Virus record (IMG/VR): IMGVR_UViG_3300027985_000843
Coordinates: 1-64,000 of that record
Reading direction: 5' to 3' (one strand)
DNA length: 64,000 nt
Below, piece after piece: positions 1 to 64,000 of the stretch (position 1 is the stretch's first letter; the number at the start of each line of letters is the position of its first letter). Both the position numbers and the translations under genes were made by a program. A model generated the notes under the pieces. That model made no database searches and had not been told where the DNA came from. It worked only from the letters and a program-made list of their open reading frames with translations.

Positions 1-1
1 A

Positions 2-148
2 AAAGATTCCTCTTTGGGGTACACCCTCGAAAACTGTGTGCCGTGTTGTGGAACCTGTAACGTAGCGAAGTTGCACAGGCCCTACGATGATTTCATCAAC
101 GACATCAAGAGAAGATACGAGCATCTTAAAAACAAGGGTATCTTGTGA
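2..148 (+). CDS. HNH endonuclease, C-terminal fragment (5' end outside window)
   Basis: Frame 2 reads KDSSLGYTLENCVPCCGTCNVAK...KGIL*, the DSSxGY-x-N-CVPCC-xx-CN-xx-K signature of phage HNH nucleases. Confidence 0.8.
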   Translation, partial: KDSSLGYTLENCVPCCGTCNVAKLHRPYDDFINDIKRRYEHLKNKGIL

Positions 149-461
149 GAAACTTTACCTTGTCACTAGAAAAGACCTATTGCCTGGATACCAGGCGGTT
201 CAAGCATGCCACGCTATGGCCCAGTTTCAGGTAGACTTCCCCGAGGTTGCCAAGTTTTGGTACGAACAATCGAACTACCTCGCCCTCCTCGCGGCCCCTG
301 ACGAGGAGGCCCTCACGCAGCTCCTAGAACGGGCCTCGTGGCGAGGCATCCCCGCCGTGGGGTTCAGGGAGCCGGACCTCGACAACGCCCTCACAGCGGT
401 CGCTCTAGCTCCCGCAGGTAAGGGTTTGGTCCGGAGGCTCCCCCTGGCCCTGGCCGGCTGA
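87..461 (+). CDS. Peptidyl-tRNA hydrolase, PTH2-like
   Basis: KLYLVTRKDL..G..AVQACHA...FREPDLDNALTAVALAP motifs; start uncertain because it overlaps the HNH ORF. Confidence 0.8.
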   Translation: MISSTTSREDTSILKTRVSCEKLYLVTRKDLLPGYQAVQACHAMAQFQVDFPEVAKFWYEQSNYLALLAAPDEEALTQLLERASWRGIPAVGFREPDLDNALTAVALAPAGKGLVRRLPLALAG

Positions 462-536
462 CCTTGGTGTATGCTCCATGCCATGCGAGTAGACGAGCGT
501 TTTCTCAGGGCCGAAGCGGCCGCCCTGATCGGTTGA

Positions 537-546
537 TCTACCTATG
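537..546 (+). promoter_or_regulatory. Class III (putative late) promoter motif
   Basis: TCTACCTATG, 13 nt before ATG 560. Confidence 0.65.
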
Positions 547-559
547 CCGCCGTGATGGC

Positions 560-1309
560 ATGGAGTCGATCATCGCAAAAGCTGTCAATCGGTACCTCGT
601 GGCGAAAGTCATCAACCGCTACCTCGACCGAATTGGGAGGGCGCCCTTCCAGATGTCCATGGGCGGATGGGACGGAGTCGACCACTACTGGCCGACCTTC
701 AAGGACTTCGAGAACTGGTCCGAGAAGCGTGACCGTTGGGGCCACACCTACGAGGCCATGTACCAATACGACAGCACGAGCGAGAGCGGCTTCGGTCCCA
801 CGCTCAACCTGTTCGTCGACTTCGACGCCGCCAAGTACGTCGACACGAGCGGCAGCCAACCGATCAAGTGGGAAGCCACCTTCCACGGATCATCCAAGAA
901 GGGCACGGTTCGGAAGGTCGAGGACATCCGAGGGCTGATGGACAACCTGATCCGGGAAGCCAAGAAGGTCCGCGACAAGATCCAGGACCAGCTCAGCAGC
1001 GCAGGCGGCACCAACTGGGACACGCACTTCGATGGGTACGAGCTTTCGGCTCAGTTCCACAGCCCTCATCCTGAGAGCGAAGCCAGCATGACCGTGGTCT
1101 TCGACGAGCCCGACGAGGTCCTGTTCGGGACCAGCGGCGAGAAGGGGAATGCCCGCATCTGGTTCTCACTCGGATCCGATTACGAAGGACACTTTGGCAA
1201 GAAAGAAGTCACCAAGTCCTACAAGACCACAGGTGACGTCGAAAAGGTCCTCAAGGAAGCCGAAAAGCTCTTCGATAAGTGGTACCAGGAAGCCCAGCCG
1301 AAAGACTGA
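560..1309 (+). CDS. Hypothetical protein, putative virion-associated, with two N-terminal xV(I)NRYL motifs
   Basis: MESIIAKAVNRYLVAKVINRYL; start reassigned to 560 from class III motif spacing. Confidence 0.7.
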   Translation: MESIIAKAVNRYLVAKVINRYLDRIGRAPFQMSMGGWDGVDHYWPTFKDFENWSEKRDRWGHTYEAMYQYDSTSESGFGPTLNLFVDFDAAKYVDTSGSQPIKWEATFHGSSKKGTVRKVEDIRGLMDNLIREAKKVRDKIQDQLSSAGGTNWDTHFDGYELSAQFHSPHPESEASMTVVFDEPDEVLFGTSGEKGNARIWFSLGSDYEGHFGKKEVTKSYKTTGDVEKVLKEAEKLFDKWYQEAQPKD

Positions 1310-1336
1310 CTCGGCCTCCACCCCTTCCCAGCCAAC

Positions 1337-1343
1337 CGGTGTA
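1337..1343 (+). promoter_or_regulatory. Class II promoter motif upstream of tRNA
   Basis: CGGTGTA, 11 nt before tRNA 5' end. Confidence 0.65.
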
Positions 1344-1354
1344 TGTTCTGACCT

Positions 1355-1430
1355 GGGTCCGTCGTCCAGTGGTTAGGGCAGCGAATTTTAATCTCGCCTA
1401 TCGGGGGTTCGAATCCCCTCGGACCCGCCA
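1355..1430 (+). tRNA. tRNA with apparent TTA anticodon (ochre suppressor); Glu/Gln-like body; encoded CCA
   Basis: Acceptor GGGTCCG/CGGACCC, D arm GTCC-AGTGGTTA-GGGC, anticodon arm GCGAA-TTTTAAT-CTCGC, T arm GGGGG-TTCGAAT-CCCCT, 3' GCCA. The tRNA call is firm; the anticodon register is less so. Confidence 0.88.
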
Positions 1431-1449
1431 GAGCGAAAGGGTGGTTACC

Positions 1450-2349
1450 ATGGCAACGTTCGAAGACAGGGCACGGCTCCTGGACAGTATCGACATACAG
1501 TACATCCAGGCGTCTAAGTGGAAAGACAAGCGACGTCAGGACCTGGAGCTGTTCGAATCGGTCGAGCTGCCCCTGGACCCCGACCACTGGTGTAGCCTGT
1601 GCATGAGCGAGGGAGCCTCCTACGTCGGAGGCTGCTGCGGGACCATGTCCCACGTCCAGGACCTGCTCGAACATGTCTTCCGCATGGGTAACGGATACAT
1701 CCGGATGAATCAGTTCGCCAATCTCGTCGAAGCCATCCTCGATCACGGCGACTTCGAAGGGAAGATCCGGTTCGACAAGTTGGATCGGTCCATCGAAGAC
1801 ATCGCGGCAGAAGCCAAGGACTGTAGCGTGTGGGAGAGCTACAGCCCCTGGGATCTCATCGCCCTCACCTGGCACCTGACCAAGGACTTCTACTCCCCCA
1901 AGACGCCTACTCCGTACAACCAAGACTTCTCCGAGGTCGAGAAGGCCATCCACACCCTGCATCACGGGGCGTCGACCCTGAGCTGGGCCCTTCTGTGTCA
2001 AAAAACCAGTACCCCCGACGGCGAGTTCGATCTGGCGAGCCAGAGCCGGGGCAACCGTTCCGTGCTGCTGTACCGGCTCATCCCCGCCCTCAGGACGCTG
2101 TTCAATCGAATCGACGAGCTTGACGCTGGCCCCTTCGATGGCGTGGCACTCGTGGACACAGAGATCGACCGCAACGCCATCGCCCACAACAACCTCGGGC
2201 TGTGCATCTTCGGTTCGGAAGAAGACGCTCGCAAGCTCGTTGCCTTGTTGGACGAGGACGAAGCCAAGAAGATCGAACTGCGCCCCGTACAGGTCTCGAA
2301 AGAAAACGGCGTCGTTTTCAAAGATTCTTCCGAACCTGCCAAGCTCTAG
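1450..2349 (+). CDS. Hypothetical protein
   Basis: Long ORF; ATG 1450 follows the tRNA with an AAAGGG SD-like element. Confidence 0.7.
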   Translation: MATFEDRARLLDSIDIQYIQASKWKDKRRQDLELFESVELPLDPDHWCSLCMSEGASYVGGCCGTMSHVQDLLEHVFRMGNGYIRMNQFANLVEAILDHGDFEGKIRFDKLDRSIEDIAAEAKDCSVWESYSPWDLIALTWHLTKDFYSPKTPTPYNQDFSEVEKAIHTLHHGASTLSWALLCQKTSTPDGEFDLASQSRGNRSVLLYRLIPALRTLFNRIDELDAGPFDGVALVDTEIDRNAIAHNNLGLCIFGSEEDARKLVALLDEDEAKKIELRPVQVSKENGVVFKDSSEPAKL

Positions 2350-2364
2350 CCCCGTAGTAGGGGC
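2330..2364 (+). promoter_or_regulatory. Class I (putative early) promoter
   Basis: CCGAAC-N17-CGTAGTA-N5-ATG(2365); only copy with a 17-nt spacer. Confidence 0.8.
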
Positions 2365-2877
2365 ATGACTACCTCAAACACCGAAATCAAGGTTGGCGAC
2401 TACGTCCGAAGCTTCGACTTTGCGAATCCTCGCGATGCTGAAGAAAACCGCGACCTGACCGGCCCGAACGCCTCCTACGTCGAGGGTACCGTCGTCGAAA
2501 TCGGCAAGGGCGACCCCGACGAGAACCCTGCGGGCTACACCTGCTACAAGATTCTCGTCCAAAAGTGGGTCTTGCATGGTAAGCCCATGAAGACCGGCGG
2601 CCACGTGTACCCGCCCGTCAACGGAACCCCCTCTTGGCTCGGTGGCTTCACTAATGGTGTCGAGAAGATCACCGTCACTCCGGTCACCGTCGAGCTGGGC
2701 GCCTACAATGGCAGCCCTTCCATCATCGCCAAAATGGAAGAAACCCTCAAATACATCGAGGATGGAGCCAAGTCGTGGGCCGGGACCCAAGAGGAATACG
2801 AAAAGTGGGCCCTGGACATCGCCAGCGGCATGCTCGTCTCAATCTCCACCAAGCTCGTGACGAAGGCAGCAAAATGA
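2365..2877 (+). CDS. Hypothetical early protein
   Basis: ORF directly after class I motif; N-terminal SH3-like IKVGDYV pattern. Confidence 0.75.
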   Translation: MTTSNTEIKVGDYVRSFDFANPRDAEENRDLTGPNASYVEGTVVEIGKGDPDENPAGYTCYKILVQKWVLHGKPMKTGGHVYPPVNGTPSWLGGFTNGVEKITVTPVTVELGAYNGSPSIIAKMEETLKYIEDGAKSWAGTQEEYEKWALDIASGMLVSISTKLVTKAAK

Positions 2878-3044
2878 GCAGCAATCAGCAAGCTCTGAGG
2901 TCCTTTGACGCCTACTGCGACTCCCTTCCGTCCAAGAAGAGAGCCGCCGTCCGACAAGCCTACGAGAAGGCTCGGGAGACGCACAACATCGCGGAGTCCA
3001 TCCGCATTGCCCTCAACTCCCCAGAAGCACAGACCAAACGATGA
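2874..3044 (+). CDS. Small hypothetical protein
   Basis: ATGA overlaps at both ends. Confidence 0.55.
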   Translation: MSSNQQALRSFDAYCDSLPSKKRAAVRQAYEKARETHNIAESIRIALNSPEAQTKR

Positions 3045-3262
3045 CCCAAGAAGAGCTGGAACAAGCCGCCAAGGAATTCTTGGCGGACAAGGACGGCTAT
3101 TCCCTGTGGTGTATAGCCACTGGGGGCCTTAGTTTCACGACGTACGAAGACGAGCTGGAGGCCAAGTACGGTGAGAGTGAACTTCAAGCCGTAAAGAACG
3201 CGATCTATCGAGAGGTGGATCGCATGAAGAATTCTCCGAACTCTTCTGAGCCGGGAGCGTAG
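3041..3262 (+). CDS. Small hypothetical protein
   Basis: ATGA overlap with upstream ORF. Confidence 0.6.
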   Translation: MTQEELEQAAKEFLADKDGYSLWCIATGGLSFTTYEDELEAKYGESELQAVKNAIYREVDRMKNSPNSSEPGA

Positions 3263-3269
3263 TAGGGAC
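3236..3269 (+). promoter_or_regulatory. Class I promoter
   Basis: CCGAAC-N16-CGTAGTA-GGGAC-ATG(3270). Confidence 0.85.
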
Positions 3270-3629
3270 ATGGCTACCCTCCTCGTCACTGACAAAAGCG
3301 GACTGGTTATCGGGCGCGTGTCGGCGAAAGCCGGAATGGTCACCCGCCACTGCGGAACCGTCACCCGATCGACGGCCATGGCCGTGTGGACTGACAAGCC
3401 GTCCTCACGCCTTCATGGCATGCATCGGCCCATCGCGTGTACCGTGAACTACACCAAGGAAATCGCGAACGATTCCACATTCGTTCCGTGCGGCTTCCTC
3501 AGTCAGAGGTCGGCGGACGAGCTTCGCGGGCAGCTCGCCAAGGGGCTGAGTGTTCGCGAAATCGCACGCAATTACGCGACCTACGTCGATACCGTCAAGC
3601 TGGTGCTCAACAGCTACCCCGCCAACTGA
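3270..3629 (+). CDS. Hypothetical protein, possible C-terminal HTH
   Basis: KGLSVREIARNYATYVDTVK resembles an HTH. Confidence 0.65.
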   Translation: MATLLVTDKSGLVIGRVSAKAGMVTRHCGTVTRSTAMAVWTDKPSSRLHGMHRPIACTVNYTKEIANDSTFVPCGFLSQRSADELRGQLAKGLSVREIARNYATYVDTVKLVLNSYPAN

Positions 3630-3682
3630 ATGAAGGGGGTGCGATCGTTCTCAGGGCCGACTCAACCAAGACACCGAAAATT

Positions 3683-3716
3683 CCGAACCTCTTCCGAGAT
3701 GGAGCGTAGTAGGGAC
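3683..3716 (+). promoter_or_regulatory. Class I promoter
   Basis: CCGAAC-N16-CGTAGTA-GGGAC-ATG(3717). Confidence 0.85.
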
Positions 3717-4259
3717 ATGAGCATCGAATTCACCTCTGACTGCCCCACCACCGAAACCACGAAGCCTGAGCCCTGCCTCTGTGCCCAGATGGCGGAACGG
3801 TGGATCGATGCCATGGATGGCGACTGGTCCGAGGCCGTCAAGGTCAACCTCAAGGCGGAAGCCAACCCCGCGTGCCCCTTCTGCAAGGGCACGGGTATTG
3901 AGGGATTCACCCGCGACGACCGCCCCCACATCAACTGGGCGAACGACAACGGTGTCCGCGTCCTCGCGACCCTGGGCATTGTTGGCGAAGATGCCCCCTA
4001 CGGCGAGATGACCATTGCGGAGGCCAGAAGGGCCGTCATGCGGGCCCGCTCTCGCTCCGACCTCTCTGCCTACACCCGGGAGGAAGAAGTTCGCCACGGG
4101 GCCCCCAGGGCCGACGAGAACGGTGTAGTAGAGCTGAAGCCCCTTCGGGTCTACAGCCCCTCCCTGGACGAGAACTCTATCCAGGATCGTATCGAGCAGT
4201 TCGCTCACTTCGTCGAGGAGTCTGCCGCCCGAGGAGCCACCCTCGTTCGTTGGGGTTAA
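3717..4259 (+). CDS. Hypothetical protein with CxxCxGxG zinc motif
   Basis: CPFCKGTG; start reassigned from class I motif. Confidence 0.7.
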   Translation: MSIEFTSDCPTTETTKPEPCLCAQMAERWIDAMDGDWSEAVKVNLKAEANPACPFCKGTGIEGFTRDDRPHINWANDNGVRVLATLGIVGEDAPYGEMTIAEARRAVMRARSRSDLSAYTREEEVRHGAPRADENGVVELKPLRVYSPSLDENSIQDRIEQFAHFVEESAARGATLVRWG

Positions 4260-4262
4260 GCC

Positions 4263-4484
4263 ATGAACAAGACACATCGAGCCGGAGTTCGGTACTCAGA
4301 CGGAAAGCAATGGTTCGCTCGCGGCAACTATCGGTCCTTCCTGACTGCGGAAGCTGCCGCAACCCGGTTGGCAAGGCCCACAGGGTCCCTGCCTCTCGTG
4401 AAGACCCCAGAGGGCAGCATCTTCTCTATCTGGGGCCCCGATCTGCCTTCGTACTGTTTCGGGTTGAAAGTTCCGAACCCTTGA
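4263..4484 (+). CDS. Small hypothetical protein
   Basis: ORF 3 nt after the upstream TAA, in frame with it. Confidence 0.55.
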   Translation: MNKTHRAGVRYSDGKQWFARGNYRSFLTAEAAATRLARPTGSLPLVKTPEGSIFSIWGPDLPSYCFGLKVPNP

Positions 4485-4506
4485 CGGCCGGGAGCGTAGT
4501 AGAAGC
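4473..4506 (+). promoter_or_regulatory. Class I promoter
   Basis: CCGAAC-N16-CGTAGTA-GAAGC-ATG(4507). Confidence 0.85.
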
Positions 4507-4788
4507 ATGAACACCAACAGCGAACTGCGGGCCATTGTCGAGAACCTCTGCACCAATCTCTCTACCAACAAGGTCCCCTGCAAGACCAACCACGTCGTTC
4601 TGAGCTTCGGCTGTGCCAATGGTGAATGGGCCTGGGGTATCGTGGTTGCAGCCGTCGGGAGCGTCGCCTCCAAGCATAAGGGCTACCGCCCTCGCCTCTG
4701 CGGAGAGGGTGAGACTCCTTCGGCAGCCATCGACGACATGCTGTCCGCACCGGCCTACGGTCGATGGCGTAAGGACCTCGCAAAATAA
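4507..4788 (+). CDS. Hypothetical early protein
   Basis: ORF directly after class I motif. Confidence 0.65.
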   Translation: MNTNSELRAIVENLCTNLSTNKVPCKTNHVVLSFGCANGEWAWGIVVAAVGSVASKHKGYRPRLCGEGETPSAAIDDMLSAPAYGRWRKDLAK

Positions 4789-4790
4789 TT

Positions 4791-4824
4791 CCGAACCCTT
4801 GACCTCCGGGAGCGTAGTAGAGAC
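4791..4824 (+). promoter_or_regulatory. Class I promoter
   Basis: CCGAAC-N16-CGTAGTA-GAGAC-ATG(4825). Confidence 0.85.
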
Positions 4825-4959
4825 ATGACGACCTCAACCAACCCCACCTACACCGCTGCCCAACGCCGCTTCTGGGCCCCCAAGGGACAGCGGAACTACT
4901 ACCAGCATGCTGTCGCCCGTTACCGCCGTCCTTCCGATGCGGCTGTCCTTCTTTCGTAA
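4825..4959 (+). CDS. 44-aa early microprotein (absent from ORF track)
   Basis: MTTSTNPTYTAAQRRFWAPKGQRNYYQHAVARYRRPSDAAVLLS*, ATG at exact class I spacing. Confidence 0.6.
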   Translation: MTTSTNPTYTAAQRRFWAPKGQRNYYQHAVARYRRPSDAAVLLS

Positions 4960-5257
4960 GCTGTTTCGTAACCCGTACCGAGTTCCGGCAGAGCAGGCCG
5001 TAACGCCCGAGCCCCCTCCCGTGGTTCACGCAAGGACAAGCAAGGATCGAGAACACGTTACCGAGTTCGAGATGACTCTCTTTCAGGCCAACAAGTGCCC
5101 AGACTGCGAGCAGGAAGGGTTCCTGGAAGGGCCTCACGGTGGGCTGTGCGTCAACTTCAAGTGTGCCAACCCTCAGTGCGGGAGCCGGTTCAACCACATG
5201 GGCCCCTTTGGGATCGATCGCATCTCCGATGCCAGCCCAGACAAGGTATCTCAGTGA
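4937..5257 (+). CDS. Zinc-ribbon protein
   Basis: CPDC...EGPHGG...C..PQCGSRFN. Confidence 0.6.
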   Translation: MRLSFFRKLFRNPYRVPAEQAVTPEPPPVVHARTSKDREHVTEFEMTLFQANKCPDCEQEGFLEGPHGGLCVNFKCANPQCGSRFNHMGPFGIDRISDASPDKVSQ

Positions 5258-5448
5258 ACTACTACGTCGCGTGCCGAGACGACCGCCGACCTGACGGCAC
5301 CAAAGGCCGTTATGTTATGTCCTCTCGCACATTCACTCAACTTCGAGACGCTGTTGAGTACAAGAAAAGCATTTCTCCCTCGCGGGAGCCCATGATCCTC
5401 GTCGAGGTCAAAGTGTCCGACGAGAATGTTCAGGAGTTCGTCGGATGA
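5254..5448 (+). CDS. Small hypothetical protein
   Basis: GTGA/ATGA overlaps with neighbours. Confidence 0.5.
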   Translation: MNYYVACRDDRRPDGTKGRYVMSSRTFTQLRDAVEYKKSISPSREPMILVEVKVSDENVQEFVG

Positions 5449-5990
5449 CCACCCTCAAGCCTCCGTACCGATTCCGAGACATTCCATGCTTCACGCCCTT
5501 CACGGGCTATTCGGTGGACGTCTCGTGGCAGCATTTGGAGTCTCACATCAAGGCTGAGACGGAAGGGGCCAACGTCGACTTCAACCCCGACTTCCAGCGG
5601 GGCCATGTGTGGCCGATGAGCAAGCGGATCGCCTATGTCGAGTTCGTTCTGCGAGGTGGCAACTCAGCCAACAACCTGTACTTCAATTGCGGATCGTATC
5701 AGTTGGTGAGCGGGCCGCCCCGGGAGTACGTCCTTGTGGACGGCAAACAACGGCTGACCAGCGTCCGGATGTTCCTCAACGATGAGGTACCCATCTTCGG
5801 TGGCCTCGTCCGCAGTGACTTCGTGGACAGGCCCGACTTCCTCAAGGCCCGGTTCCGGTGGAACGTCAACAGTCTCCAGACGCGGGCAGAGATCCTCCAA
5901 TGGTACCTCGATCTCAACACCGGTGGTGTAGTCCATACGGACGCAGAGATCGAGCGGGTCCGCAAGCTGCTGGAAGCGGAGAAGGCGTGA
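5445..5990 (+). CDS. DUF262 (GmrSD N-terminal, ParB/Srx-like) domain protein
   Basis: NPDFQRGHVW and VLVDGKQRLTSV motifs, LNTGG. Confidence 0.85.
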   Translation: MTTLKPPYRFRDIPCFTPFTGYSVDVSWQHLESHIKAETEGANVDFNPDFQRGHVWPMSKRIAYVEFVLRGGNSANNLYFNCGSYQLVSGPPREYVLVDGKQRLTSVRMFLNDEVPIFGGLVRSDFVDRPDFLKARFRWNVNSLQTRAEILQWYLDLNTGGVVHTDAEIERVRKLLEAEKA

Positions 5991-6042
5991 TGACCCCAAA
6001 GGTGGCCCACAACCTATTGAATGGTGGGACTACGAGGCAGCC

Positions 6043-6351
6043 ATGAGCACACCACACCACCCAACCTTCGTTGTGTTTGACGACCGCGAGCCCGATGGGC
6101 TCGGGCGCCGCGCCTTCACCCTCTTCTGGCTCTCGGACGGGATCTTCCGTCCGGAGCTGCATAAGGACGGCAAGCCCGTCGGGTACCGCCGAGCCCAGTG
6201 CTTCTGTACACAGCCTGATCGGTTCCTCAAGGATGGGGCCGAGGTCGTGACAGAACCAGAGGCCGAGTCGCAAATGGCTGAGCTACACGAGGAGCTGATT
6301 CATGCTCGTGACGCATACCGAGCCGCACGAGGAGATGATTCATGCCCGTGA
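6043..6351 (+). CDS. Hypothetical protein
   Basis: ORF with GAGG SD, in operon. Confidence 0.55.
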   Translation: MSTPHHPTFVVFDDREPDGLGRRAFTLFWLSDGIFRPELHKDGKPVGYRRAQCFCTQPDRFLKDGAEVVTEPEAESQMAELHEELIHARDAYRAARGDDSCP

Positions 6352-7646
6352 CACATCATGAGCTGAGGTGGCGTTGCTCAATCTCGACCTGTTGTCACGA
6401 AAACCGTGGTCGGGACAAGAATTGCCGGAACTGTGGCAAGCCAAAGGAAGGGGAGGTGTTCTACGACCCCGAAGAGGGCGAGGGCCCCGCCCTCACGGAT
6501 GCGGTCCTCATCCAGCAAGCAACAGCTGGAACTGACTGGCAGTGCACTTTCTGTGGCTCGCATCAACGACGCAGCAGCGGAGAGTGCGCCAACTGCGGAG
6601 CTGAGCAAGCCATGAGCCGCGACCAGGCGACCAAGTGGGACGATGGTCACGTGGGTGAGGGTGGCCTAAGCCCGGCAGAAGAGGAACGTGTCGAGGCCCT
6701 GCTGAAGGCTGCGAAGCGTGTCGAGGCCCTGCCCAAGCCCAAGCGTCGCCCCAAGCTGACAGATGAGGACGTCGAGGAGATCTGCTCGGAAGACCCCTCC
6801 CCATCTTCCACTGTCATTGCAACCCCGGTGCCCGTCTACCGGCGAAACTATCGGCCTTTGGCCCTTGGCAGTGCCTTGTTCTTCGGAATTCTACTTCTTG
6901 GGGCCCTGGTCTTCTTCTTAGTTCGGCCTGTGGAAGTGGATGCCCGTGTTCAGGGCGTCTCATGGAAATACACGGTCCAGGTGGAGCGGGAGAAGACTGT
7001 GCACGAGGAAGGGTTCGACGCTCCCATCGGGGCCTTCGATGTGCTTCCCATGGGGGAGAGGCATCACCACTACCGACAGGTGCCGGACGGCTTCAGGACG
7101 GTGAGCTACCTGGAGGAATACCAGTGTGGGACTATTCCTCGGACCTGTACGCGCACACCCAGGACCTGCACACGCACGCCTCGAACCTGCACGAACAACC
7201 AAAACGGTTTCAAGACGTGCATGGGTGGGGATGAAATATGCTCGGGAGGACAGGAGAGTTGCACCGGCGGCGGCCCAAGGTATTGCACTCGCCCGGCCAC
7301 AAGGCAGGAGCCCAAGTTCCGGGACGAGTCGGTCACGGCCATGTGGTACTCGTGGAACGTGTGGCGATGGGTCCTGGACCGGCAGGTGAAGGCAGAGGGC
7401 TCAACAGACAAGCCTCATTGGCCGTCAGCCGAGAAGATTGCCCTCAACAAGAATCTGCCCAATGGTGTCCGGGCGGAGAGGGAGGAAAGGGTCACGAGCT
7501 ATACGGTGACCTTCCGGGATGACGAAGGAGAGAGCTACACGTACCACCCGAAAGAGATTGGCGAGTTCGAGAGCTTCCACGCTGGTGAGCCCCAGCTCAT
7601 CAAGGTCAACAAGCTGGGCAGTGTCGAGATTGTGAGGGCCCAGTGA
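6342..7646 (+). CDS. Zinc-finger, single-TM, Cys-rich membrane protein
   Basis: Two N-terminal W-x-C..C..N..C..CG fingers, TM LALGSALFFGILLLGALVFFLV, Cys-rich distal region. Confidence 0.75.
   Translation: MPVTHHELRWRCSISTCCHENRGRDKNCRNCGKPKEGEVFYDPEEGEGPALTDAVLIQQATAGTDWQCTFCGSHQRRSSGECANCGAEQAMSRDQATKWDDGHVGEGGLSPAEEERVEALLKAAKRVEALPKPKRRPKLTDEDVEEICSEDPSPSSTVIATPVPVYRRNYRPLALGSALFFGILLLGALVFFLVRPVEVDARVQGVSWKYTVQVEREKTVHEEGFDAPIGAFDVLPMGERHHHYRQVPDGFRTVSYLEEYQCGTIPRTCTRTPRTCTRTPRTCTNNQNGFKTCMGGDEICSGGQESCTGGGPRYCTRPATRQEPKFRDESVTAMWYSWNVWRWVLDRQVKAEGSTDKPHWPSAEKIALNKNLPNGVRAEREERVTSYTVTFRDDEGESYTYHPKEIGEFESFHAGEPQLIKVNKLGSVEIVRAQ
7137..7193 (+). repeat. Degenerate 21-nt tandem repeat encoding (PRTCTRT)x~3
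   Basis: Protein reads PRTCTRTPRTCTRTPRTCT with synonymous divergence between units. Confidence 0.8.
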
Positions 7647-7954
7647 CTCCCGCTGAATTCTACGGTAAATGCTGGAACATCCTCGTGGAGCACGCAGGGG
7701 CAAACCCGAAGCCGATCGCTAAAAAGGACTTCGTTCTCAGCATGTTGGGATCTTGCCACGAGTATCGGTTTTGCGGCAGCCTCGGATTCGGAGGTAAATT
7801 TTATCGATTCAGCCCAGACTTCTACGTCCAGTGCTACCCTGAGGACGTGACCCCTGAGCGGCAGAAAGCGATCGACAAGGTCAACCATTTGCTCAAGGCA
7901 TTGGTGGGTGACCTGGTACACGAACAAGGCCCGAATGACCGCCAGCGTCTTTGA
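7643..7954 (+). CDS. Hypothetical protein
   Basis: GTGA overlap; EYRFCGSLGFGGKF. Confidence 0.6.
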   Translation: MTPAEFYGKCWNILVEHAGANPKPIAKKDFVLSMLGSCHEYRFCGSLGFGGKFYRFSPDFYVQCYPEDVTPERQKAIDKVNHLLKALVGDLVHEQGPNDRQRL

Positions 7955-8270
7955 CGTCGCCCTCGCCATCCTCCAGAAGCATGGCCCCATGACGGCCATG
8001 AAGCTCCAAAAGCTCGTCTACTACTGCCAAGCCTGGCACCTCGTGTGGGAGGGTCGGCCCATGTTCCGCGAACGCATCGAGGCATGGGCAAGTGGCCCTG
8101 TTGTGCCTGAGCTGTACGAGGCTCATCGAGGCAAATTCATGGTGAGCTTCGATGACATCCTTCTGTATTGCGTCGATCACCACTGGGATGCCATCATCGA
8201 GGCTTACGACCGGTACCGCAGGGAGCTGACAGGTATCCCTTCCGGGACACAGATGCTCCTGTTCCCCTAG
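7935..8270 (+). CDS. Panacea/DUF4065 (SocA/GepA-like) antitoxin-domain protein
   Basis: VFDVA...MTAMKLQKLVYYCQAWHL...IEAWASGPVVPELY; C-terminus appears shortened. Confidence 0.85.
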   Translation: MTASVFDVALAILQKHGPMTAMKLQKLVYYCQAWHLVWEGRPMFRERIEAWASGPVVPELYEAHRGKFMVSFDDILLYCVDHHWDAIIEAYDRYRRELTGIPSGTQMLLFP

Positions 8271-8987
8271 CTCTTTTTTGGCAGGTCATCAACGGTCGGC
8301 GATTCCGGGGCCCACAGGGCCTTCTCAACACGCACGAAGCTTGGACGGGACCCGTGCTCCGATCCGTCTGAGAAGAGCCTCCAGGCCCCTTCCCGGGCTG
8401 TTATGACGGTGATCAGGTCGGGCTCGCCACCCTTGTCTCCCTCAAAGTCCAAAATGAGTCTGCGGATTCCCGACATCGTCAGGAACGTCACCACCTTGCC
8501 ACCTACTATGTACCGGTTCATGGTACCGGAGCGAGGGCATAAAAAGACTTGCACTCTATCCAAATTCGGATTCATACTACACCTGAAGCAGCAATCTCCG
8601 CGAGAAGGGCGGCACTTCGCACAACCTAGGAGATAGTCATGGTCATCAGTACAATTCCAGGCCAACCTTCCGTTCTACCCGACAACGCCGAGGTCCAGCT
8701 TATTCGTGGGGCCTATAATCCGGACGGCTTCCTTGACAGCACCCTCTTGGAGATTTGGGTGCAAGTGCCTAAGGGGTCTGTGCCTTCCTCGGCTTGTGGG
8801 GTGTACGGGCCCAAATACAACTACTGCCAGCTTCAAACGTTTGGAAGCCTCAGGGTTAAGGTTGTCGATCGTGAAGTGATCGTCCGCGCACGCAAGACTG
8901 GAGAGGTCCAGGTTGATGGCGTCACCGTGACGCATTGCCGAGCCGCTGTAAAAGGCGAGGCGAGTGCAGATTTTGCTGTCGCTCAAT

Positions 8988-9923
8988 CTACTCGGCGTCC
9001 TGTCTTGCGCCCTGTGCGATCAGAGCCCATGGCTCAAGCATGAAGGTAGGGTCGTCCAAAGCCTTCTTAATGACCTCCACGCAGTCGGCCACCCTCTCAC
9101 GAAGGTCGTGCTCCCAGAACCGAAAGATTCTCCACCCAGGAGCGTGGGCTAGGTTCCTCTCGTGTTTGGTTCTGGTGACGGCTCTCCGTTTCTTGTAGCG
9201 GCTGGCGTGCTCTGGGCAACCGTGCCAAAAGCACCCGTCTACCTCGATGGCAATCTGCTTTTCTGGATGAGCTTCATCCACGAAATACAAGAGCTGGTAC
9301 TCCGTCTGGAACCCGTCGTATAGGCGGGCTTCTTGAAGAGCTGCGATCAAGTCACGGTGTGGCTTGGTGAGGGTGTAGATCGGCTGTAGTCGTCCCTCTC
9401 GGTGCATCTTGGTCGTGGCTGCACTGATCTTGGCTCGAACCTCCAATCGACTCTGTGGGGCAACGTAGCCAGGTTGGGCTCGTAGTTGAGCGAGGGCTTC
9501 TTGTGAAGCTTGCACCATACAAGCCACATCCTCTCGGGCTTTCGGTGTCTTCTGGTACCCCTCTTTTCGGGTGGCTCCGCACTTCTGATGATCGATCTGC
9601 TGCCGTGCCGTGTCCAGTTGAGCACGCCCTTCTGGAGTCGAAGCTCTAGCTTTTGCCGATCGACTCAGTTTTGCCCGAACCTCGGGGCGTTTCATGTGGT
9701 GCTTGTCCCCCTTGGCCCGTTGTGCTCGGGAGACTCCAGCCCCCACCTTCTGGCGGATCTCCTCACTTCTCTCGATGGGGGCTAGGTAGTCCGGAGCCTT
9801 GAGGGATGACTTCCCGAACCTCTCAGCGTACTCCTCTCGGGTCAACCCGTGTTCCCGCTGGAGGTGTTTCCTGGTGATGTACTGGCCGAAGGGCTTACCG
9901 CATAGCTGACAGATTGCTGGCAT
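8988..9923 (-). CDS. Vsr/DUF559-like putative homing endonuclease with N-terminal zinc finger and NUMOD3-like repeats
   Basis: CQLCGK..KHLQREHG; repeated EVRAKIS/EVRAKLS; IAIEVDGCFWHGCPEH...GWRIFRFWEHD. Confidence 0.8.
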   Translation of the reverse strand: MPAICQLCGKPFGQYITRKHLQREHGLTREEYAERFGKSSLKAPDYLAPIERSEEIRQKVGAGVSRAQRAKGDKHHMKRPEVRAKLSRSAKARASTPEGRAQLDTARQQIDHQKCGATRKEGYQKTPKAREDVACMVQASQEALAQLRAQPGYVAPQSRLEVRAKISAATTKMHREGRLQPIYTLTKPHRDLIAALQEARLYDGFQTEYQLLYFVDEAHPEKQIAIEVDGCFWHGCPEHASRYKKRRAVTRTKHERNLAHAPGWRIFRFWEHDLRERVADCVEVIKKALDDPTFMLEPWALIAQGARQDAE

Positions 9924-9966
9924 AACCTACCGTTACATGAGAAGATTCCCATGTCAAGTCGGCAAG

Positions 9967-10842
9967 TCAGACCGTCGCCACCAACTCATCAGGCTGTTGA
10001 ACACCCATCCTCTCCCATCGAACCCGAAGCCCTTTACCTGGAATCCATTCCAAGTAGTGGTTCGCCACGAGCCACATGATTCGGAGGATGATTGTGACGG
10101 GGAGAGCCCCATAGCCAAGCCCCATCATCGACAGTAGAAGGCCGATGCCTGACTCCGGCAGGGAGGTCAGAAGCTCCGTGAAACTGATGGCCCCTGTGAA
10201 GCCTTGTAACAAACTTTCAATGTCCCAGGAAATCTCTGCCACATTTGCCCACACAAAAATGAAGATGGCCGCGAGAAGGGGCCTCTTCAACGTCGGCAGG
10301 TACTTGTGAAGCCACGCGTCTACCTTCTGTGCCCCGCCCTTGATCTTCTGGACGGCGGCCCAGATGCGCGGCGACTGCTTGGCGATTCGCACCATGAGGT
10401 CTGTGAGGCTCGGAGCCTTATGCTTGGCGACGAAGTAGATGCTGAGGGGAAAGGTCTCCTGGATCTTCTTGCCGAGCCATTGAATACCCTGCAACCCTGT
10501 CTTGGCGAGTTCCTTGGCTCGGGTGGCGATGATCTTGGCCTTCTCCATCAGGGACATGTTGCTCATATCTGGCAGGCCCAGAGCACGACTCAAGACTTCC
10601 CATGCCCGCCCAGGGGCGGCCTTGAACAGGTCCAGGAGCCGCTTGACGCCCCGGAGGATACCGAGGGCCGCCTCACGGTCGGAGCTGCCCTCACGGGTTT
10701 GCCAGAAGCCTTGGGCGAGGGCTTCCACACACTCCATGGGCGGGGCCCAGGACGCAGTTCGAACGCCGTGATCGGTGTACTGTTCCTCAACTGCCAAACG
10801 GATGAGGTACCGGTCCCGGACTCGTAGGGCGAGATCGCTCAT
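9967..10842 (-). CDS. Membrane protein with N-terminal RVRDRYL motif (putative late)
   Basis: MSDLALRVRDRYL; hydrophobic C-terminal helices; class III motif TTCTCTTGTC (10856-10865) 13 nt upstream. Confidence 0.7.
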   Translation of the reverse strand: MSDLALRVRDRYLIRLAVEEQYTDHGVRTASWAPPMECVEALAQGFWQTREGSSDREAALGILRGVKRLLDLFKAAPGRAWEVLSRALGLPDMSNMSLMEKAKIIATRAKELAKTGLQGIQWLGKKIQETFPLSIYFVAKHKAPSLTDLMVRIAKQSPRIWAAVQKIKGGAQKVDAWLHKYLPTLKRPLLAAIFIFVWANVAEISWDIESLLQGFTGAISFTELLTSLPESGIGLLLSMMGLGYGALPVTIILRIMWLVANHYLEWIPGKGLRVRWERMGVQQPDELVATV

Positions 10843-10855
10843 ACTTTCCGCAACA

Positions 10856-10903
10856 GACAAGAGAAAAAGCCGAACTCTGCCGGCCGGCGACCGTAGTAGA
10901 GGC
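10856..10903. promoter_or_regulatory. Divergent class III (-) and class I (+) promoters
   Basis: Minus: TTCTCTTGTC-N13-ATG(10842). Plus: CCGAAC(10870)-N16-CGTAGTA-GAGGC-ATG(10904). Confidence 0.8.
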
Positions 10904-11155
10904 ATGAGAACACGACTCGGAACCAAGCCTTTTCAGGCAGCAGCCGTGCTGTTGCTGAACCTTCGCGTATCTCGGAACACGTGTAACCCCTTTGTCAAGG
11001 CAGGCTTCACCTTGCTCGAAAAACGTGGCCTGGTTGAACTACGAAAAGGGGTGTACCGCCCAGCAGGGAACTTCTTTGATGTGTGCGAAGAAGTGGGGTT
11101 GACTTCCGACGGGTACGCCACTGATGAGGCCAAAAACGAGGCCAAGAAGAGCTAA
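10904..11155 (+). CDS. Hypothetical early protein
   Basis: Start reassigned from class I motif. Confidence 0.65.
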   Translation: MRTRLGTKPFQAAAVLLLNLRVSRNTCNPFVKAGFTLLEKRGLVELRKGVYRPAGNFFDVCEEVGLTSDGYATDEAKNEAKKS

Positions 11156-11157
11156 AA

Positions 11158-11337
11158 ATGGGCAAAAAAGCTGCCGTGGACAAGTTGCTGCACCTGCTGC
11201 ACCTGTATACAGGGCACAAGGTCGACTCCCGTGGCCCTTATGGCCTCATCCTGGACACCATCGAGGAATTGAACCCGAAGGTCGCCAAGGGTCTTCGGAA
11301 CGGCGAACCCCCTGACAAGTTCATGAAGAAAGAGTGA
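11158..11337 (+). CDS. 59-aa hypothetical protein (absent from ORF track)
   Basis: MGKKAAVDKLLHLLHLYTGH...KKE*, fills the gap before class II motif at 11339. Confidence 0.55.
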   Translation: MGKKAAVDKLLHLLHLYTGHKVDSRGPYGLILDTIEELNPKVAKGLRNGEPPDKFMKKE

Positions 11338-11444
11338 GCGGTGTATGTTCTTCGGATGAAGATTCGCATCCGAAGGGAAGACATCACCCGGGCGGGCTAC
11401 CAGCTCCCCGGCGGGGGAAGCGTCCTCAACACCGGAGACATCGA

Positions 11445-11903
11445 ATGGACCTCTTGAACTGCTGCGAGTGCGGCAAGGACTACCCTCCCTACGTGTTGAG
11501 CAAGCGGACGAGCAAGCGAGTGGGAAACGCCGGACCTACGTGTCCATTCTGTCTGTCGGAGTTGCTCGGTCGATACCTCACCTCCGAGGATTTTGACCTT
11601 CAGAGTCCTGTCAACATGCTCATCACCGTCGGCACCTTCATAGGGATTTCGAACCGAAACCGTATCCCTACCTTCGCGGTCTGGGCAAACAACGACTCGT
11701 CTGTGAGCTATGACTATGACGAGAACGAGGTGTCGACCGCAACGCATGCTGCCCTGAAGTTCCACCAAACCCATGACCTCCGGGACGGGTCGGTCATCCG
11801 TGTGCAAGGCAGCGCAGAGGGAGGAATCATCCACCTCTACCACCTGTTGGACGGCCGATTGTCGGCCATCGGACACTCCACCAGCGGAGGCCGCAATGGC
11901 TGA
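11445..11903 (+). CDS. Zinc-binding hypothetical protein
   Basis: CCECGK...CPFC. Confidence 0.6.
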   Translation: MDLLNCCECGKDYPPYVLSKRTSKRVGNAGPTCPFCLSELLGRYLTSEDFDLQSPVNMLITVGTFIGISNRNRIPTFAVWANNDSSVSYDYDENEVSTATHAALKFHQTHDLRDGSVIRVQGSAEGGIIHLYHLLDGRLSAIGHSTSGGRNG

Positions 11904-12648
11904 CCGAACGAATCTCCGCAAGGTGTACATCCGCTATCGAGAGGATCTGCCCGAGAGCGAAATGATGTTTTCCGCCCTCGAAGGCTTTCAGTTACGTGGC
12001 GCCGAGACCGCCCCCTTCTTTGGGTTTGGCGACATTCAAGACATTCAAGACCTCGGTCCGGACGTCGGGATCGTGGGGTATATCGGCGACGTGTGGCGGG
12101 CCATGCGTAAGCTCGGCCTGCCCAAGCCCGAACCCCTCGACTACCCCGAACCCCTGCGCTATTTGCTCGGGCGGTACGTCGAGCGGGCCGTGTTGGAAGA
12201 CGTTCGCAACCGCGTCAACCCCGGGATCTTCGTCAAACCGGTCAACCACAAGGTGTTCACCGGCTTCGTGATGACCGGTTCGTTCGACGACGCCATCACT
12301 CTCGCCCCCTATCCACCAGATACGGAGGTGTGGCTCAGTCAGGCCGTGACGTTCATCTCCGAATACCGTTGCTTCGTCCTAGACAGGGGCATCCTGGACG
12401 TCAGACTCTACAAGGGGGACTGGTCCGTGGCCCCAGACCGAAAGGTCGTAGAAGGGGCCGTCAAGGCGTGGGAAGAGCAGCCCGTGGCCTGGACCCTCGA
12501 CGTCGGTATCACCCCCGAGGGCCAAACCCTCTTGGTCGAGGTGAACGACGGCTATTCGTTCGGGGGCTACGGTCTTCTGTCAACCTCTTACGCCCAGATG
12601 ATCGAAGCCCGATGGCAGGAACTGATTCGACCTCCCATGTTCGGATGA
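11896..12648 (+). CDS. ATP-grasp domain protein (DUF4343/R2K-type)
   Basis: FVKP...KVFTG, SEYRCFV, WTLDVG...LLVEVNDGYSFG. Confidence 0.85.
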   Translation: MADRTNLRKVYIRYREDLPESEMMFSALEGFQLRGAETAPFFGFGDIQDIQDLGPDVGIVGYIGDVWRAMRKLGLPKPEPLDYPEPLRYLLGRYVERAVLEDVRNRVNPGIFVKPVNHKVFTGFVMTGSFDDAITLAPYPPDTEVWLSQAVTFISEYRCFVLDRGILDVRLYKGDWSVAPDRKVVEGAVKAWEEQPVAWTLDVGITPEGQTLLVEVNDGYSFGGYGLLSTSYAQMIEARWQELIRPPMFG

Positions 12649-13010
12649 TCGCAGGAGCTGATTCGATGAAAAAAGCAGTGTGGAAGGCATACGCGCAGAA
12701 GCTGGAGCACAAGCTCCACCAGACCAAGACGGAAAGCAAAGCGCAACTGTTCCGCCTGAGAGCTTCTCAGGAATCCGTCGATCAGGCAACATCCGCCATG
12801 ACTGCCATTCGGGCCGAGGTTGCTCACCAGGCTGTCGGCCTCGGAGGTGTCACCGGTTGCGGCGTGACCTTCCAAACCATCCTGGACATCGTCGACAAGT
12901 TCGAGGCGAACCTCGCCAAGAGGAAACAGGAGCCGCCCAGCTCCGACTCCGACAAGCCCTGCGCCTTCTGCGGCGAGCCAGGGTGCAACAAATTCCGGCA
13001 CCGCGTGTGA
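12645..13010 (+). CDS. Coiled-coil hypothetical protein
   Basis: ATGA overlap; C-terminal CAFCGEPGC. Confidence 0.55.
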   Translation: MIAGADSMKKAVWKAYAQKLEHKLHQTKTESKAQLFRLRASQESVDQATSAMTAIRAEVAHQAVGLGGVTGCGVTFQTILDIVDKFEANLAKRKQEPPSSDSDKPCAFCGEPGCNKFRHRV

Positions 13011-13015
13011 TTCTT

Positions 13016-13049
13016 CCGAACCCGTTCGCTCGGGGAGCGTAGTACAGGC
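13016..13049 (+). promoter_or_regulatory. Class I promoter
   Basis: CCGAAC-N16-CGTAGTA-CAGGC-ATG(13050). Confidence 0.85.
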
Positions 13050-13322
13050 ATGAGTATGGACGATTGGCTCGAAGAGCAGATCATGGATCGCTTCCCTGAC
13101 GACGTGCCGGACATCGGGGCTGGCCGCCTGAGGGTGCGTATCTTCAAGCTTTGCCACGACCTTCTGGCAAAGGCCCTCCCGAGCAAGCTGCCCAACCGCA
13201 GTGCCCGTTCCCGTCGTTGTGCCATAGCCTTGCGGCGTTCCCTTGCGATCCTTGCCATCTCTGGAAGGGACTCGGGCAGGGCGCGGATGAACTCAGGCGT
13301 CACCACGGTCATTCGACCTTGA
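13050..13322 (+). CDS. Hypothetical early protein
   Basis: ORF directly after class I motif. Confidence 0.55.
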   Translation: MSMDDWLEEQIMDRFPDDVPDIGAGRLRVRIFKLCHDLLAKALPSKLPNRSARSRRCAIALRRSLAILAISGRDSGRARMNSGVTTVIRP

Positions 13323-13605
13323 CCAACCTTCCAAACACCTGACGAGTCCATCCGTTCACATGACCATGTGCATTTGAGATCTGCACGGCTCCGTCCTCCC
13401 GCCTACCCGTGCACAGGTGCAAGTAGTAGCTGCCCCGAACTCGGCAGAAGACGGCATCACCCACCTTCACGTCCTCGATCTTGACGGGCTCCACCGTCAC
13501 CTTCTGCCCGCTGCGGACAATCGGAGTCATCGAGTTGCCGTGAGGGCGGTAGGACACCGTCTCCCCGCGACTCAGCTGTTCTGCTATCAGTGTATTGCGT
13601 CCCAT
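13309..13605 (-). CDS. Peptidase S24/S26-like protein
   Basis: HGNSMTP...SG..V.V..P...KVGDAVF...YYLH. Confidence 0.75.
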   Translation of the reverse strand: MGRNTLIAEQLSRGETVSYRPHGNSMTPIVRSGQKVTVEPVKIEDVKVGDAVFCRVRGSYYLHLCTGRREDGAVQISNAHGHVNGWTRQVFGRLVKVE

Positions 13606-14102
13606 TAGAATGGTATGTCGTCGATGTCCTCGGAGGCGTAGACCACCTCACCGCCCATTTCGGTGTGTCGGCCCGGAGGCATACGATCCAGTTGGAGGTT
13701 GGCCCAGTTCAAGTCCTTGCGCAGGTCGGATAGATTACGATTGACACGATTCAGCTCTTGCTGGAGATCGTAGGCTTTCTGTACGAGCTTGACCTCTTCC
13801 TGGTTGAGGGCACCCCGGAAGGCCCAGAGGGCTTTCATGAAGTGTTCCTCAGCCTCTTCACAGGTCTTGAAGACTCCAGGCGTGTCTGGCTTCACGGTGT
13901 CCGGGGTGGAGTGGACCTCTCGGCCTCGAACGGAAGAGTGACTGGGGGTTATCCAGTTGCCATCGTTGTCGACTCCCTTGACGCCCATCTTGACGACAGC
14001 GATGTTACTGACACTGGAACCAATCACCAACCATACGTTCTCTGGAACGGGTTGGGGGCGGATCATCCTCCAGTCAGCTTCCAGGTCCCACTCGTCAGTC
14101 AT
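13605..14102 (-). CDS. Hypothetical protein with SSB-like DDIPF tail
   Basis: Ends EDIDDIPF; N-terminus DEWDLEADWRMIRPQP; coiled coil. Confidence 0.7.
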   Translation of the reverse strand: MTDEWDLEADWRMIRPQPVPENVWLVIGSSVSNIAVVKMGVKGVDNDGNWITPSHSSVRGREVHSTPDTVKPDTPGVFKTCEEAEEHFMKALWAFRGALNQEEVKLVQKAYDLQQELNRVNRNLSDLRKDLNWANLQLDRMPPGRHTEMGGEVVYASEDIDDIPF

Positions 14103-14111
14103 GCTGGACTC

Positions 14112-14306
14112 CTAGAGCCAGCCGCGTTGCTCGGCCAGCCAATCAGTGACGATCAAGGCTCCCTTGTCCCCCTTCTTCCAGACCTCGCTCTCATCCGTGA
14201 TCTGGGACTGAGGGATGAAGGTTCTCTCGCTCAGATCAGCGGCCTCCACCCAGATGCCCTTGTCCGTCTCGCTCACTGCCTCGGCACCTTCGATTTCGTA
14301 GCTCAT
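14112..14306 (-). CDS. Small hypothetical protein
   Basis: ETDKGI...FIPQSQI...VTDWLA; class II motif (14317-14323) 10 nt upstream. Confidence 0.7.
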   Translation of the reverse strand: MSYEIEGAEAVSETDKGIWVEAADLSERTFIPQSQITDESEVWKKGDKGALIVTDWLAEQRGWL

Positions 14307-14584
14307 CCTGCCACCATACACCGGGCGCCGTCGCGAACCTCACCTGTACAGTGTTGCCCCTTGGAAGAATCGAGCCGTTCGAAGTACACCTCTCCTGCGA
14401 GCCCATAGAAGTCGATCATGCCTTGGGCAACCTTCTCAGCCCCTTCCTTGAGACGAGGATCTTCGCTGGTGGCCCGCGATCCTTGAATGCTGTCGACCCA
14501 CAGGTCCACAAGCATCGAGGCCCGGTCCATCACCTCGTGAAACTCCCCGTCGTTCACAATGTCCTCGTCCCAGTGCGTCGTCAT
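14303..14584 (-). CDS. Hypothetical protein
   Basis: ORF in minus-strand operon with ATGA overlaps. Confidence 0.55.
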   Translation of the reverse strand: MTTHWDEDIVNDGEFHEVMDRASMLVDLWVDSIQGSRATSEDPRLKEGAEKVAQGMIDFYGLAGEVYFERLDSSKGQHCTGEVRDGARCMVAG

Positions 14585-15192
14585 TCTCTCCAGCTCCGTT
14601 CTAGACAGAGGGTGCAAGAAACCTCGGCTATGTCTGTCGTCAGCAGAGGGAAGTCACTCCGAACCGTCGGGTTGTCCACACACAGTCGCTGCCCGTCGCA
14701 GTCCTGGTAGTGCACCTTTTTCGAAGTGTGCACGCCTATCAGGCGCATGTTCAGCAGACATCTGACGCAGGTAACCTCTTCGACAACGTTCGTGTACAGA
14801 GGCTCTTTCCCGTGAGAGATTCCGCAAGGCTTCTCCCGATAATGCACCTTCTGGGTGGGCATCACCGGGACCTCGAACAGAGGGCGGCTGTATCGAGGTT
14901 TGAGAAGGATAGGGGGAGGCTCTTTCCCGTTGGCCTTGAGATAGTCCAACGCGAGACGCCGCTTGCCCTCCAGCAAGGCTTCCTTGGCGTTGTCGATAGC
15001 GAGGACCTCGATGAGCCGCAACTCGGGGACTGCTTCCCTACGCTCCACGCCACACACAGGGCACTTGCGAAAGGTCGACTTGACCCACTTGTACCGCTGA
15101 TAAAGGGCGTGGTTGCATTCCAACACATCAAAGGTGCGCCCTTGATGGTCGTAAACCGTCTGTATGACCTTCCGAACAACTCCGGGTCGCAC
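14581..15192 (-). CDS. Cys/His-rich zinc-binding protein with duplicated KVHY..C..EV[TS]CxxCL module
   Basis: Two internal repeats, KVHY...C...EVTCVRCL and KVHY...C...EVSCTLCL. Confidence 0.6.
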   Translation of the reverse strand: MRPGVVRKVIQTVYDHQGRTFDVLECNHALYQRYKWVKSTFRKCPVCGVERREAVPELRLIEVLAIDNAKEALLEGKRRLALDYLKANGKEPPPILLKPRYSRPLFEVPVMPTQKVHYREKPCGISHGKEPLYTNVVEEVTCVRCLLNMRLIGVHTSKKVHYQDCDGQRLCVDNPTVRSDFPLLTTDIAEVSCTLCLERSWRE

Positions 15193-15193
15193 G

Positions 15194-15694
15194 TCAATCT
15201 TCCATGTCTATGTCGAGGAATGGTATTCGGCGAGCCCCGGGAGAAGCAGCAGGAGCAACGGGCTTCGCTCCGAGCTTCTGCCGGCCCGGCCGCAACGTCG
15301 CCCAAGCCTCCTCCAGGGTGCCACTCTCGTATTCGTAGAATGTGGGGAATTCCTTGAGGGCCTGCTCAGCTCGGCACCGTAGGCACACGACCCCTCCCGG
15401 GGCGCAATCACACCCGATCCGATCAGCTATCGCAGACAGCAGCATGTGTAGGTCCTGAAAGGTCTCCTCACGGCTCACGCGGACTTCAGTTCGGTCCCCC
15501 GCTCGAAGCTCCTCCCCCACCACGATCTTCCGCCCTGTTGGGTACAGTTCGTGATGGCATCGGGGACAGTCTTCGAATCCCACATCGTCGTCTCGAACCC
15601 ATACCCGACCGCAGCCCGGGCAGTGCACCACCTCGGCCGGTAGTGTCTTGGTGGGAGACTTGGAGCGGCGAGCAACCACTTTCATGTCAGGCAT
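15194..15694 (-). CDS. Zinc-ribbon hypothetical protein
   Basis: HCPGCG...DCPRC; class II motif (15705-15711) 10 nt upstream. Confidence 0.65.
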   Translation of the reverse strand: MPDMKVVARRSKSPTKTLPAEVVHCPGCGRVWVRDDDVGFEDCPRCHHELYPTGRKIVVGEELRAGDRTEVRVSREETFQDLHMLLSAIADRIGCDCAPGGVVCLRCRAEQALKEFPTFYEYESGTLEEAWATLRPGRQKLGAKPVAPAASPGARRIPFLDIDMED

Positions 15695-16082
15695 CTTCAA
15701 TGTCTACACCACCGAGCCGGCTCCAGAAGGAAGAAACTTTGGCCTTGTGCGCCTCTTCCAGCTGCTGCATCCACTCAGGCAGGTTAATCACCCCGAAAGA
15801 ACACAGGCTGCTATCCCGACTCCGAACGATTCCGAGTTGGATGCTGCCCACATCGTTTGGCGCCCACATGACCAGGACGTGCTGGCGTGGGTTGGAACGG
15901 GCGGCCGCCCGCACCCTCTCGCGGGCAATCGCGGGAGGGTCCCCCGACCCGAGCCACCCACCCCGCCGCCCTGTGTAGGATGGCAGGATCGTGCACCACT
16001 CGTCGCCCCGAGCACTCAGTCGCTCAGTGCCCGCAGGCAAGTCGTCGACGGTCCCCTCGTAGAACGACAGGCTCAGAGGCAT
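15687..16082 (-). CDS. Hypothetical protein with C-terminal SFWSRL..VD motif
   Basis: Ends SSFWSRLGGVDIEDA. Confidence 0.6.
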   Translation of the reverse strand: MPLSLSFYEGTVDDLPAGTERLSARGDEWCTILPSYTGRRGGWLGSGDPPAIARERVRAAARSNPRQHVLVMWAPNDVGSIQLGIVRSRDSSLCSFGVINLPEWMQQLEEAHKAKVSSFWSRLGGVDIEDA

Positions 16083-16549
16083 GGCAGCCTCTCAGGCAGG
16101 CTTCGCTGAATTCGATGGCGAATATCAGGGGTCGTGTGCATCAGCCAGGGAATTCGCTCGGGGATGTCCTTCCACGAAGGGAACTCCACGAGAGGTGAGG
16201 TCGGTCCCCTATGCCGGTAGTGGGCCAGCCCCAAGTTGAAGGTCAGTTCGTTGTAGAACACTTCGATCTTGACCAGCGCGAGATACTCGCCGCCCGAACG
16301 GGGAAGCTGAAGGGCCCGCCGTCGGAGGAATGCTTTCGCTCCGCCCTCCTTGATGAGGGCGTAGCTCGCGTAGGGGAAGCTGAGGTGCCCCGCACCCTTC
16401 CTCAGGTGCGGAACCCACCCCTTGGGCGGGTCGTTCGGGAAATACTTGTCCGGACCCGGTCGCCAAAACATGAAGTTGGAGGAGTTGAGGAGGTCGGCCA
16501 AGGGCAAATCCCCCGCCGTTGTCAACCAATACCGTACTGGGATCATCAT
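16073..16549 (-). CDS. Hypothetical protein
   Basis: ORF in minus-strand operon. Confidence 0.55.
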   Translation of the reverse strand: MMIPVRYWLTTAGDLPLADLLNSSNFMFWRPGPDKYFPNDPPKGWVPHLRKGAGHLSFPYASYALIKEGGAKAFLRRRALQLPRSGGEYLALVKIEVFYNELTFNLGLAHYRHRGPTSPLVEFPSWKDIPERIPWLMHTTPDIRHRIQRSLPERLPCL

Positions 16550-16965
16550 GGCACCACCCGATAGCGAGAGGACCCTCCACACACTCGATTGCGGACGCTA
16601 GGGCGCCCGCCAAGCCCCCTTTTGGATTCCAGGGGTGTCCGAGGTCGTAGAGGGCTGTCGTCGCCCCTGAGGGCCGCCTGAGCGTCGAGAGTGTCGAACA
16701 GACTTCGGAGCTTCAGAATCTCTCGGTCATGATCATGGGAGGGCCGTTCACCTTTGAGCCAGAAGATCTGTTCGGGAGGGCTGCATCGGGAACACGGGCA
16801 GGGACGGCCGCCCCTTCTCTCGTGCCACCTGCCGTCAACCGTCTGCCAGATCTCATCCCCCGTCACGTCGTGTCTGATGGTGACGATGACGGGGTCGGTG
16901 ATGGTGGCCGACGTCGTGCTGGTGATGACGGTCGACGTTGTGTTCGTGGCGCTGTAGGGAATCAT
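16546..16965 (-). CDS. Hypothetical protein
   Basis: Thr-rich N-terminus, CPCSRC. Confidence 0.5.
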   Translation of the reverse strand: MIPYSATNTTSTVITSTTSATITDPVIVTIRHDVTGDEIWQTVDGRWHERRGGRPCPCSRCSPPEQIFWLKGERPSHDHDREILKLRSLFDTLDAQAALRGDDSPLRPRTPLESKRGLGGRPSVRNRVCGGSSRYRVVP

Positions 16966-16986
16966 TCGCGTTCTTCCAGAGCTAGG

Positions 16987-17343
16987 TCAGCCATACTTCC
17001 CCACAGGGTAGCAGCCGGTGACGTAGTGGTACGCGCGGAACAGCTTGCCGTTTTGCTCGTTGCTGTTGAGGTACTCTCGCAACCTCTCTTCGGTCACGCC
17101 GGCATACTCGGCCACGTCTTTGATGGCACGATCGGACATGGACACGAAGCTCAGCGAGACGAGTTTGAAGTCAGAGATTTCCTTAACCCTTTCCTTGACT
17201 TCTTCCGGCACAGGGGTGCCACCAGATTCGGAGCATCGAGGACAGAGGGCGTGCTGGATTTGGCAGCCCATGCTCAACCTGGCGAAAAAGGGGCTGTCCG
17301 GATCGAATGGGGCTAGGTCTAGAGGAAGATGCTTCTTGGGCAT
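16987..17343 (-). CDS. Hypothetical protein, possible HTH
   Basis: IKDVAEYAGVTEERLREYL; class II motif (17355-17361) 11 nt upstream. Confidence 0.6.
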   Translation of the reverse strand: MPKKHLPLDLAPFDPDSPFFARLSMGCQIQHALCPRCSESGGTPVPEEVKERVKEISDFKLVSLSFVSMSDRAIKDVAEYAGVTEERLREYLNSNEQNGKLFRAYHYVTGCYPVGKYG

Positions 17344-17348
17344 GCCCC

Positions 17349-17645
17349 CTATTCTACACCGTATCGCTCGCGTTGTCGGGCTCGACGTTCCTGGAGGCTC
17401 GTTCCATGGTGGCGTCGGGTGCGACTGCACATCATGCAGGAGCACGGACAGCAGTGGGTCGATGCGAAGAGGCCAACCAGCTTCTTTGAGGGGTCGTACC
17501 ACTTCCCGAGGCCCACACCGTTGCGGGACTGGTTGGGGCCAGACCCGTTCGTGCTGGCAGCCGTGAGCCACACCTTGCCAAGGAATTGGTGGGCCTTGAC
17601 CTTCATGCGCCTGGCATGGTGTCGTCTGAACGCTCGGCTCCTCAT
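17349..17645 (-). CDS. Basic hypothetical protein
   Basis: RAFRRHH...CPCSCMMC. Confidence 0.55.
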   Translation of the reverse strand: MRSRAFRRHHARRMKVKAHQFLGKVWLTAASTNGSGPNQSRNGVGLGKWYDPSKKLVGLFASTHCCPCSCMMCSRTRRHHGTSLQERRARQRERYGVE

Positions 17646-17820
17646 GTCACGCCTGGAGTTCGGCCTTCTTGGGCTTCTCGAACTTCACGCCACGCTGACT
17701 GTCCTTGGCCTTGGCCGCACACGTCGAGCACAAGGGTAGGGTTCCGTTGGAGGTGGTTGCTGGGCGCTGCCCGCAACCGAAACACATCTGTCTGTCCTTC
17801 GTCGCCATACCACAGAGTCC

Positions 17821-18393
17821 TCACAAGAAGATGGACGGATCTTCGCACAGTTGCTTGAGTTGTTCAACCTTCCACGGGTCCACGTCTTCCGCCGCCGGCA
17901 ATGGGGGCATCAGGAAGGGGCCCGCCGCCCGAGCGACAACGACCTCTTGAGCTGCGGCGCCTTGGTCCGATGTGGGAAACACCAGGGTATTCTTGAGCCC
18001 GGACACCTCCAGCATGTACTTGAGGTGCTCCTCGTCCTGTTCGCTGCCCGTCGGCCACCCCTCGTCGCGAGGCCACACACGGCCGTCCCACCCGTAGCGG
18101 TCCAGGGCGGCCACGATGTTGTTGAGCGTCTCCTCGAAGACGGGCAGCTCGACTTGCAAGGTACCCCCCGGCTTCGAATCGACGGGATTTTTGGGCAGGA
18201 GCAAGACGGACAGCATCACGAGAGGTGTTTCCGTGGCCTCTCTGACCCCAATCCACCCAAAGAGGGGGAGCGACAGGAATGTTCCCTTGACCGGCTCGGA
18301 CAGAACTTTGCCCACGGGCAGCATTCGGTGATCGACGCCGGTCGCACCCGTGGGACGGGCCATCTTGTTTTTTCGCTTGTCACTGATCTTCAT
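17821..18393 (-). CDS. Hypothetical protein
   Basis: Class II motif (18405-18411) 11 nt upstream. Confidence 0.65.
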   Translation of the reverse strand: MKISDKRKNKMARPTGATGVDHRMLPVGKVLSEPVKGTFLSLPLFGWIGVREATETPLVMLSVLLLPKNPVDSKPGGTLQVELPVFEETLNNIVAALDRYGWDGRVWPRDEGWPTGSEQDEEHLKYMLEVSGLKNTLVFPTSDQGAAAQEVVVARAAGPFLMPPLPAAEDVDPWKVEQLKQLCEDPSIFL

Positions 18394-18414
18394 GGGGCCT
18401 TCTATACACCGGTC

Positions 18415-19011
18415 TCAGTCGAAGTCGAAGTCGTCTTTACCCAACCGGTTCCAAGCTGTTTTAGGTTCGGGATTGACGCTCTGGTAAGTCGGGCGAGAAG
18501 CCAGACCGTTCAATGGAACCGAACCCCTGGGAGGTATCATTACCCCTCCGATGTACAAGGTCTGACCTGTCAGATTCTGAAGGTTCAGACCGTCGAAGCT
18601 TGTGGCCGCCGTGCCGTTGGCGATAGCCATCTGGGCTTCTGATATGTGCACCACGACTGGAGTGCTGTCGTTGGAGGCGGGAGTATCGCGATAGGGGTGG
18701 GATGAAGATACGTGAAAGACAGTGTCAGGCTCAGGGTCCCTGTCGTAGATGGGGCGAGCCCCATCAGGCAGCGAAGGGATGCCACCGGGTACGGGCCTGG
18801 GCCTGGGCCTGGGCTGGGTCTGACGACTATTTTCGACCTCGACAACGTGCCTCATGTGCTGTTGGCAGGCGAAACAGAAGTCGCCTCCAAACCTTCCGGT
18901 GGCATGAAGCGCCAGCGCTTCGGTGCCGTGTGTGCTCAGCCTGCTCCGGCATATGTCGCAGACGACATAGTACCTAACCGTGCCGTCTAGTGTCGCAGTC
19001 TCGATCGCCAT
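18415..19011 (-). CDS. Zinc-binding protein with C-terminal TAWxRL motif
   Basis: CDIC..CFAC, PRPRPRP linker, ends KTAWNRLGKDDFDFD. Confidence 0.65.
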   Translation of the reverse strand: MAIETATLDGTVRYYVVCDICRSRLSTHGTEALALHATGRFGGDFCFACQQHMRHVVEVENSRQTQPRPRPRPVPGGIPSLPDGARPIYDRDPEPDTVFHVSSSHPYRDTPASNDSTPVVVHISEAQMAIANGTAATSFDGLNLQNLTGQTLYIGGVMIPPRGSVPLNGLASRPTYQSVNPEPKTAWNRLGKDDFDFD

Positions 19012-19023
19012 TTGATCTGAGCA

Positions 19024-19040
19024 TACACCAAATCGGTGTA
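19024..19040. promoter_or_regulatory. Back-to-back class II promoters
   Basis: TACACCA-aat-CGGTGTA; 12 nt to ATG 19011(-), 10 nt to ATG 19051(+). Confidence 0.8.
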
Positions 19041-19050
19041 GAATCTAAGC

Positions 19051-19479
19051 ATGACGCAACACGTACAAGCGAGGCTCATCGATGATGCCCGGCGTGCTTT
19101 TCTTAATTCTCCTGCTCGTGGTGGACGACATCTACAACAACCAACGACACAAGTGAGCAACATGACCATCGAATGTGTCTTCAGCGGGCACAGCCTTCGA
19201 GAAGGCTTGTGCGACGGCAAGGCGACATCGTTCTTTCGCAGTGCCAAGGGGACCGTTTGGGCGCTGTGTACCTCCTGCGCTGATCAACACAAGCGGGTGA
19301 GCATCGGTCTGGCGAAGCAAGGCCGGTTGGCGATCAAGCCCCTCGCGGGAGCCACCTTCGACATACCCTTGGACGACCCCGAGACCCTCGCCATCTGGGA
19401 GAGTCAGGGACCGGAGACCGTCCAGGGTATCATCCAAGCTGTGGACTACGTGACCAAGCGGTCGGTGACCAAAGGCTAG
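19051..19479 (+). CDS. Hypothetical protein
   Basis: ORF after class II motif. Confidence 0.65.
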   Translation: MTQHVQARLIDDARRAFLNSPARGGRHLQQPTTQVSNMTIECVFSGHSLREGLCDGKATSFFRSAKGTVWALCTSCADQHKRVSIGLAKQGRLAIKPLAGATFDIPLDDPETLAIWESQGPETVQGIIQAVDYVTKRSVTKG

Positions 19480-19790
19480 CGGTCAGCCGCTGCCGCCGCG
19501 ACCAACAGCATCGCCTTGTTCTCGGCGATCTCTCGATCTACCTTCTCAATCTCGTCCCGAAGTGCCCGACCCGTCTTGCCGATGGCAGCCAGCTCGTTGC
19601 CGGCCACTCCCCGGGCCCGCCCCCGAAGCGCCTTGTTGGCTTCCTTCTTCAGGGCGTACGCCTTGCGAAGCGCGTCTAGCTCGACCTTGGCCTGCTCCAG
19701 GACCTTGGCACTCACAGTAGTGCCCCAGCAATGAGGGCACAGCACCATCTTGATTCTGCCGGCCTCACAATGTCCGCAAGTGTTCCGCAT
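19476..19790 (-). CDS. Zinc-finger coiled-coil early protein
   Basis: CGHC...CPHCWG; class I motif upstream. Confidence 0.7.
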   Translation of the reverse strand: MRNTCGHCEAGRIKMVLCPHCWGTTVSAKVLEQAKVELDALRKAYALKKEANKALRGRARGVAGNELAAIGKTGRALRDEIEKVDREIAENKAMLLVAAAAADR

Positions 19791-19837
19791 GTCCCTACTA
19801 CGATCGTTCTGGACGATAGTTCGGAAAAATCGGTGTA
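19791..19837. promoter_or_regulatory. Divergent class I (-) and class II (+) promoters
   Basis: Minus: CCGAAC(19824)-N16-CGTAGTA-GGGAC-ATG(19790). Plus: CGGTGTA(19831)-N10-ATG(19848). Confidence 0.85.
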
Positions 19838-19847
19838 CCTAGCCAAC

Positions 19848-20108
19848 ATGAGGGAAGACATCATCATCGCCCAAGAACTTGAGGCCATGCGGAACGTGCA
19901 CGGAATGGACACTGCCCAGGCACTTCTCAAGGCCAATGGCTTCATCCTGCTTGCTTTCGGTCCCCGAAAGGTCACCTTCTACCCCGAGGACACGAAGATG
20001 ACCGACCGAGGCAGAATTCCACGAGAGGCCATCATCACCCAGACAGGCGTTCAATACCAAGAGTTCGCCAAAACTCTGAAAAAACCGGCCAAGAAGACGA
20101 GCAAATGA
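19848..20108 (+). CDS. Hypothetical protein
   Basis: Start reassigned from class II spacing. Confidence 0.6.
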   Translation: MREDIIIAQELEAMRNVHGMDTAQALLKANGFILLAFGPRKVTFYPEDTKMTDRGRIPREAIITQTGVQYQEFAKTLKKPAKKTSK

Positions 20109-20614
20109 TCTATTTCGCTGGGGGATTCAATAACCAGGGCAAGATGCTTGCCGTCGCCATTGGATCCAGCGACGACCCTGAACGCGCAGTTGAGAGACTC
20201 CGAGAGACGGCCCCATTCAAGACGCGCCTGCTTGCTGTCGAGGACGGCTCCGGAGAGGCTCTTGAGCGGCTCAGGAATCGATTCCGCACGGCCAGGCTAC
20301 AAGGACCCTGGTTCAAAGGCACGGAGGCCCTCACGGCCTACCTGGACGCCCTGCCACCCCTCTCTGTGTCGGGGAAGACCACCCGCATCTCCCTCGACGT
20401 AACAGCTCGGGAGTTCCAGCAGATCGAATCGGCCAGGTTGATGCTAGGAGTCAAGACCAAGGCCAAGTTCATCCGCCGAGCCATACGCTTCTTCGTCAGG
20501 GTTGTCACTCTCCAGAGCCAGGGCTTCTTGATTCAGGCAATCAAGGACGGGACCCTCTACCAGTTCCAGGACCTCGACCACGACCCCACACGCCCCGACG
20601 CACACCCCAAATAG
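20105..20614 (+). CDS. Degenerate GIY-YIG/T5orf172-like domain plus RHH-like C-terminus
   Basis: MIYF...AIGSSDDPE.....L.....R..GPWF; TTRISLDV...KAKFIRRAI. Confidence 0.6.
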   Translation: MIYFAGGFNNQGKMLAVAIGSSDDPERAVERLRETAPFKTRLLAVEDGSGEALERLRNRFRTARLQGPWFKGTEALTAYLDALPPLSVSGKTTRISLDVTAREFQQIESARLMLGVKTKAKFIRRAIRFFVRVVTLQSQGFLIQAIKDGTLYQFQDLDHDPTRPDAHPK

Positions 20615-20619
20615 GACGA

Positions 20620-20644
20620 CCCCGTGGGGAAGGAACCCACGGGG
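20620..20644. terminator. GC hairpin between convergent genes
   Basis: CCCCGTGGG-gaaggaa-CCCACGGGG perfect 9-bp stem; no clear U-tract. Confidence 0.5.
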
Positions 20645-20695
20645 CCATGGAGGAAACGGGACCTACCTAAACCATTCCACAGTTAGGGTGGATGG

Positions 20696-21154
20696 TCAAG
20701 GGGTCATATCAAAGGGGTCATTGTCCAAGAGACGGCCCCAAGCTGTGCGGTCCCCTTGGAAGTCGTACTTGGGGTTGTAGTCCGACAGGACGGCCGCGAA
20801 CTTCGTACTGTGTCCGTCTTCTGTCAGGTGAACGGTGACTTCCCACAACCCTCGGTCCTGTCGGTGGAAAAGGGACACGCCCCCTTCGCGCCTTGTGACC
20901 AACTTGACCCGCTGGTTATGGTCGAGGGCCACTGTGGATCCCACCTGGAAAGACGCGACCCTTCGATCGTCGAATGGTCGAAGCAAGTACAGTTGCCAGT
21001 CCCGGTGCATGTCCAGCTTCTCGACCAGCCCCTCTGTCTCGTCCGTCGGACGTACGAGGTCCTTCGAGTCTCGATGAAGGATGACCACCCCAAGGGCACA
21101 CCTCAGGGAGGTGCTGTCCAAGCGGACGTACGCGGGCGATAGCTCAATCAGCAT
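20696..21154 (-). CDS. Hypothetical protein with C-terminal TAWxRL motif
   Basis: Ends RTAWGRLLDNDPFDMTP. Confidence 0.65.
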   Translation of the reverse strand: MLIELSPAYVRLDSTSLRCALGVVILHRDSKDLVRPTDETEGLVEKLDMHRDWQLYLLRPFDDRRVASFQVGSTVALDHNQRVKLVTRREGGVSLFHRQDRGLWEVTVHLTEDGHSTKFAAVLSDYNPKYDFQGDRTAWGRLLDNDPFDMTP

Positions 21155-21767
21155 CAGGACTCCGAATGAAGTCAGATCGTGTGAAGAGGGACCGAACAGT
21201 AAGCCCCGTCTCCGTTGTGATGCGGCCCACGCCGCCCTCCTTGCGGTCGACCACAACGCACACCCCCACGACATTGTGGCCGGCCTCACGCAGAGCTTGA
21301 ATGGCCCGAATGGTCGAGCCTCCCGTGGTGACCACATCCTCCAGGAGCACGACACGTGCACACGTGACATTTCCTTCCTCGTCCGCTCCGTACGGGAAAG
21401 GAGCTTCCACGATTTTACCCATGCCGTGCCCCTTTGGAGCTTTCCGGATGTAGAAGGCGGGTAGCAGCGGGATGTTCTGGGGGCCCCCGAGTTCACCCGT
21501 CAGAACACGATCGAGAGCTGACGTGTAGGATACAGCACTCGCGAGCGGGCACCCTCCCAGCTCCACGCCCGCAATAGCTTGAACGTTGTCGAACGTCTTG
21601 ACCATCTCGTACAGCAGACGCCCCAGCTTCCAGTGCCCATCAGCAGACAGGGCCACCGGCCGAACGTCGATGTAGAAGTCACTGGTCTTGCCAGAGGCAA
21701 GAGTGAACTCCCCTCGCTTGAACCCCCACAGCTTGAGCATCCCCAGAAGCGATTGTTTCATCTTCAT
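21144..21767 (-). CDS. pyrE: Orotate phosphoribosyltransferase
   Basis: GEFTLASGKTSDFYID, RKAPKGHG, PRPP-binding LLEDVVTTGGS, VVDR. Confidence 0.93.
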   Translation of the reverse strand: MKMKQSLLGMLKLWGFKRGEFTLASGKTSDFYIDVRPVALSADGHWKLGRLLYEMVKTFDNVQAIAGVELGGCPLASAVSYTSALDRVLTGELGGPQNIPLLPAFYIRKAPKGHGMGKIVEAPFPYGADEEGNVTCARVVLLEDVVTTGGSTIRAIQALREAGHNVVGVCVVVDRKEGGVGRITTETGLTVRSLFTRSDFIRSPDAD

Positions 21768-21783
21768 CTCCTTGCCTATCTGG

Positions 21784-21819
21784 TACACCGGGTCGGGTGC
21801 CGTGGGCAATCTTCTTGTG
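21784..21819. promoter_or_regulatory. Divergent class II (-) and class III (+) promoters
   Basis: TACACCG (21784-21790) toward pyrE; TCTTCTTGTG(21810)-N13-ATG(21833). Confidence 0.7.
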
Positions 21820-21832
21820 ACTTTCCCCAAGC

Positions 21833-22489
21833 ATGGATTCCGTTGGACGCGTCATCCGCATTTTTCTGGCTACGAGAACTCACTACAAGGTGGACTTTCG
21901 CAAGCTCAGGGAAATGAACAGCCCCGCCTTCCGCCAAGAGCAGATGCGGATGGAGGGGGGCTACAACAAGTGGCGCGTTGAACTCGTCCCCATCCGAGAC
22001 ATCCGGGTGCCCAAGGTCTGGAACCCCGGCCGGTTCGACCAAGCCAAGAAGCTCATCGACAAGGGCACGCCCCTCGACCCCATCCGAGCCACGAAGGTCG
22101 GGGGTAAGTGGGAGATCGATGACGGCATCCACCGAACCAACGTGAGCATCGCCAAAGGATACACGCACGTTCCGGTTTTGGTGCCCGAGTGGGTCGCAAC
22201 CCCCGAAGCATACGAAGCTCCCGAACCAGAAAAGAAGCAACTTACCAAGGGCACATGGATCAAGCTGCGCGAGCCCTTCGACGGCCGGTCCGTCGGATGG
22301 GTGGACGAACAGCTTGGAAGCAACCAACCACGAGGCGTCCGCCGATGGCGCTATGGGCTCGCCCTCATCGGCCCCGGCGAAGACTGGCCCGACACAGGGG
22401 ACTTCTCTGATGATGAGCTGGACGTCAGATCCCCGCCTCCGTGGGCCATCGAAGCTCGTCTAAAGGCCGAAGCGGCGGGCTGGGCTTAG
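21833..22489 (+). CDS. ParB/Srx-like domain protein with N-terminal RVIRIFL motif
   Basis: LDPI...WEIDDGIHR...GYTHVPV. Confidence 0.75.
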   Translation: MDSVGRVIRIFLATRTHYKVDFRKLREMNSPAFRQEQMRMEGGYNKWRVELVPIRDIRVPKVWNPGRFDQAKKLIDKGTPLDPIRATKVGGKWEIDDGIHRTNVSIAKGYTHVPVLVPEWVATPEAYEAPEPEKKQLTKGTWIKLREPFDGRSVGWVDEQLGSNQPRGVRRWRYGLALIGPGEDWPDTGDFSDDELDVRSPPPWAIEARLKAEAAGWA

Positions 22490-22647
22490 TTCCAGCAGGG
22501 CTTCGAAGGCTTGGTTGCGTTCAGATCGAACAGAGGGAGCAGACGCCCCAGCTCCTGCAACCGGTCCACCACCATCTCGGTGTTCTCGACGATCTGAAGG
22601 GTCGGGAGGTCTTCGATGCTGGGGGGCGGGTTGCTCTTGGTGCTCAT
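22486..22647 (-). CDS. 53-aa early microprotein (absent from ORF track)
   Basis: MSTKSNPPPSIEDLPTLQIV...CWN*, ATG at exact class I spacing. Confidence 0.6.
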   Translation of the reverse strand: MSTKSNPPPSIEDLPTLQIVENTEMVVDRLQELGRLLPLFDLNATKPSKPCWN

Positions 22648-22681
22648 GGCTCTACTACGTCAGGAACTAGGAGGAGTTCGG
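22648..22681 (-). promoter_or_regulatory. Class I promoter
   Basis: CCGAAC-N16-CGTAGTA-GAGCC-ATG(22647). Confidence 0.85.
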
Positions 22682-22978
22682 AAAGAGTTGCTTCTGGTAG
22701 GAGTGGAACACTTCGAGGACTTCCCGGGCCGATAGCGACTCGTCCACCTCGAAGCTCACCGACTTGGTTGCTACGACCACCGCGTAGCCCCTGCCGATCC
22801 ATACACCGGAAGTGACCTCCGGCCCAAGACGAACACGATGCAGCTCCTGAGCTGACAGGCCCATCCTGTACAGCTCAAGCTCGAACTTCACCCGGAACGC
22901 ATGGTGCTCCTGGATCCACTCGACGAGGGGTAGGCGATTCGAGATAGGTATTGTAGCCATTATCAATTCTTTGGTCAT
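22667..22978 (-). CDS. Hypothetical protein
   Basis: ATGA overlap with upstream ORF. Confidence 0.55.
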   Translation of the reverse strand: MTKELIMATIPISNRLPLVEWIQEHHAFRVKFELELYRMGLSAQELHRVRLGPEVTSGVWIGRGYAVVVATKSVSFEVDESLSAREVLEVFHSYQKQLFPNSS

Positions 22979-23472
22979 GGTTCATCTGGCTCCCCCTCAA
23001 TAATGTCCTCGGTTAAGCGTTCGAACGCCGTCGGGACGTGGTCGGGGATGTCGATGGGCTCCCACAGGATGTCCATCTGATCGGCGGCACACACGTACTG
23101 ACCTTCCAGGCCCGGCCGGCGAACGTTCTGGATGGTGATCTGCCCCCTGTGGGACTGCACCACCCGACCCTCTACATCTCGGTTGTCGTCTCCGACACCA
23201 ATGACCCATGAGCCTACGCTGAAAGGATCCTGTCCAGCCTCCAGAGTACCGTGAGATGCGAACCGCCTCAGGATCGGCAAAAGCTCCTGAGCATGGTCCC
23301 GCGTCAAGTGCATCCGGCCGTGCTGAATCTCCTCGCCCTCAAAGCTCACATCTACGCCAAGCCACACACAATCTTCCCCAGGAATGGAGGACTCCTGAAG
23401 ACTGCACAGGGCGCCATAGCGGTCTTGAAACTCAGCTCGCAGGAGCCCCTTCTTCGTCGGCTTGAACAACAT
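22975..23472 (-). CDS. Hypothetical phage protein with C-terminal TAFxRL motif
   Basis: F.DRYG..CSLQESS...CVWLG...RMHLTR; ends PTAFERLTEDIIEGEPDEP. Confidence 0.7.
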   Translation of the reverse strand: MLFKPTKKGLLRAEFQDRYGALCSLQESSIPGEDCVWLGVDVSFEGEEIQHGRMHLTRDHAQELLPILRRFASHGTLEAGQDPFSVGSWVIGVGDDNRDVEGRVVQSHRGQITIQNVRRPGLEGQYVCAADQMDILWEPIDIPDHVPTAFERLTEDIIEGEPDEP

Positions 23473-23526
23473 CTGCCAAAGATGTTCAAGAAGAACATCT
23501 TCGATAGAGAATTCGGGAAAGTACGA

Positions 23527-23934
23527 CTATCCCGACAGGGATTGTTTCGGCGCCGGCAATCGCCACACCATTGGCGTGACGTTCAGGCTTCGACAGGCTA
23601 CGAGGCACAGATTGCCCGTCATGAGGTAGGGCCTGCCAGGCTCCGCCCTGTCGAGGACCACGGGAGCTGGCAAAGTAGCTTCCCTGGACAGTGCTAGCGT
23701 TACAACACTCAGGTCCTCCCCGAGTCGTGCCGCGACCCTCTCGGCCTCTACCAAGCTGAACGTGTCGTTGGAGTCCGTGTTATCCAGCCGGCACCAAGTG
23801 TATCCGTCGAGGCGTTCCAGCTTGCCTCTGTCCAGATAAGAGTTCAGCTCGTCCAGAGACATCCGGAAGTCGAAGGCTGCTCTCTCGAACGACTTTCGGT
23901 CGTCGGCCACATTCGGACGTCGCCACTTTGCCAT
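23527..23934 (-). CDS. ParB/Srx-like protein (degenerate)
   Basis: LPAPVVL...PYLMTGNLCL. Confidence 0.5.
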   Translation of the reverse strand: MAKWRRPNVADDRKSFERAAFDFRMSLDELNSYLDRGKLERLDGYTWCRLDNTDSNDTFSLVEAERVAARLGEDLSVVTLALSREATLPAPVVLDRAEPGRPYLMTGNLCLVACRSLNVTPMVWRLPAPKQSLSG

Positions 23935-23967
23935 GATACCCTCCCCCTGATAAGTTGGTATGTTGGA

Positions 23968-26175
23968 TCAATCGATGATGAGGGACCACACCGCCGTCGG
24001 GTTGGCCTCCCAACTCTTGCATCGACGAACCTCGTATACACCGGCGGGCATGTCTTGGATTGGATCATGCTCCGGATGGTCGACCATGAAACTGCTCTCG
24101 CACCGAATGAATCCGAGGCGGTTCTTCACGCTCTTGGCCGTGTTCTGGACGAGCTTGATGGGGGCACCCCCAGTAGGCACGAACGCGTGGCTCTCGAAGT
24201 CCTTCACGCTCTGACCTTCCGCGTCCCAGTCGAAGGTCTGCGTCGTGTTCTGAATGAAGATGAGATCACCCTGCTGAGCAAAGATCTCCTCCGCTCGGAT
24301 GTTGCCCGCCATGTAGCGGTACCCCTCTTGGATGAGTCGGTTGGCCGGAGTGGGAACGCCGTTCTTGCTTCGGCACGGATGCACACGGTGGAAGTGCACG
24401 CGGGTGCGATAGCTCCCCAGCCGCTCGAAGATGATCAGGAACGCCGGGTACCCTTGGTTCATGGCCGAACCCGTGAGGGTGTAGTACATCATTCCGTAAT
24501 CGTCCCGACCGTTGAGCCCCTTCTCCAGTTCGTTGACGACGGGGCTGCTCGACTGAAGATCGATCGTGTTCGCCTCGAACACCTGGTACAGGTGTGAGTA
24601 GCAATAGGTCGTGGAGTACCCCTGCACGGCCATCGACACATAGGGGACCTCGACGGTCCGCGTCTCATTGTCCACGATAGGCGTCAGCGCACTTCGACGC
24701 TTCGAGGTCCCCTCTTCCGTCGCCTCGTCCATCTCCAGTTCCCACTGTGACTGCACGAACTTCGGCACGCACTTCCACTGGGGAAGCTTCGAGCCTTTCG
24801 GCCCGCGCTTCGGCGTGTTGCGGTTGAGGTACTCTTCCAGTCGGGGGAGGAAAGAGATGAAAGGCGTCACGGCCCGGCTGTACTGTTTGCGGCCCCCTGC
24901 CGACTGAGCGATCTCGCAAAGCGTGTCGCCCCATCCACGAGCGAACGCGTCTTCCCACAGGTCGAACTCGGTGTTGATCAGGTGCGTCTTCTCTGCTGAG
25001 TCGTGGAACACCGAGAAGGGGATCTTGCCCTCTTCGATGGCGGCGAACAGCTTCTTGTGCTTGCTGGGGTCGATACCCAGGCCCTCGGCCTTCGCCTTGT
25101 TGCCTTTGCGATAGCTCCAGTCCTTCTTGGCCTTCTTCTCGTTGAACTGCTCAACCGCTTCGGGCAGCTTGTAGCACAGGTTCCGGTGGTGCAGGCCCCA
25201 GTCGGCCTCGTGGTAGTAGCCCCCTGGCTCGTCGGACTTATCGACGAGCATAGCTGCCCGAAGACCTGCAACCAGCTTGTCGTAGTCGACACCGTCCTTC
25301 TTGAGGAAGGCTGCGACGAGTTGGTTGTTGCTCACGCCTTCGCGTACCTTGTCGTCTTGGAGCCAAGAGAGGAAGCGGAACAAGAGCGGCTCTTCCTTCT
25401 CCAGACGATCGAGGTTGGGCTTGATGTCCTTGCGGTTCTTGACGCTCTTGATGCCCTTTTCACCGCCTGTGGGCTGATCGTCGAAGAACGCGTTCCACAG
25501 AGCGTCGACGTCGTCGATCTCGTAGTGCGTGAGAAGGTTCCACAGGTTGTGCCAACCGTCCTGCTCGTGGCCGCTGCCGTGCCTGTCAATGAGGGGGACG
25601 TCCCACTCGTACGCCATGCCGAACACTTCGGCCTCGACATGAGGAGTACCGTGCCTCAACGTCACCTTCCCCGCGTTGGGGCGACAGAACCGCAGCTCCG
25701 CGTCCTCGGACTTGCCACCACACTTCACACGGACCTTGAGGTAGGCATATGGAACCAGGATCGTGTCCACGTTCCGATAGTGATAGTAGTTGTAGTAGCG
25801 AGGATCGTACGAGTCGATTTCCTGGTAGGTCCGTACCCTTCCCCCGCCTTGCCAGTAATACTGCCTGTCCTCGCGGGTGACCTTTTTCGTACGAGCCACC
25901 TCGCCCTCGATGGGCTCGACTTCGAAGAAGGGCTCGTCGACCTCTTCCGTAGTCGCCTGTCGGGAGTAGATGTAGGAGTTGGTGTGATCTTCGCCAATGA
26001 CGATGAGGTTGTCACCCCACAGCCAACCGTGGACAACGAGCCCTTTCAACTCGACGGAGCACTTCAGAACAGCCGTCTCGGCAGGCGGGTGCCTGTCCTC
26101 AGGTACGATGTTGTTGATGTAGTTTAGGGTGTTGCCGTTCTCGTCAAGGGCTCTGTAGAAATGGATATCCTGCAT
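23968..26175 (-). CDS. Large hypothetical protein
   Basis: 735-aa ORF; C-terminal QQGDLIF..SH..HPEH..GVYEVRR His-cluster domain; class II motif 10 nt upstream. Confidence 0.85.
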   Translation of the reverse strand: MQDIHFYRALDENGNTLNYINNIVPEDRHPPAETAVLKCSVELKGLVVHGWLWGDNLIVIGEDHTNSYIYSRQATTEEVDEPFFEVEPIEGEVARTKKVTREDRQYYWQGGGRVRTYQEIDSYDPRYYNYYHYRNVDTILVPYAYLKVRVKCGGKSEDAELRFCRPNAGKVTLRHGTPHVEAEVFGMAYEWDVPLIDRHGSGHEQDGWHNLWNLLTHYEIDDVDALWNAFFDDQPTGGEKGIKSVKNRKDIKPNLDRLEKEEPLLFRFLSWLQDDKVREGVSNNQLVAAFLKKDGVDYDKLVAGLRAAMLVDKSDEPGGYYHEADWGLHHRNLCYKLPEAVEQFNEKKAKKDWSYRKGNKAKAEGLGIDPSKHKKLFAAIEEGKIPFSVFHDSAEKTHLINTEFDLWEDAFARGWGDTLCEIAQSAGGRKQYSRAVTPFISFLPRLEEYLNRNTPKRGPKGSKLPQWKCVPKFVQSQWELEMDEATEEGTSKRRSALTPIVDNETRTVEVPYVSMAVQGYSTTYCYSHLYQVFEANTIDLQSSSPVVNELEKGLNGRDDYGMMYYTLTGSAMNQGYPAFLIIFERLGSYRTRVHFHRVHPCRSKNGVPTPANRLIQEGYRYMAGNIRAEEIFAQQGDLIFIQNTTQTFDWDAEGQSVKDFESHAFVPTGGAPIKLVQNTAKSVKNRLGFIRCESSFMVDHPEHDPIQDMPAGVYEVRRCKSWEANPTAVWSLIID

Positions 26176-26185
26176 GCCATGAACC

Positions 26186-26207
26186 TACACCGGAGACCCC
26201 CGGTGTA
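26186..26207. promoter_or_regulatory. Back-to-back class II promoters
   Basis: TACACCG-N8-CGGTGTA. Confidence 0.8.
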
Positions 26208-26701
26208 TGATCGATTTCGTGCCTCTCACTTCCAATCAGATCACGGCCATCTATGCCCTAGATTGGCTGCTCGACGTGAGCGAAGACCGTCGCCGTTCGG
26301 GTCGCTCACTTGCGTGGGGCGCGGCCCTCATCAGACAAGCCCTGCGCCACCCAGGCAGACGTATCGCCTACTGTGACCACATCACCTCGATGGGCGGGGA
26401 GGAAGGGTACGAAAACCAACGCCGTATCATGTACCATGTCGTGCGCAACCTCATAGCCAGACACCCGGAACTCGACAGGCTCCAATGGGAGTTCCCCAAC
26501 ATGCGGTATTTTTGGCTGGCGTCTGATCAACTTGTGGACACCGACTGGATGCCGATGCCCCACGGCACAATGGACCCTGTCGTGTTGGGTCCCGAACCCG
26601 AGCCCCCACCTGAACCCGAGCTATCCGAACCGGCGTTCCCGGCCCCTACCTGCTGGGAGAGACTACTCGCGGAGAAAAAGGGCGACAACCCGTTCGATTG
26701 A
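26207..26701 (+). CDS. Hypothetical protein with C-terminal TCWxRL motif (likely GTG start at 26219)
   Basis: RRSGRS P-loop-like stretch, Pro-rich linker, ends PTCWERLLAEKKGDNPFD. Confidence 0.65.
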   Translation: MIDFVPLTSNQITAIYALDWLLDVSEDRRRSGRSLAWGAALIRQALRHPGRRIAYCDHITSMGGEEGYENQRRIMYHVVRNLIARHPELDRLQWEFPNMRYFWLASDQLVDTDWMPMPHGTMDPVVLGPEPEPPPEPELSEPAFPAPTCWERLLAEKKGDNPFD

Positions 26702-26863
26702 TGCCTTCTTGGGCTTGCCGTTCTCCGTCTTGAACTCGTAATCCGGCTTCATTTTCTTGTAGATCCCCATGATGAAGTCGTATTCCTCAGCACGACCCTG
26801 CTCCTTGGCGATCTCCTTGGCCTTCTGCCACTTCTCTTCGTCTCGCTTGGTCTTCGTCGGCAT
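26663..26863 (-). CDS. Small putative late protein with C-terminal RVVALFL motif
   Basis: DEEKWQKAK...IMGIYKKM...ASIERVVALFL; class III motif TTCTCTTGTG (26877-26886) 13 nt upstream. Confidence 0.7.
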   Translation of the reverse strand: MPTKTKRDEEKWQKAKEIAKEQGRAEEYDFIMGIYKKMKPDYEFKTENGKPKKASIERVVALFLRE

Positions 26864-26873
26864 ATCTCTGGCG

Positions 26874-27215
26874 TCACACAAGAGAACTAGGCGGCATGGC
26901 CTCCAGCTGTACTACGTGGATACCCTCCCGACCCTCCCGCCAAGCTCGAATCAACCGATGACACCCGTCGCCAATGAATCCCTCTGGTGTCAGAATGATG
27001 GGGTAGCTCAAGTCCGCATTCTCGATGCGGTTCAAGTGATCAAGGATCTCACGCACAGACAGAGGACCTGCCGACCAGGTGTGGCTGTCTAGCAGCTCCT
27101 CGATGTCGACCACTTCGTCAAGCGACAACCATACGGGCTCGATACCCTCAGCAGCCGCCCACAGGTCTTTCACATCCCACGTCTCTTCGCCGTTGCTGTA
27201 GGTGTGGGGTTCCAT
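26874..27215 (-). CDS. ParB/Srx-like domain protein
   Basis: ADLSYPIIL...IGDGCHRLIRA. Confidence 0.8.
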   Translation of the reverse strand: MEPHTYSNGEETWDVKDLWAAAEGIEPVWLSLDEVVDIEELLDSHTWSAGPLSVREILDHLNRIENADLSYPIILTPEGFIGDGCHRLIRAWREGREGIHVVQLEAMPPSSLV

Positions 27216-27505
27216 CAGAACGACCCTCGCAGAACGATCTTGGCTATCGCAGCCCTGGCTTCCTCAGGACAGACTCCGATGATGACAGTCACAAGGCACA
27301 CGCACCGACCGAAGTTGTCGACCTCCTCCAGTAGCTTCGGTGGCATGAGCACGCACTCGGGCAAGAGGCCCGTCAAGTGCGAGCCCAGCTCCTCTGCCCT
27401 GTCGAGAACCGACGCCTCCGTGGGGGCCGCGACCTTGATATTGGCCCGCTGAAGGGCCGTCTGGTACGTCACGCCCAGGACCGTCTTGCGCATCTCTGCT
27501 CGCAT
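27215..27505 (-). CDS. Hypothetical protein
   Basis: Class II-like AGGTGTA 11 nt upstream. Confidence 0.55.
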   Translation of the reverse strand: MRAEMRKTVLGVTYQTALQRANIKVAAPTEASVLDRAEELGSHLTGLLPECVLMPPKLLEEVDNFGRCVCLVTVIIGVCPEEARAAIAKIVLRGSF

Positions 27506-27516
27506 GTCATTTACCC

Positions 27517-27540
27517 TACACCTGCCGGCCCGCCGGTGTA
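27517..27540. promoter_or_regulatory. Back-to-back class II promoters
   Basis: TACACCT-N10-CGGTGTA. Confidence 0.75.
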
Positions 27541-27549
27541 AGGAGGAAC

Positions 27550-27912
27550 ATGGACAAGAAATGCGACGGCAAGGATTACTTGGTCCTCGGCAGTGTCGAT
27601 GAGACCGGCGGCCGCCGGTGCGTCATTCATCGGGCCGACCATCGGATAGAACAGGGCCGCGTCTTTCCGCTCCGAGATGGACAGCCCGTCCAACACGCCC
27701 TGGTGGTCAACGCGCCCGATGAGCACGGGCGGTTGGAAGTAGTGGCTGAGATCATCACCAATGGCCCTCCCAAGGTCGTATCCAACAAGTACCGCGAAGG
27801 CTGGGATCGAATCTTCGGCGCACCCGAGGAACCTTCCGACGACATCACCTCGATGATGATCAATCCCTGCTGCCATTACGGTCCCGACCTCGATCCGAAG
27901 GACATGAACTGA
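27550..27912 (+). CDS. Hypothetical protein
   Basis: AGGAGG SD; GPPKVVSNKYREGWDRIFG. Confidence 0.7.
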   Translation: MDKKCDGKDYLVLGSVDETGGRRCVIHRADHRIEQGRVFPLRDGQPVQHALVVNAPDEHGRLEVVAEIITNGPPKVVSNKYREGWDRIFGAPEEPSDDITSMMINPCCHYGPDLDPKDMN

Positions 27913-28442
27913 TGAAATGGCGAAAGGGCGACCTCGGACGGTTCGAATCCGAAGACAGGAACCTGCCTCGATTCGAAGTCATTCGAGCTGTGAAGGATGA
28001 GCACGTCGAGGTGTGGTACGGTGGGACCGATAAGACCACGCTCGTGCCGTGGAGCATCTTTTTCAAGGAGTGCACCAACCTGTGGAATTGGAAGCTCGAT
28101 GTGACCATCCCCCCATGGTTGGCCCCTGGTAGGGAGTTCACGGCCATGGGAAGCTTCAAGCAGGCGCTCATCAAATACAGTGTCGGACACCACATCGGGC
28201 ACAAGGTGTTCTACGGTACGTCGGAGCACGAGCACCTGTACGAGGCGGACAACGCCCGCCTCCTGGTTCGGAACATCCGGCACGACCATGCATCATGCCT
28301 CGTGCTCCCTGAGGGTCCTCTCGTGCTCGTGAGTATCGAAGATGCTGTTCGGTTTCGTCGAACCACTGCATGGTCCCGCCTGCTGGATACCAACGACATC
28401 TTCGAAGAGGAAGTTGACGATCTGGCGGAGATCTTTGGCTAG
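27912..28442 (+). CDS. Hypothetical protein with C-terminal TAWxRL motif
   Basis: Ends TTAWSRLLDTNDIFEEEVDDLAEIFG. Confidence 0.7.
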   Translation: MKWRKGDLGRFESEDRNLPRFEVIRAVKDEHVEVWYGGTDKTTLVPWSIFFKECTNLWNWKLDVTIPPWLAPGREFTAMGSFKQALIKYSVGHHIGHKVFYGTSEHEHLYEADNARLLVRNIRHDHASCLVLPEGPLVLVSIEDAVRFRRTTAWSRLLDTNDIFEEEVDDLAEIFG

Positions 28443-28633
28443 GCGTCCTTCAGTCTCTGAGCCCACGTCATGGGCTTCTTGCTCTCCTCCAGCTCAGCTT
28501 TCAACGACTGGTTTTCTTCTCGCAGGGCGCGGTTCTCCGCTTCCAAGGCGCGAACCCTGGTACGCAGGGCTTCGATCTGAGGTTGGAGATCCCTGCCGTC
28601 TTGCGGCCACAGGTCTAGGTCAACACAGGTCAT
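28439..28633 (-). CDS. Short coiled-coil protein with C-terminal TWAQRL motif
   Basis: Heptad repeats; ends KPMTWAQRLKDA. Confidence 0.65.
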   Translation of the reverse strand: MTCVDLDLWPQDGRDLQPQIEALRTRVRALEAENRALREENQSLKAELEESKKPMTWAQRLKDA

Positions 28634-28643
28634 GTTGTGAAAA

Positions 28644-28660
28644 TACACCGACTCGGTGTA
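28644..28660. promoter_or_regulatory. Back-to-back class II promoters (perfect palindrome)
   Basis: TACACCG-act-CGGTGTA. Confidence 0.8.
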
Positions 28661-28710
28661 TGCTTAGGGGAGGGAGACTCAGTATCGAGCCCCGCATCAG
28701 GAGAAGAGAG

Positions 28711-28869
28711 TTGGATCTAGACTTCGGAAAGCTGACATCGCAAGACCTCAAGGCACTGTCCAAGGCTGTGGACACAGAACGCAAGAGGCGCGGGAAGCGC
28801 AGTCCGGACAACCATGAACCACCCCGGTGGGCCGTCCCGAAGGCAGTCCTGGTGAACCCCAAGGACTGA
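28711..28869 (+). CDS. Small hypothetical protein
   Basis: TTG start after AGGAG; LTSQDLKALSKAVDTERKRR. Confidence 0.5.
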   Translation: MDLDFGKLTSQDLKALSKAVDTERKRRGKRSPDNHEPPRWAVPKAVLVNPKD

Positions 28870-28870
28870 C

Positions 28871-29728
28871 TCAGCTTTTCTGGAATCGACTGTAGTTCGC
28901 TTGGATCTCGCTCGGTGTGAGGATCTTGGCGACCTCGAAGTGCATACCGTCGAGGCGGTCGTACTTCGGAGGCCACCCCCAACCTCCCCACCAGAAGCCC
29001 CAGCGAGCTGCAATGGGGACGATCTCTCGGACGCTGTTATCTGCCCCCACGAGGGCGGGACGCTGCCCGAGATAGTTGCCGTGCGTGTTGATGTCGAACG
29101 CCGTCCCCCACGCGTGGTTGCTCAGAGTCGTTCGAGACCCTCGAACGAAACGAGGAGCCCAGCTGCCACCCCACTGGTGGATGAGGACGGTTAGGTTCTC
29201 GTGTTCAATCTCCTCGAAGAGACCCAGGAGCTGGTCCTTGACCTTCGCGTTCCAGTAGATACGGCCGCTGGCCGGGAACCCGTTGATCATCGTACCTTTG
29301 AGAGTCGGAAGAACCATCTGGGTCAGGTTCTGACGCTTCCACTCAGCAGAGATGCTCACGCCCTCGGGGTTTGCCTTCGTTGGTGTCGGCGTGTGGGGGA
29401 TGTCGCCGAAAAGGGTGATACGACGCTGCCAGGTGGCCGGCTTCATGTCCGTGGGCATCGGGGGCCATGCAGGACCTTCCTTGTCGTTGTTCCCGGGCCC
29501 GACAATGACGAGGCCGTCAGCCATGGCCGAGCCCCACGTCTGGTTGCCCACGATCCCGTCCACGGGCTCCAGGTACGACTGTCTCTGGTAGGACATGGTC
29601 GCTTGGCGGGTCTTGTCTCCGAAGCTACCGTCGACGGCTCCGGCATAATAGCCAAGCCCCAGCAGGAAATTCTGCCACTTGCGTACGAGGGGGCCTCTGG
29701 ACCCCTTCATGATGGGTTCTAGTGTCAT
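28871..29728 (-). CDS. Endolysin-like protein: PG-binding domain plus M15 peptidase
   Basis: GSRGPLVRKWQ..L..LGY..VDGSFG..T..A...YQ..VDGIVG; R..SNHAWGTAFDIN...DGMHFE. Confidence 0.9.
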   Translation of the reverse strand: MTLEPIMKGSRGPLVRKWQNFLLGLGYYAGAVDGSFGDKTRQATMSYQRQSYLEPVDGIVGNQTWGSAMADGLVIVGPGNNDKEGPAWPPMPTDMKPATWQRRITLFGDIPHTPTPTKANPEGVSISAEWKRQNLTQMVLPTLKGTMINGFPASGRIYWNAKVKDQLLGLFEEIEHENLTVLIHQWGGSWAPRFVRGSRTTLSNHAWGTAFDINTHGNYLGQRPALVGADNSVREIVPIAARWGFWWGGWGWPPKYDRLDGMHFEVAKILTPSEIQANYSRFQKS

Positions 29729-29809
29729 TTCACTTTCCTTCGTTGATTTGTGCCACCTGAAGCCGCTGGCCGGTGTCTTTTACTACATCGACTATACACC
29801 ACGGGAACC

Positions 29810-30136
29810 ATGACAACAGACGACCACAAACCAGAAGCACCCCTGAGTAGTCCACCTGTGTCCCAGACGATTTTGAGGCTACGGCAGCAAATCGAAGAAG
29901 CTCGAACCCCAGAGGAGAAGATGGCGTTGATGCTGACCCTCGCGGCTCAGTTCGACCTTGAGCACAGCCTTCTCGACGACGGCTACAACGAGAACTACCA
30001 CAGCTACTTCGAAGAATACGAAGAAGCCCGCATGCACTTCCAGCATACGGCCCTTCGCCTCGCACGCCTGGCCCTCAGCGTGATCGATGACGAAGTGCCG
30101 AACACCTCGCCGCCTCCCCCCAAGAACGTCAACTAG
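29810..30136 (+). CDS. Hypothetical protein
   Basis: Helical acidic ORF. Confidence 0.55.
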   Translation: MTTDDHKPEAPLSSPPVSQTILRLRQQIEEARTPEEKMALMLTLAAQFDLEHSLLDDGYNENYHSYFEEYEEARMHFQHTALRLARLALSVIDDEVPNTSPPPPKNVN

Positions 30137-31020
30137 AAGTCATCGAAATCTCGACCGAGACGAGAGAAAGCCGTCGGTGCCGGCCCTCTGGGGGGCTCTG
30201 GCGGGGCCGGGCGCCTCGCAGGGGGCTCTGGCCGTCTCGGAGTCGAAGCGGGCCGTGTAGGGGGCTCTACGGCTCGAATAGGCCGAACAGCAGCGACCCT
30301 GGTCCCAGTGGCGTGGAACCTTCCGTCCTCACCCCTTTGACTGACCACGGTACCCCCGCCCCCGAAGCTCCCGCCGTATCGGCGGCCGTAATTCGGAGAG
30401 TCGTCGATGTCGATGTCCGGCATCGGCAGTTGGAATGGGCTGCCGGCACCCAGGGCTTCTTGGGCCTGCAAAGCTTCCCGGTTCATGAACAGGGACGACA
30501 GATCGGGGCTGGGAACAGAAGCAAGGTCATCAGCAAAGTTCGCATCCCCTCCAAGTTCCCAATCATCGTCGGTCGAGGTCGAGGTCGAAACCCCCGCTTG
30601 CTGCAACCGGGCGGCCCGATTCGCTATCGCAATGGCACGGGCGTCATGCTGCTCTACAATGGCAGCCGTGACCCGTTGTGTCGCCTGCGACAGAGCGTTG
30701 GCAACACTCTCGATGTTCGGTGTAAAGTCAATGTTGATGTCATCGGCGGCGAACGTAGTGAACTCCACCTCGAAGGGGACCTGCGCTTGTGATGCCTCAA
30801 CCTCGGCCAAAGGTTCGTAGGTGGGCATCTTGGGCCTGCCAAAGGTGGACGCGAATTGGGAGGACTGGACAGCCCTCATTTCCCTCACTGCGCCCGCAGA
30901 CAAGAGCATCTCCGGAGTGAGATCAGGGAGGACAGCTTCTCTGGCAGCACTGCCGTTCCGCTGACGCTCTGCCTCGACAAGTTCTTGGAGTCGTTTTTCG
31001 AGTTCGGAAGCCATGGTCAC
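30133..31020 (-). CDS. Low-complexity protein with C-terminal TAFxRL motif
   Basis: Pro/Arg-rich linker, ends PTAFSRLGRDFDDF. Confidence 0.7.
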   Translation of the reverse strand: MTMASELEKRLQELVEAERQRNGSAAREAVLPDLTPEMLLSAGAVREMRAVQSSQFASTFGRPKMPTYEPLAEVEASQAQVPFEVEFTTFAADDINIDFTPNIESVANALSQATQRVTAAIVEQHDARAIAIANRAARLQQAGVSTSTSTDDDWELGGDANFADDLASVPSPDLSSLFMNREALQAQEALGAGSPFQLPMPDIDIDDSPNYGRRYGGSFGGGGTVVSQRGEDGRFHATGTRVAAVRPIRAVEPPTRPASTPRRPEPPARRPAPPEPPRGPAPTAFSRLGRDFDDF

Positions 31021-31049
31021 ACAGTAGAGATCTAATCAGAGGATTTTCG

Positions 31050-31493
31050 ATGGGTTACCTGATAGACGATCAGTCAGTACCTCCCGTGAGAGATCGGAAA
31101 TGGCGGATATGGTCCGCCCCGGTGTACCGGTTTCTGAGCAAACCCAGATCCTGGTCTGAACTCAAGCAGTGGTCACGACAGATGAAGGTCATGAGCATCC
31201 CACGGATGACTCAGTGCCTGGCTTGGCTGGACCACATGAAGGTGGCCTACACGACCGGCCACGAGGTGAGGGACATTCGGTGGGTGTCAGTCGTCACGGA
31301 CATGTTTGACAGTGTTCCGGACGTCCTCTCCCACGAAAAAGCCGAGGATGATGGTGAAGGCGCCGGTGGTGAGAGCGACGCCCAAGGGCCCCTTGATGAA
31401 GAGGTAGATGGTGGCGGAGAAGAAGAGGACGAGCAGGATGACGGTGATGATCTTGGCGACGACTTTCACGATCTGCTCTCCAGGAACCGTTGA
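31050..31493 (+). CDS. Hypothetical protein (3' part overlaps an opposite-strand ORF)
   Basis: Plausible N-terminal domain; acidic tail is antisense to 31287-31469. Confidence 0.4.
   Translation: MGYLIDDQSVPPVRDRKWRIWSAPVYRFLSKPRSWSELKQWSRQMKVMSIPRMTQCLAWLDHMKVAYTTGHEVRDIRWVSVVTDMFDSVPDVLSHEKAEDDGEGAGGESDAQGPLDEEVDGGGEEEDEQDDGDDLGDDFHDLLSRNR
31287..31469 (-). CDS. Small 2-TM membrane protein (holin-like topology)
   Basis: Two hydrophobic helices, charged C-terminus, GTGA overlap with the 2H gene. Confidence 0.6.
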   Translation of the reverse strand: MKVVAKIITVILLVLFFSATIYLFIKGPLGVALTTGAFTIILGFFVGEDVRNTVKHVRDD

Positions 31494-32014
31494 ACCACTC
31501 GGGCAGCCTTCGTTGTCAGCACGAACGGGAAGGACACCACGAGCTTGTCATCCCCTGAGTTGCCTCCCCACAGCACCAGCTCGTGGGCGCCCCACTCGAC
31601 AGTGGGAATGCTCCGGTCCGAGAAATCCTCACCGCTGTCATCGTAGGCCAACGTCACGTGCGGCTTGAACTCGGGGTGGCGCTGGCTGTATTCGACGCCC
31701 TCTTCGTCGAACACCTTGCGGATGCGTTCCCGCAGAGCATGCAGCTCATCGGATTCCACCCGGCAGATGATGGGCTTGTTGCCGTCACTGGGGAAGCTCG
31801 TAACCAACGAGGTACCCACGGTGAATGGCTTCGTCTGTGAGGTCACTCCGAACGCCACCCGAATAATCTCGGCCAACTCGTTGATGTCCAAGTCGTCGCC
31901 GAAGAAAAACAGGGTCACATGGAAGTGTGACGTGGGCTCTCTGTCACCCGGTACATCGATCCCGCCGAGCAGACGGGCCGTTTCGTGCGGCACAGCCAAA
32001 CCAAGAAATGCCAT
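31466..32014 (-). CDS. 2H phosphoesterase (ThpR/Acb1-like) with C-terminal RVVQRFL motif
   Basis: Two HxT motifs, FHVTL and FKPHVTLAY. Confidence 0.88.
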   Translation of the reverse strand: MAFLGLAVPHETARLLGGIDVPGDREPTSHFHVTLFFFGDDLDINELAEIIRVAFGVTSQTKPFTVGTSLVTSFPSDGNKPIICRVESDELHALRERIRKVFDEEGVEYSQRHPEFKPHVTLAYDDSGEDFSDRSIPTVEWGAHELVLWGGNSGDDKLVVSFPFVLTTKAARVVQRFLESRS

Positions 32015-32021
32015 CAGTTCC

Positions 32022-33278
32022 TCACTTCCACATGATCTCGGGCTGGTAGCTCAAGAGCATCGCCTGAAGGGCTCGCTCGTAGTTGCCAGCGATCCTGTGG
32101 TTCTCGTAGATCTTGCGCTTGATGCCCATGGCCGGACTCTTGGCGTAGGCCACCAGGTCCACGCCCTTCGAGGGGTCGTACTTGAAGACGAGCTGCAAGG
32201 ACGACAACACAGGCTTCTTGCCCTCTTGGACAGGAATGGCCTTCGGGAACTCGTAGCCGATCCAAGCTTCGGCATCCCACTCCCCGTCACGACCGGCTCG
32301 GGCCCGGAAGCTTTCGAGATGCACGGGGAAGTCCTTCACCTTGCGCTTGGTCAGGGTCTTGAGGATGTCCCTGAGCGTGGCCGGGTCGAGTCCGGTGCTC
32401 ACATCTCGGCCGCCTGCCCCCATCATTGTCTCGAACGTGCTCACGATGGCGGAGTCCCAGCTGCCCTCTTGGCCCATGTGCCCGATGGCGAACAGTTCTG
32501 CGAACACTCTTCGAGGATCCTGGGCCCGGTCGGAGGCGTACTTGGTCACCTGCCACTTGGGGTCACTGAAGTCAGCTCGGCAGCCATGCAGGACGTCGTA
32601 CCGTCGACCCAGCTCTCGCAGCACCTGGTAGGTGGCGGACCCGTACTTGTCCGGGGCCAGAAGGCTGATGCTGGCCTTGACGTAAATGGTGTCGTCTGAC
32701 TCTCGATAGATGGCCGTCAGAGGGGCCTCTTGTGGGCGCACTAGGGCAATCTTCAGGCTTCCTGACAGAGCCTTGGTCCTCCACCCCTGAAGGCTGTCGA
32801 GCAGCGTGTTGAGGCGGGCAGCGTACCGGTCCAGGGTGTACTGTGAGAACCCTGCCTCGTTGAGGTAGGTCCTCGTGCACACGTCTTCTTGGAGCTTCGG
32901 GCCGCCCACCCACAGCTGGTAGCCTCCAGAGGTGCCGGCCTTGCGTGCCAACCCCTGGGCTTCGAGCTTTGCCATGCCCTCGTGTTCGGCGTCGGTCTTC
33001 GTTGAAGCGACTCCGCCGGCCCGGAGAATCTGAAGTTGTTGATCCATTCCCGTACGTCTCCAATTGCCGCCGAACCCGTTGTATTGCTTGACTGCCCAAG
33101 CAGACGCAGGTGGCGACGGCCATATGTACTTGTCCGCCGGCCTGTGGATGGTCCTTCCACCAACGGTCAGTTCCTCGACATCCCCCCGCGCGACTTCCTT
33201 GACCCTCTCCCAAAGAGCAGGGTTCGTCGGCTCGTACTCATCCGTCAGATGAGGGTAGGACGGGGCGTTCTTGGTCAT
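32022..33278 (-). CDS. Multi-domain putative late protein with degenerate zincin-like region
   Basis: PALW.RVK...WPS..AS.WAVKQY..GG.W N-terminal module; RELGR in place of HELGH followed by YA...FAELFA. Confidence 0.65.
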   Translation of the reverse strand: MTKNAPSYPHLTDEYEPTNPALWERVKEVARGDVEELTVGGRTIHRPADKYIWPSPPASAWAVKQYNGFGGNWRRTGMDQQLQILRAGGVASTKTDAEHEGMAKLEAQGLARKAGTSGGYQLWVGGPKLQEDVCTRTYLNEAGFSQYTLDRYAARLNTLLDSLQGWRTKALSGSLKIALVRPQEAPLTAIYRESDDTIYVKASISLLAPDKYGSATYQVLRELGRRYDVLHGCRADFSDPKWQVTKYASDRAQDPRRVFAELFAIGHMGQEGSWDSAIVSTFETMMGAGGRDVSTGLDPATLRDILKTLTKRKVKDFPVHLESFRARAGRDGEWDAEAWIGYEFPKAIPVQEGKKPVLSSLQLVFKYDPSKGVDLVAYAKSPAMGIKRKIYENHRIAGNYERALQAMLLSYQPEIMWK

Positions 33279-33281
33279 GAC

Positions 33282-33467
33282 CTAGTCCTTCCCGCGATTC
33301 CTGGACTTGGTGAGGTCCAGGAACAACTTGGGGACACAGACCTTCTCCCCGGTCTTCTTGCGCACGACCACGCCTCCGTCGGGCAGCTCATGCGTGACCT
33401 CCAGAGGTTCTCCCCCGAGGGCTCCTGTACGCAACCACTTGTCGGCTTCAAGATCGCTTGTGCTCAC
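33282..33467 (-). CDS. Small hypothetical protein, first gene of putative late operon
   Basis: GTG 33467 lies 13 nt from TCTTCTTGAA (33481-33490). Confidence 0.55.
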   Translation of the reverse strand: MSTSDLEADKWLRTGALGGEPLEVTHELPDGGVVVRKKTGEKVCVPKLFLDLTKSRNRGKD

Positions 33468-33490
33468 ACAGGAGCCGAAATTCAAGAAGA

Positions 33491-34174
33491 TTAGCTCTTT
33501 AGAATGGCGTGAATTCGTCGGAAGCGGCTGCGAGAGACGTTCCGGAGCTTCGTAAGGTCCAAGGGCCGAACTGGTTGGTCAAGCCACTCCTGAACTGTGT
33601 TCGGAGCCTTCACCCTCCCGAGATGCAGGTAGTGCGGCTTGGCCGGGAGAAGCTCCCGCACGAGGGCCTTGTTGTGGGTCACCACGAAGATGCCCATCGT
33701 CTTCTTGGGCGGATCGAGAGCGAAGTCTCGAATGTACTGGCCCATCCCAGCTGCCCAGCTGTCGGACAGCCCAAGGTCGGGCTCATCCCAGAAAATGGCG
33801 TGCTTGTGCTCACGTCCCCGACACGTGCGAACCCCTGCTATCACCGTGACGGTGGAGTTCTCCCCCGTCGCCTGCCATTGCTCGTTGCCGTAGACCATGC
33901 TCCGCAGCGCGTTGTACCCGTCAACCCGGCCTTGCATGCTCGGGTCCATGCATTCGATCTTGCTGTTCCTGTATGCCTGGCCGACGATCCGACGAAAGAA
34001 AGACTTGCCCCCAGCGTTGTCACCAACCACGATCACGAGCTTGCCCTTGCCAGGGGTCCAGACAGCTGGAATGGCCGGGAGGCCGCCGTCCTCCGGGTTG
34101 AAGTATTCGAGACCGTCCAGCAGATCTTCTACGAGAGCCTGGGGGCTGGAACAATCGAATTTGATGTTCGACAT
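33491..34174 (-). CDS. ABC-type ATPase
   Basis: Walker A GDNAGGKS, ATGE signature-like, Walker B/D-loop WDEPDLGLS, H-loop VVTHN. Confidence 0.85.
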   Translation of the reverse strand: MSNIKFDCSSPQALVEDLLDGLEYFNPEDGGLPAIPAVWTPGKGKLVIVVGDNAGGKSFFRRIVGQAYRNSKIECMDPSMQGRVDGYNALRSMVYGNEQWQATGENSTVTVIAGVRTCRGREHKHAIFWDEPDLGLSDSWAAGMGQYIRDFALDPPKKTMGIFVVTHNKALVRELLPAKPHYLHLGRVKAPNTVQEWLDQPVRPLDLTKLRNVSRSRFRRIHAILKS

Positions 34175-34184
34175 GCTCTAGAAC

Positions 34185-34210
34185 TACACCGGGGAGGCCG
34201 CTTCGGTGTA
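34185..34210. promoter_or_regulatory. Back-to-back class II promoters
   Basis: TACACCG-N12-CGGTGTA, each exactly 10 nt from an ATG (34174, 34221). Confidence 0.85.
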
Positions 34211-34220
34211 GAGTTTTCGC

Positions 34221-35021
34221 ATGACTCCGGAGACTGCTGCTCTAGCGACCCTTGCCGTCATCATAGGCCCTGCGCTGCTCCTGCCCGCCTATCGTATGAT
34301 CAAGCGTCGACAAAAGGCACGTCGGGCAGCTCAGAAGGTCGAACCCCCGAAAGAGGTTCCCAAGAAATCACCCGAGGTGTCGCTTGAGCCTATCGGGGGT
34401 ATCTACTACACCCGCCAGCAGATTTCTTTGGCCCACAGGGTCGTACCCTCGGCATGCATCGTCGGGATCGAAGGGCTGTCCCTTTATCTATCGGAGGGCC
34501 CTGGAACTATGGAAGTCACCCCCACAGACATCAATCTTCTCCGAACGGCCGTGTCGAACGGGTGGCTCACCAAGATCGACTCGGATTTGCCTCCACAACA
34601 AGTACCTGGAATTCGAGCCAGGCTGTCTGAAATAGGCGAAACCTTCCGACGTCGAATTGACGCCTTCCAGCGTCAATTCGATAGCGGATTGGATGCATTG
34701 CGTCGGGCTGAATCTCTGTCGGACGTGGAGCACATTGTCTACACTCCTGGAGAGGCACGCATCTACCGGGCAACCCGGGACTTCGCGCTTCGATCCGTGG
34801 AAGGCGCTACAGTGCACATTCAGAAGGGCGAGCTTCTCCGGTTCGACGGTATGACGGTCACCACTCAACACCATCAGCAAGACGCTCCGGGCCTTCGAGG
34901 GGCCGTACGCAATGGGTGGATCCGGCTTGAACCCGAAGCTGTGTCGATTCGTCAGCCGGCTCAGCCATCTCGAACAGCGACCCAGCGACTCCTCGATGAC
35001 GACGTGTGGGAGGATGCATGA
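34221..35021 (+). CDS. N-terminal TM protein with C-terminal TATxRL motif
   Basis: TM, duplicated LRxAVxNGW[LI] module, ends RTATQRLLDDDVWEDA. Confidence 0.7.
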   Translation: MTPETAALATLAVIIGPALLLPAYRMIKRRQKARRAAQKVEPPKEVPKKSPEVSLEPIGGIYYTRQQISLAHRVVPSACIVGIEGLSLYLSEGPGTMEVTPTDINLLRTAVSNGWLTKIDSDLPPQQVPGIRARLSEIGETFRRRIDAFQRQFDSGLDALRRAESLSDVEHIVYTPGEARIYRATRDFALRSVEGATVHIQKGELLRFDGMTVTTQHHQQDAPGLRGAVRNGWIRLEPEAVSIRQPAQPSRTATQRLLDDDVWEDA

Positions 35022-35371
35022 GCGACCTGATTTTTGGCTTCTTGATCGCAGTCATGGGCTTCCTATTCCTCGCAGCCGTGGTCAGGTGCGTTCTGCTGAC
35101 CCGGCAAAACCTGCTACAAGCGCAGCAGATGGATAAGCTTCGGGATGAAAACCAGCGGCTTCAAGAGTCAGCTGAGCAGCTACGAGACTCAAACGATCGG
35201 CTGAGGAGTCGCATGTTCGATCTTCGCCGCCGAAGTCGTGATCTGGCAACCAAACCGTGTACAGGGGGCGACGCGATGAAGTATCCGTCCGTCGAGACGG
35301 TCCAGCTGAAGCCGAAGCCCATCAAAACAGCCACTGCCCGCCTCCTAGATGGTGATGTGTGGGCGAAATGA
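35018..35371 (+). CDS. TM plus coiled-coil protein with C-terminal TATxRL motif
   Basis: Ends KTATARLLDGDVWAK. Confidence 0.7.
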   Translation: MSDLIFGFLIAVMGFLFLAAVVRCVLLTRQNLLQAQQMDKLRDENQRLQESAEQLRDSNDRLRSRMFDLRRRSRDLATKPCTGGDAMKYPSVETVQLKPKPIKTATARLLDGDVWAK

Positions 35372-35826
35372 ACCCTGATATCCTCGTGGATGCCCTGGCT
35401 GTGTTCGTCCTTTTGGCGGCCTTTGCCGTAGTGAAGTGGTCTCGCAAGTGGCTCAATCAAATCACCAGCCTTAATAACCAAGTCGGCGGTCTTGAGAGCC
35501 AGATTAGGATCCTCAAGGAAACGGTCCGCAGCAGGGAACAAGATCTCAACATCCTCAAAGAGGTCTCTGAGCATCGATGCTCCGAGTTCGAAGCCCGGCG
35601 GGCCGATCAAGCAGTGGAAAACGATCGACTGCGAAGGTACATTGCGTCTTTGCAGCGAGAAATTCAATCATTAAAGCGAGTCGACCAACACCAGATGAAT
35701 GTGCGGCACGACGCAAACGTGCCTCGCGAACCCCAACCACCCTCCGAACCACCACCGTCAGTCTTTCAACGTCTCGAACGCGATGATATATGGGACGCTG
35801 GCCCATGGGACACCGATCCGTCATGA
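35368..35826 (+). CDS. TM plus coiled-coil protein with C-terminal SVFxRL motif
   Basis: Ends PPSVFQRLERDDIWDAGPWDTDPS. Confidence 0.7.
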   Translation: MNPDILVDALAVFVLLAAFAVVKWSRKWLNQITSLNNQVGGLESQIRILKETVRSREQDLNILKEVSEHRCSEFEARRADQAVENDRLRRYIASLQREIQSLKRVDQHQMNVRHDANVPREPQPPSEPPPSVFQRLERDDIWDAGPWDTDPS

Positions 35827-37514
35827 AAAAGCGTATTCTTGCTGCCGTAGCAGTCTTTGCTTCTATCTCAGCTGCTGTCGTCTATGCACCCGACGCCGTT
35901 CGCTGGTACATCGAGGACACCTATCCCGACGTCGACCTTCATGGGGACGTTCACCTCGTGTGGGGCGGCGTGGAACTGACCAATGTCGCGGTCCATCGGC
36001 CGGGGCTCGACGCCACGCTGGACCGCGTGCACGTCAGTGCCGAGAAACGGGTCACTGTGCGTGGTGGAAGGGTCGCCCTGAACCTGGACACCCTTGAGGG
36101 CGGAGAAGGCCAGGAAGGGGTACCAGGGGGCGGGCATGAGGGCGTTTCAATCACCGCCTCCGAACTCAATGTCGAAGCGAAGCGAGGGGACATCCACGCC
36201 CGGCTCACAGACGTCGACGTGAATCCCTCTCGCGTGTGCTTTCGCGTCGGTGCTGTGTTCCGAGGCGACCTTCTTGCGAACGTGTGGCAAGGGTGCATGC
36301 CTCGGGACAGGTCGAAGCTGACAGCATGGCGGGTAGAAGTCCCGGTGAAGCTGCCCTTTGATGTTCCCCGAGTCGACACTCAACAGGTCGTTCGCGTGTC
36401 GAATGCGGAAGTCGTCTTGGCGGACAAGCTCGTGAGGTTCGCTTCCGCCTCCATGGGGCCATTCACAGTGATCGGGCCCGCCACGGTCAAGCTGTCGGAC
36501 GACACCGTGTTCTTCGATGCCCCACAGATTTCTGTCGATCACCCGTGGGTGTCCCCCACCCTCGCCACGTTCGACCACGCGTCTCTCACAGCACCCCTCA
36601 GCCTGTTCCAAACGGGGAAGGGGGCCTTCCGAGTTCGGATTGGGAACGCCACCATCCATCTCGACCCGGAGACTCATTCCGTGCGAGGCGACGAGGCTTG
36701 CGGAGATTGGCTGGACATCCTACCGCACCCCCTGCCCGAGGCCATGGACGACATGCAAGAGCACTTCCACGGCCGTCTGAGGTTCGAGGTGGGGGCCAAG
36801 CCCACGCCCTACCTCAACATCAAGCACAACTGCACTTACGATTGCAGTGCCCAGCCGATTGCGGACATTCGAAAAGGGTCCACAAGCTACATGGCCTACG
36901 GCTCGGACGGATCGCTCTTTGAGCGGCGTGTCGGGCGAAACACCCCAGGATGGGTTCGGATAGCGGACCTACCCCCTCATGTGCCCCGCGCGTTCATTCT
37001 GCTGGAGGACCCCGGGTTCCAAAGCCATCACGGGATTCACGTCATGGCCCTCCAGAACAGCCTGATCGCTAACCTTGAGAAGGGCGAGTTCGTAAAGGGC
37101 GGGTCCACCATCTCGATGCAGCTCTCGAAGAACCTGTGGCTTCGCCGGCACAAGACCGTCGGCCGCAAGGCTCATGAAGCCCTGCTCACAGTCGCTCTGG
37201 AATCGTGTCTCAGCAAGGCAGACATCCTGGAGTGGTACGTCAACGTGGTCGAATACGGTCCGGACCTGTACGGGCTAGGGCCCGCCGCGAAGCATTACTT
37301 CGACAAGTCTGCGCAGAACCTCGAACCCGACGAGGCATTCTACCTCGCCAGTCTTCTGCCCCGGCCTTCTCGGGCAGTCCCTCCGAAGCAAGGTGGGCTC
37401 GCCCGAGCCCACCGCCTCATGAGGATGCTCGCTCGCAGTGGCTTCATTTCTGAACATCTCATCCCAATTGAGCCCGGCGAAGTCAACGCTACTGGCTGGG
37501 AGGTGAATGAGTAA
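35823..37514 (+). CDS. Peptidoglycan transglycosylase (GT51, monofunctional/MtgA-like)
   Basis: EDPGFQSHHG, GGSTISMQLSKNL, RKAHE, KADILEWYVN, LASLLP motifs; N-terminal signal anchor. Confidence 0.9.
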   Translation: MKKRILAAVAVFASISAAVVYAPDAVRWYIEDTYPDVDLHGDVHLVWGGVELTNVAVHRPGLDATLDRVHVSAEKRVTVRGGRVALNLDTLEGGEGQEGVPGGGHEGVSITASELNVEAKRGDIHARLTDVDVNPSRVCFRVGAVFRGDLLANVWQGCMPRDRSKLTAWRVEVPVKLPFDVPRVDTQQVVRVSNAEVVLADKLVRFASASMGPFTVIGPATVKLSDDTVFFDAPQISVDHPWVSPTLATFDHASLTAPLSLFQTGKGAFRVRIGNATIHLDPETHSVRGDEACGDWLDILPHPLPEAMDDMQEHFHGRLRFEVGAKPTPYLNIKHNCTYDCSAQPIADIRKGSTSYMAYGSDGSLFERRVGRNTPGWVRIADLPPHVPRAFILLEDPGFQSHHGIHVMALQNSLIANLEKGEFVKGGSTISMQLSKNLWLRRHKTVGRKAHEALLTVALESCLSKADILEWYVNVVEYGPDLYGLGPAAKHYFDKSAQNLEPDEAFYLASLLPRPSRAVPPKQGGLARAHRLMRMLARSGFISEHLIPIEPGEVNATGWEVNE

Positions 37515-37878
37515 CTGGATAGATCTCACCGGTCAGAGATTCGGGCACCTTCGAGTGATCCGGCACCTAGACCAAAGGAACGGCCAGACCCTGTGGGTTT
37601 GCTGCTGTGACTGCGGAAGGATTGTGCACCGAGCCTCTCACAGTTTGCAGATAGGCAACGAGAACACGGCCTGCGAACACTGCCATCGGTCAGAGGGTCG
37701 CCTCGTCGGATGGCAGCTCCTGTACCGAAAGCAGAAAGGGCAGACAATACAGGCTCTAGAGGTGCAAGCTTTCCTGGAAGCCCTCGAAAACGAGAGCTTC
37801 GACAATGAGCAGGTCGACCCTTCTTGGACAGAACAGCCGGATCTGATCTTTCAGATGATCTGGGAAATGGACGACTAG
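37507..37878 (+). CDS. HNH-associated N-terminal domain protein (no nuclease domain seen)
   Basis: IDLTGQRFGHLRVI...WVCCCDCG. Confidence 0.65.
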   Translation: MSNWIDLTGQRFGHLRVIRHLDQRNGQTLWVCCCDCGRIVHRASHSLQIGNENTACEHCHRSEGRLVGWQLLYRKQKGQTIQALEVQAFLEALENESFDNEQVDPSWTEQPDLIFQMIWEMDD

Positions 37879-38273
37879 GTCGAGGACGTGATCTGCGTAG
37901 CGGCTTCGTAGAGCTGTTCGACGACTTCTCGCGTTCGGTGTGCGTCACACAGGTTGAGGACCTTGTACTGCACGGAAGCCGTCCCTCCCGTGAACTCCTC
38001 ACAGTCAGGGTGCTCACACACCCGGAGCACCCGCGCACCTTCCCCGGCATCGAATCTCAGGTGATTGTCGAGCTGGTACTGCCTGTAGCACTCGGCAGCT
38101 TCCTCGGCGGTCGCATGCCCGCCGTCGTGGTACTTGTCGGCGTGCTCCCCCTTGGCTTGACACCATACTTGGCCGCCCGCGCAGTAGCCCACAGGAAAGA
38201 TTCGACCGTCGTTTTTGCAGGTAAAATCCCATCGAAGGGAGTCCTTGCGTTGTCGCGCCATGTAGTAGTTCAT
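37875..38273 (-). CDS. Cys/His-rich hypothetical protein
   Basis: PVGYC..GHATAEEA.ECY..C..C..LCDAH. Confidence 0.65.
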   Translation of the reverse strand: MNYYMARQRKDSLRWDFTCKNDGRIFPVGYCAGGQVWCQAKGEHADKYHDGGHATAEEAAECYRQYQLDNHLRFDAGEGARVLRVCEHPDCEEFTGGTASVQYKVLNLCDAHRTREVVEQLYEAATQITSST

Positions 38274-38291
38274 CGTTAGACCTCGGTCTGT

Positions 38292-39143
38292 ATGATTGAT
38301 GTCGTACAACTAGTCAGGGATGGGCACGGGTACTTCGAGTGGGTTGAGGTGGTGAGCGAGTACCAGGGCTATCAGCTGCACATCAGCGTCATGCGGGACG
38401 CGTTGAAGTTCGACACCATACCTGCCCTGAATTACAAAAGGGTTCCTATTTCAGGGGACTCTCGCGTGTTCAATGGCGTGCGCCTCCCAGCCACGGCTCA
38501 CGAGATGCAACAGATCGCCGACCTCCTCGGGTGCCTGCTGATGACCCCCAAGGTCATCGACCTCGTGTGGCTCAATGCGGGCCTGCGGTTCGACTCTATC
38601 GTCAACGTGAAGGGGCAGATCGTCGCCACCAGCAACATCCACGACGTGCACGAGGCCATCGAAGCCGCCATTGCCAAGATGGGCGGGGACGACGGCACCA
38701 AGCTCGTGTCATGCGTCGGCAAATACTGGTGCCTCATGGAGCTGCTGGCCCTCAAGGGCATGGTTCAGGGGGACTACGCCGCGTGCAACTACGGGTGGTT
38801 CGCCGTGAAGGCGAGCGGGCCCGGCCTCACCCCAGGGACCCAGTGCTGGCAGAGACCAGGCTACGCCCACAACAAGCAACACGTCGACCCTTCCCAGACG
38901 ATCCGGCTCATGAGCCGGTACGCCGTGCTGACCCACCCCGACGGGTCAGAGGAGAATGTCGACCTGCTGGACATCCTCCAGAGCGACCAGCTCTGTCCGC
39001 TGCTCACCCACGATGGCAAGCCCATGACCTATCTGCGTCAAGCGGGAGTCCCCGAGGAATCGCCCATCGAATACAGTGCCCCCATCGTGTTGCCCGAGAT
39101 TGTGGTCAACGGCTACCGACAGGCAAAGCTCCCCTACGTCTAA
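38292..39143 (+). CDS. Hypothetical protein
   Basis: 283-aa ORF; QQIAD.LGCLL.TPKV.D...GKYW...NYGW...H...HVD.SQ. Confidence 0.7.
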   Translation: MIDVVQLVRDGHGYFEWVEVVSEYQGYQLHISVMRDALKFDTIPALNYKRVPISGDSRVFNGVRLPATAHEMQQIADLLGCLLMTPKVIDLVWLNAGLRFDSIVNVKGQIVATSNIHDVHEAIEAAIAKMGGDDGTKLVSCVGKYWCLMELLALKGMVQGDYAACNYGWFAVKASGPGLTPGTQCWQRPGYAHNKQHVDPSQTIRLMSRYAVLTHPDGSEENVDLLDILQSDQLCPLLTHDGKPMTYLRQAGVPEESPIEYSAPIVLPEIVVNGYRQAKLPYV

Positions 39144-39154
39144 CGGAGAATCAC

Positions 39155-39397
39155 ATGAACAAGAGCACCATCGTCTACATCGTCATCGCCACTGTCATAT
39201 CAACCGTCCTCGGGCTGGTCGCGTGGACCATCTTCAAGACCGACCCCTACGCCGAGACGGTGGAGGCCGCTTGCTACCCGGACCTCGTCAAGACTTGGCG
39301 GAAGGAACAGCCGGGCAACCACCTGTACGTGACGTGCATGGATTCCAAGGGCAACGTCACCAAAGAGGTCGAGGTCGAGCACAAGTCCGGCATGTAA
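39155..39397 (+). CDS. Small single-TM protein
   Basis: GGAG SD; hydrophobic N-terminus. Confidence 0.65.
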   Translation: MNKSTIVYIVIATVISTVLGLVAWTIFKTDPYAETVEAACYPDLVKTWRKEQPGNHLYVTCMDSKGNVTKEVEVEHKSGM

Positions 39398-39417
39398 CCT
39401 GGTGTATGGTACGGGGC

Positions 39418-39663
39418 ATGATCAACAGCCATACTGAAGAAGAAATGGTCGAGAAGGTCGTCGTCGATGACATCGTCTGCAACAAGTGCGGCGGTACCTG
39501 CAAAGACGAGTCCGACATGAACTTCGAGGGTCTCCTGGAAGTCACCGTGTGCGGTGGCTACGCGTCCCTTCTCGGAGACGGGAAGGCCCACACGTTCTCG
39601 ATCTGCGAATACTGCCTCCGGGACATGTTCAAGACCTTCAAGTTTCCTCCGAAAATAGGATGA
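39418..39663 (+). CDS. Zinc-binding small protein
   Basis: CNKCG...ICEYC; class II motif TGGTGTA(39400) 11 nt upstream. Confidence 0.65.
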   Translation: MINSHTEEEMVEKVVVDDIVCNKCGGTCKDESDMNFEGLLEVTVCGGYASLLGDGKAHTFSICEYCLRDMFKTFKFPPKIG

Positions 39664-39786
39664 AAGCACAGCTGCGAAGAGACTACATCCCCGTCGCGAC
39701 ATACAAGCTCCGCAACCCATGCAGAGTGGGGGCGCGATCCAAGAAGTGGTGGAAGCGACACCACCGACGAAAATGGAGACATCACC

Positions 39787-40923
39787 ATGGTGACACCTAG
39801 CGATATCGGCTGGGGCAAGTACAGCCAGTATGAAGGCCCCTACTTCAGAGGTACCCGCAAGTTCCAGCTCCCGGCCAAGCCCTCCGAGGAGCACAGACTG
39901 CTGGCGGTCATCACGAGCACCGAAGGCGGCTCCTTCGACGCCATCAACATGTACGATCGATGCATCTTGAGCACCGGCTTGCTTCAGTGGTGCGAGGCGA
40001 AATACTTCCTCACGTCGAACCTGCTCGGCGCCATTGCGGCCGCAGACCCCTCCCTTCTTCAGCCATTGCAGGCAGCCCTCCAGGCCGCCGATGCCCAGTT
40101 CGTCGAGAAGAGCCCAGGCAAGTGGCGGTTCTTCTGGCGGGAACCCCGCAATGAGGTCGACGATGCGGTAGAGCAGGCGAAGCTTTTCCTTCTCGACTCG
40201 TCCGGCCACCAAGGGAGCTGGAACGAGACGTCGAAGCACTACGCCAACCTGTGGGCCGCCAAAATTGCCAGCGTGCTCGCCCAGGATGCCGCGATCGAGA
40301 TCCAGACTCAGTACACGGCCAACCGAGTCAAGATGTTCGCCACCCCGGCCGCCTCCAGAATCCTCTTCGATGGTACCCCGTCCACGGGCTGGACGGGGGC
40401 CACACGGGCCATCTACCTGTCCTTTGCTGCCAACCTCCCTGCCGCCGCCTCGACGCAATTGCAGGCCGCTGTAGCCGAGACAGGAGCCGCCAAGTGGAGC
40501 AAGGAGTGGTGCATCCACATCTCCCGCCGCCTGACCTTCGGCCCGAACATCTCCATCTACCCTCACCGGTACAACGCCATCCGGCCCGTCGTCGAGAAGC
40601 TCTACGGCGTCGATCTGCCGGACATGGCCGGGGAGCTTCAGGTGTGGAAGGGCGAGCAGGGACTCGGGGACGTGTCCGACGAAGATATCCTGAGCGAGGA
40701 ACTGCACGAGCCGACCTTCACGACCGTCAAGGAGGTCCAGCGGCTCCTCGTCGACATGGGCTACGACCTCGGGCCCGCCGGGGCCGACGGGGTCATGGGT
40801 CGCAAGACGAAGGAAGCCCTCCTGGTCTTTCAGGGGAACGCAGGGCTGAAGGCTGACGGATTGATTGGGCCCAAGACGCGGGCCGCGATGGTCACGGCGT
40901 GGCGGGACAAGGTGTGCGCCTAG
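39787..40923 (+). CDS. Lysozyme-like domain plus C-terminal PG-binding domain (endolysin-like)
   Basis: TEGGSFDAINMYD...GLLQW; VKEVQRLL..GY...ADGVMG..T..A...FQ...LKADGLIGPKT. Confidence 0.8.
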   Translation: MVTPSDIGWGKYSQYEGPYFRGTRKFQLPAKPSEEHRLLAVITSTEGGSFDAINMYDRCILSTGLLQWCEAKYFLTSNLLGAIAAADPSLLQPLQAALQAADAQFVEKSPGKWRFFWREPRNEVDDAVEQAKLFLLDSSGHQGSWNETSKHYANLWAAKIASVLAQDAAIEIQTQYTANRVKMFATPAASRILFDGTPSTGWTGATRAIYLSFAANLPAAASTQLQAAVAETGAAKWSKEWCIHISRRLTFGPNISIYPHRYNAIRPVVEKLYGVDLPDMAGELQVWKGEQGLGDVSDEDILSEELHEPTFTTVKEVQRLLVDMGYDLGPAGADGVMGRKTKEALLVFQGNAGLKADGLIGPKTRAAMVTAWRDKVCA

Positions 40924-40929
40924 CAGGGC

Positions 40930-43506
40930 TCAGACGGAGACGGGGACGTCTGCCTTGGCTTTCTCGATGTCGCGGTGCTTGAGTGCGAGCCCTCGTGCGG
41001 CTCGCACGACGTATTGCAGTGTGGCTGCGTACTTCTTGTGCACCTGCTGTTTCAACGTCTTGCTGGCTTCCGCGTCGTCGATGTATTCCTCTTCGATTTG
41101 CCCGCGAGCCATATCACAGGCGGCACAGAAAGTGATCTCTTGGTCGAAGATCTTCTGGAACACTTCGTGCAAGCCCTTGTTCCGCATCTCGTTCAAGGTG
41201 TCAGCAAACGCCTTGATGTCGCTGTTGTAGCGGACCCAGAACTTATTGCGAGTCCGGTCTGTCACGAGAAAGTAACCCTCGCTCTCGGTATCCTGGCCCC
41301 AATCCATCATCGACCAGTTCTCGTCGTTCAAACGGACAGCCTCCGGAGCGTCAGGCCGCATACCCGACAAGACCGTGGTGACGGTGGTCTCAACCGTGCG
41401 CCCACCATTGATCTTCTTTCCCTTCGGGCATGGAGTCCGTTCTCGCTGGGCCTCCACTTCCACCGTCAACGTGGCCGTGCTGATGATATCGCCATCATCC
41501 GAGTAGAGAGTCAAGAAGACCTCTCGGTACTCCCCCACCACCGCATCCTCGGGACACAGAATCCGACACTTCACCCGCTGATTCTGCATCTCTTCCCGGC
41601 TCTTCACAACGAGCCCGTTCGTGGAGACCACGATCTTGCTCTTCGGACGCATACCGCTGATGTCCCAGTATCGAGGAGTGGCGTCCGTTTCGAAGAACCA
41701 CGTGTACGACTGTCCCGGATACAGACGGACCCTGGCATTAAAGGGGTCCTTCGTCATCTCGTTGTGGATGGCCCACCTGATGAAGGTGGGCACGTCCGAA
41801 GCCTTGATCTTGTCCAGCTTCTCGGGGCCCCTCGGAATCATTCGGTGCGTGGCCACCTCGACCAGGTTGTCCGAGAGGATGCCCGCCTTCATCAGCTGGT
41901 CAGTCATCTCTTTCTCGAAACCCTTGTCCTCCTTGGTTCGAGGCGGTCGGTTGTACTCGCTATCCCACTTTGCGAGGATAGTGTCCTGCTTGAGGCAGTG
42001 TACGATCGCATTGAAGATCTCCTTCTGCACAGGAGTCGCCTTCATCCGATCTCGGGTCGACGTGAACAGCTCGTGACGCGCCATCGGATGCAGGTCATCA
42101 CAGATAACCTGCACCATCATCCACCCACCAACAGCGTAGAGACCCGCGCCTTCAGTCTGGTTGGTCAGCCAGGCCCTGGGCCCTTCGGCGTGGTTCTGCC
42201 CATCCAGGTTGAAGTGGATGGGGAGTTCCTGGTGCATGTAATTCTTCACGGCATCCTTCACGGCAGCCCGTTCAGTATCCTTGAGTTCGTTCTTTCGATC
42301 CCTCTGATCTCGTCCGATGACCCAGACCTTGATCTTGATGGTCCCCATCTTGTCAACCATGTCGTCCGGGTTGGGACCGAACCTGTGCGGGTCCAGCGTG
42401 TACTCATAGCCGTGCGAATACACGACGGTGATGCCTTCGTCGGGAGCCAACCGACTCCGGTCGAGCTGCACGAAGGCCCCCTTGACGGTGTGCGGTGTCG
42501 GATGATACGCGGCGTACTTCTTATCGGAATTCTTCTTGCCGCCGGACTGGAAACAAGCCTCCGTCCGGAAAGGCATCACGCATTCCCCGAGCATACGGTT
42601 GCCGAGAGCATAGGTGCTCTTCCGGCCGTTCCACTCCTTCGCATAGGAGTTGTCGTAGCCGATATGCCGGATGAACGTTCCGTGGGTGAAGCCCTTCGGC
42701 GCCTTCATGCGAGGGATCTTGCCATCGACCGTCATGTACAAGAAGACAGGAAGGGTCTTCGTGCTCCCGTCGGGGTTTTTCTCCCAGACCTTCTTCACGA
42801 CAGTGAACCCCACCTCATCAGAGTCGACGTGCCGAGTGGCAATGACCGTGAGTTTACTGTAGTTGAAGGTGGCAGAAGCCCCGTACCCGTGTTTACCGAT
42901 GAGATAGGGCTTCTGGGCCTTATTCCCCTTATGCAAAGAGAGAATGGTCTTAGCCATGTTGTCCGGGAGAATTCCGATTCCGTGGTCGCGGATGTCGTAG
43001 ATGCCAACATCCCATGACCGGACCAACAGATTCTTCGACACTTCCAGAAGGTGGTCATCGCAAGCCTTGTCCCGCATGGCTTCCGGAGTGACCCCGAAGT
43101 ATCGTTTGACGGCCTCAGCAGGAGACGCCGGGACAGGGTCACCCGACTTGTCCTGGTACACCTTCAGCTCGATATTGGCATCCATGCCATTCGTAAACCT
43201 CTCGGCCAGTGCTCGCCCGGCGCAAGCGTTTGAGGCAACGGCTGACTCGTTGTTGGGGTTGTCGTCGAGAGGAACCCACTTGACATTGGGATGGTGGTTG
43301 ATGAAGTAGTCCAGTCGATTGGACCCGACCTCCCATGCCGCCGCGAGTTCCTTTTCGGTGGGCTTTTTAGGCGGGGTGGTCCACTGCGGGAAAGGGTGGA
43401 TAGCGTCCACCACTGTCTTCCCCCTCGTGTTCTTCTTGGTGATCACGTGAGGGGTGGCGATGGCAGCAAACAGATCTTCGATAGTGGTGGGGTGAGTTAC
43501 GCTCAT
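40930..43506 (-). CDS. GHKL (HATPase-fold) ATPase, 858 aa
   Basis: ERFTNGMDA (ExxxNxxDA), IRDHGIGI (DxGxG), GKHGYGASA, GTFI. Confidence 0.85.
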   Translation of the reverse strand: MSVTHPTTIEDLFAAIATPHVITKKNTRGKTVVDAIHPFPQWTTPPKKPTEKELAAAWEVGSNRLDYFINHHPNVKWVPLDDNPNNESAVASNACAGRALAERFTNGMDANIELKVYQDKSGDPVPASPAEAVKRYFGVTPEAMRDKACDDHLLEVSKNLLVRSWDVGIYDIRDHGIGILPDNMAKTILSLHKGNKAQKPYLIGKHGYGASATFNYSKLTVIATRHVDSDEVGFTVVKKVWEKNPDGSTKTLPVFLYMTVDGKIPRMKAPKGFTHGTFIRHIGYDNSYAKEWNGRKSTYALGNRMLGECVMPFRTEACFQSGGKKNSDKKYAAYHPTPHTVKGAFVQLDRSRLAPDEGITVVYSHGYEYTLDPHRFGPNPDDMVDKMGTIKIKVWVIGRDQRDRKNELKDTERAAVKDAVKNYMHQELPIHFNLDGQNHAEGPRAWLTNQTEGAGLYAVGGWMMVQVICDDLHPMARHELFTSTRDRMKATPVQKEIFNAIVHCLKQDTILAKWDSEYNRPPRTKEDKGFEKEMTDQLMKAGILSDNLVEVATHRMIPRGPEKLDKIKASDVPTFIRWAIHNEMTKDPFNARVRLYPGQSYTWFFETDATPRYWDISGMRPKSKIVVSTNGLVVKSREEMQNQRVKCRILCPEDAVVGEYREVFLTLYSDDGDIISTATLTVEVEAQRERTPCPKGKKINGGRTVETTVTTVLSGMRPDAPEAVRLNDENWSMMDWGQDTESEGYFLVTDRTRNKFWVRYNSDIKAFADTLNEMRNKGLHEVFQKIFDQEITFCAACDMARGQIEEEYIDDAEASKTLKQQVHKKYAATLQYVVRAARGLALKHRDIEKAKADVPVSV

Positions 43507-43544
43507 GGTATGTGCCTCTCTGGGCGTGCCAGCCCAGTAAAGGG

Positions 43545-43596
43545 GCCGCCGGACAGGCGGCCATCCTCAGTTACTGCCGCCGGACAGGCGGCCATC
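43545..43596. repeat. Two identical 21-bp direct repeats, each a hairpin
   Basis: GCCGCCGGACAGGCGGCCATC at 43545-43565 and 43576-43596; stem GCCGCC/GGCGGC. Confidence 0.9.
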
Positions 43597-43602
43597 TCTC
43601 TA

Positions 43603-43639
43603 TACACCGGTACTACGTCCGTCCGGTCAACAAGTTCGG
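43603..43639 (-). promoter_or_regulatory. Tandem class I plus class II promoters
   Basis: CCGAAC-N16-CGTAGTA-c-CGGTGTA on minus strand, upstream of the GHKL gene. Confidence 0.8.
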
Positions 43640-43644
43640 AAAAA

Positions 43645-44199
43645 TTATGTCTTGGTCTTCCACAGGACTTCTCTGACCCGCTCCTCCACGTCGCCGCAGT
43701 CCAGCGGCAGCGTCAGGAAGCTTCTGGGGCAAAATCTGTCCAGCAGCCCCGTCAGGACGATCTCGTAGATGTCGTGGTAGGTCCGCTCCTGGATACGGTG
43801 CGAGTCCCCGCTCGTGTCACAGAAGCTGTTGACGGAGAAGAAGAAGACGTGTGTGTACCGACCCATGCCGACCTCCACCTGACTGAGGAGGTCTTCATCC
43901 ACGGCCGAGATGTCATGGAGGACCGTGTAGCACAGGTTGTCGACGGTAGTTCGGTCCGAGACGAAGGCTTCGCGGGTGGTCTCCCAAGCCATCTTCTCGG
44001 TCACCAGACGTTTTTGGAACTCAGCCCGCTTACCCGCCTTGTCGACGTCGTACGGGTTCTCGAAGCCCATGCTACGGGCCACGGTTCTGCTGCCCACTGG
44101 ATTGAGGGGGAGCCCGAGGATGTCTGAGATACGTTTGGCGACGGTGGTTTTGCCGGTACCGGAGGCTCCGGCGAATGCGATTCTGACAGGGGTTTTCAT
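43645..44199 (-). CDS. AAA_28/NadR-Ttd14-like nucleotide kinase
   Basis: IAFAGASGTGKTT, FVSDRT.VD; class II motif (44210-44216) 10 nt upstream. Confidence 0.82.
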   Translation of the reverse strand: MKTPVRIAFAGASGTGKTTVAKRISDILGLPLNPVGSRTVARSMGFENPYDVDKAGKRAEFQKRLVTEKMAWETTREAFVSDRTTVDNLCYTVLHDISAVDEDLLSQVEVGMGRYTHVFFFSVNSFCDTSGDSHRIQERTYHDIYEIVLTGLLDRFCPRSFLTLPLDCGDVEERVREVLWKTKT

Positions 44200-44226
44200 G
44201 CCCCCAACATACACCGGACAGCTAGA

Positions 44227-44712
44227 TCAGCTGTGCTCTTCGTCGTAGTTGTACAAGGCGGCGATCAGCTCGTCCTTGCTCATGTTCGACCGGCCAGAGA
44301 TGCTGCGAGCCCTCGCTTCGGCGTACAGTTCCTTGGTGTCCCACTCTTCGTAGGGGGGCAGCTCTGGTTCGGGTTCAGGTTCTGGCTCCGTGACCTCGGG
44401 CTCCACAACTTCTGGTTCGGGCTCAGGCACCACCACGGGCTCGACGACCACGACCGGTTCCACAACCACGACGGGCTCGGGAGCAGGGCCGGGGGGCGCC
44501 TTGCCCGCTCGTTGGGCGAGAGCTTCCTCTACGAGATACAAGAGGTGCTGCGTCGAGCCCTTCCGAACACCGTCAGGGGCCTTGTTGGTCCGCGTCTCCG
44601 CCATGAGCTGAACGATCATGGTGGCTTCGTGGGCGATGATGTGCCCATACCCGACGGCCCGGATGCAGCGGCTCCGCAAGGTCTTGAGGTCGGCGTCGGT
44701 GTAGTTATCCAT
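44227..44712 (-). CDS. Protein with Rho N-terminal-like domain
   Basis: PE/VVEP-rich linker; YEEWDTKELYAEARARSISGRSNMSKDELIAAL. Confidence 0.8.
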   Translation of the reverse strand: MDNYTDADLKTLRSRCIRAVGYGHIIAHEATMIVQLMAETRTNKAPDGVRKGSTQHLLYLVEEALAQRAGKAPPGPAPEPVVVVEPVVVVEPVVVPEPEPEVVEPEVTEPEPEPEPELPPYEEWDTKELYAEARARSISGRSNMSKDELIAALYNYDEEHS

Positions 44713-44756
44713 GGTGGTCTCCTGTTGTCTGCTACCAGAAGACCACCATAAGTAGA
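44711..44756 (-). promoter_or_regulatory. Class III promoter overlapping an RBS-sequestering hairpin
   Basis: TCTACTTATG; stem ATGGTGGTCTTCTG/CAGGAGACCACCAT (14 bp, one G-U) covers AGGAG and the AUG. Confidence 0.75.
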
Positions 44757-44759
44757 TGA

Positions 44760-45515
44760 TCAATCCACGGATTCAGCCTTGCCGGCTGGAACCAAGGCAG
44801 ACCGCTCGTCGGCCTTGACAACAGGTTGGGAGGGCGGCCCGTTCTGAAGGGCTGCCTGGACGAGCTTCGAGATGCCAGCGTCCGTGAACGTCCGCTGAGG
44901 GGCCGAGTTGTGGAACCATCTGATAGCAGTGCCCATCCTCGCGGTGCTCCCCTCGGCTCCGGCTGTGCACTTGCCCGACGCGTAGACGCGCAACCGTTGA
45001 TCCAAAGGAAGGCCCATCCCATTGCAGGAAGAGAACGAGACCCTCAGCACCTTGAGCCCCTCGGCGATGCACTTCTTGCGGTCGTCCACCAACTCTTGGC
45101 CTGTGTACCCATCGGAGATGTCCGCCGGGTCATCCCCCCATCTGGGCAGACGATCGTGAGCGGTGTTCCATTTGAGGGTCCGACCACTTCCCACGTTGAT
45201 CTGCATCAGGCACCACGAGTTGCCCTTGTCGCCCCTCGCGTACTTGCCCACACCATAGTCGACGTTCTTCATGAACCCCGACTCGTGCAGCATGATCGAC
45301 AGAATGACAGAGACTGTCCGACTCCGACCATTGTCGCCTCGGAACAAGGGTTTGACCGACGGGTCGTAGACAACCTCGACGACGTCTTCTGCAATGCTCT
45401 TGTAGCGGGCTGTGGCCTCTACCTCTGTCTCTTGGGCTTCCTCATAGAAGGTCGTGCGGCCCGGCGGGGCTACGGCCACCATGAAGGCTAGAATCCAAGC
45501 AATAACAGGTTCCAT
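44760..45515 (-). CDS. Secreted lysozyme-fold/lytic transglycosylase-like protein
   Basis: Signal peptide; HESGF...GDKGNSWCLMQI...YASG; AAGGAG SD; class II motif at 45644-45650. Confidence 0.7.
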   Translation of the reverse strand: MEPVIAWILAFMVAVAPPGRTTFYEEAQETEVEATARYKSIAEDVVEVVYDPSVKPLFRGDNGRSRTVSVILSIMLHESGFMKNVDYGVGKYARGDKGNSWCLMQINVGSGRTLKWNTAHDRLPRWGDDPADISDGYTGQELVDDRKKCIAEGLKVLRVSFSSCNGMGLPLDQRLRVYASGKCTAGAEGSTARMGTAIRWFHNSAPQRTFTDAGISKLVQAALQNGPPSQPVVKADERSALVPAGKAESVD

Positions 45516-45593
45516 GACTTTCTCCTTGGAAGGGGACGTTACTAGAGGCCCGCTCAGCGTGCAAGTTTTTGAGCCTTGGTGTATGTAGCAGGT

Positions 45594-46055
45594 ATGCACC
45601 CACTTTCGTTGCACCATGGCCTTCTAGGTCGTGACCCCAAACATACACCGGAGAGTTATCAAGTCACTCCCCGCCAAAATAAGCTGTATTCTCTCTATCC
45701 CAAGGTCCATGGCATCGCCCAAACAGAGCAGAGCCACGAGGACTTTCTCGCAACCCTCATTCTGCTTCTGGTTCAGACTGACTACCAGAAAGCTCGGCAT
45801 GTTCTGCTATTCACCCCAAAGGCCATGCGGCCGTGGGTCGTGCAGCAAGTGGCAGAGGTGTTTCGGTATACCGTCCGGTGCCGAAAGGGCGACAAGGCCA
45901 ACCTGAAGATTCTCAAGGACGTGTTCGAGCAGATCTCCCTCAGCCACCAATTCCTCCAGGTGCCCAAAGAGCCTGACTACTGGGTGGCCTTCGGCCTAGG
46001 GCGCAACGCCGCCCTCCCCCAATGGCTCAACGCAGGACTGACAGATGACCTCTGA
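45594..46055 (+). CDS. Hypothetical protein
   Basis: TGGTGTA(45577)-N10-ATG. Confidence 0.6.
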   Translation: MHPLSLHHGLLGRDPKHTPESYQVTPRQNKLYSLYPKVHGIAQTEQSHEDFLATLILLLVQTDYQKARHVLLFTPKAMRPWVVQQVAEVFRYTVRCRKGDKANLKILKDVFEQISLSHQFLQVPKEPDYWVAFGLGRNAALPQWLNAGLTDDL

Positions 46056-46593
46056 CGACGGGTTCGACCTGGAGTCCGATTGGCAGCTGGTTCGGCCCCA
46101 GCCCCAAGCCACACCCCGGCCGGACATCTTCCAACGGACTCTCGCGGAGGCCCAGCAACGGGCCTTGGCCCGTATCAGCGAAAAGTACCAGGGGAAGGCA
46201 GCCACCGACGGATACCTCGTCGACAGCGTCCAGATCTTCATGGATGAGTGGTTCCAGTGCCTCCGCAGTCAGGACAGGGCGGGCCTCGTGGAAGCCATCA
46301 TCGAGGGGCAGAACATGTCATCCTCGGAGATACGAGGATTCGTCCGAGCCCTGCCCATGACCTTTCTCGTCAGGGTGTCTGAGGCGGCCCTCTCCGGGGC
46401 CAAGGGCATTCACGCTCTGCTTTCGGTGGAGTGCAACCGGCGGACAGGAGTGGTTCGGGACTACGAAATCAAGAGGATCGGTGATCGCATTCGCGTAGAT
46501 GTCTTCACGGGCGACCAAAAGACGTTTCACTTTTTCCTCGATGATGACTTTCAAGTAGACAACACCGACACAGATGATTCAGCCAACCCCTGA
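46045..46593 (+). CDS. Hypothetical protein with N-terminal DLExDWxxxRPQP motif
   Basis: MTSDDGFDLESDWQLVRPQP. Confidence 0.65.
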   Translation: MTSDDGFDLESDWQLVRPQPQATPRPDIFQRTLAEAQQRALARISEKYQGKAATDGYLVDSVQIFMDEWFQCLRSQDRAGLVEAIIEGQNMSSSEIRGFVRALPMTFLVRVSEAALSGAKGIHALLSVECNRRTGVVRDYEIKRIGDRIRVDVFTGDQKTFHFFLDDDFQVDNTDTDDSANP

Positions 46594-47248
46594 CAACCCT
46601 GTGCTGGTTTTCCAGCATGCCCACGCGGAAGTCCTGGACCACTTCCAAGCCCAAGGCGCCTACGGTCGCGAGGGCTGGCTCAGCATCGGAGCTGTCGAGA
46701 ACTTCGTTTTCCACGCCAGTCGGCTGAACGGTAACTGGGGTGTCGTATGGGGGCTCCTCGACACGGAGTACCTCGTGCTCGATGAGCCCCTTCGATCCAT
46801 GGTCGATTCGGGCAAGTACATCGACCTCTTCAGAGCCATATGGGAAGTCCGCTTCCAGCTCAGTGAGGGCGCCGACGTGCGACGTCTCGTCGATGATATC
46901 GCCCAGTGGCTCAACACAGGGGACCCCTGCCCACAACTCGGACTCGGGCAGCTCACCCAACAGCAACAACTCGACAACCTCCTGTTCCTACTCACCCTCG
47001 CTGCTCAGAACGAGCTGGTTCGGCCAGCCATGTTCGTCTACGCACGTATTGACCGGGCCGCTGAACAAGAAGACAAGGTGTTCAAAAAACGCCTTCTAAA
47101 CGGCTTACTTACCCTCATTAAGCTTATTGAACGCTGGGCCCCTTTGGGGAGTCCAGCATCTTTGCTGCTGAGCCTCTCTGACACGCACAAGCTCGATAGC
47201 CGCCTGCGAGCCAAGATCGAGTCTCTTCTTGTGCCCCCGGAAGTGTGA
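46574..47248 (+). CDS. Hypothetical protein
   Basis: 224-aa ORF in operon. Confidence 0.65.
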   Translation: MIQPTPDNPVLVFQHAHAEVLDHFQAQGAYGREGWLSIGAVENFVFHASRLNGNWGVVWGLLDTEYLVLDEPLRSMVDSGKYIDLFRAIWEVRFQLSEGADVRRLVDDIAQWLNTGDPCPQLGLGQLTQQQQLDNLLFLLTLAAQNELVRPAMFVYARIDRAAEQEDKVFKKRLLNGLLTLIKLIERWAPLGSPASLLLSLSDTHKLDSRLRAKIESLLVPPEV

Positions 47249-47249
47249 C

Positions 47250-47771
47250 ATGCCGGAGATTCTACGAACCAGGGACGTCGTGCTCTTTACGAAGGGTGCG
47301 ACGATGACCGTTGCTGCCAGCTCTGCCATGATCTCTCAAGGATGGGCTGGAGGACAAGGGGTCGCGTGGGCCGATTCGCCAAGCGACGAATTCATGGTGA
47401 CATTCGCCGATGGCGGGCGCGGGGCCGGGTACGTCCTGTGGGGCCACGATGAGGTGTCCGACCGGTACACGGCCATCACCGGACAGCAGGTGGCCTACGG
47501 CTATGTGACCATCGTGGCAGGCTCCAGCATCATGTCCACCGTGACCTACGAGAGGTACACCTATGCCAGCAGGCTGGCCGGCCCCCTTGTCGAGATCGAC
47601 TACACGCCCCCCGTCAAGCTTTACTGGTCCCTCCGAGGCTACTTCACGACCGAGGACGAGTGGACCTTGTCGGGCGACCCCCGCGCACCAAACGTGGATC
47701 CTGTTGGCTTCGTGACGCAGAAGCCCACGGCCTTGACCAATTACTTCCTCACCTTGCAGACGACACTATGA
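47250..47771 (+). CDS. Putative virion structural protein (decoration-like)
   Basis: Gly/Thr/aromatic beta-rich composition; class III motif TCTTCTTGTG (47224-47233) 16 nt upstream. Confidence 0.55.
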   Translation: MPEILRTRDVVLFTKGATMTVAASSAMISQGWAGGQGVAWADSPSDEFMVTFADGGRGAGYVLWGHDEVSDRYTAITGQQVAYGYVTIVAGSSIMSTVTYERYTYASRLAGPLVEIDYTPPVKLYWSLRGYFTTEDEWTLSGDPRAPNVDPVGFVTQKPTALTNYFLTLQTTL

Positions 47772-48412
47772 ATCAAGACACCCGCTTCGTGTTGGCAATC
47801 TGGATCGCCGCCCTCCCCATCCTCATTCCGAGCCTCGTTCTGTCGGCCTGTGGTGCCCCTCAGACGCCCTCAGATGCTCCCTATGGGGTCGAGGCCCCTC
47901 CGGAGTATGACCGGGCTTCCTGGGGCCGCTGGGTCGACCAGGACGGGGATTGCCAAGACACCCGACAGGAGGTTCTCATTCGAGACAGTCAAATTCCAGT
48001 CACTTTGGACGAAAGTGGTTGCAAAGTCTTGACAGGGAAGTGGATCTGCCCATACACTGGTGTTGAATTTTCTGAGCCAGACGATTTGGATATCGACCAC
48101 ACAGTAGCTTTGAAGGAAGCCCATGAGAGCGGTGGGTATGCTTGGGACACCTCCGAAAAGAAGGTGTACTTCAACGATCTTGGAGAGCTGCATCTTCAAG
48201 CGGTGTCACGATCAGCCAACCGTTCCAAAGGATCGAGGAACCCAAGTGCTTGGCTCCCACCTCGAAAAGCTGCCCGATGTGCGTACATTCACACTTGGGT
48301 TAGGCTAAAGGACCGGTGGCACCTTGAGACGGACCTCATCGAAGATGCTGTCATCACATACATGCTCAAGATCTGCGAAAAAGGGGGGATCCCAGTCACG
48401 CCGCAAGACTGA
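47768..48412 (+). CDS. Secreted/lipoprotein HNH-fold nuclease (DUF1524-like)
   Basis: Lipobox LSAC; DCQDTRQEVL.RDS, W.CPYTG, DIDHTVAL.EA..SG, NRSKG. Confidence 0.85.
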   Translation: MNQDTRFVLAIWIAALPILIPSLVLSACGAPQTPSDAPYGVEAPPEYDRASWGRWVDQDGDCQDTRQEVLIRDSQIPVTLDESGCKVLTGKWICPYTGVEFSEPDDLDIDHTVALKEAHESGGYAWDTSEKKVYFNDLGELHLQAVSRSANRSKGSRNPSAWLPPRKAARCAYIHTWVRLKDRWHLETDLIEDAVITYMLKICEKGGIPVTPQD

Positions 48413-49157
48413 GCCCATTTCCAGCCACCCTGTATTTGCAGAGTGGGACCACGCCAAAAACCAATTGGCTGGCCTTGATCCTGAAAAGATCACCAAAGCG
48501 TCGCAGACCCCTTGTTTTTGGGTCTGTTCTGTATGCGACCATAGGTGGAAGACAGCTCCCCACGCCCGTACCCGACAAACAAAAACAGCAGGCTGCCCCG
48601 AGTGTGCCAGGATAGCTAGAATCAAGGATATTCCTCCCGGGGCAAAGTTTGGGTCTTGGACAGTGCTATCACGAGATGATTCGAAGAAGGGTCTCGTGGG
48701 TATGGTCTACTGGCAGGTACAATGTGAGTGTGGGACGGTTTCCTCTATCCCTGGCACGCACTTGAGGGGCGGCCAGTCCACACGGTGTCGAATCTGTGCT
48801 GGCAAAGCTCAAAGAGTCACACAACAGATCACGGGTCTTCAGTGGCGATCAATGATAAACGGGGCTAAAGAAAGAGGTCTGGACTTCGAAGTCACCAAAG
48901 AAGAAGTGTTCCAGCTTTTTGAGGCTCAAGGAAGACGATGCTCTCTGTCAGGAGTTTCTATCACTCTGGCCTCGACTTACGAGGACCACCGTAATGGGGG
49001 GACAACCGCATCATTGGATCGGATTGACAGCTCCAAGGGCTACATCCTGGGCAATGTGCAGTGGGTGCACGTCGCCATCAACATGATGAAGGGACCGTTG
49101 ACGGACGAAGACTTTGTACGGTGGTGCCGAAAGGTTGTGCTGCACGCACCAGACTAG
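48324..49157 (+). CDS. HNH homing endonuclease with zinc-ribbon modules
   Basis: EWD..KN...W.CS.C.H.W...GCPEC; WQVQCECG; SLDRIDSSKGYILGNVQWVH..INMMK; lower GC; start uncertain. Confidence 0.85.
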   Translation: MRRTSSKMLSSHTCSRSAKKGGSQSRRKTEPISSHPVFAEWDHAKNQLAGLDPEKITKASQTPCFWVCSVCDHRWKTAPHARTRQTKTAGCPECARIARIKDIPPGAKFGSWTVLSRDDSKKGLVGMVYWQVQCECGTVSSIPGTHLRGGQSTRCRICAGKAQRVTQQITGLQWRSMINGAKERGLDFEVTKEEVFQLFEAQGRRCSLSGVSITLASTYEDHRNGGTTASLDRIDSSKGYILGNVQWVHVAINMMKGPLTDEDFVRWCRKVVLHAPD

Positions 49158-49348
49158 AGGAGCAGTGCCTCATCCCACGCTTCGTCAGTTCCCTTGAAAG
49201 CGTCGAAGTCGAACTCAACCCCTCGCTCACTCAAGTGCCGCATGAGTTCCCCGTAGAACAAGATCCTGTCCGGGATGCCCGGAACCTGTTCGGCTACCGT
49301 ATCCATGAGGGCCAGGATGGTATCGTTCACGTCTTTCGAGTTGCTCAC
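49154..49348 (-). CDS. Small hypothetical protein
   Basis: GTGA overlap in minus operon. Confidence 0.55.
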   Translation of the reverse strand: MSNSKDVNDTILALMDTVAEQVPGIPDRILFYGELMRHLSERGVEFDFDAFKGTDEAWDEALLL

Positions 49349-49635
49349 GGTTTCACCTCGTAGTGGCTCTCGTCCTCAAGGGGCTGGCCGCATCGGTCAC
49401 ATTGGAAATGGTGAGCCCCTGCCTCCCAGTCTTCCCTCTCGACCCAGGTAGTGCCCCCGCCGGGGCACTCATCTGACTCGTAGGTGTCGACGTTCTGCCA
49501 ATAGGGCTGGCCCACAGCGAGCCCACAGGACCACTCGACCTTTACCGGGTCGACCAGCTCGTTGGGGTCTGCACAGAGGGGCTCGGGGAGGTAAGGCGGG
49601 TCCTCAGGTTCTTCGAACGCTGTGAATTCGGTCAT
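49345..49635 (-). CDS. Zinc-binding small protein
   Basis: CPG...CDRCG. Confidence 0.6.
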   Translation of the reverse strand: MTEFTAFEEPEDPPYLPEPLCADPNELVDPVKVEWSCGLAVGQPYWQNVDTYESDECPGGGTTWVEREDWEAGAHHFQCDRCGQPLEDESHYEVKP

Positions 49636-49636
49636 G

Positions 49637-49996
49637 TCAGGTCAATCCTAGCTCGGCACGAATACGCCGAAGAAGGTCGATTTCCGTGTCGGAAGCACTG
49701 ACTTTCCTGCCCAACAGGTCGGCAACCTCCGTCAGCAGACTTCGTCGAGTGCTCTCTCGCTTGTTCCTGGCGCAGTCGCTGCACATGTCGCTGTCGTCGC
49801 CAGCGTAGATGTCCTCCATGAAGTCGCCACAGCCAGGGCAGGGATAGTGCCCGAACTCCCCGGGCTGCAACTTCTTGAAGGCTTTGATCTCGTCAACCGA
49901 CGCCTGCATGCAGAATTCCGAACAGAAGCCGAAGGTGTCTACCTTGAACCCGCAGTCAGGGCAATTTCCCTCGTCAGTTTTTCCCTTGATCGCCAT
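49637..49996 (-). CDS. Double zinc-finger protein
   Basis: CPDCG..FCSEFC, CPGCG..CSDC. Confidence 0.6.
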   Translation of the reverse strand: MAIKGKTDEGNCPDCGFKVDTFGFCSEFCMQASVDEIKAFKKLQPGEFGHYPCPGCGDFMEDIYAGDDSDMCSDCARNKRESTRRSLLTEVADLLGRKVSASDTEIDLLRRIRAELGLT

Positions 49997-50591
49997 CCTC
50001 GTCCTCGTCTTCCGGCAAGGGCTCATCGACGTCCTCTCCGACGCCTTCCTGCCCCTTGTAGTCGCTGTGCTCCGCTTCTTGGACCGACGTGGGTATCTCG
50101 CCCGGGAAGGCCGGCATGGGCACGCCTGGCCGGCGTATCAGGGCACGACCCAGCTCGATGGCCTCGTTCGCCACACGAGTCACTCGATTCACCGCCTCGA
50201 TAGCTCGGCGTTCGGCCTCCATGTCCGTCGGGCTGTTGGCTGCGATACGACGCGCACTCTCAGCTCGAATGTCTGCATCTCCAAGACGTGTGAGGACGGC
50301 TTCCATGTGATGGATCAACAACAGACGGTCCTCCATCTGAAGCCGGCGGCGGCCCATCTCCTCCCAGAACACCACGGCCGCCTCATTGGGTCGATACTCC
50401 GGCCCGTACTCCAGCGTACCGTCCGCGTGCACGATCACAAGAATGCGCTCTTTCGAGGTCCCGATGACCAGGTCCCCGGGGCGCACTCGGTCCCGCATGC
50501 TCATCTCGTGCGTGATGAATCGCCTGTGAGGCGCCACGCGGGCGTCATCCCAGAACAGCTTCATCACGTCGTCTTTCTTGTCGTCTGCCAT
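49974..50591 (-). CDS. Hypothetical protein
   Basis: Class II motif 10 nt upstream. Confidence 0.7.
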   Translation of the reverse strand: MADDKKDDVMKLFWDDARVAPHRRFITHEMSMRDRVRPGDLVIGTSKERILVIVHADGTLEYGPEYRPNEAAVVFWEEMGRRRLQMEDRLLLIHHMEAVLTRLGDADIRAESARRIAANSPTDMEAERRAIEAVNRVTRVANEAIELGRALIRRPGVPMPAFPGEIPTSVQEAEHSDYKGQEGVGEDVDEPLPEDEDEDGDQGKN

Positions 50592-50601
50592 GCGAGGAAC
50601 T

Positions 50602-50618
50602 TACACCAGACCGGTGTA
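50602..50618. promoter_or_regulatory. Back-to-back class II promoters
   Basis: TACACCA-gac-CGGTGTA, each 10 nt from an ATG (50591, 50629). Confidence 0.85.
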
Positions 50619-50628
50619 GGATCCCACC

Positions 50629-50802
50629 ATGCATATCGCTCACGTGGACGAAGTAAACAAGCGTCTCCTCTTGGTCGACGAATTCGAGACGGAGACAGAC
50701 GACGGCGGAACCGTGCTGGCGGAGCACCATATGGAGGTGGATCTCAAGGACTTGGAAGGGTGGGCCAACGCTCTAGGGTACCGTCTGGTAGGTAACCCGT
50801 GA
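50629..50802 (+). CDS. 57-aa protein (absent from ORF track)
   Basis: MHIAHVDEVNKRLLLVDEF...GYRLVGNP*, exact class II spacing, GTGA overlap with next ORF. Confidence 0.65.
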   Translation: MHIAHVDEVNKRLLLVDEFETETDDGGTVLAEHHMEVDLKDLEGWANALGYRLVGNP

Positions 50803-51083
50803 GGCCCTCCAAACCAAACGACCTCATAGAGGCCGCCGAACACTGGGAAAAACAGGCCGAAGAGGCCGAATGTATGGCAAAGTGGGACCGCGACCACGGA
50901 ATCGACATGTCTCAGCCGGGCCAGTCTGCTGGGGATCACAAGGCCGCAACATACCGCAAGGTCGCTCGAACACTTCGCCTTGAGGCCGCCACCGGCGAAC
51001 CTCATTGCCACTGCCACGAAAAACCAGTTCGCCAGTGCCCTTCCTCCGGGATGGGGGCTCGGATACCAGGAGTCAACGCGTGA
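50799..51083 (+). CDS. Hypothetical protein
   Basis: GEPHCHCH; operon overlaps. Confidence 0.6.
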   Translation: MRPSKPNDLIEAAEHWEKQAEEAECMAKWDRDHGIDMSQPGQSAGDHKAATYRKVARTLRLEAATGEPHCHCHEKPVRQCPSSGMGARIPGVNA

Positions 51084-51427
51084 AACGTCGAGCTTTTCTT
51101 CAGGTGCTTGCTGTCACAGCAGTGCCGCTGGTGGGGTCTTTCCAAGGCGACACTGAGGACGCCTACATTCAGCTCTACGACGGCGACAAGGCGGTGACCA
51201 AGCCGCTACCCACCAAGTTCAGGTGGAACAGCAAGATGACGGTCACGGTCCAACCCTCACAACCTATCCGAGTGACCCGTGCTGTCCTGTACTCCCCCAA
51301 GGTGGGCCGAAGGAATCACGACATCGACCCCCTCATCATCAAGCCTTCGACTGAATTAACGGTGACTTGGGAGATCGGCGCGGTTTCCTCAAAAGATTTT
51401 CCGAACTCCTCCCGACGGCGAGCGTAG
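51080..51427 (+). CDS. Putative Tat-exported protein
   Basis: GTG start after AGGAG: MKRRAFLQVLAVTAVPLVG, a twin-arginine RRxFL signal. Confidence 0.6.
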   Translation: MKRRAFLQVLAVTAVPLVGSFQGDTEDAYIQLYDGDKAVTKPLPTKFRWNSKMTVTVQPSQPIRVTRAVLYSPKVGRRNHDIDPLIIKPSTELTVTWEIGAVSSKDFPNSSRRRA

Positions 51428-51434
51428 TAGGGAC
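51401..51434 (+). promoter_or_regulatory. Class I promoter
   Basis: CCGAAC-N16-CGTAGTA-GGGAC-ATG(51435). Confidence 0.85.
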
Positions 51435-51812
51435 ATGGCGTGGATTGATACACTCAAGGTTGGGGACAAGGTGATCGTTGACCATGGCGGGTGGCCTAGC
51501 ACTTCACACCTGCGCACGGTTACGCGTCTGACGAAGACGCAGATCATCTTGAACAACGACGCGAAGTACAACCGAAAAACCGGTCATAAGGTCGGGACGG
51601 GGATCTACTACTCCTCATCCCTCCGGGAAGCCACGCCGGAAGCCCTCAAGGAAATGCAGCAGCTCAGGGCTCTCACGAAGGCCAAGCGAGAGCTTTGGGA
51701 CTTCGCGGAGAAGATCAACAGGATGTCAGTGCATGAGATCCATCGAGACGAGGCCCTGTCGAGCAAGCTGCAACAGATCACCGACAGCATCAGGGAAGGA
51801 TCGGAATCATGA
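51435..51812 (+). CDS. Hypothetical early protein
   Basis: LKVGDKV...VTRLTKTQI. Confidence 0.7.
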   Translation: MAWIDTLKVGDKVIVDHGGWPSTSHLRTVTRLTKTQIILNNDAKYNRKTGHKVGTGIYYSSSLREATPEALKEMQQLRALTKAKRELWDFAEKINRMSVHEIHRDEALSSKLQQITDSIREGSES

Positions 51813-52774
51813 CAGCCGAAGTCGAAACCATGTTCAGCGTTCGAGACGTCCCGTGGCACGGTATGGGGGTCATCCTCGACAACCCGCCGACCCCCGCTGA
51901 AGCCATCCGCCTCGCCGGCCTCGACTGGGAAGTTGCCAAGCAGCCCCTCTACTGCAAGCTGGAGGGACAGGAGAAGTCCGCCCCCGCTTACGCAACCGTG
52001 CGCCTGACGGATCAAAGCATTCTCGGGATCGTCGGGCCCTCCTACACAGTGGTCCAGAACGCCAAGGCGTTCGACTTCTTCCAACCCTTCATCGACTCCG
52101 GTGCCGTCACCATCGAAACGGCCGGAAGCCTCAAAGAAGGTCGCCGGGTCTGGATTCTCGCCCGGATCAAGGAAGATCCCGTTGAAATCCTGAAGAACGA
52201 CCCCGTCAAGCGCTACATGCTCCTGAGCAACAGCCACGACGGGACGCTCGCAGTACGTGCCGGATTCACCGGGATTCGAGTGGTGTGCTCGAACACCCTA
52301 CAGTGGGCCCACAAGGAAGGCGCAATCCTGCGCATCCGGCACAGCCGCAACGTGCACGACGCTCTCAGCCTCGTGCAGAACGTGATGGACGTCGCCAACC
52401 GCGAGTTTGCCGGGACCGTCGAGCAGATGAAGGCCATGGTCCGCAAGGGTGTCGTCGACGTGGACATCGCTAAGTACGTCCGCGAGGTCTTCCGCCCCAA
52501 GGTCTTCGTCACCAAGGGGGAGGAAGAGCGGTACGACAAGGAAGGCGCCGGCCAGATCATCGCCAAGGTGCTCCCTCTCTTCCAAGAGGAGAATGAGCGG
52601 ATGCCGGCGGCGAGTGGTACCGCCTGGACGATGTACAACGCCGTGACGGCCTTCCTTACCCACCAGCGGGGCCGAGATCAGTCCTCGCGGCTCGACTCCC
52701 AGTGGTACGGAGACTCGGCTGTCAAGAGCCGCAAGGCCCTCACGGTCGCCACCAAGTTCGCCGCTTTCGGGTGA
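51809..52774 (+). CDS. DUF932/DUF945 (phage/plasmid-like TIGR03299) protein
   Basis: PWHGMG, AGLDWEV, YTVVQN..AF.F, ETAGSL.EGRRVW, LSNSHDG, IRVVCSNTL, IRHS, GTAW..YNAVT. Confidence 0.9.
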   Translation: MTAEVETMFSVRDVPWHGMGVILDNPPTPAEAIRLAGLDWEVAKQPLYCKLEGQEKSAPAYATVRLTDQSILGIVGPSYTVVQNAKAFDFFQPFIDSGAVTIETAGSLKEGRRVWILARIKEDPVEILKNDPVKRYMLLSNSHDGTLAVRAGFTGIRVVCSNTLQWAHKEGAILRIRHSRNVHDALSLVQNVMDVANREFAGTVEQMKAMVRKGVVDVDIAKYVREVFRPKVFVTKGEEERYDKEGAGQIIAKVLPLFQEENERMPAASGTAWTMYNAVTAFLTHQRGRDQSSRLDSQWYGDSAVKSRKALTVATKFAAFG

Positions 52775-52792
52775 TTCGCCTCGGGGGAAACG

Positions 52793-53014
52793 ATGCGCGG
52801 TATCCTGCTTCTCCTCGCCATCAGCCTGTCGGCCCTGCCGACGGGCTCCCCCAAGGCCCACTGCCATTCCGCTTGCTACCAGTGCAGGGTTCGCTGCAAG
52901 CAACGTGCTCCGGACCCCACCACGTGTGTCCACGCCTGCCTGGAGGCCAAGCGTAGCTGCTGCGCCTCCTGCGGGCTTGGCCCCGGACCCCTAACCACCT
53001 GCGATTGCACATGA
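52793..53014 (+). CDS. Small secreted Cys-rich protein
   Basis: Signal peptide then CxxxCxxCxxxC...CxxxCxxxxxxCCxxC...CxC. Confidence 0.65.
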   Translation: MRGILLLLAISLSALPTGSPKAHCHSACYQCRVRCKQRAPDPTTCVHACLEAKRSCCASCGLGPGPLTTCDCT

Positions 53015-55188
53015 GCAAGAAAAACAAGAAGAAGCAGCCGAAGAGGGCCGGCCTCGATCCTGAGACGGAACGGCGTCTCAGCTTCCTCCGGGGCTTGCCC
53101 AACGGACTCATGGACCGCAGCACCTCCAAGGCGATCCGGCTGCGTCTGTGCGAGCTGAAGCTGGCCGGCACAACGGACACCCAAGAAGAAGCCGTCAGGT
53201 ACCTAGAGGACCATGGCGAGTTCACTCCGACCCAGATCAACATGTTCCACCGGGAGGACGTCGAAAGCCTGACCCTCCGGGACATCCGAGCCGAGGTCAG
53301 GCAGAAGATCATCGAGGGGCAGGCCATCGAGACCGTGACTCAGTGGGCCCTCAAGCAACCCCACCCCCTCATGACCAGCAAACAGCGGCAGGAGCATCAC
53401 TACCGCATCCTCAGGCTGGTCGCTCTGGAGAACACTCGCATCCAGGACTACGAGGGAGAAGTGCTGCTCGACATCCGGCGGGTTGCGTCATACGAAGACG
53501 ACGCAACCCCCGAGAAGGTCGAGCAACGTGTCGTGGATGCTCGACGCAAGCACTTCCTGGTCCTTGGAACCGTCGAAGAGGCCCCGTCCTTGAACCTGGT
53601 CCAGCGGTTTTTCAAGGAGGACGTGGGGGCTCTCGACATCGAAGAAGCTATCGAGAAGGCCATTCTCTACCTTCGCGACCAAACCAGGCAAGGCACCCCG
53701 GAGGTGGAAGCTCTCAAGGAGGCTATTGAGACCTTCGCGGATGACGTACAGGTCCGAATCTTCGACAAGGCCCTGGCAAAGCCGGACGTGTTCAAGAACT
53801 CCAAGCACACGGAGCTTCGGCAGATGCGGTTCCAGGACCCCGACGTCCAGAACCGACTCAAGGCCATCAGCTCGACCCTGCCCCTCGAAGAGCGCCTGCG
53901 CTACCTCTTGCACCTGAACATGACGGTAGATTCCTCTGTCGACGACAGCATCGACATGGACATGTTGGAGGACCGCTATCGGTCGAGGAATCGATCGGGC
54001 ACCTCTTGGGTCGTGGACTTCGCCAACATCCGTCGAAACCCCAAGGCGACCGATGAAGAGAAGACTGTCGAAATCTACATGACAGCCATGTCGATAGTCT
54101 TCTTCCTGTCGCGGCACGGGGAGAACAAGAAGGGGACCATCCACCTGTGGCGCCTTCTCCAAGAAGCTAAGATCTTTCACTTCGACCCCCAGACCTACCT
54201 CGGAATCCACAGGGAAGCTGATCGCTACACCACCGAGTCGCTGGCCGGCCTCAACTATCTGTCATCTGGTGTGGGGCACCCCACCGAGGACGAGACAAGC
54301 CACCTACTTGACACGATCTACTACGGGGCGAAGAAGGTACCCTTCCCCGAGAAGCTCCCCTTCCCCGTTGTGTTCTTCGGTTACGGAGACGGGCTAGATC
54401 TGTCCCAAGAGGCGCTTTCAATGAAGGCCCCTCCCGAACTCAAGGCCAAGGTGGTGCGAGGGAGTTTCGTCGGCCATCTGCTGTCCGACACAGGGCATGC
54501 ATTTGTGTTTCATATCGTCACTATTCACGATGAACGCGGGGCGCGGGAATCGTTCTGGGTCGAGAGCTGCCGGACGGACGACAGCCGCTTCTGGGTACCC
54601 TCTGACGTCGCACTGGAACCCTGGATCCTGACGTCCCTAGTCGACATCATCAACGATCACCGTACCTTTATGCTGGAATCCTATGTCACCGGACAGCAGC
54701 GGGCTCGGTACAAGGACGAGCGCAAGACGATGGGGCTCAAACCAAACTCCCCTGCCTACACGCCCCCGCCCTTCTATAAGCTCAAGCTGACCTCGAAGGT
54801 GATTCAGGAAAAGGTCCGCCTGGGATTCAGTCGCCCCCGCCTGCCCGTCTCCTATCGAACCGACGTGCGAGCCCACGAGCGGTGCCGGATTCGTCGGGGC
54901 ATCCTGCCAATCGATCCGGAAGTGGCCGCTGACCTCACCAAGCGGGGCTACCGCATCTTCGGGAACAACCCCCTGGACGCGGACACCCTCCGGCGTCTCT
55001 ACGAGCGTGGCGTGCCCTTCAAGCGGTCGGACGAGTGGCTCGCCATCAAGGTGTCGTGGGTCAGGGAACACTTCACGAGCAATGACCCGAACCTGCCCTA
55101 CGTCCCCGCTACTCGGGTATGTGGAAAAGTCCGGGTCAAAGCGAAGAACATCGACAGCAGTTGGCGGTTCGATCCCGCCTCAACATGA
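53011..55188 (+). CDS. Large hypothetical protein
   Basis: 725-aa ORF; C-terminal VRAH.R...WVREH motif. Confidence 0.8.
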   Translation: MSKKNKKKQPKRAGLDPETERRLSFLRGLPNGLMDRSTSKAIRLRLCELKLAGTTDTQEEAVRYLEDHGEFTPTQINMFHREDVESLTLRDIRAEVRQKIIEGQAIETVTQWALKQPHPLMTSKQRQEHHYRILRLVALENTRIQDYEGEVLLDIRRVASYEDDATPEKVEQRVVDARRKHFLVLGTVEEAPSLNLVQRFFKEDVGALDIEEAIEKAILYLRDQTRQGTPEVEALKEAIETFADDVQVRIFDKALAKPDVFKNSKHTELRQMRFQDPDVQNRLKAISSTLPLEERLRYLLHLNMTVDSSVDDSIDMDMLEDRYRSRNRSGTSWVVDFANIRRNPKATDEEKTVEIYMTAMSIVFFLSRHGENKKGTIHLWRLLQEAKIFHFDPQTYLGIHREADRYTTESLAGLNYLSSGVGHPTEDETSHLLDTIYYGAKKVPFPEKLPFPVVFFGYGDGLDLSQEALSMKAPPELKAKVVRGSFVGHLLSDTGHAFVFHIVTIHDERGARESFWVESCRTDDSRFWVPSDVALEPWILTSLVDIINDHRTFMLESYVTGQQRARYKDERKTMGLKPNSPAYTPPPFYKLKLTSKVIQEKVRLGFSRPRLPVSYRTDVRAHERCRIRRGILPIDPEVAADLTKRGYRIFGNNPLDADTLRRLYERGVPFKRSDEWLAIKVSWVREHFTSNDPNLPYVPATRVCGKVRVKAKNIDSSWRFDPAST

Positions 55189-55195
55189 GGACATT

Positions 55196-55603
55196 ATGAA
55201 CGAACAAGACATCCGCCGAGAAGCCGCTGAGAAGGCTCTGCCGAAGTTTGAGCGAGCCCTGGATAAGCTACGTGATGAAGAACATGTCCTGGTGGACTAT
55301 CGCCTCTTCAAGCTGATTCCCCAAGACGAAGTCATCGAATCCGTCGACAAGCAAGCCGCCGAACTGGGAAAGAGCTTCCAAGGAGCCATCTACTTCTGCA
55401 AGGAGAACTTCGACGCTCTTCGGGAAGGGCAGACCGCGCACCTGTCCTTCTATGGGTTGGGCGTACGGGACTCGGCCTCCCTCGGCCACCTTATCGTCAA
55501 GTATCTCTACGAGGAGGGTTTGAACGTCAAGTGGCCGGGAGACCCCTGCTTCACGATCAACGTGGACCCGTGCCCACAGCTCAACCAGACGGACGAGAAC
55601 TAG
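55196..55603 (+). CDS. Hypothetical protein (DUF6891-like)
   Basis: LG..IV..L..EGL.V.W.GD....I.V. Confidence 0.55.
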   Translation: MNEQDIRREAAEKALPKFERALDKLRDEEHVLVDYRLFKLIPQDEVIESVDKQAAELGKSFQGAIYFCKENFDALREGQTAHLSFYGLGVRDSASLGHLIVKYLYEEGLNVKWPGDPCFTINVDPCPQLNQTDEN

Positions 55604-56208
55604 TCTTCCTCGCCCTCGTCCATCAGCTCAAAGGCTGCGTCTTGAAGAGCTTCGTCCAGCTTCCTCGCCGCTGGGCCAGTCTTGCTCGCCACGTACTTCG
55701 ACAGGTCGCGAATGGTGAATCGAGGATCCACGAACAGCACGTCCCAGTCACCATCCCATGTGCCCACGCCCGCTCCCTGGTGTTCCATGTAGTACAGGAA
55801 GCCGGCGCCGCCGCGCAGGTCCATCATCACCTCGACCACGTGCTCTGGCTTCTTGGCACTGCGGAGAGGGCCGACGCCCATCTTGAACAGGCCGATGTTC
55901 TTCTTCACCCAGTCGAGGAGCGCCTTCTCCACGGTCTTCTCGTAGGCTTCGGCGGCGGCCTCCACCTCATGAGGGACATCGGGGCTCCGAGCATCGCCGC
56001 CAACGGACATGACCTCTGTCTCCAGCAGACCCGTGAGCGTAGCGTTGTCAGACAGCTTGGCCGTTCGATCCAACTTGCCTTCGACCATGTAGGCGAGACG
56101 GATGAGGTTGCGGGCGACAGCTTTCCGGCTCGTGGGCTGACTGCGCTGGAAGGCGAGCATGCGAGCAAGTTGGCCCTGAACCTCGTCGATAGAAGCGACT
56201 TTGTGCAT
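55600..56208 (-). CDS. Putative late protein with MHKVAS leader
   Basis: N-terminus similar to 63363-63761; class III-like TCTGTTTATG (56233-56242) and GAGG SD. Confidence 0.7.
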   Translation of the reverse strand: MHKVASIDEVQGQLARMLAFQRSQPTSRKAVARNLIRLAYMVEGKLDRTAKLSDNATLTGLLETEVMSVGGDARSPDVPHEVEAAAEAYEKTVEKALLDWVKKNIGLFKMGVGPLRSAKKPEHVVEVMMDLRGGAGFLYYMEHQGAGVGTWDGDWDVLFVDPRFTIRDLSKYVASKTGPAARKLDEALQDAAFELMDEGEED

Positions 56209-56384
56209 GAGGGTTCCTCTCCGACCACGAACCATAAACAGAAAGTTGGCCGTCTCGTCTCAGGAGCCTATCGTGGCGGCATGATGATCCAAATCACACT
56301 GCCCGCCGACGCCACCGCGCTCGAAGTCATGTACCTCAAAAATTCCCTGCCGCTTGGTTGGCGACTCCGGTGTATCCCTGAGGT

Positions 56385-56756
56385 ATGTGGGACCAAGGCA
56401 CCCTGGAACGAACAACCAAAGCAGCTGACTTCAGGGCTTCCTTGTGGGCCAACGCCACAGGGTGCAAACCCGTCCGGTTGAGGTTCCGTAGCAGTTTCCT
56501 CGCCTTTGTGCACGGCTACGGAGGCACCTTCAACCCACCAGAGGAAAACGTCATTGTCATCGACAGCCTCGACAGCCAGTCGATGAAGGTGGGCAGGAAG
56601 GCGGGCATGTCGACCTTGGAGGCGTCCAAGATGGCTTTCGCGGTGTTCGGCGACAAGCTCGGGCGCACCAAAGCGATAAACGAAGCGTTCAAGCTCATCT
56701 ACGGCACACCGCGAGAACACCCTCTGCACCTCATCGAGAACCCCCATGGCACTTGA
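56385..56756 (+). CDS. Hypothetical protein
   Basis: CGGTGTA(56368)-N10-ATG. Confidence 0.6.
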   Translation: MWDQGTLERTTKAADFRASLWANATGCKPVRLRFRSSFLAFVHGYGGTFNPPEENVIVIDSLDSQSMKVGRKAGMSTLEASKMAFAVFGDKLGRTKAINEAFKLIYGTPREHPLHLIENPHGT

Positions 56757-57156
56757 AGACACTGCGAAAGAATACACCTCCGTTCAGACCGTGAAGGCCG
56801 TCCACATCGAGAAGAAGGGGACTTGCGCCATCTACGGGACCAAGATCGAGATCACTGCCGACGACATGTTCGTCTTTCAGCTGGATGGGCAGGTCTACGT
56901 CATGCCAGGGGAGCGGTTCCGGAGGCGATTCCAAAGCTCTCCCCAAGAACGACCGCAGGATTTCCGAGCCCTCCGAGACTGCGTGTCCGTCATCAAAGGG
57001 GATTCGGAGATCAACGAGTGCTACTACGAGGTCCACGTGGCAAACCGCCGGATTTGGGACAAGGGTGGCCTCCGGAGTGTCGTGCCCGACGAGGCCCAAG
57101 CAGTTGCTGAGAACATCCGCAACGACCTGGTGAGGGCTGCCATGAGGCAATCATGA
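56746..57156 (+). CDS. Hypothetical protein
   Basis: Operon overlaps. Confidence 0.6.
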   Translation: MALEDTAKEYTSVQTVKAVHIEKKGTCAIYGTKIEITADDMFVFQLDGQVYVMPGERFRRRFQSSPQERPQDFRALRDCVSVIKGDSEINECYYEVHVANRRIWDKGGLRSVVPDEAQAVAENIRNDLVRAAMRQS

Positions 57157-57869
57157 AGCCGCAGAACATCAAGGACGCGGACAAGACCATCCAGTCCGTC
57201 AACGCGTACATCCAAGAGCACGAGATCAAGTTCGTCCTCGGCGTCGACGAGGCAGGCCGAGGAACGTGGGCCGGCCCCCTCGTGGCGGCCGCCGTCGCAG
57301 TGCAGCCGAACTGGACCCCGCCGGCCGGCCTCGGAGACTCCAAGGGACTCACCCGCGCCACCATCAGCAAGCTGTGGCAGAAATACTACCGCACCACGCG
57401 GCATGGTATTGGGGTGGTGCACGCCCCCGAAGTCGATTCCATGGGCCTCAACCCTGCCCAGGCACACGCGCAGGGACAAGCTATCCAAGAGGCTCTCAAG
57501 CACACACCCTCTTGGGTGCTGACCCGGGAGATCCTCGTGGTGGTCGACGGCAATCTACCGCCCGTTCTCGACAAGAGCCGAATTGGCAAGCTCATGCTCA
57601 TCCCCAAGGCAGACGCCCTCATCCCAGCCGTCTCTCTTGCGTCGGTCTTCGCCAAGATGACGCAGCTCAACTTCATGACGGAGTATGACGACAAATACCC
57701 GCAATACGGCTTCGGCCAGCATGCGGGCTACGGAGGCAGTCAGAAACATCGAGATGCCCTTGAGCAGTTCGGTGTATGTGACATTCATCGCCGAAGCTTT
57801 GGCCCGATCAAGAAGATCCTCGCCAAGGCTCAAAACCCCGAAAGGTCGTGGGAGCTGCTAGACGACTAA
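57153..57869 (+). CDS. rnhB: Ribonuclease HII
   Basis: GVDEAGRG.WAGP, DSK.L, VDGN, KAD...AVS.ASV.AK, YGF..H.GY, HRRSF. Confidence 0.95.
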   Translation: MKPQNIKDADKTIQSVNAYIQEHEIKFVLGVDEAGRGTWAGPLVAAAVAVQPNWTPPAGLGDSKGLTRATISKLWQKYYRTTRHGIGVVHAPEVDSMGLNPAQAHAQGQAIQEALKHTPSWVLTREILVVVDGNLPPVLDKSRIGKLMLIPKADALIPAVSLASVFAKMTQLNFMTEYDDKYPQYGFGQHAGYGGSQKHRDALEQFGVCDIHRRSFGPIKKILAKAQNPERSWELLDD

Positions 57870-57903
57870 CCAAGCCCTTCTCGCCACGATCTAGGAGACA
57901 CAC

Positions 57904-59031
57904 ATGGTTGCTTTCGAGCTATCCCAGAGTTTCGAGATGCCGGACGTCCTGCAAGCCGGGCGCCCCGACACCCGGCCCATCAGACGGGCGATCGACTTGT
58001 TCCGCCACCACTCCTCCAAGGATGAGTGGGACAAGCTATGCCAGTACACCGTCGAGGCCCTTTCCCGGAGCACGTCCCAAAAGGACGACCGCAAAATCAT
58101 GAGCATCCAAGCGATGCTCCTCGGAGACTGGGACAACATCAAGTCCACCGAAGGGAACAAGCGGATACAGGAGGGACGGTACAAGGTCTGGGTCGTCTGG
58201 GTGCAGACCGTCGCCCCGCACTGGTACAAGAACCTGCTCCGGTGCCACCTGGAGATGTGGAGCCTCCAGGTGCCCGAAGGGCCGGACCAAAACAACATCC
58301 GCAAGCTGTATCAGACGTTCGCCGTCGACTGCGGGTCCCTGCTGTGGGGATGGGACAACCACAACAACGCGGAGAGTCGGATCGCCGAACTCCAAAACCT
58401 CATCCTCCAAATCGAAACCCCTCAGCAGAGCTGGATAATGGAAGAACGCCACGTCTTCCAGTACAACTACGAAGTTTCCTTCATTTCTCGCTTGACAGAG
58501 GTTCCCCCCACCCCTGTCAACTCCACCAATACCCCCTACGCCGCTGAGCCGCCCTCTCGGCGAGAAGCTCGCAACGCCATCGAAGAAGCTGCCTACGACT
58601 ACGTCCTGAACCTGTTCCCCAACATCGACAACGCCGACGTGACAGCGTGGCCGATCGAACCCTGTTGGGTCTTGCTCCGGGCAGACGGGCAGATCCAGCG
58701 GCTTCTCATGGTGTTTCGCTACAACCAGGCATTCTCGCGAATCCCTAGGGTCGTGACGGCCTTCGGGGGCATGAACGTCATGGGACTCGTCAACGAGGAG
58801 GAATGCGATTCTAGCCACCCTCTGTTCGCCGGAGAGCTGCAATTCGCTGGCACCCGCCGAGTCGTGCTATTCAACCTCAAGGGAGCGAATACCACACTCG
58901 TTCGTACGTGGGTGAGTCGGTCGGTCCCCGCGAAAGAAGACATCGTCAAAGAGTTCTACCTTGCCAATGGCGATGGTATGCGTAAGGTCCGGCCCGACGT
59001 GTACGCGAAGGCGAAGAGTCTCAAGAAATGA
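57904..59031 (+). CDS. Hypothetical protein
   Basis: 375-aa ORF with AGGAG SD. Confidence 0.75.
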   Translation: MVAFELSQSFEMPDVLQAGRPDTRPIRRAIDLFRHHSSKDEWDKLCQYTVEALSRSTSQKDDRKIMSIQAMLLGDWDNIKSTEGNKRIQEGRYKVWVVWVQTVAPHWYKNLLRCHLEMWSLQVPEGPDQNNIRKLYQTFAVDCGSLLWGWDNHNNAESRIAELQNLILQIETPQQSWIMEERHVFQYNYEVSFISRLTEVPPTPVNSTNTPYAAEPPSRREARNAIEEAAYDYVLNLFPNIDNADVTAWPIEPCWVLLRADGQIQRLLMVFRYNQAFSRIPRVVTAFGGMNVMGLVNEEECDSSHPLFAGELQFAGTRRVVLFNLKGANTTLVRTWVSRSVPAKEDIVKEFYLANGDGMRKVRPDVYAKAKSLKK

Positions 59032-60011
59032 CCACAGCCCGTCCCTTTCTCAAGTGGGCCGGCGGCAAGCACCAGCTCTTGCCGCAACTCCTGAATATCT
59101 TCCCCAGACAATGCGGGACCTACTACGAGCCCTTTGTCGGGGGAGGGTCAGTGTTCTTCGAGGTAGCGTCCCGCAAGAGAATCAATTTCGGCCGGGCTGT
59201 CCTCAATGATGCCAACCAGGAGCTGATCGACTGCTATCAGGCGGTCAGAAGCTTCCCTCGCGATCTGATCCTCCAGCTCAAGAGGTGGGAAGTCAACAAG
59301 GAAACGTTCCATCGCGTCAGATCCATGCAACCTGAAGACCTGAGCCCAGCTCGCCGGGCCGCTCGCATGATCTATCTCAACAAGGTGTGCTTCAACGGGC
59401 TGTACCGCGTCAACAAGCAGGGGCAGTTCAACTCCCCCTTCGGTAGGTGGCCCCGGCCGCCCCGGCCCCTTGATGCCCCCAACCTACTGAGCTGCTCCGC
59501 TGTCCTCAATCGATACGCGGCCTTGTACAACCAGGACTTCGCACAGGCCGTGCTGGACGCCCAAGAGGACGACCTCGTCTACTTCGACCCGCCGTACGTC
59601 CCCCTCAACCCAACCTCGAACTTCACCAGCTACACCAAGGACGGGTTCTATCAGCAGGACCAGGAGCGCCTCGCGCTGCTCTTCCGGCAACTCGTGGCCC
59701 GAGGGGTGAAGGTGATACTCTCGAACTCCGATACGCCTCTAGTTCGAGAGCTGTACCACGGGTTCGAGATGCACGAGGTTCTGGTTCGGAGAAGCATCAA
59801 CTCCAAAGGGACGCAACGGGGAGGAGTTCCCGAGCTTATCGTTGTGGGCCGGCCCGAACTGTTGGTCGACCCCTACCCCGAATGGCTCGGCGGCCGCCCG
59901 CCCTCGCACGAACAAGTCGACTACGCCGCCTACATGGCCTCCCTCGAAGAGGCGGGCGAGCTGCGGGACGGCGACGAGTTCACCCTGAGCGACTTGGACG
60001 CACTTTTCTGA
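59028..60011 (+). CDS. dam: DNA adenine methyltransferase (Dam/D12 class)
   Basis: PFLKWAGGK, YYEPFVGGGSV, FNGLYRVN..G.FN.PFG, YFDPPY. Confidence 0.93.
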   Translation: MTTARPFLKWAGGKHQLLPQLLNIFPRQCGTYYEPFVGGGSVFFEVASRKRINFGRAVLNDANQELIDCYQAVRSFPRDLILQLKRWEVNKETFHRVRSMQPEDLSPARRAARMIYLNKVCFNGLYRVNKQGQFNSPFGRWPRPPRPLDAPNLLSCSAVLNRYAALYNQDFAQAVLDAQEDDLVYFDPPYVPLNPTSNFTSYTKDGFYQQDQERLALLFRQLVARGVKVILSNSDTPLVRELYHGFEMHEVLVRRSINSKGTQRGGVPELIVVGRPELLVDPYPEWLGGRPPSHEQVDYAAYMASLEEAGELRDGDEFTLSDLDALF

Positions 60012-60019
60012 GAGAATCC

Positions 60020-60053
60020 CCGAACTTCTTCCGTCGGCGGTCGTAGTACGACC
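60020..60053 (+). promoter_or_regulatory. Class I promoter
   Basis: CCGAAC-N16-CGTAGTA-CGACC-ATG(60054). Confidence 0.85.
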
Positions 60054-60617
60054 ATGCAGACCCCTCAAGATGCTCTTCAGCACGCCTGGATCAGCACCAC
60101 GCAAATCGTGCTCATCGCCGAGAAAGGCACGCGTTCGTTCCCAGCAAAGGCGTTCGACGCCTCCGGCAACTTCCATGATGCCGAAGTGATGAAGCGAGCC
60201 ACCAAGGAAGCGCTTGAAGCCCTGGAGGGGCCCGACGAGTTGGTGGGCCGGCTCCTCGGATACGCCACCTTCGGCACCCGTGGAATGACCTCGTACATGT
60301 TCACGGTGTATACCATCGTGAACGGCAGGGTCGTGGAGACCGGCCATGCACGGTACATCGACGAGGTTGAGCAGATGGTCGAGAGCCAGCACGCCCAGCT
60401 CCAGGGCACTGAGGATGAGCTGGCCGCCCGCCTCGACACAGAGCTGGGCCGCCACGACTGGTACGCCCACATGGCTGAGGGCTCCGCTTGGGCGGGGGCC
60501 GACAGCCACCTGATAGGGGTCATCAGGCCCCTGCTCGCAGCCCTGCCCGAAGAGCGCGGCTTGGCTATCTGGCAGAAGCACGCCCCCGAAGGCTACTCAA
60601 GGAACCCCTACGCATGA
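60054..60617 (+). CDS. Hypothetical early protein
   Basis: L..HDWY...W.KHAP. Confidence 0.7.
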   Translation: MQTPQDALQHAWISTTQIVLIAEKGTRSFPAKAFDASGNFHDAEVMKRATKEALEALEGPDELVGRLLGYATFGTRGMTSYMFTVYTIVNGRVVETGHARYIDEVEQMVESQHAQLQGTEDELAARLDTELGRHDWYAHMAEGSAWAGADSHLIGVIRPLLAALPEERGLAIWQKHAPEGYSRNPYA

Positions 60618-62911
60618 GCATCATCCGCCGAAGCGACATCCTGGACTCCTCCGATGAGGTCCTCGTCGGACAATGGTACTGGGTCAATAGCGAGGACGGC
60701 CGATGGCTCGGATGCGTCATCCGTCTGGGCTCGAACTTTGTTGCATTGGAAGGTCCGGGCACTTGGAGCGTCCGGATCCTCAACGATGACTTCTGGAAGT
60801 GTTGTGAACGGGAATACGACCCCGACAAGGTCATCCACAGCGAGATCAACAAATACCGCAACCAAGTAGCCGAACTCACCGGCCAGGTGCGCGAGCTGAC
60901 AGCCCAGCTTTCCGTCGCTCCCTCCGACATGCTCCCTGAGAACGGAGGGGAGACCTGCGCCCTCGCCAAGATCGGCATGGGGCAGGACATCCACCAGTAC
61001 AAGGCAGACCTCATCAAAGCCAAAAACGAGACTCTGCCCGACCTGTTTTCGAAGATCAAGAAGGCCACTGAAGGGATGGCCCATTGGATGGAGGCCAAGC
61101 TCATCCCCCTCAAGGCGGAGACGTCCGCCATGCAGTCGAGCATCGACCACATCAAAGAGCGAATCTTCCATGTCCAGCTCTATGCCGGCCTCACCGAAGA
61201 CATCGCCCTGATTCAGGACGGAAACCCTGCACCGACCGAGACCCCGATCCACCTCATGCAGCGGCGCTGCTACATGGATGAGGAATGCCTGCTGGACTAC
61301 AAGGCGGGCGGCATGGAGTTCAAAAATATCGGCGAGTTCGATGCGTGGCTCACCAAGCCCGGCAACCTCAACCGTATCTTGCCGTTCCCTCGCACCGTCG
61401 TGTCCTTTCGCGTCCGTCGAATACGCAAAGAGCACGAGATCAACGCAATCAGCGACATCATCCGGGTAGGCGACCTCATCCAAGCCGACTGCGCAACGTT
61501 CCTGTACATCCGGAACGGCGAGCAGGTCTTTCGGATGAACACAAGCATCGACTTTGGGCCGAGGCTCTTCCCGGACCTCAACGACCGGCAGCTCAAGGGA
61601 GACAAACTGTGGGCCAAGATGTGGAGTGAGGGTAACGTCGACCGTCTGATCACGGATCGCGAGTACCAGGCCATCTACGAGAGTGACCACAAGGAATTGG
61701 CCGAATGGGAGGTCCTCCGGAAAGAAGACGCACGCAATAGGGCCCAGTGGGAGGCCGACAAGGCCGCCGGCAAAAACGTGCCCAAACGGTTCGAGGGTAA
61801 TCATCGGGCATGGTTCGCCCCACACACGTCATACCAGGACTACAAGCCCTTCAACAAGTCGCACGTCTACTACGATGACATCTGCGAGAAGGTTGCTAGC
61901 GACATCAAAGAGCACAACCGGATCGTGCTCATCCTCCAGGGGCTGCTCGACCGTTCCCCCGTCTTCCAACCCCACCCCAAGTGGGAGCTGTGGACTGCCA
62001 GCGGATTCGAGGCAGCCTTCACCCTCGTTCTAGATGACACCCGCACACTGCCTGCTGGCGAGAAGCCCGACTTCGAAGCCTACCGCCGCAAGTGCAATGC
62101 CTCCCTTAAGGACGGATCGATCACCGTAGGGCAGGAATACATGTGGGAAAAGGAAGAGGCGAGGAAGGAAAACGACAAGATGGCTGGCCGAGGTTATCGT
62201 GACCGGAGCATCGGCTACCACCGGTACCGCCCCTACGGCAACCCCGGGCCGGGCCTCGTTGCCCGCGTTGCCAAGCACACTCGGTCAGGCAAGTGCACCT
62301 ACGCTTGGATGAAGGAGAAGAGTACCAGGGAGGGCACGATTCGTTGCACCTTCACGTGCAGCCAGAAGCATGTGCTCAACGTCGAAGCCTACAAGCCGGG
62401 GGACTACCACATCTTCTTCGACGATCCCCGCACACGGCAGGAATACCTCCAGTGGGCCCCTTTGCTTCTGACCGCAGAGGACTATCACGCGGAACTCCTG
62501 AAGGTGAAGGACGTCCCCGATCCCCAACCAAAGAAGCAAAGTTCCTGGGAGGGCAAGGAACGCTACCGCTACCGGAAGCTTCACAAGGAACTCAGCGGTA
62601 AGGTGGTGCAGCTTGTAAACGACATCGAGATGAAGAACGGCCGCGTTTACAAGGCCGGAACCGTTTGGCGGGTCAGGGAGGGTGGGAGCGGGCGAGACTT
62701 CAGCCTCTCAGGCATCGATACAGACGGCGAGCATCTCGCACGTTGGATCAACGGTGCCCAGGTGTACGACTTCAAGGTCGTCGACGATCTACAGAAAGCC
62801 CTCGGAGAGATTCCGGAGTGCCAAGTAGAGGATCCCCCCGAAGGGGAGGAGACTGAGGAAAAGGTATACGATGACGATGAGGAGGACGACATTGGTCTTC
62901 ACCTGCCGTAG
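60614..62911 (+). CDS. Large hypothetical protein (765 aa)
   Basis: ATGA overlap; long ORF with typical codon usage. Confidence 0.8.
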   Translation: MSIIRRSDILDSSDEVLVGQWYWVNSEDGRWLGCVIRLGSNFVALEGPGTWSVRILNDDFWKCCEREYDPDKVIHSEINKYRNQVAELTGQVRELTAQLSVAPSDMLPENGGETCALAKIGMGQDIHQYKADLIKAKNETLPDLFSKIKKATEGMAHWMEAKLIPLKAETSAMQSSIDHIKERIFHVQLYAGLTEDIALIQDGNPAPTETPIHLMQRRCYMDEECLLDYKAGGMEFKNIGEFDAWLTKPGNLNRILPFPRTVVSFRVRRIRKEHEINAISDIIRVGDLIQADCATFLYIRNGEQVFRMNTSIDFGPRLFPDLNDRQLKGDKLWAKMWSEGNVDRLITDREYQAIYESDHKELAEWEVLRKEDARNRAQWEADKAAGKNVPKRFEGNHRAWFAPHTSYQDYKPFNKSHVYYDDICEKVASDIKEHNRIVLILQGLLDRSPVFQPHPKWELWTASGFEAAFTLVLDDTRTLPAGEKPDFEAYRRKCNASLKDGSITVGQEYMWEKEEARKENDKMAGRGYRDRSIGYHRYRPYGNPGPGLVARVAKHTRSGKCTYAWMKEKSTREGTIRCTFTCSQKHVLNVEAYKPGDYHIFFDDPRTRQEYLQWAPLLLTAEDYHAELLKVKDVPDPQPKKQSSWEGKERYRYRKLHKELSGKVVQLVNDIEMKNGRVYKAGTVWRVREGGSGRDFSLSGIDTDGEHLARWINGAQVYDFKVVDDLQKALGEIPECQVEDPPEGEETEEKVYDDDEEDDIGLHLP

Positions 62912-62976
62912 GGGCAGGGGGTAGCCGTGGCACTGAACCCACATGACCGCTAGGTCCCGCCGGTACTGTTCAAGGC

Positions 62977-63360
62977 TTACTCCTTCGGGTCTTCGTGGTG
63001 GCCTAAATCCCATGACTCGACATCATACACCGAACCGCCCTCCCGCACGCCCAGCTCTTCCTCACTGAGGTATTCGGGGTGCCACCCGGCATGCACCTCT
63101 TGGTGGCAGTTGGAGCACAGCAGCACGCACTTGCTCAGCTCGGGCTCGATGGCCTGCCACGACAGCCGAGAGCTGATTTCGAAGTCCTTCTCCCGTGGGT
63201 CCATGTGATGGAACACCATGGCTGCCGGGCACTTGTCGTAGCCGCAGATACGGCACTTGCCACCGAGGTGAGCGATGGCCCTGTCTTTGACCTCTCGACG
63301 CCGCTGGGCTGCCTCGAAGTTTCGCTGCCAGCGGGCGTCAAGTTTCTCTGCGATCGTCAC
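62977..63360 (-). CDS. HNH endonuclease
   Basis: GGKCRICGY.KC.AA..FHH.DP..KDF...ELSKCVLLCSNCH.EVH. Confidence 0.88.
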   Translation of the reverse strand: MTIAEKLDARWQRNFEAAQRRREVKDRAIAHLGGKCRICGYDKCPAAMVFHHMDPREKDFEISSRLSWQAIEPELSKCVLLCSNCHQEVHAGWHPEYLSEEELGVREGGSVYDVESWDLGHHEDPKE

Positions 63361-63362
63361 TG

Positions 63363-63761
63363 CTAGCGAGCTGCCTTGTCGATTCGCTCTTCGGCTCCCT
63401 TGCTAGGAGCTTGCGGCATTGTCGTGCGGAGACGCTCGCCTGCCCACTTGGCTAGGAGCTGGAAGTCCGTGTAACCATCGAGACCATGCTTATCAGCAGC
63501 CCGACCGAGCCAGTAGTCTGCCGGCTTCTCCCGGTCGTCGCCCATCATCTTGATAGCTTCCGATCGAATCTTCTGGAACAGCTGCTTGTACTTCGCCTTG
63601 GGAAGTTGACCCCCGGCACCTGCAACCCGATCGGCGATGTCCCGCAGCTTACCTGCTAGGACGTCGCGGTCGGGCTTGCCGCCGGGGCCGTGGCCCTGGA
63701 TGAAGGCCATCAGGGAGCGGAGTTCCGCTTGCAGCTCCTGGGGAGACGCGATCTTCTGCAT
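63363..63761 (-). CDS. Putative late protein with MQKIAS leader
   Basis: TCTTCCTATG-N13-ATG; N-terminus similar to 55600-56208. Confidence 0.7.
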   Translation of the reverse strand: MQKIASPQELQAELRSLMAFIQGHGPGGKPDRDVLAGKLRDIADRVAGAGGQLPKAKYKQLFQKIRSEAIKMMGDDREKPADYWLGRAADKHGLDGYTDFQLLAKWAGERLRTTMPQAPSKGAEERIDKAAR

Positions 63762-63774
63762 AGCCATGGTACGG

Positions 63775-63795
63775 CATAGGAAGATCCTCGGTGTA
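63775..63795. promoter_or_regulatory. Divergent class III (-) and class II (+) promoters
   Basis: CATAGGAAGA-tcct-CGGTGTA-N10-ATG(63806). Confidence 0.8.
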
Positions 63796-63805
63796 TGATC
63801 TCCCC

Positions 63806-64000
63806 ATGGACCCAAACGAATGCCTTGCTCAGTTGCGGGAACTGGCCGCTAAGACGGTCGGCGAGCAACACCCCAACCTGGACGCTGAGGCCGCGTCAGC
63901 TTACCGCATGGCCGAACTGTTCGAAGGGCTCGACCAGTGGATCAAGCGGGGCGGTTTCCTCCCCGACGATTGGAAGCAGAAGCCCGACCAAGACGTGTCC
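63806..64000 (+). CDS. Small phage hypothetical protein (runs off window)
   Basis: MDPNECL...AELFEGLDQWIKRGGFLPDDW. Confidence 0.7.
   Translation, partial: MDPNECLAQLRELAAKTVGEQHPNLDAEAASAYRMAELFEGLDQWIKRGGFLPDDWKQKPDQDVS

What the first reader, a model, noticed from the sequence alone, without database searches (positions are those of the whole stretch)
465..63795. Class II single-box promoter YGGTGTA-N10-ATG (about 30 copies), including six back-to-back bidirectional pairs
Seen 9-12 nt (mostly 10) before starts at 11356, 14306, 15694, 17343, 18393, 19011/19051, 19848, 26175/26219, 27505/27550, 28633, 34174/34221, 39418, 44199, 45594, 50591/50629, 56385, 63013, 63806 and before the tRNA. 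Pairs at 19024, 28644 and 50602 are only 3 nt apart (TACACCR-nnn-CGGTGTA). A -35 element would then fall in the opposite gene, and none is conserved. Established analogy: T4 gp55 late promoters are single -10-like boxes. Inference: a phage-encoded sigma or RNAP reads a compact 7-mer for middle genes, giving very short leaders mostly without an SD. It also precedes a tRNA, so it is unlikely to be only a translation signal.
Basis: partly seen in the sequence, partly recalled or inferred. Interest (0 to 1): 0.75.

Follow-up and report, generated by a model that had tools for sequence, protein, structure and literature searches.

The report
Single-box leaderless phage promoter GGTGTA
The six-base word GGTGTA sits ten bases before about a hundred gene starts of an uncultured giant phage from a hydrothermal vent, and is most likely a one-piece promoter that starts each messenger RNA on its start codon: a new variant of promoter types already known from other phages.

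Summary
YGGTGTA occurs 46 times in the window against 7.3 expected. Genome-wide, 89 of 259 GGTGTA copies have ATG 9-11 nt downstream, against about 11 expected. No -35 box is conserved. The motif extends to GGTGTA-t-g-n-T, so a TAnnnT hexamer lies at -12 to -7 if the A of ATG is +1. That is the geometry of leaderless mRNAs.

Several facts mark it as a transcription signal, not a translation signal:
- Motif genes lack a Shine-Dalgarno sequence and start almost only with ATG.
- One copy is placed the same way before a tRNA.
- Some copies precede short leaders that carry their own Shine-Dalgarno sequence.
- Fifteen copies form back-to-back divergent pairs.

The motif, with diverged spacers, is kept before orthologous genes in seven related metagenomic contigs. 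All seven carry a tandem pair of sigma-like genes. A distant relative has neither the genes nor the motif.

A second class, CCGAAC-N16-CGTAGTA-N5-ATG, is also present. It looks like an ECF-sigma promoter, and its -35 box differs between lineages.

No recognisable RNA polymerase gene was found. The factor that reads GGTGTA is unproven. A phage sigma is favoured, but host sigma-A is not excluded. No transcript data exist.

Verdict: a new variant of a known kind (phiEco32 gp36, T4 gp55, Thermus-phage leaderless promoters).

The parts
1337..1343 (+). CGGTGTA, then 11 nt, then the 5' end of tRNA(anticodon UUA) at 1355-1430
   Evidence: The predicted start site at 1354/1355 coincides with the mature tRNA 5' end.
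11339..11345 (+). CGGTGTA-N10-ATG 11356; open frame of only 33 codons, so uncertain
14317..14323 (-). CGGTGTA-N10-ATG 14306 (64 aa)
15705..15711 (-). TGGTGTA-N10-ATG 15694 (166 aa)
17355..17361 (-). CGGTGTA-N11-ATG 17343 (118 aa)
18405..18411 (-). CGGTGTA-N11-ATG 18393 (190 aa)
19024..19030 (-). TGGTGTA-N12-ATG 19011 (198 aa); back-to-back with 19034
19034..19040 (+). CGGTGTA-N10-ATG 19051 (142 aa); back-to-back with 19024
19831..19837 (+). CGGTGTA-N10-ATG 19848 (86 aa); diverges from a class E promoter on the minus strand (19802)
21784..21790 (-). CGGTGTA followed by a 22-nt stretch with AAGGAG, then ATG 21761: the short-leader form with its own Shine-Dalgarno sequence
26186..26192 (-). CGGTGTA-N10-ATG 26175 (735 aa); back-to-back with 26201
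26201..26207 (+). CGGTGTA-N11-GTG 26219 (160 aa)
27517..27523 (-). AGGTGTA-N11-ATG 27505 (96 aa); back-to-back with 27534
27534..27540 (+). CGGTGTA-N9-ATG 27550 (120 aa)
28644..28650 (-). CGGTGTA-N10-ATG 28633 (64 aa); back-to-back with 28654
28654..28660 (+). CGGTGTA followed by a leader of about 40 nt with AGGAGAAGAGAG, then TTG 28711 (52 codons): leadered form, tentative
34185..34191 (-). CGGTGTA-N10-ATG 34174 (227 aa); back-to-back with 34204
34204..34210 (+). CGGTGTA-N10-ATG 34221 (266 aa)
39400..39406 (+). TGGTGTA-N11-ATG 39418 (81 aa; not in my gene set)
44210..44216 (-). CGGTGTA-N10-ATG 44199 (184 aa)
45577..45583 (+). TGGTGTA-N10-ATG 45594 (153 aa)
50602..50608 (-). TGGTGTA-N10-ATG 50591 (205 aa); back-to-back with 50612
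50612..50618 (+). CGGTGTA-N10-ATG 50629 (57 aa)
56368..56374 (+). CGGTGTA-N10-ATG 56385 (123 aa)
63026..63032 (-). CGGTGTA-N12-ATG 63013 (74 aa; not in my gene set)
63789..63795 (+). CGGTGTA-N10-ATG 63806 (74 aa; runs past the window end)

Best explanation
GGTGTA is the core of a one-piece, -10-type promoter of a giant (over 370 kb) uncultured phage.

Geometry. With the A of the start codon as +1, the word occupies -16 to -11 and runs on as TAtgnT (-12 to -7). This is the place and shape of a sigma-70-family -10 hexamer, preceded by an invariant GGTG. No -35 box is used. RNA polymerase therefore opens the DNA about 11 bp before the ATG and starts the transcript on the A of ATG. The mRNA has no leader and no Shine-Dalgarno sequence. 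A minority of copies are placed further upstream and give short leaders with their own Shine-Dalgarno sequence. One copy makes a tRNA whose 5' end is the start site.

Use. About 100 copies head transcription units for nucleotide and DNA metabolism and many small unknown genes. Fifteen are back-to-back divergent pairs that must compete for polymerase.

Reader (inferred). The enzyme is host core RNA polymerase carrying a phage-made sigma-like factor. The phage has two such genes in tandem (genome 282,040-283,859, minus strand), both behind a host-type TTGACT-N17-TAGGAC promoter. Sigma-1 has a clear sigma domain 2 with an inserted domain of about 75 residues and no detectable domain 4. That suits a promoter without a -35 box. 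Sigma-2 has a clear domain 4 and more likely reads the second, bipartite class CCGAAC-N16-CGTAGTA.

Shown: the motif, its spacing, its conservation and the sigma-like genes.
For: Enrichment and fixed spacing.

Hexamer and absence of a -35 box: the spacer consensus is t-g-n-T, which gives TAnnnT at -12 to -7, and nothing is conserved further upstream.

No Shine-Dalgarno sequence: 4 of 70 motif genes have an SD-like word, against 8.4% at random positions. ATG is the start in 90% of motif genes against about 70% of other genes.

Transcription rather than translation:
- tRNA 5' end 11 nt after the motif.
- About 24 copies followed by an SD-bearing short leader and an open frame, some probably by chance.
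- In relative L011 the divergent pair has 16-nt and 26-nt spacers, the latter with GGAGG.
- Divergent start codons only 32-47 nt apart, with the two motifs as the only conserved words between them.
- No excess of canonical sigma-70 promoters in 17-36 kb: 4 found against 4.2 expected.

Geometry confirmed by rare copies that also carry TTGAC 16-17 nt upstream of the TA: G000 255503 and 276408; L030 8432 and 9748.

Conservation. GGTGTA-N9-11-RTG is enriched in sigma-bearing relatives: L007 10 against 1.0 expected, L029 6 against 0.7, L030 4 against 0.8, L028 3 against 0.6, L031 2 against 0.06, L010 1 against 0.09. It is kept, with diverged spacers, before orthologous genes for ADP-ribosylglycohydrolase, dCTP deaminase, an N6/N4 methyltransferase and a 124-aa protein. 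The distant relative G001 has no enrichment of the motif and no match to either sigma-like protein.

Sigma-1: Pfam Sigma70_r2 7e-7. The model's residues 20-180 match domain 2 of SigB (Z 7.3), AlgU, SigK, sigma-70, T4 gp55 and phiEco32 gp36. The C-terminal part gave no domain-4 match.

Sigma-2: the C-terminal 85 residues match domain 4 of many sigmas and the C-terminus of gp36 (Z 6.7).

Covariation: the class E -35 box differs between lineages, and so does the sigma-2 helix-turn-helix.

No RNA polymerase families in the genome.

Precedents: phiEco32 gp36 uses a single element, tAATGTAtA, with the start 6-8 bp downstream and no region 4 (PMC8948821, PMC12276001).
Against: - No transcript 5' ends are available: no RNA run holding this phage was listed.
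Both sigma-like genes and both promoter classes co-occur in all near relatives, so co-occurrence cannot separate them.
- Structural matches are modest (Z 5-7) and the models are of middling confidence (pLDDT 68-73).
- T at -7 is only 66% conserved.
- In phiEco32 the related word is centred at -11.5. If that register applied here it would give a 2-nt leader rather than none.
- The TAnnnT hexamer and the copies with a TTGAC -35 box are just what host sigma-A would use.
- The record is only about 78% complete, so another factor may lie in the missing part.
- The host is unknown.
Confidence: 0.55

Rival explanations
1. Host primary sigma (sigma-A) holoenzyme reads the motif as a -10-only, extended -10-like promoter and makes leaderless mRNAs. 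It may be helped by a phage protein that disables -35 recognition or touches GGTG. This is how Thermus phages phiYS40, P23-45 and Lalka27a and Deinococcus-Thermus hosts work. The phage sigmas would then serve other promoters.
For: - TAnnnT lies at -12 to -7 relative to the ATG.
- Some copies have TTGAC at 16-17 nt.
- Host-type TTGAC-N17-TAnnnT promoters in this phage are also followed by ATG 5-6 nt after the hexamer: 162234, 268297, 255503.
- Literature: a -10 motif next to the ORF is sufficient as a promoter in Deinococcus-Thermus (PMC12340547). Most Lalka27a and phiYS40 transcripts are leaderless, and the late promoters have one conserved -10 word, TAGGGT (bioRxiv 10.64898/2026.04.20.719267). 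P23-45 gp39 switches host polymerase to extended -10 promoters (PMC4124052).
Against: - GGTG at -16 to -13 is invariant and tolerates no mismatch, unlike host -10 regions.
- TG sits at -14/-13, not at the -15/-14 of the canonical TGn extension.
- T at -7 is only 66% conserved.
- The same word is kept in relatives whose G+C ranges from 49 to 65%. It is absent from the distant relative G001, which gave no match to either sigma-like protein.
Confidence: 0.3
2. A phage-encoded RNA polymerase reads the compact word. The enzyme would be single-subunit or a divergent multisubunit type, as in phiKZ, AR9, N4 or P23-45 gp64. It would be too divergent to detect, or encoded in the missing ~22% of the genome.
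For: Compact, nearly invariant promoter words are typical of phage polymerases. The record is incomplete. Most proteins of this phage have no family match.
Against: - No match to PF00623, PF00562 or PF00940. The PF00940 control genomes contain no member, so that search is uninformative.
- The word has the shape and position of a sigma-type -10 element.
- Two sigma-like genes are conserved with it.
Confidence: 0.07
3. It is not a promoter. It could be a translation signal in the RNA (a non-canonical ribosome-binding word that pairs with the CACC of the 16S 3' end), an RNA-processing site, or the operator of a DNA-binding regulator.
For: GGUG is complementary to part of the anti-Shine-Dalgarno region. 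Several copies form inverted repeats, as operators do.
Against: - A 12-nt gap between GGUG and AUG is too long. The invariant TA does not pair with the 16S tail.
- The motif precedes a tRNA and leaders that carry their own Shine-Dalgarno sequence.
- Most copies are single half-sites, and the gaps between halves range from 0 to 37 nt.
- No other promoter-like word exists between divergent starts 32-47 nt apart.
Confidence: 0.04

Closest known systems
phiEco32 gp36-dependent middle/late promoters (single element tAATGTAtA)
   Same: - One highly conserved word near -10 that contains TGTA, and no -35 element.
- Read by a phage sigma without a recognisable region 4.
- Start site 6-8 bp after the element.
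- The phage sigma is made after early, host-sigma-driven expression (PMC8948821, PMC12276001).
- The sigma-1 model matches gp36 domain 2 (Z 5.1). The sigma-2 C-terminus matches the gp36 C-terminus (Z 6.7).
   Different: - A different word (GGTGTA against AATGTA), and probably a register 2 nt further upstream.
- About 100 copies against 6.
- A start codon placed on the predicted start site.
- Two sigma-like genes rather than one.
- No detectable sequence similarity to gp36.
- No gp79-like activator was looked for.
T4 gp55 late promoters (TATAAATA)
   Same: A single -10-like box without a -35 element, read by a small phage sigma that has only a domain-2-like part. The sigma-1 model matches gp55 (PDB 7d7d_F) at Z 5.3.
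   Different: - An unrelated consensus.
- T4 late transcripts have leaders with ribosome-binding sites.
- T4 needs the sliding clamp gp45 and gp33; nothing of the kind was tested here.
- Here the class heads metabolism-type genes, not the presumed structural block.
Leaderless -10-only promoters of Deinococcus-Thermus and of Thermus phages (phiYS40, P23-45, Lalka27a)
   Same: - A TAnnnT hexamer 6 nt before the start codon.
- No Shine-Dalgarno sequence, and a transcript that starts on the A or G of the start codon.
- Phage classes with one conserved -10 word and no -35.
- Divergent late promoters in short intergenic regions (PMC12340547; bioRxiv 10.64898/2026.04.20.719267; PMC4124052).
   Different: - Those promoters are read by host sigma-A, and the phages encode no sigma.
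- Their extension, where present, is TGn, or a C at -25 with TAGGGT.
- Here an invariant GGTG directly abuts the TA, and the phage carries its own sigma-like genes.
ECF-sigma bipartite promoters (AAC in the -35 box, CGT in the -10 box)
   Same: This applies to the companion class E (CCGAAC-N16-CGTAGTA), not to GGTGTA. It shows that the phage uses sigma-family factors of this kind.
   Different: GGTGTA has no -35 partner and no CGT core.

Membership tests
Single-element promoters of phage sigmas (phiEco32 gp36 / T4 gp55 type) | One conserved element near -10 and no conserved -35 element | tested here: met
   The position matrix of 85 sites has at most 0.14 bit at every position from -45 to -2 upstream of the motif. 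GGTGTA itself is invariant.
Single-element promoters of phage sigmas (phiEco32 gp36 / T4 gp55 type) | The phage encodes a sigma-like protein with domain 2 but no functional domain 4 | tested here: inconclusive
   Sigma-1 has domain 2 by Pfam (7e-7) and by fold (Z up to 7.3), and no domain-4 match. Its C-terminus is helical and could be a diverged domain 4. A second sigma-like protein with domain 4 lies next to it.
Single-element promoters of phage sigmas (phiEco32 gp36 / T4 gp55 type) | Transcription from the element depends on that sigma; start site 6-8 bp downstream | not testable with these tools
   No RNA run was listed and there is no biochemistry. The evidence is indirect: start codons or the tRNA 5' end lie 10-12 nt after the A of GGTGTA.
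T4 late promoters | Consensus TATAAATA at -10 | tested here: not met
   The consensus here is YGGTGTAtgnT.
Leaderless-mRNA promoters (-10 hexamer adjacent to the ORF) | TAnnnT ending 6 nt before the start codon | tested here: met
   TA is invariant at -12/-11. T at -7 is present in 56 of 85 sites. Spacing is N10 in 54, N11 in 23 and N9 in 8 of 85.
Leaderless-mRNA promoters (-10 hexamer adjacent to the ORF) | No Shine-Dalgarno sequence; AUG (rarely GUG) as the first codon | tested here: met
   An SD-like word occurs in 4 of 70 motif genes against 8.4% at random positions. Starts are 63 ATG and 7 GTG. At N10, TTG and CTG are not enriched.
Leaderless-mRNA promoters (-10 hexamer adjacent to the ORF) | Mapped 5' end on the start codon | not testable with these tools
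   No transcript data.
Extended -10 promoters (TGn-TAnnnT) | TG at -15/-14, one base before the hexamer | tested here: not met
   TG lies at -14/-13, directly next to the TA. G at -16 and G at -15 are also invariant.
Shine-Dalgarno-type ribosome-binding site | Complementarity to the 16S 3' tail, 5-10 nt before the start; found only before protein genes | tested here: not met
   The gap from GGTG to ATG is 12 nt. The motif precedes a tRNA and leaders that carry their own Shine-Dalgarno sequence.
Phage RNA-polymerase promoters | A phage-encoded RNA polymerase | tested here: not met
   No match to PF00623, PF00562 or PF00940 in the 371 kb held. The record is about 78% complete, and very divergent enzymes would be missed.

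The most novel reading that the evidence does not exclude
A clade of giant phages runs its pre-late programme with two sigma-like factors of its own. Each reads a private promoter class (GGTGTA single-box; xxxAAC-N16-CGTAGTA bipartite) built so that transcription starts on the start codon. This gives some 150 leaderless mRNAs per genome. Sigma-1 would read the invariant GGTG through the ~75-residue domain inserted in its domain 2, a new way of making a -35-independent promoter. The wholesale use of leaderless mRNA would let the phage favour its own messages at the ribosome.
Probability: 0.3. Interest if true: 0.7.

Novelty: new variant of a known kind. Interest (0 to 1): 0.55.

Why it matters
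Giant phages from metagenomes are almost entirely unannotated. A promoter word read off the sequence gives their transcription units, their true start codons (many longest-frame calls here start at the GTG inside the motif) and a first view of their regulatory cascade.

The scale of leaderless expression is also of interest. About 100 GGTGTA units and about 50 units of the second class extend what was known from Thermus phages to a different, uncultured lineage. This makes the question of selective translation of leaderless phage mRNAs testable.

Tried and rejected
- Transcript evidence: only DNA runs of a hydrothermal-vent metagenome hold the sequence. No RNA run was listed.
- Known phages: no near match in the phage collection.
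- Host identification: the CRISPR-repeat scan and the ClpX-like protein scan of genome contigs both came back empty.
- Presumed late block: PHROGs gave nothing for ten large proteins of the 100-195 kb block at 1e-5. No convincing late-promoter word was found there.
- Second tRNA example: rejected. In L028 the tRNA-Pro starts 5 nt after GGTGTA, too close for the rule.
- Sigma paralogue: a family profile found only sigma-1 itself in the genome. The 309-aa protein with a weak region-4 hit (genome 361,394-362,323) is not a convincing sigma. The 225-aa protein at 218,306-218,983 has region-4-like helix-turn-helix motifs but no domain 2.
- Solved structures: a sequence search with the sigma-1 profile gave only chance hits. 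Foldseek on the whole model was not significant. The domain-wise aligner was needed.
- TAA read-through: in-frame extensions after TAA are not significantly more frequent than after TAG or TGA.
- Distant sigma-1 homologue contig L032 (4.3 kb): uninformative.
- Complex prediction was not used. A pass would not have told which sigma reads which promoter.

Full report
**What the window is.** The window is the first 64 kb of a 371,739-bp virus record with 59.4% G+C. The record is linear and estimated to be 78% complete. DNA runs of a hydrothermal-vent metagenome hold it. Nothing close is in the phage collection. Most of its proteins match no family. It carries 47 tRNA genes, a tmRNA and a CRISPR array. 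It is therefore an uncultured giant phage.

**The observation.**
- YGGTGTA occurs 46 times in the window against 7.3 expected from shuffles, and 190 times in the genome.
- In 85 of the 190 copies an ATG follows after 9-11 nt (54 at exactly 10). The background is 2.6 per offset.
- For the bare hexamer the figure is 89 of 259. No one-mismatch variant is clearly enriched.
- At N10 only ATG is enriched. GTG is slightly enriched, and TTG and CTG are not.
- In the window I count 23 credible copies before protein starts, one before the tRNA and two before short leaders. That is about 26, not 30.
- The remaining copies lie inside genes, at about the number base composition predicts: 134 'other' GGTGTA genome-wide against about 163 expected for all copies (for the count; the expectation is my own calculation from base frequencies).
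- Back-to-back pairs are real: 15 genome-wide against 2.1 expected, six of them in the window, and three perfect palindromes TACACCGGTGTA elsewhere.

**Anatomy.** Aligned on the motif, nothing upstream is conserved (at most 0.14 bit per position from -45 to -2). There is no -35 element. Downstream, T, G and T are preferred at spacer positions 1, 2 and 4. If the A of ATG is +1 at the commonest spacing, the word reads Y(-17) G G T G T(-12) A(-11) t g n T(-7). TA at -12/-11 and T at -7 are the hallmarks of a sigma-70-family -10 hexamer at its normal distance from the start site. A few copies also carry TTGAC 16-17 nt upstream of the TA, both in this phage and in a relative. That independently fixes the TA at -12/-11. 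The TG lies at -14/-13, not at the -15/-14 of the classical extended -10. GGTG is invariant.

**Transcription or translation?**
- Motif genes lack a Shine-Dalgarno sequence: 4 of 70 have an SD-like word, below the 8.4% found at random positions. About half of the other genes have one near a candidate start.
- The motif stands 11 nt before the 5' end of the lone tRNA.
- About two dozen copies are followed instead by a leader with its own Shine-Dalgarno sequence and an open frame, some probably by chance. Examples are window 21784-21790 and genome 86038, 98688 and 326177.
- In relative L011 a divergent pair has longer spacers, one with GGAGG.
- Divergent start codons 32-47 nt apart leave room for nothing but the two motifs.
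- Canonical -35/-10 promoters are not enriched in 17-36 kb.

Together these make a promoter by far the best reading. The strict spacing, the ATG-only rule and the lack of any purine preference inside the spacer argue that the start site is the A of the ATG. The mRNAs would then be leaderless. No transcript data could be found to prove it.

**Relatives.** A sigma-like protein, sigma-1 (genome 282,948-283,859, minus strand), has homologues on metagenomic contigs with 49-65% G+C.
- GGTGTA-N9-11-RTG is enriched in L007, L028, L029, L030, L031 and L010, and GGTGTA is present in L011.
- The motif is kept, while the spacer sequence has diverged, before the orthologous genes for ADP-ribosylglycohydrolase, dCTP deaminase, an N6/N4 methyltransferase and a 124-aa protein.
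- A more distant giant phage, G001 (435.8 kb, complete), has a homologue of the window's 735-aa protein at 39% identity. That homologue has a plain Shine-Dalgarno start. G001 has no motif enrichment and gave no match to either sigma-like protein.

**Who reads it?** No RNA polymerase family was found.

Sigma-1:
- It has Pfam Sigma70_r2.
- Residues 20-180 of its predicted structure match domain 2 of many sigmas, including T4 gp55 and phiEco32 gp36.
- A domain of about 75 residues is inserted where ECF sigmas have their specificity loop.
- Its C-terminal part gave no domain-4 match.

Sigma-2:
- This is the next gene (282,040-282,900), conserved in the same position in the relatives where that stretch is held.
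- Its C-terminus matches domain 4 of many sigmas and the C-terminus of gp36.
- It has a weak region-2-like stretch.

The pair lies behind a host-type TTGACN-N17-TAnnAC promoter and a long leader in most of the relatives examined (L007, L028, L030, L031 and this phage).

**A second promoter class.** While looking at genes without the motif I found a second class, ttCCGAAC-N16-CGTAGTA-N5-ATG. There are 48 strict copies, about 60 in all, twelve of them in the window.
- It has the AAC/CGT look of ECF-sigma promoters.
- It too puts the ATG on the expected start site.
- It heads small genes of unknown function: 5 Pfam families among 40 products.
- GGTGTA, by contrast, heads thymidine kinase, DNA ligase, dCTP deaminase, uracil-DNA glycosylase, MazG, an SNF2 helicase and a ClpX-like ATPase.
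- Across relatives its -10 word CGTAGTA is kept, but the -35 box changes: CCGAAC, CTAAAC, CTGGAT. The helix-turn-helix of sigma-2 changes with it.

So sigma-2 probably reads that class. Sigma-1, which has no detectable domain 4, is left for the box without a -35. This assignment is an inference by elimination.

**The main rival.** Host sigma-A could use GGTG-TAnnnT as a -10-only promoter. This is documented for Deinococcus-Thermus genes (PMC12340547) and for Thermus phages, whose transcripts are mostly leaderless and whose late promoters have one conserved -10 word (bioRxiv 10.64898/2026.04.20.719267; PMC4124052). Three things speak against it:
- the invariance of GGTG;
- its off-register TG;
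- its constancy across relatives of very different base composition.

These do not exclude it. The host could not be identified.

**Comparison with what is known.** The nearest precedent is phiEco32. Its sigma gp36, which lacks region 4, reads a single element tAATGTAtA with the start 6-8 bp downstream (PMC8948821, PMC12276001). T4 gp55 is a looser analogy. The leaderless layout matches Thermus-phage and Deinococcus-Thermus practice. New here are:
- the word itself;
- the strict coupling of about 100 copies to start codons;
- two phage promoter classes beside two sigma-like genes;
- the occurrence in an uncultured giant-phage clade whose sigma-1 family has 232 cluster representatives.

I rate it a new variant of a known kind, of moderate interest. 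The core claim (promoter, -10 type, leaderless) stands at about 0.85. Reading by a phage sigma stands at about 0.55, and by sigma-1 specifically at about 0.4.

Noticed in passing
window 2336-2359, 3241-3264, 3688-3711, 4478-4501, 4796-4819, 10875-10898, 13021-13044, 19796-19825(-), 22653-22682(-), 43611-43640(-), 51406-51429, 60025-60048; about 60 copies genome-wide: A second phage promoter class: ttCCGAAC-N16-CGTAGTA-N5-ATG. It is bipartite and looks like an ECF-sigma promoter, and it also places the ATG on the expected start site. It heads mostly small genes of unknown function. The -10 word is kept in relatives while the -35 box changes (CTAAAC in L029, CTGGAT in L030). A copy lies in the leader of the sigma operon, which suggests autoregulation.
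   Followed up: yes
genome 282,040-283,960 (minus strand; L001, L023): Two sigma-like genes in tandem. Sigma-1 is 303 aa, with domain 2 plus an inserted domain. Sigma-2 is 286 aa, with a domain-4-like C-terminus. They lie behind a host-type TTGACT-N17-TAGGAC promoter and a leader of about 95 nt that is conserved in relative L007 and has no Rfam match. A methyltransferase gene with a GGTGTA-N10-GTG start follows.
   Followed up: yes
window 6004-6040; genome about 349,125-349,160 and 351,640-352,935: A phage-borne CRISPR array of about 19 repeats of 36 nt (CTCAAAGGTGGCCCACGACCTATTGAATGGTGGGAC). It lies next to a 764-aa homologue of Cas12m (PDB 23vw_A, E 3.9e-20), a DNA-binding effector. Solitary repeat copies lie just before the ORFs at window 6043/6342 and before the cas12m-like gene. 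In relative L011 one lies in the leader of the sigma gene.
   Followed up: partly
window 1355-1430: A tRNA with anticodon UUA, an ochre (UAA) suppressor, stands apart from the main tRNA cluster and is driven by a GGTGTA promoter. TAA is the rarest stop (50 of 421 genes). I found no significant sign of TAA read-through.
   Followed up: partly
genome 247,554-276,034 (minus strand): A cluster of 46 tRNA genes and a tmRNA (tag ANDNSAMPVAA). Several GGTGTA promoters start directly after tRNA 3' ends (249847, 260992, 273574).
   Followed up: no
window 35790-37514, 39787-40923, 59028-60011: A protein with a transglycosylase domain (PF00912, 1e-45), a protein with peptidoglycan-binding domains, and a D12-class adenine methyltransferase (1e-62).
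   Followed up: no
genome 358,800-363,500: A stretch in which my codon-usage gene caller called nothing, although it holds long open frames with GGTGTA starts (359776+, 548 aa, with DUF4379 zinc-finger repeats; 362323-, 309 aa). The composition is atypical and the stretch is possibly of foreign origin.
   Followed up: partly
genome 166,560-166,640, 169,364, 176,080 (minus strand): Short CCCAGATCCA(G/A)A repeats before three genes of the presumed structural block. There are too few to call a promoter class.
   Followed up: partly
window and genome, many gene starts: With N10 spacing the GTG inside GGTGTA is in frame with the true ATG. Longest-frame gene calls therefore start five codons too early at about 20 of the motif genes.
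   Followed up: yes

What the first reader, a model, noticed from the sequence alone, without database searches (positions are those of the whole stretch)
537..63784. Class III motif TCTWCYTRTG-N13-start marks dispersed putative late genes
Seen with exactly 13 nt to the start: TCTACCTATG (560), TTCTCTTGTC (10842), TCTTCTTGTG (21833), TTCTCTTGTG (26863), TCTTCTTGAA (GTG 33467) and TCTTCCTATG (63761). Variants: TCTTCTCATG-N12 (9923), TCTTCTTGTG-N16 (47250), TCTGTTTATG-N24 (56208) and TCTACTTATG-N34 (44712); the last two have a real SD. These genes are scattered, often opposite to their neighbours, and often back-to-back with a class I or II promoter (10856-10903, 21784-21819, 63775-63795). Inference: the third tier of a three-step transcription cascade.
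Basis: partly seen in the sequence, partly recalled or inferred. Interest (0 to 1): 0.7.

Follow-up and report, generated by a model that had tools for sequence, protein, structure and literature searches.

The report
Third promoter class in huge phage
A short T-rich DNA word placed exactly 13 bases before many start codons is a real, conserved third promoter type of an uncultivated 372-kb vent phage. It also sits in front of the head, packaging and tail-fibre genes, so it is probably the phage's late-gene switch.

Summary
The strict consensus occurs 6 times in the window against 0.62 expected. Genome-wide, ATG follows the motif at exactly N13 far more often than at any other distance.

The window is the first 64 kb of a 371,739-bp virus record from a hydrothermal-vent metagenome.

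- **Three start-anchored promoter classes.** An ECF-like class has TTCCGAAC-N16-CGTAGTA-N5-ATG (about 40 sites). A -10-like class has CCGGTG-TAnnnT-N6-ATG (about 80). The third is this motif (about 30).
- **Class III anatomy.** It is two-part: (G)ATCTnYTTRTG, ten bases, then GGY and a purine. That purine is the A of ATG at N13 sites, which would make the mRNA leaderless. At leadered sites a Shine-Dalgarno sequence follows.
- **Position.** Hits are mostly intergenic and co-oriented with the next gene.
- **Conservation.** The motif is kept at orthologous genes in related huge phages.
- **Gene content.** It is the only motif in the terminase-portal-protease module. It also precedes head-fibre and tail-fibre-like genes.

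"Late" therefore fits the gene content, but no transcript data exist. The recognising factor and the order of the cascade are inferred. No phage RNA polymerase was found, while two sigma-like genes were.

The parts
535..546 (+). Class III motif GATCTACCTATG, N13 before ATG 560. Downstream gene 560-1309 (+), 249 aa, function unknown.
   Evidence: 14.8 bits, intergenic, co-oriented; no Pfam or PHROG hit
8538..8547 (-). Class III variant TCTTTTTATG, then N10-GGT-A. ATG 8521 lies at N16 (84-aa ORF 8267-8521).
   Evidence: (16.4 bits)
9936..9945 (-). Class III variant TCTTCTCATG, N12 before ATG 9923. Gene 8988-9923 (-), 311 aa, Ros/MucR-type zinc finger plus endonuclease-like domain (homing-endonuclease-like).
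10856..10865 (-). Class III motif TTCTCTTGTC, N13 before ATG 10842. Gene 9967-10842 (-), 291 aa, unknown. Back-to-back with class A CGTAGTA at 10892-10898 (+), which leads to ATG 10904.
17822..17831 (-). Class III motif TCTTCTTGTG (exact consensus), N13 before ATG 17808. 53-aa ORF 17647-17808. The motif overlaps the stop codon of the upstream gene.
   Evidence: 16.6 bits
21810..21819 (+). Class III motif TCTTCTTGTG, the best-scoring site in the genome (19.5 bits), N13 before ATG 21833. Gene 21833-22489 (+), 218 aa, unknown. Divergent from class B GGTGTA at 21784-21789 (-).
   Evidence: A related motif lies upstream of four of the five orthologous genes whose DNA was fetched, exact in one.
26877..26886 (-). 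Class III motif TTCTCTTGTG, N13 before ATG 26863. Gene 26663-26863 (-), 66 aa.
   Evidence: 13.7 bits
33481..33490 (-). Weak class III-like site TCTTCTTGAA, N13 before GTG 33467 (61-aa ORF 33282-33467). It lacks TRTG and is the least secure of the listed sites.
44747..44756 (-). Leadered class III site TCTACTTATG, then N10-GGT-A. The predicted 21-nt leader carries the SD AGGAGA. ATG 44712. Gene 44227-44712 (-), 161 aa.
   Evidence: (15.8 bits)
47224..47233 (+). Class III motif TCTTCTTGTG, then N10-TGT-G. ATG 47250 lies at N16, giving a predicted 3-nt leader. Gene 47250-47771 (+), 173 aa. The motif lies in the 3' end of the upstream gene.
   Evidence: 15.7 bits
56233..56242 (-). Leadered class III site TCTGTTTATG, N24 before ATG 56208. 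The SD starts at the predicted TSS. Gene 55600-56208 (-), 202 aa.
63775..63784 (-). Class III motif TCTTCCTATG (with GA upstream), N13 before ATG 63761. Gene 63363-63761 (-), 132 aa. It shares a 44-nt divergent intergenic region with class B GGTGTA at 63790-63795 (+), which leads to ATG 63806. That leaves no room for another promoter.

Best explanation
Class III is a core promoter, the third sequence class used by this huge phage and its relatives.

**Anatomy**
- The upstream element is (G)ATCTnYTTRTG.
- Ten unconserved bases follow, then GGY and a purine.
- I take that purine, 14 nt after the motif, as the transcription start site (TSS). The motif then lies at -24 to -14, and GGY at -3 to -1.

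**Two flavours**
- Where the purine is the A of ATG (the N13 sites), the mRNA is leaderless. This explains the rigid spacing and the missing SD.
- Elsewhere a short leader follows, often beginning right at the SD.

**Enzyme (inferred)**
- The host RNA polymerase is probably redirected by a phage-encoded specificity factor.
- Classes A and B show the same G-pyrimidine-purine start context and the same leaderless geometry, which fits a shared core enzyme.

**Timing (inferred)**
- Class III drives the head and packaging module, head-fibre and tail-fibre-like genes, and scattered accessory genes. It is therefore most likely the late class.

**Shown versus inferred**
- Shown: motif enrichment, spacing, strand bias, conservation and gene association.
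- Inferred: the TSS position, the enzyme or factor, and the timing.
For: **Fixed spacing to ATG.** 9 of 36 motif copies have ATG at N13 against at most 2 at any other offset. The unbiased 6-mer scan gives z=7.9.

**Intergenic and co-oriented.** 24 of 30 PWM hits of at least 14 bits are intergenic (18% expected); the reversed matrix gives 3 of 11. Of 31 intergenic hits, 26 point at the next gene.

**A second element at a fixed distance, independent of the start codon.**
- Among 23 intergenic non-N13 hits, GT sits at +12/+13 in 10 (binomial p=3.9e-7). Coding hits give 6 of 39.
- GGT sits at +11 to +13 in 9 of those 23. The genome-wide GGT frequency is 1.9%.
- In 6 of the 11 strong N13 sites, RGY precedes ATG (read). 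The background is 7.3%.

**No room for another promoter.** The divergent intergenic region at 63762-63805 is only 44 nt.

**Footprinting against the 241-kb relative G002 (about 70% nt identity).**
- The motif and exact N13 spacing are kept at the protease orthologue, while the flanks have diverged.
- Motifs are kept at 5 of 6 SD-led sites, with a TATG/TGTG swap at the head-fibre gene.

**More distant relatives.**
- Four of the five fetched orthologues of gene 21833 carry a related motif; in one it is the exact TCTTCTTGTG. Three of the five end in GGT-ATG.
- Classes A, B and III co-occur in relatives L145 and L146.
- Across 37 related records there are 24 N13 hits against 13 for the control. 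Eleven of the 24 end in RGY-ATG.

**Gene content.** Terminase, portal and protease lie at 201-212 kb. Only class III-like motifs occur in that module. The motif also precedes a gp80-like head-fibre gene and a tail-fibre-like protein.

**Class B start position.** A tRNA 5' end lies 11 nt after a class B GGTGTA, where the N10/N11 rule predicts a TSS.

**Sigma-like genes, no polymerase.** Two sigma-like genes are present. No phage RNA polymerase was found.
Against: - No TSS or expression data exist for this phage. Only DNA runs hold it.
- With the TSS at +14, no TAnnnT-like -10 hexamer is conserved at -12 to -7. That is unusual for a sigma70-family holoenzyme and leaves the melting mechanism unexplained.
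- The record is estimated 78% complete, and divergent phage polymerases can escape Pfam and PHROGs. A phage enzyme is therefore not excluded.
- The window's own class III genes have no structural annotation.
- N13 sites are rare in most relatives (0-3 per genome). The nearest relative shows no genome-wide N13 peak, although it lacks most of the 'arms'.
- The helicase orthologue uses class B in G002.
- Gene calls come from my own simple caller (82% coding), so some 'intergenic' labels may be wrong.
- The major capsid, tail sheath and tail tube genes were not identified.
Confidence: 0.6

Rival explanations
1. phiKZ-style initiator promoter. A phage-encoded non-canonical RNA polymerase would recognise TRTG and start at its last G. 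N13 genes would then carry a 14-nt leader with no SD.
For: - phiKZ late promoters are defined by TATG, with the final G as the TSS (PMC4666361).
- The motif here ends in TATG or TGTG, and the genome is jumbo-sized.
- The record is only about 78% complete.
Against: - No RNA polymerase signal was found: Pfam Rpb1, Rpb2 and T7-type models on the whole record, PHROGs on about 50 of the largest proteins, and a catalytic-motif scan that found only one chance hit in a 155-aa protein.
- A/G interchange at the third-last base is tolerated at orthologous sites, whereas every TATG position matters in phiKZ.
- This model does not explain the conserved GGY-purine 11-14 nt downstream, or the exact N13 distance to ATG.
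Confidence: 0.1
2. The motif is an operator or activator site for a phage DNA-binding protein, placed next to weak promoters, rather than a core promoter element itself.
For: - A widely conserved 225-aa protein with a sigma region-4-like helix-turn-helix (HTH) plus a second helical HTH domain is encoded at 218306-218983. This lies just upstream of the first class III site of the head module.
- The conserved block is about 11 bp, the size of a protein-binding site.
Against: - The motif is asymmetric and strictly co-oriented with genes.
- It keeps a 1-nt-precise distance to the start point and to the GGY element.
- No other promoter element is visible beside it.
- If the bound protein positions the polymerase, this model merges with the main explanation.
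Confidence: 0.15
3. The motif acts in the RNA, as a pyrimidine-rich 5'-UTR element. It could be a translational enhancer or ribosomal-protein-S1-type site for genes lacking an SD, transcribed from promoters further upstream.
For: - N13 genes lack an SD and the motif is U-rich in a 59% GC genome.
- Huge phages that encode possible rpS1 proteins often lack SD sequences (PMC7162821).
Against: - In divergent intergenic regions there is no space for an upstream promoter: 44 nt at 63762-63805, and the back-to-back pair at 308215/308223.
- SD-led genes carry the motif too, at variable distance from ATG but fixed distance from GGY.
- The motif region shows no general secondary structure: mean z -0.29, and 5 of 31 sites below -2.
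Confidence: 0.05
4. Chance clustering of a T-rich word, or codon-usage noise.
For: The backwards-read control pattern also occurs 8 times in the genome. Single-mismatch hits are mostly in coding DNA.
Against: Shuffle test, spacing peak, intergenic and orientation bias, the downstream GGY element and conservation at orthologous sites.
Confidence: 0.01

Closest known systems
Extended -10 (TGn / Gram-positive -17 TRTG -14) promoters, including the middle and late promoters of Thermus phage P23-45
   Same: With the TSS at the A of ATG, the TRTG at the 3' end of the motif falls exactly at -17 to -14, the position of the Gram-positive TRTG extension (PMC2613000). There is no -35 element. In P23-45, phage middle and late genes use this -35-independent class after a phage protein remodels the host polymerase (PMC3950348).
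   Different: No TAnnnT -10 hexamer follows at -12 to -7. Conservation instead extends upstream to -24 (ATCTnYT). The factor is unknown.
Leaderless-mRNA promoters, as mapped in Mycobacterium (title of PMC3898074, listed) and known to me from Deinococcus and other Actinobacteria
   Same: The promoter is anchored at a fixed distance to the ATG, there is no SD, and the start context is pyrimidine-purine. Classes A and B of this phage have the same geometry.
   Different: In those bacteria the anchoring element is the -10 TANNNT, 6-7 nt from the ATG. This is my own knowledge; I did not open the paper. In class III the anchoring element ends 13 nt from the ATG.
phiKZ non-virion RNA polymerase late promoters (TATG)
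   Same: A jumbo phage, a late class, and a short motif ending in TATG (PMC4666361).
   Different: In phiKZ the G of TATG is the TSS and the enzyme is phage-encoded. Here no phage polymerase was found, A/G varies at the third-last base, and a second element 11-14 nt downstream points to a later start.
Sigma-cascade temporal programmes of large phages (T4 gp55 with TATAAATA; SPO1 gp28 and gp33/34). From my own knowledge, not checked here.
   Same: Several promoter classes with distinct consensus sequences, phage-encoded sigma-like proteins, and structural genes served by the last class.
   Different: The consensus sequences are unrelated. Here the element lies upstream of the usual -10 position. 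No homologue of gp55 or gp28 was sought or found.

Membership tests
sigma70-family extended -10 promoter | TG at -15/-14 (TRTG at -17 to -14 in Gram-positives) | tested here: met
   With +1 taken as the A of ATG at N13, the motif ends in T(-17) R(-16) T(-15) G(-14). This depends on the inferred TSS.
sigma70-family extended -10 promoter | -10 hexamer TAnnnT/TATAAT at -12 to -7 | tested here: not met
   Only a weak T at -10 is conserved between the motif and GGY. Class B of the same genome does show TAtgtT there.
sigma70-family extended -10 promoter | Transcribed by a holoenzyme with a sigma70-family factor | not testable with these tools
   No host, no RNA and no biochemistry. Sigma-like genes are present.
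Leaderless-gene promoter | Promoter element at a fixed distance from the start codon, with no SD | tested here: met
   Sharp N13 peak. The spacers have no SD and end in RGY.
Leaderless-gene promoter | The transcript 5' end coincides with the start codon | not testable with these tools
   No RNA runs hold this sequence.
phiKZ-type late promoter | Phage-encoded multisubunit RNA polymerase | tested here: not met
   No hits to PF00623 or PF00562 (their controls rang); no hit to PF00940, but its control rang nowhere, so that absence is uninformative. No PHROG polymerase among about 50 large proteins. The record is about 78% complete, so absence is not proven.
phiKZ-type late promoter | Invariant TATG with the TSS at the G | tested here: inconclusive
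   TRTG is conserved, but A/G swaps occur at orthologous sites. The TSS is not mapped.
sigma54 (-24/-12) promoter | GG at -24 and GC at -12, spaced 10 bp apart | tested here: not met
   The consensus ATCTTCTTGTG has no GG...GC pair.
Phage late promoter class | Lies upstream of virion and packaging genes | tested here: met
   It is the only motif in the terminase-portal-protease module, and it precedes head-fibre and tail-fibre-like genes. The major capsid, sheath and tube genes were not identified.
Phage late promoter class | Activated late in infection | not testable with these tools
   There is no cultured host and no transcriptome.

The most novel reading that the evidence does not exclude
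Class III would be a previously undescribed mode of bacterial promoter recognition, shared by a widespread clade of uncultivated huge phages.
- It would have no -10 hexamer. Specificity would rest on a duplex element at -24 to -14 plus a GGY-purine initiator.
- It would be read by host polymerase carrying a novel phage factor. One candidate is the conserved 225-aa protein with a sigma-4-like domain and a second HTH, encoded at the replication/structural boundary.
- It would yield leaderless late mRNAs.
Probability: 0.25. Interest if true: 0.75.

Novelty: new variant of a known kind. Interest (0 to 1): 0.5.

Why it matters
- **Annotation.** Huge phages known only from metagenomes are mostly unannotatable; most proteins here hit nothing. 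A three-class promoter code conserved in the relatives examined gives a sequence-only way to sort their genes into likely co-regulated sets. It also fixes true start codons, because leaderless genes begin at the promoter-defined ATG, and it flags unknown proteins that travel with virion genes.
- **Mechanism.** A promoter whose conserved part sits at -24 to -14 with no -10 hexamer would be an unusual way to direct a bacterial polymerase. It also offers candidate phage factors to test.
- **Caveat.** Timing and mechanism still need experiment.

Tried and rejected
- **Hairpin or terminator idea.** A few sites (175330, 201380, 218051) have the motif in the loop of a stem. Across 31 sites the mean z is -0.29, and the 201380 stem is not kept in G002. 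Rejected.
- **Class III as a degenerate class B.** Both can end in TATG, but the distance to ATG differs by 4-5 nt. Class B always has TA where class III has R. Rejected.
- **Phage RNA polymerase.** Three Pfam models, PHROGs on the large proteins and a D-x-D-G-D scan gave nothing. One ADFDGD lies in a 155-aa protein with no polymerase similarity.
- **Major capsid protein.**
  - The highly conserved 450-aa protein after a class III site folds as FnIII/Ig-like beta-sandwiches, not as an HK97 capsid.
  - The 411-aa protein after the protease looks scaffold-like, with only a third of it conserved.
  - Atlas and PDB searches of two further candidates gave nothing.
  - Terminase and T4-capsid Pfam models missed, but PHROGs found terminase, portal and protease.
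- **Cultured relatives.** None were found by DNA. Protein hits were distant only. The 347-kb relative G001 uses a different motif, TAAATA-N5-ATG.
- **RNA evidence.** Only two DNA runs hold the sequence.
- **SD at a fixed distance from the motif.** There is only a mild bump at 13-14 with a loose pattern. I treat it as suggestive for named sites only.
- **TAA recoding (because of the tRNA).** Not supported.

Full report
**What the window is.** The window is the first 64 kb of a 371,739-bp linear IMG/VR virus record with 59% GC and an estimated completeness of 78%. Its DNA is held only in two metagenome runs, one labelled hydrothermal vent. No cultured phage is close. I called genes with a home-made Markov caller, which gave 387 genes and 82% coding. 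This is conservative and misses small genes.

The genome has two 'arms', at 0-64 kb and about 250-372 kb, with short genes on both strands. Between them lies a central block at 64-250 kb that is entirely on the minus strand.

**The observation.**
- TCTWCYTRTG occurs 6 times in the window against 0.62 expected, and 0 of 100 shuffles reached 6.
- The spacing claim is the stronger test. Genome-wide, 9 of 36 copies of TCT[AT]C[CT]T[AG]T have ATG exactly 13 nt after the tenth base, and no other offset has more than 2. For TTCTTGT the figure is 13 of 93.
- An unbiased scan of every 6-mer against every distance to ATG recovers the motif (TCTTGT, d=14, z=7.9). It ranks behind GGTGTA at d=10 (55 of 257), GTAGTA at d=5 (40 of 155) with CCGAAC at d=28, a CRISPR repeat, and the Shine-Dalgarno (SD) word.

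**Three promoter classes.**
- **Class A** is TTCCGAAC-N16-CGTAGTA-N5-ATG. Its AAC...CGT layout is that of ECF-sigma promoters, which I state from my own knowledge.
- **Class B** is cCGGTG-TAtgtT-N6-ATG, a proper TAnnnT hexamer at -12 to -7 if the A of ATG is +1.
- Both classes end in G-C-ATG, so both imply leaderless mRNAs.
- A tRNA at 1355-1430 begins 11 nt after a class B GGTGTA. That is the start point predicted from the ATG spacing.
- The window holds about 11 class A, 21 class B and 12 class III sites.

**Anatomy of class III.**
- Eleven strong N13 sites give the consensus (G)ATCTTCTTGTG at -24 to -14, then unconserved bases, then mostly RGY before ATG.
- A position weight matrix (PWM) built from N13 and leadered sites finds 30 hits of at least 14 bits, 24 of them intergenic against 18% expected. 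The reversed matrix finds 11 hits, 3 intergenic. Of 31 intergenic hits, 26 point at the next gene. The matrix was seeded from intergenic sites, so this test is partly circular. The consensus, spacing and 6-mer tests are not.
- Among the 23 intergenic hits not followed by ATG at N13, positions +11 and +12 are G in 14 each and +13 is T in 11. GT at +12/+13 occurs in 10 of 23 (p=3.9e-7), against 6 of 39 in coding hits. GGT occurs in 9 of 23, against a genome frequency of 1.9%.
- The element is therefore two-part, motif-N10-GGY-purine, and its second half is placed relative to the motif rather than the start codon.
- The simplest reading is that the purine is the transcription start site (TSS). 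At N13 sites it is the A of ATG. At SD-led sites a leader follows, and in several it begins right at the SD (172577, 122662, 56208, 175309, 218018).
- The stem-loops seen at a few sites are not general.

**Conservation.**
- The 450-aa protein after one class III site has more than 1,300 homologues at 58-73% identity on contigs up to 620 kb. This defines a large clade of huge phages.
- The nearest relative, G002, is 241 kb, has 83% identity in that protein, and is about 70% identical in nucleotides. It is syntenic with 86-313 kb of this genome.
- At the papain-like protease gene, G002 keeps the motif and the exact N13 spacing while the flanks have diverged.
- Five of six SD-led sites keep the motif. 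At the head-fibre gene, TATG has become TGTG, which unites the two spellings.
- The helicase orthologue instead has a class B promoter in G002.
- Orthologues of window gene 21833 on other metagenomic contigs (54-58% identity for the three that end in GGT-ATG, 42% for the fourth) carry related motifs. One has the exact TCTTCTTGTG.
- A 20-kb piece of a 441-kb relative holds all three classes, including motif-N10-GGT-G-ATG sites.
- Across 37 related records, N13 hits outnumber the control 24 to 13, and 11 of the 24 end in RGY-ATG. The more distant G001 uses another motif.

**Which genes carry it.**
- In the window: unknowns of 53-291 aa, plus a zinc-finger/endonuclease protein.
- In the right arm: a papain-like protease, an AAA ATPase, a DUF5661 protein, and a collagen-like tail-fibre-type protein that follows one of the two best-scoring sites in the genome.
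- In the central block: PHROGs place large terminase at 210556-212415, portal at 206975-208807 and prohead protease at 201394-202884. The 198-218 kb module has class III-like sites at 218051, 209427, 204496 and 201380, and no clear class A or B site.
- Other class III sites precede:
  - a gp80-like head-fibre gene (PF23140, E 8.6e-47);
  - an IPT/TIG protein;
  - two phrog_5417 proteins;
  - the conserved 450-aa FnIII-like protein.
- Class B precedes replication genes such as ligase, and sits in the polymerase region.

Gene content therefore supports 'late'. The major capsid, sheath and tube genes were not found, and no timing data exist.

**Which enzyme.**
- No RNA polymerase was detected.
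- A 303-aa protein with sigma region 2 sits behind a class A promoter.
- A 225-aa protein at 218306-218983 lies between the replication genes and the first class III site of the head module. It models with confidence (pLDDT 88.8).
  - It has a sigma region-4-like domain at about 1 Å rmsd to SigF, SigR and SigD region 4, followed by a second helical HTH domain.
  - A profile of its family matches sigma region 4 at E 8e-10, and the family has 563 cluster representatives.
  - It is a candidate specificity factor, no more than that.
- With the inferred TSS, TRTG sits at -17 to -14, the place of the Gram-positive extended -10 (PMC2613000). No -10 hexamer follows, so class III fails that membership test.
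- P23-45 shows that phages can shift host polymerase to -35-independent promoters for middle and late genes (PMC3950348).
- phiKZ's TATG, which starts at the G (PMC4666361), is the main rival. It does not explain the downstream GGY or the N13 rule.
- Huge phages encoding their own sigma70 have been noted before (PMC7162821).

**Verdict.** The motif is a genuine, conserved, two-part promoter-like element (promoter: about 0.8). The late-class reading fits gene content (about 0.55). The TSS and the factor are inferred. It is a new variant of a known kind of system, a phage temporal promoter class, with an unusual architecture.

Noticed in passing
G000 351,630-352,940 (+), outside the window (locus L023 about 7630-8940); orphan copy in the window at about 5986-6030 (+): A CRISPR array of about 19 copies of a 36-nt repeat with about 36-nt spacers. 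Directly upstream, a 740-aa protein (349180-351402) matches Cas12m by sequence (PDB 23vw_A, E 3.4e-20). One diverged repeat copy lies alone inside the window.
   Followed up: partly
window 1355-1430 (+): A tRNA with anticodon TTA, which would read the UAA stop, sits 11 nt after a class B GGTGTA (1338-1343). Reading TAA as sense barely raises ORF cover (0.82 to 0.85), so there is no sign of recoding.
   Followed up: partly
window 2328-2365, 3681-3717, 4471-4507, 4789-4825, 10867-10904, 13014-13050, 51399-51435 and others: Class A promoters, TTCCGAAC-N16-CGTAGTA-N5-ATG, look like ECF-sigma promoters and give leaderless genes. There are about 40 in the genome, nearly all in the arms. The phage's own sigma-region-2 gene (282948-283859) has one upstream, which suggests autoregulation.
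   Followed up: partly
window 48029 (+); G000 162206, 255503, 268269, 276381, 364929: A small set of canonical TTGAC[AC]-N16-18-TAnnnT promoters: 8 in the genome, 6 intergenic. Some combine TTGACC with the class B GGTGTA -10 region. One drives a LAGLIDADG endonuclease gene without a leader.
   Followed up: no
G000 308215-308234: Two class III motifs on opposite strands overlap back-to-back and share a central GATC. Seven of the 11 strong N13 sites begin with GATC, a Dam-type methylation site.
   Followed up: no
window 35823-37514 (+): A 563-aa protein carries a peptidoglycan transglycosylase (GT51) domain, E 1.4e-45.
   Followed up: no
G000 218306-218983 (-): The best long Foldseek match of the sigma-4-like 225-aa protein is the RpoE chain of an 'RNA-guided transcription complex' (9n9q_C, prob 0.98 but TM 0.24). 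This is curious given the Cas12m-like gene in the same phage, but the match is weak.
   Followed up: no
loci L047 and L049 (relatives), downstream of the 450-aa gene: Related phages encode a protein with the Pfam family 'Volactin' (PF25216) within the conserved structural-gene neighbourhood.
   Followed up: no

What the first reader, a model, noticed from the sequence alone, without database searches (positions are those of the whole stretch)
560..32014. Second peptide code: [RK]V-x-x-[RIL]-[YF]L at termini of class III proteins, a candidate capsid-targeting signal
Seen: KAVNRYL plus KVINRYL (560, N-term), RVRDRYL (10842, N-term), RVIRIFL (21833, N-term), RVVALFL (26863, C-term) and RVVQRFL (2H protein, C-term). 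All five are unrelated proteins in class III units, and none carries the TAWxRL tag. Established analogy: T4 internal proteins use a short capsid-targeting sequence for head packaging. Inference: an amphipathic helix that loads cargo (a ParB-like protein, a 2H phosphoesterase, a membrane protein) into the prohead for injection.
Basis: partly seen in the sequence, partly recalled or inferred. Interest (0 to 1): 0.78.

Follow-up and report, generated by a model that had tools for sequence, protein, structure and literature searches.

The report
Shared terminal docking helix, huge phages
A short peptide (consensus A-x-R-V-A-x-R-[Y/F/W]-L) really is attached to the ends of many unrelated proteins in this 372-kb phage and across its whole clade of huge phages, and it most likely works as an address tag that docks them onto one common partner, probably the assembling phage head, although no experiment shows this yet.

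Summary
All six heptads are where stated. The pattern hits 5 predicted proteins against 0.18 expected, always within 16 residues of an end. The five carriers are mutually unrelated. In four of them homologues keep the motif: the 291-aa family (N-end), the 2H phosphoesterase family (89 of 120 tails), a weakly ParB-like family (N-end) and the 66-aa protein (C-end). The fifth is an orphan.

A scoring matrix trained only on foreign 2H tails finds 135 hits against 1.4 expected in 1.6 Mb of related phages. Of these, 79 are terminal against 0.17 expected, in 22 families. Consensus: [M/S/L]-A-x-R-V-A-x-R-[Y/F/W]-[L/A/V/M].

The motif is a predicted helix lying outside the catalytic fold and joined by variable linkers.

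In relatives, carriers crowd between the portal and prohead-protease genes, including a poly(A)/CCA-type nucleotidyltransferase and giant topoisomerase-IB proteins. Terminase, portal, protease and major head protein never carry it.

So it is a modular docking tag. Head loading is the best-supported use but is inferred from gene position only. It is not a T4-type capsid targeting sequence. The link to "class III" units holds in the window (p about 0.001), but their timing is unknown.

The parts
560..1309 (+). 249-aa orphan protein with two tandem N-terminal copies of the motif: KAVNRYL at nt 578-598 and KVINRYL at nt 605-625.
   Evidence: No homologue among 5.8 billion proteins. No Pfam or PHROG hit.
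483..536 (+). 17-codon mini-ORF (M-RVDERFL-RAEAAALIG) that starts 11 nt after a GGTGTA promoter-like element at 466. It is a seventh copy of the motif, just upstream of gene 560.
   Evidence: Whether it is translated is unknown.
9967..10842 (-). 291-aa all-helical protein family found across the clade, with the motif RVRDRYL at residues 7-13 (nt 10824-10804). A TCTTGTCTG element lies at about 10866-10855.
   Evidence: 75 homologues. The N-terminal A-L-R-V-R-D-R-[Y/W/F]-L-[I/V] is kept down to about 40% identity. AF2 places residues 3-23 in a helix with pLDDT 80-89. No fold match.
21833..22489 (+). 218-aa protein with a DGxHR motif, weakly ParB_N-like. Motif RVIRIFL at residues 6-12 (nt 21848-21868). 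TCTTCTTGTGA at 21810 lies 12 nt before the ATG.
   Evidence: Homologues carry RVAARFF, RVAARFA, RVVHRYA, RVVRAYL, RIVQRYA, KVAARYA, RVAYRYL or RVAARFV just before the conserved core. ParB_N is sub-threshold.
26663..26863 (-). 66-aa lysine-rich protein with C-terminal RVVALFL at residues 58-64 (nt 26692-26672), two residues before the stop. A TCTTGTGTGAC element lies at about 26886-26873.
   Evidence: Its 62-aa homologues L161/L164:9806-9994 lie directly upstream of the terminase gene and end in A-R-R-V-A-Q-R-Y-A-A-K-A-R.
31466..32014 (-). 182-aa 2H phosphoesterase (LigT/CPDase-like) with the appended C-terminal helix A-A-R-V-V-Q-R-F-L-E (motif at nt 31501-31481), four residues before the stop.
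   Evidence: Pfam 2_5_RNA_ligase2. AF2 pLDDT 91, with helix 168-181 at pLDDT about 70. Solved 2H structures align only to residues 1-166/170, Z up to 18.5. 89 of 120 homologues keep the motif in the tail.
33467..33490 (-). TCTTCTTGAATTTCGGCTCCTGT element plus a GTG start. It heads the tightly spaced run of genes for a 61-aa protein, a 418-aa protein, the 2H protein and a 60-aa membrane protein. This places the 2H gene in a 'class III' unit.
   Evidence: The same gene order and an ATCTTCTTGAGTG element occur in relative L119.

Best explanation
Shown:
- The heptad is the core of a conserved short helix with consensus [M/S/L]-A-x-R-V-A-x-R-[Y/F/W]-[L/A/V/M].
- A whole clade of huge phages (roughly 300-530 kb, metagenomic) attaches it through variable linkers to unrelated proteins. 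It sits at the extreme N-end (first Arg at residue 4-17), at the extreme C-end (3-7 residues trailing), sometimes at both ends or in tandem, and at domain junctions of giant proteins.
- It lies outside the catalytic fold.

Inferred:
- The helix is a docking tag that tethers all these proteins to one common phage-encoded partner.
- The most likely partner is the assembling head (core, portal or inner shell surface). The carriers would then be loaded as cargo and delivered with the DNA. Carriers include RNA and DNA enzymes such as a 2H phosphoesterase, a poly(A)/CCA-type nucleotidyltransferase, giant proteins that contain topoisomerase IB and a ParB-like protein.

My estimates: about 0.9 that it is a real modular docking motif, and about 0.45 for the full statement including head loading.
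For: Reality of the motif:
- 5 hits against 0.18 expected, all terminal.
- It is conserved in four unrelated families.
- A matrix trained only on 88 foreign 2H tails gives 16 hits against 0.53 in the window plus 9 relatives.
- The same matrix gives 135 against 1.4 (79 terminal against 0.17) in 80 terminase-centred loci, in 22 families.
- It gives 13 against 1.05 in the complete 485-kb genome LR745208.1.

Modularity:
- In 2H tails the linker is 4-41 aa and 2-49 aa follow the motif.
- The 2H fold ends at residue 166-170, before the helix.
- The family encoded next to the 291-aa gene carries the motif at both ends.
- There are tandem copies in the 560 protein and in a 103-aa family.
- In LR745208 the motif follows the 2H domain inside a larger protein.

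Head context:
- The gene order is terminase (Walker A GRRSGKT; annotated as such in relatives), portal (weak Portal_Mu), nucleotidyltransferase ending in a tandem motif, topoisomerase-IB giant, prohead protease (weak PHROG hit), then major head protein (PHROG E = 1.6e-48).
- Hit density is 0.4-1.06 per 1000 aa between portal and protease. It is about 0.03 in terminase and portal and 0-0.06 in protease through major head protein.
- In another subclade the 66-aa protein's homologue sits directly upstream of the terminase gene.
Against: - There are no virion proteomics, no cultured member and no RNA data.
- Gene position is only circumstantial evidence.
- In the window itself the carriers lie among accessory genes, with no recognisable structural gene nearby.
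- In LR745208 the carriers are scattered over the genome.
- The candidate scaffold and the major head protein do not carry the motif, so simple mimicry of the scaffold is not supported.
- The 291-aa family has long hydrophobic helices that could be membrane-spanning.
- No partner was identified.
Confidence: 0.45

Rival explanations
1. It is the same docking helix, but the hub is not the virion. The tag would recruit clients to an intracellular assembly. Candidates are a ring or platform of the replication and late-transcription machinery (used like PIP-box or clamp-binding peptides), or a complex built by the 291-aa family and its neighbour family.
For: - Placement at the extreme ends on many different clients is how clamp-binding peptides are used (established knowledge).
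- A clamp-loader-like AAA+ gene, a NusG/KOW-like gene and a sigma70 region 4-like gene directly precede a 103-aa carrier in relatives.
- Carriers are scattered genome-wide in LR745208.
- In several relatives the 291-aa gene and the 2H gene are neighbours.
Against: - No carrier is a recognisable DNA polymerase, ligase, helicase or flap nuclease. Ten LR745208 carriers have no significant Pfam domain (only one sub-threshold hit).
- The consensus is basic and helical, unlike QL[SD]LF or QxxLxxFF.
- No clamp gene was identified.
- The strongest clustering is between portal and protease.
Confidence: 0.25
2. The motif is the recognition or cleavage signal of the prohead maturation protease. It would mark propeptides at the ends and processing sites inside giant head proteins.
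For: - Copies lie near ends and recur inside giant proteins encoded next to the portal.
- A prohead protease gene lies a few kb downstream.
Against: - The motif is predicted to be a stable alanine-rich helix, not an extended site.
- C-terminal copies leave only 3-7 residues, so cleavage there would achieve little.
- No conserved residue follows at a fixed distance.
- The major head protein and the scaffold candidate, the usual substrates, lack it.
- Tandem copies lie only 9 residues apart.
Confidence: 0.1
3. It is a membrane-binding amphipathic helix that parks soluble enzymes on the cell membrane next to membrane proteins of the same units.
For: - Hydrophobic moment is 0.3-0.76 with net charge 0 to +2.
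- The 2H gene is always followed by an overlapping gene for a 60-aa membrane protein.
- The 291-aa family has hydrophobic helices and sits next to a membrane-anchored transglycosylase gene.
Against: - Mean hydrophobicity is low (-0.42 to +0.24) and the hydrophobic face is only 2-3 residues.
- Membrane helices tolerate sequence drift, but here R, V, A, R and the aromatic residue are each kept in about 85-90% of 121 copies.
- The reversed pattern is not enriched.
Confidence: 0.07
4. There is no shared function. Alanine-, arginine- and valine-rich helices would arise often in GC-rich genomes, and the reader picked look-alikes.
For: The pattern was defined after seeing the instances. The genome is 59% G+C.
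Against: - Composition-preserving shuffles give 0.19 hits against 5.
- An independently trained matrix gives about 100-fold enrichment and about 460-fold for terminal hits in held-out genomes.
- The motif is kept while the linkers vary.
Confidence: 0.02

Closest known systems
T4 capsid targeting sequence (CTS) of the internal proteins and Alt
   Same: Highly diverse proteins, many of them counter-defence, share only a short conserved tag that puts them into the scaffolding core of the prohead (PMC3012670). The tag is portable.
   Different: - The T4 tag is N-terminal only and is cut off by the prohead protease (established knowledge).
- Here the tag is N-terminal, C-terminal, at both ends or internal.
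- No cleavage consensus follows it, and packaging is not shown.
Encapsulation peptides of bacterial microcompartments
   Same: A short predicted amphipathic helix sits at the N- or C-end of unrelated enzymes. It is joined by a poorly conserved linker of variable length, and a few residues may trail it (PMC4594438). This matches the anatomy here.
   Different: - Those peptides keep only a hydrophobic/hydrophilic pattern. Here the residues themselves are conserved.
- No microcompartment shell genes were seen in the window.
Cargo-loading peptides of encapsulins (my own knowledge, not tested here)
   Same: A short terminal peptide docks cargo enzymes onto the inner face of an HK97-fold shell. A phage head is the same fold.
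   Different: - The consensus is different.
- Encapsulin cargo genes sit next to the shell gene. Here the major head protein gene is 8-10 kb from the densest carriers and the binding site is unknown.
Clamp-binding peptides (bacterial QL[SD]LF, PIP box, and the tails of T4 gp33, gp55 and gp43 that bind gp45)
   Same: Short motifs at extreme N- or C-ends tether many different clients to one hub.
   Different: - The consensus and chemistry differ: basic and helical here, hydrophobic there.
- The clients here are mostly proteins of unknown function, not replication enzymes.
Shared C-terminal helix of the staphylococcal phage 80alpha scaffold and SaPI1 CpmB (my own knowledge)
   Same: A short basic and hydrophobic terminal helix docks onto the capsid protein, and unrelated proteins share it.
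   Different: Here the scaffold candidate ends in a different conserved tail and does not carry the motif.

Membership tests
T4-type capsid targeting sequence | The tag sits at the N-terminus of every carrier | tested here: not met
   Of 121 non-redundant copies, 38 are N-terminal, 28 C-terminal and 55 internal. In the window, two of the five carriers are C-terminal.
T4-type capsid targeting sequence | Only the tag is shared among otherwise diverse proteins | tested here: met
   The five window carriers show no pairwise similarity. There are 22 carrier families in relatives.
T4-type capsid targeting sequence | The tag is removed by the prohead protease at a consensus site just after it | tested here: inconclusive
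   No conserved residue lies at a fixed distance after the motif. Actual processing cannot be seen without proteomics.
T4-type capsid targeting sequence | The tag is sufficient to load a foreign protein into heads, and the carriers are present in virions | not testable with these tools
   There is no cultured member. The nearest isolate, Tunturi_5, has 28% terminase identity, no virion proteome and no hit in its first 50 kb.
Microcompartment-type encapsulation peptide (by anatomy) | A short predicted amphipathic alpha-helix | tested here: met
   AF2 predicts helices at 168-181 (2H) and 3-23 (291-aa family). Hydrophobic moment is 0.31-0.76.
Microcompartment-type encapsulation peptide (by anatomy) | At the N- or C-end, separated from the functional domain by a poorly conserved linker | tested here: met
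   The linker is 4-41 aa in 2H tails. Solved 2H folds stop at residue 166-170, before the helix.
Microcompartment-type encapsulation peptide (by anatomy) | Microcompartment shell genes are present | tested here: not met
   No such Pfam family was found among 55 window proteins.
Clamp-binding or PIP-like peptide | Clients include the replicative polymerase and repair enzymes, and the consensus is QL[SD]LF or QxxLxxFF | tested here: not met
   The consensus is A-x-R-V-A-x-R-[Y/F/W]-L. Ten genome-wide carriers of LR745208 have no significant Pfam domain (one sub-threshold hit).
2H phosphoesterase superfamily (carrier 31466-32014) | Pfam family above threshold and the 2H fold | tested here: met
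   2_5_RNA_ligase2 scores 52 bits against a cut-off of 27. Z is 18.5 to drCPDase 5h7e and 16 to E. coli LigT.
ParB N-terminal domain (carrier 21833-22489) | Pfam ParB_N above the gathering score | tested here: inconclusive
   The window protein has no hit. Two homologues score 18-20 bits against a cut-off of 26.3. A DGxHR motif is seen by eye.

The most novel reading that the evidence does not exclude
This clade of huge phages runs a peptide address system with several codes. The known ones are RVAxR[Y/F/W]L, the C-terminal TAWxRLL type and a PELRxHLVPLL type, and each sorts sets of unrelated proteins to a different site. The RVA code would load a kit of RNA-repair and counter-defence enzymes into the head for co-injection, much as poxviruses package their early enzymes. 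The kit would include the 2H phosphoesterase, a CCA/poly(A) nucleotidyltransferase, topoisomerase IB and a ParB-like nuclease.
Probability: 0.3. Interest if true: 0.9.

Novelty: new variant of a known kind. Interest (0 to 1): 0.8.

Why it matters
Huge phages are known almost only from metagenomes, and most of their genes have no assigned function. A conserved, portable 10-residue tag shared by at least 25 protein families gives a handle on which proteins act together.

If the partner is the head, the tag predicts the injected proteome of an uncultured phage clade from sequence alone. That proteome would include an Acb1-like/LigT-like 2H enzyme and a nucleotidyltransferase. The tag would also offer a simple way to load foreign proteins into large capsids.

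Whatever the partner is, the question can be tested directly with a peptide pull-down or a structure-prediction screen.

Tried and rejected
- **DNA-level element:** rejected. Codons differ between copies, and C-terminal and foreign copies exist.
- **Reversed-helix idea:** 18 of the 2H tails carry [L/A/S]-[Y/F]-R-A-x-V-R, which reads like the motif backwards. The reversed pattern is not enriched genome-wide, at 4 hits against 3.4 expected. I dropped it as a general rule.
- **Scaffold mimicry:** the scaffold candidate and the major head protein have no copy.
- **Function of the 291-aa family:** no fold match in AlphaFold DB clusters and no Pfam or PHROG hit.
- **Atlas look-ups:** those for the neighbour family and the 849-aa protein gave nothing usable. 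The 418-aa neighbour looks like a beta-helix tailspike, but this is only a lead.
- **This genome's own head module:** I could not fetch it. Two terminase-based scans did not return the contig, so promoter class could not be compared with structural genes.
- **'Class III' element:** found only in the closest relative examined (L119) and not in L126- or L216-type genomes.
- **Sequencing runs:** only DNA runs hold the window, from a hydrothermal-vent metagenome, so there is no transcript evidence.
- **Cultured relative:** Tunturi_5 gp9 (annotated as a processivity factor) shows no similarity to the 323-aa protein encoded after the portal.
Full report
**What the window is.** The window is the first 64 kb of IMG/VR contig 3300027985_000843, which is 371,739 bp long. 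It is 59% G+C and comes from a hydrothermal-vent metagenome. It has no nucleotide match to any deposited phage, and its 858-aa and 291-aa proteins find no match there either. I called 101-103 genes with a codon-score caller of my own. Many genes start directly after one of three promoter-like elements and have no leader:
- TTCCGAAC-N16-GAGCGTAGTAGGGAC-ATG;
- CCGGTGTA-N10-ATG;
- TCTTCTTGTGA-N12-ATG.

**The observation.** The pattern hits five predicted proteins against 0.18 expected. Shuffled proteomes never exceeded 3 hits in 5000 trials. Every hit lies within 16 residues of an end, where 25% would be expected. A much looser pattern adds only one further hit, and that one is internal. The copies use different codons. 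The five carriers share nothing else; the best local BLAST match between any two of them is the motif itself. One more copy sits in a 17-codon mini-ORF at 483-536, right after a GGTGTA element and just upstream of gene 560.

**Is it conserved?**
- *The 291-aa protein (9967-10842).* It has 75 homologues on contigs of up to 438 kb. Their N-terminus reads A-L-R-V-R-D-R-[Y/W/F]-L-[I/V], drifting to RVADRYL, TVSDRYL and QVADRYL at about 40% identity.
- *The 2H protein.* It has 209 homologues. In 89 of the 120 listed, the tail after the last strand holds A-a-[R/K]-V-A-x-R-[Y/F/W]-[L/A/V/M]. The linker before it is 4-41 residues and 2-49 residues follow it.
- *The 218-aa protein (21833-22489).* It has 138 cluster representatives. 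Many of them start with RVAARFF, RVAARFA, RVVHRYA, RVVRAYL, RIVQRYA, KVAARYA, RVAYRYL or RVAARFV directly before the conserved core. This also supports the ATG at 21833 as the start.
- *The 66-aa protein.* It has 62-aa homologues that end in A-R-R-V-A-Q-R-Y-A-A-K-A-R and are encoded directly upstream of the terminase gene.
- *The 560 protein.* It is an orphan.

**Independent statistics.**
- On the window plus nine relatives' loci (71,000 aa) it gives 16 hits at 12 bits or more against 0.53 in shuffles, and 13 terminal hits against 0.12.
- On 80 terminase-centred loci (1.6 Mb, 485,000 aa) it gives 135 hits at 14 bits or more against 1.4, and 79 terminal against 0.17. The hits fall into 22 protein families.
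- On the complete 485-kb genome LR745208.1 (terminase 46% identical to that of relative L196) it gives 13 hits against 1.05, and 7 terminal against 0.2.

The logo of 121 non-redundant copies is [M/S/L]-A-x-R-V-A-x-R-[Y/F/W]-[L/A/V/M]. N-terminal copies start at residue 4-17. C-terminal copies leave 3-7 residues. Internal copies sit mostly in proteins longer than 600 aa.

**Anatomy.** AlphaFold2 models the 2H protein well (pLDDT 91). A C-terminal helix at 168-181 has lower confidence. Solved 2H enzymes (drCPDase, TT0787, LigT; Z 16-18.5) align only to residues 1-166/170, so the helix is an appendage. In the 291-aa family the motif lies in an N-terminal helix (3-23, pLDDT 80-89) that is followed by a low-confidence stretch. 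Other findings point the same way:
- the family encoded right after the 291-aa gene in distant relatives carries the motif at both ends of a core, with an acidic linker;
- a 103-aa family and the 560 protein carry tandem copies;
- in LR745208 the 2H domain is followed by the motif inside a 487-aa protein.

This is the signature of a modular linear docking motif.

**Where carriers are encoded.** In the window they lie among accessory genes and no structural gene is recognisable. The Pfam families found there are a methyltransferase, RNase HII, GmrSD, an ATP-grasp, an M15 peptidase and a transglycosylase.

In closer relatives (L119 and the contigs of P0029 and P0037) the 291-aa gene and the 2H gene are neighbours, next to a membrane-anchored transglycosylase gene. 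The 2H gene is always followed by an overlapping gene for a 60-aa membrane protein.

In more distant relatives the gene order around the terminase can be read:
- a clamp-loader-like AAA+ gene, a NusG-like gene and a sigma-like gene, then the 103-aa carrier;
- a tailspike-like protein, then the 291-aa family, then the both-ends family;
- the terminase (Walker A GRRSGKT), then the portal (weak Portal_Mu hit);
- a PolyA_pol-type nucleotidyltransferase that ends in S-R-V-A-S-R-V-A-S-R-W-L-A-S-R-R;
- a giant protein containing topoisomerase IB;
- a small SH3-plus-zinc-ribbon protein with an internal copy;
- the prohead protease (weak PHROG hit), a scaffold-sized protein, then the major head protein (PHROG E = 1.6e-48).

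Hit density is 0.4-1.06 per 1000 aa between portal and protease and 0.2-0.4 upstream of the terminase. It is about 0.03 in terminase and portal, and 0-0.06 from protease to major head protein. So the tag marks accessory proteins encoded inside the head module and never the shell-building proteins.

**Promoter class.** Three of the six genes directly headed by the TCTTCTTGTG element carry the motif, against 2 of 97 others (Fisher p = 0.0011). The 2H gene lies third in a fourth such unit. The 560 gene does not fit, because a GGTGTA element precedes it. The element is conserved in front of the orthologous genes of L119 but not in more distant relatives. Nothing here tells when it fires.

**Interpretation.** What is shown is a conserved, portable, terminal helix on unrelated proteins. 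That it docks them to one partner is an inference from this anatomy and from known systems of the same build. Those systems are microcompartment encapsulation peptides (PMC4594438), the T4 capsid targeting sequence (PMC3012670), and encapsulin cargo peptides and clamp-binding peptides (my own knowledge). That the partner is the assembling head is a further inference. It rests on gene position, on the kind of carriers (enzymes and giant proteins of the sort other viruses package) and on their absence from shell proteins. The rivals are a non-virion hub, a protease signal and a membrane helix. They are listed with their evidence. Chance is excluded.

**Membership.** It is not a T4-type capsid targeting sequence: the position rule is not met and no cleavage consensus follows. 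It has the anatomy of an encapsulation peptide but, unlike those, a conserved sequence. I found no description of it in the literature I searched; the two searches on targeting peptides returned only T4, phage P1, giant-phage and microcompartment papers.

Noticed in passing
A C-terminal [P/T]-T-[A/C]-[W/F]-x-R-L-[L/T]-[D/E] motif is often followed by an acidic tail that ends in D-x-F. A strict pattern gave 6 hits in 2245 proteins, all within 30 residues of the C-end. It aligns with the second motif on R-hydrophobic-L-[D/E].
   Followed up: partly
L159:907-1992, 2692-3330, 4592-4993; L123:6163-6894; L127:8883-9266, 6332-7156: A third terminal peptide, K-L-A-x-E-x-P-E-L-R-x-H-L-V-P-L-L-R-K, occurs on unrelated proteins near tailspike-like genes. 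It gave 13 hits, 7 at C-ends and 6 at N-ends, and none internal.
   Followed up: partly
window 1355-1430 (+): A tRNA with anticodon UUA, a predicted ochre (UAA) suppressor, sits just after a GGTGTA element at 1338. Twelve of 103 window genes end in TAA. None of the motif carriers does: the 66-aa gene ends in TAG and the 2H gene in TGA.
   Followed up: partly
window, e.g. 3258, 3705, 4495, 4813, 13038, 51423, 60042 (+); 26191(-)/26202(+), 34190(-)/34205(+), 50607(-)/50613(+): There are two further promoter-like classes with start codons 5 or 10 nt downstream, which implies leaderless mRNAs. TTCCGAAC-N16-CGTAGTA clusters at both contig ends (also 6 copies in L011). CCGGTGTA often occurs as back-to-back divergent pairs.
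   Followed up: partly
window 26663-26701: Genes 26207-26701(+) and 26663-26863(-) converge and overlap by 39 nt. The RVVALFL tail of one gene and the CWERLL...NPFD tail of the other are encoded on opposite strands of the same DNA.
   Followed up: no
window 13605-14102 (-) and 46045-46593 (+): A 165-aa protein ends in E-D-I-D-D-I-P-F, like the acidic tip of bacterial SSB. It has a paralogue-like N-terminus in the 182-aa protein at 46045.
   Followed up: no
2H homologues P0085, P0097, P0119, P0146, P0151, P0162, P0169, P0171, P0190, P0191: About 18 of 120 2H tails carry [L/A/S]-[Y/F]-R-A-x-V-R in place of the motif, and this reads like the motif backwards. The reversed pattern is not enriched genome-wide in LR745208.
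   Followed up: yes
L119:1-319, L121:1-502; P0037 contig: Relatives carry Cas-related Pfam hits (Cas_CT1975, Cas_GSU0053) and an OrfB_IS605/Cas12f-like TNB gene close to the carrier genes.
   Followed up: no
L253:10607-13348: In one relative the prohead-protease-like gene is interrupted by an intein with a LAGLIDADG endonuclease (Hint, Intein_splicing and LAGLIDADG_3 hits). The intein-free versions are 497-516 aa.
   Followed up: no
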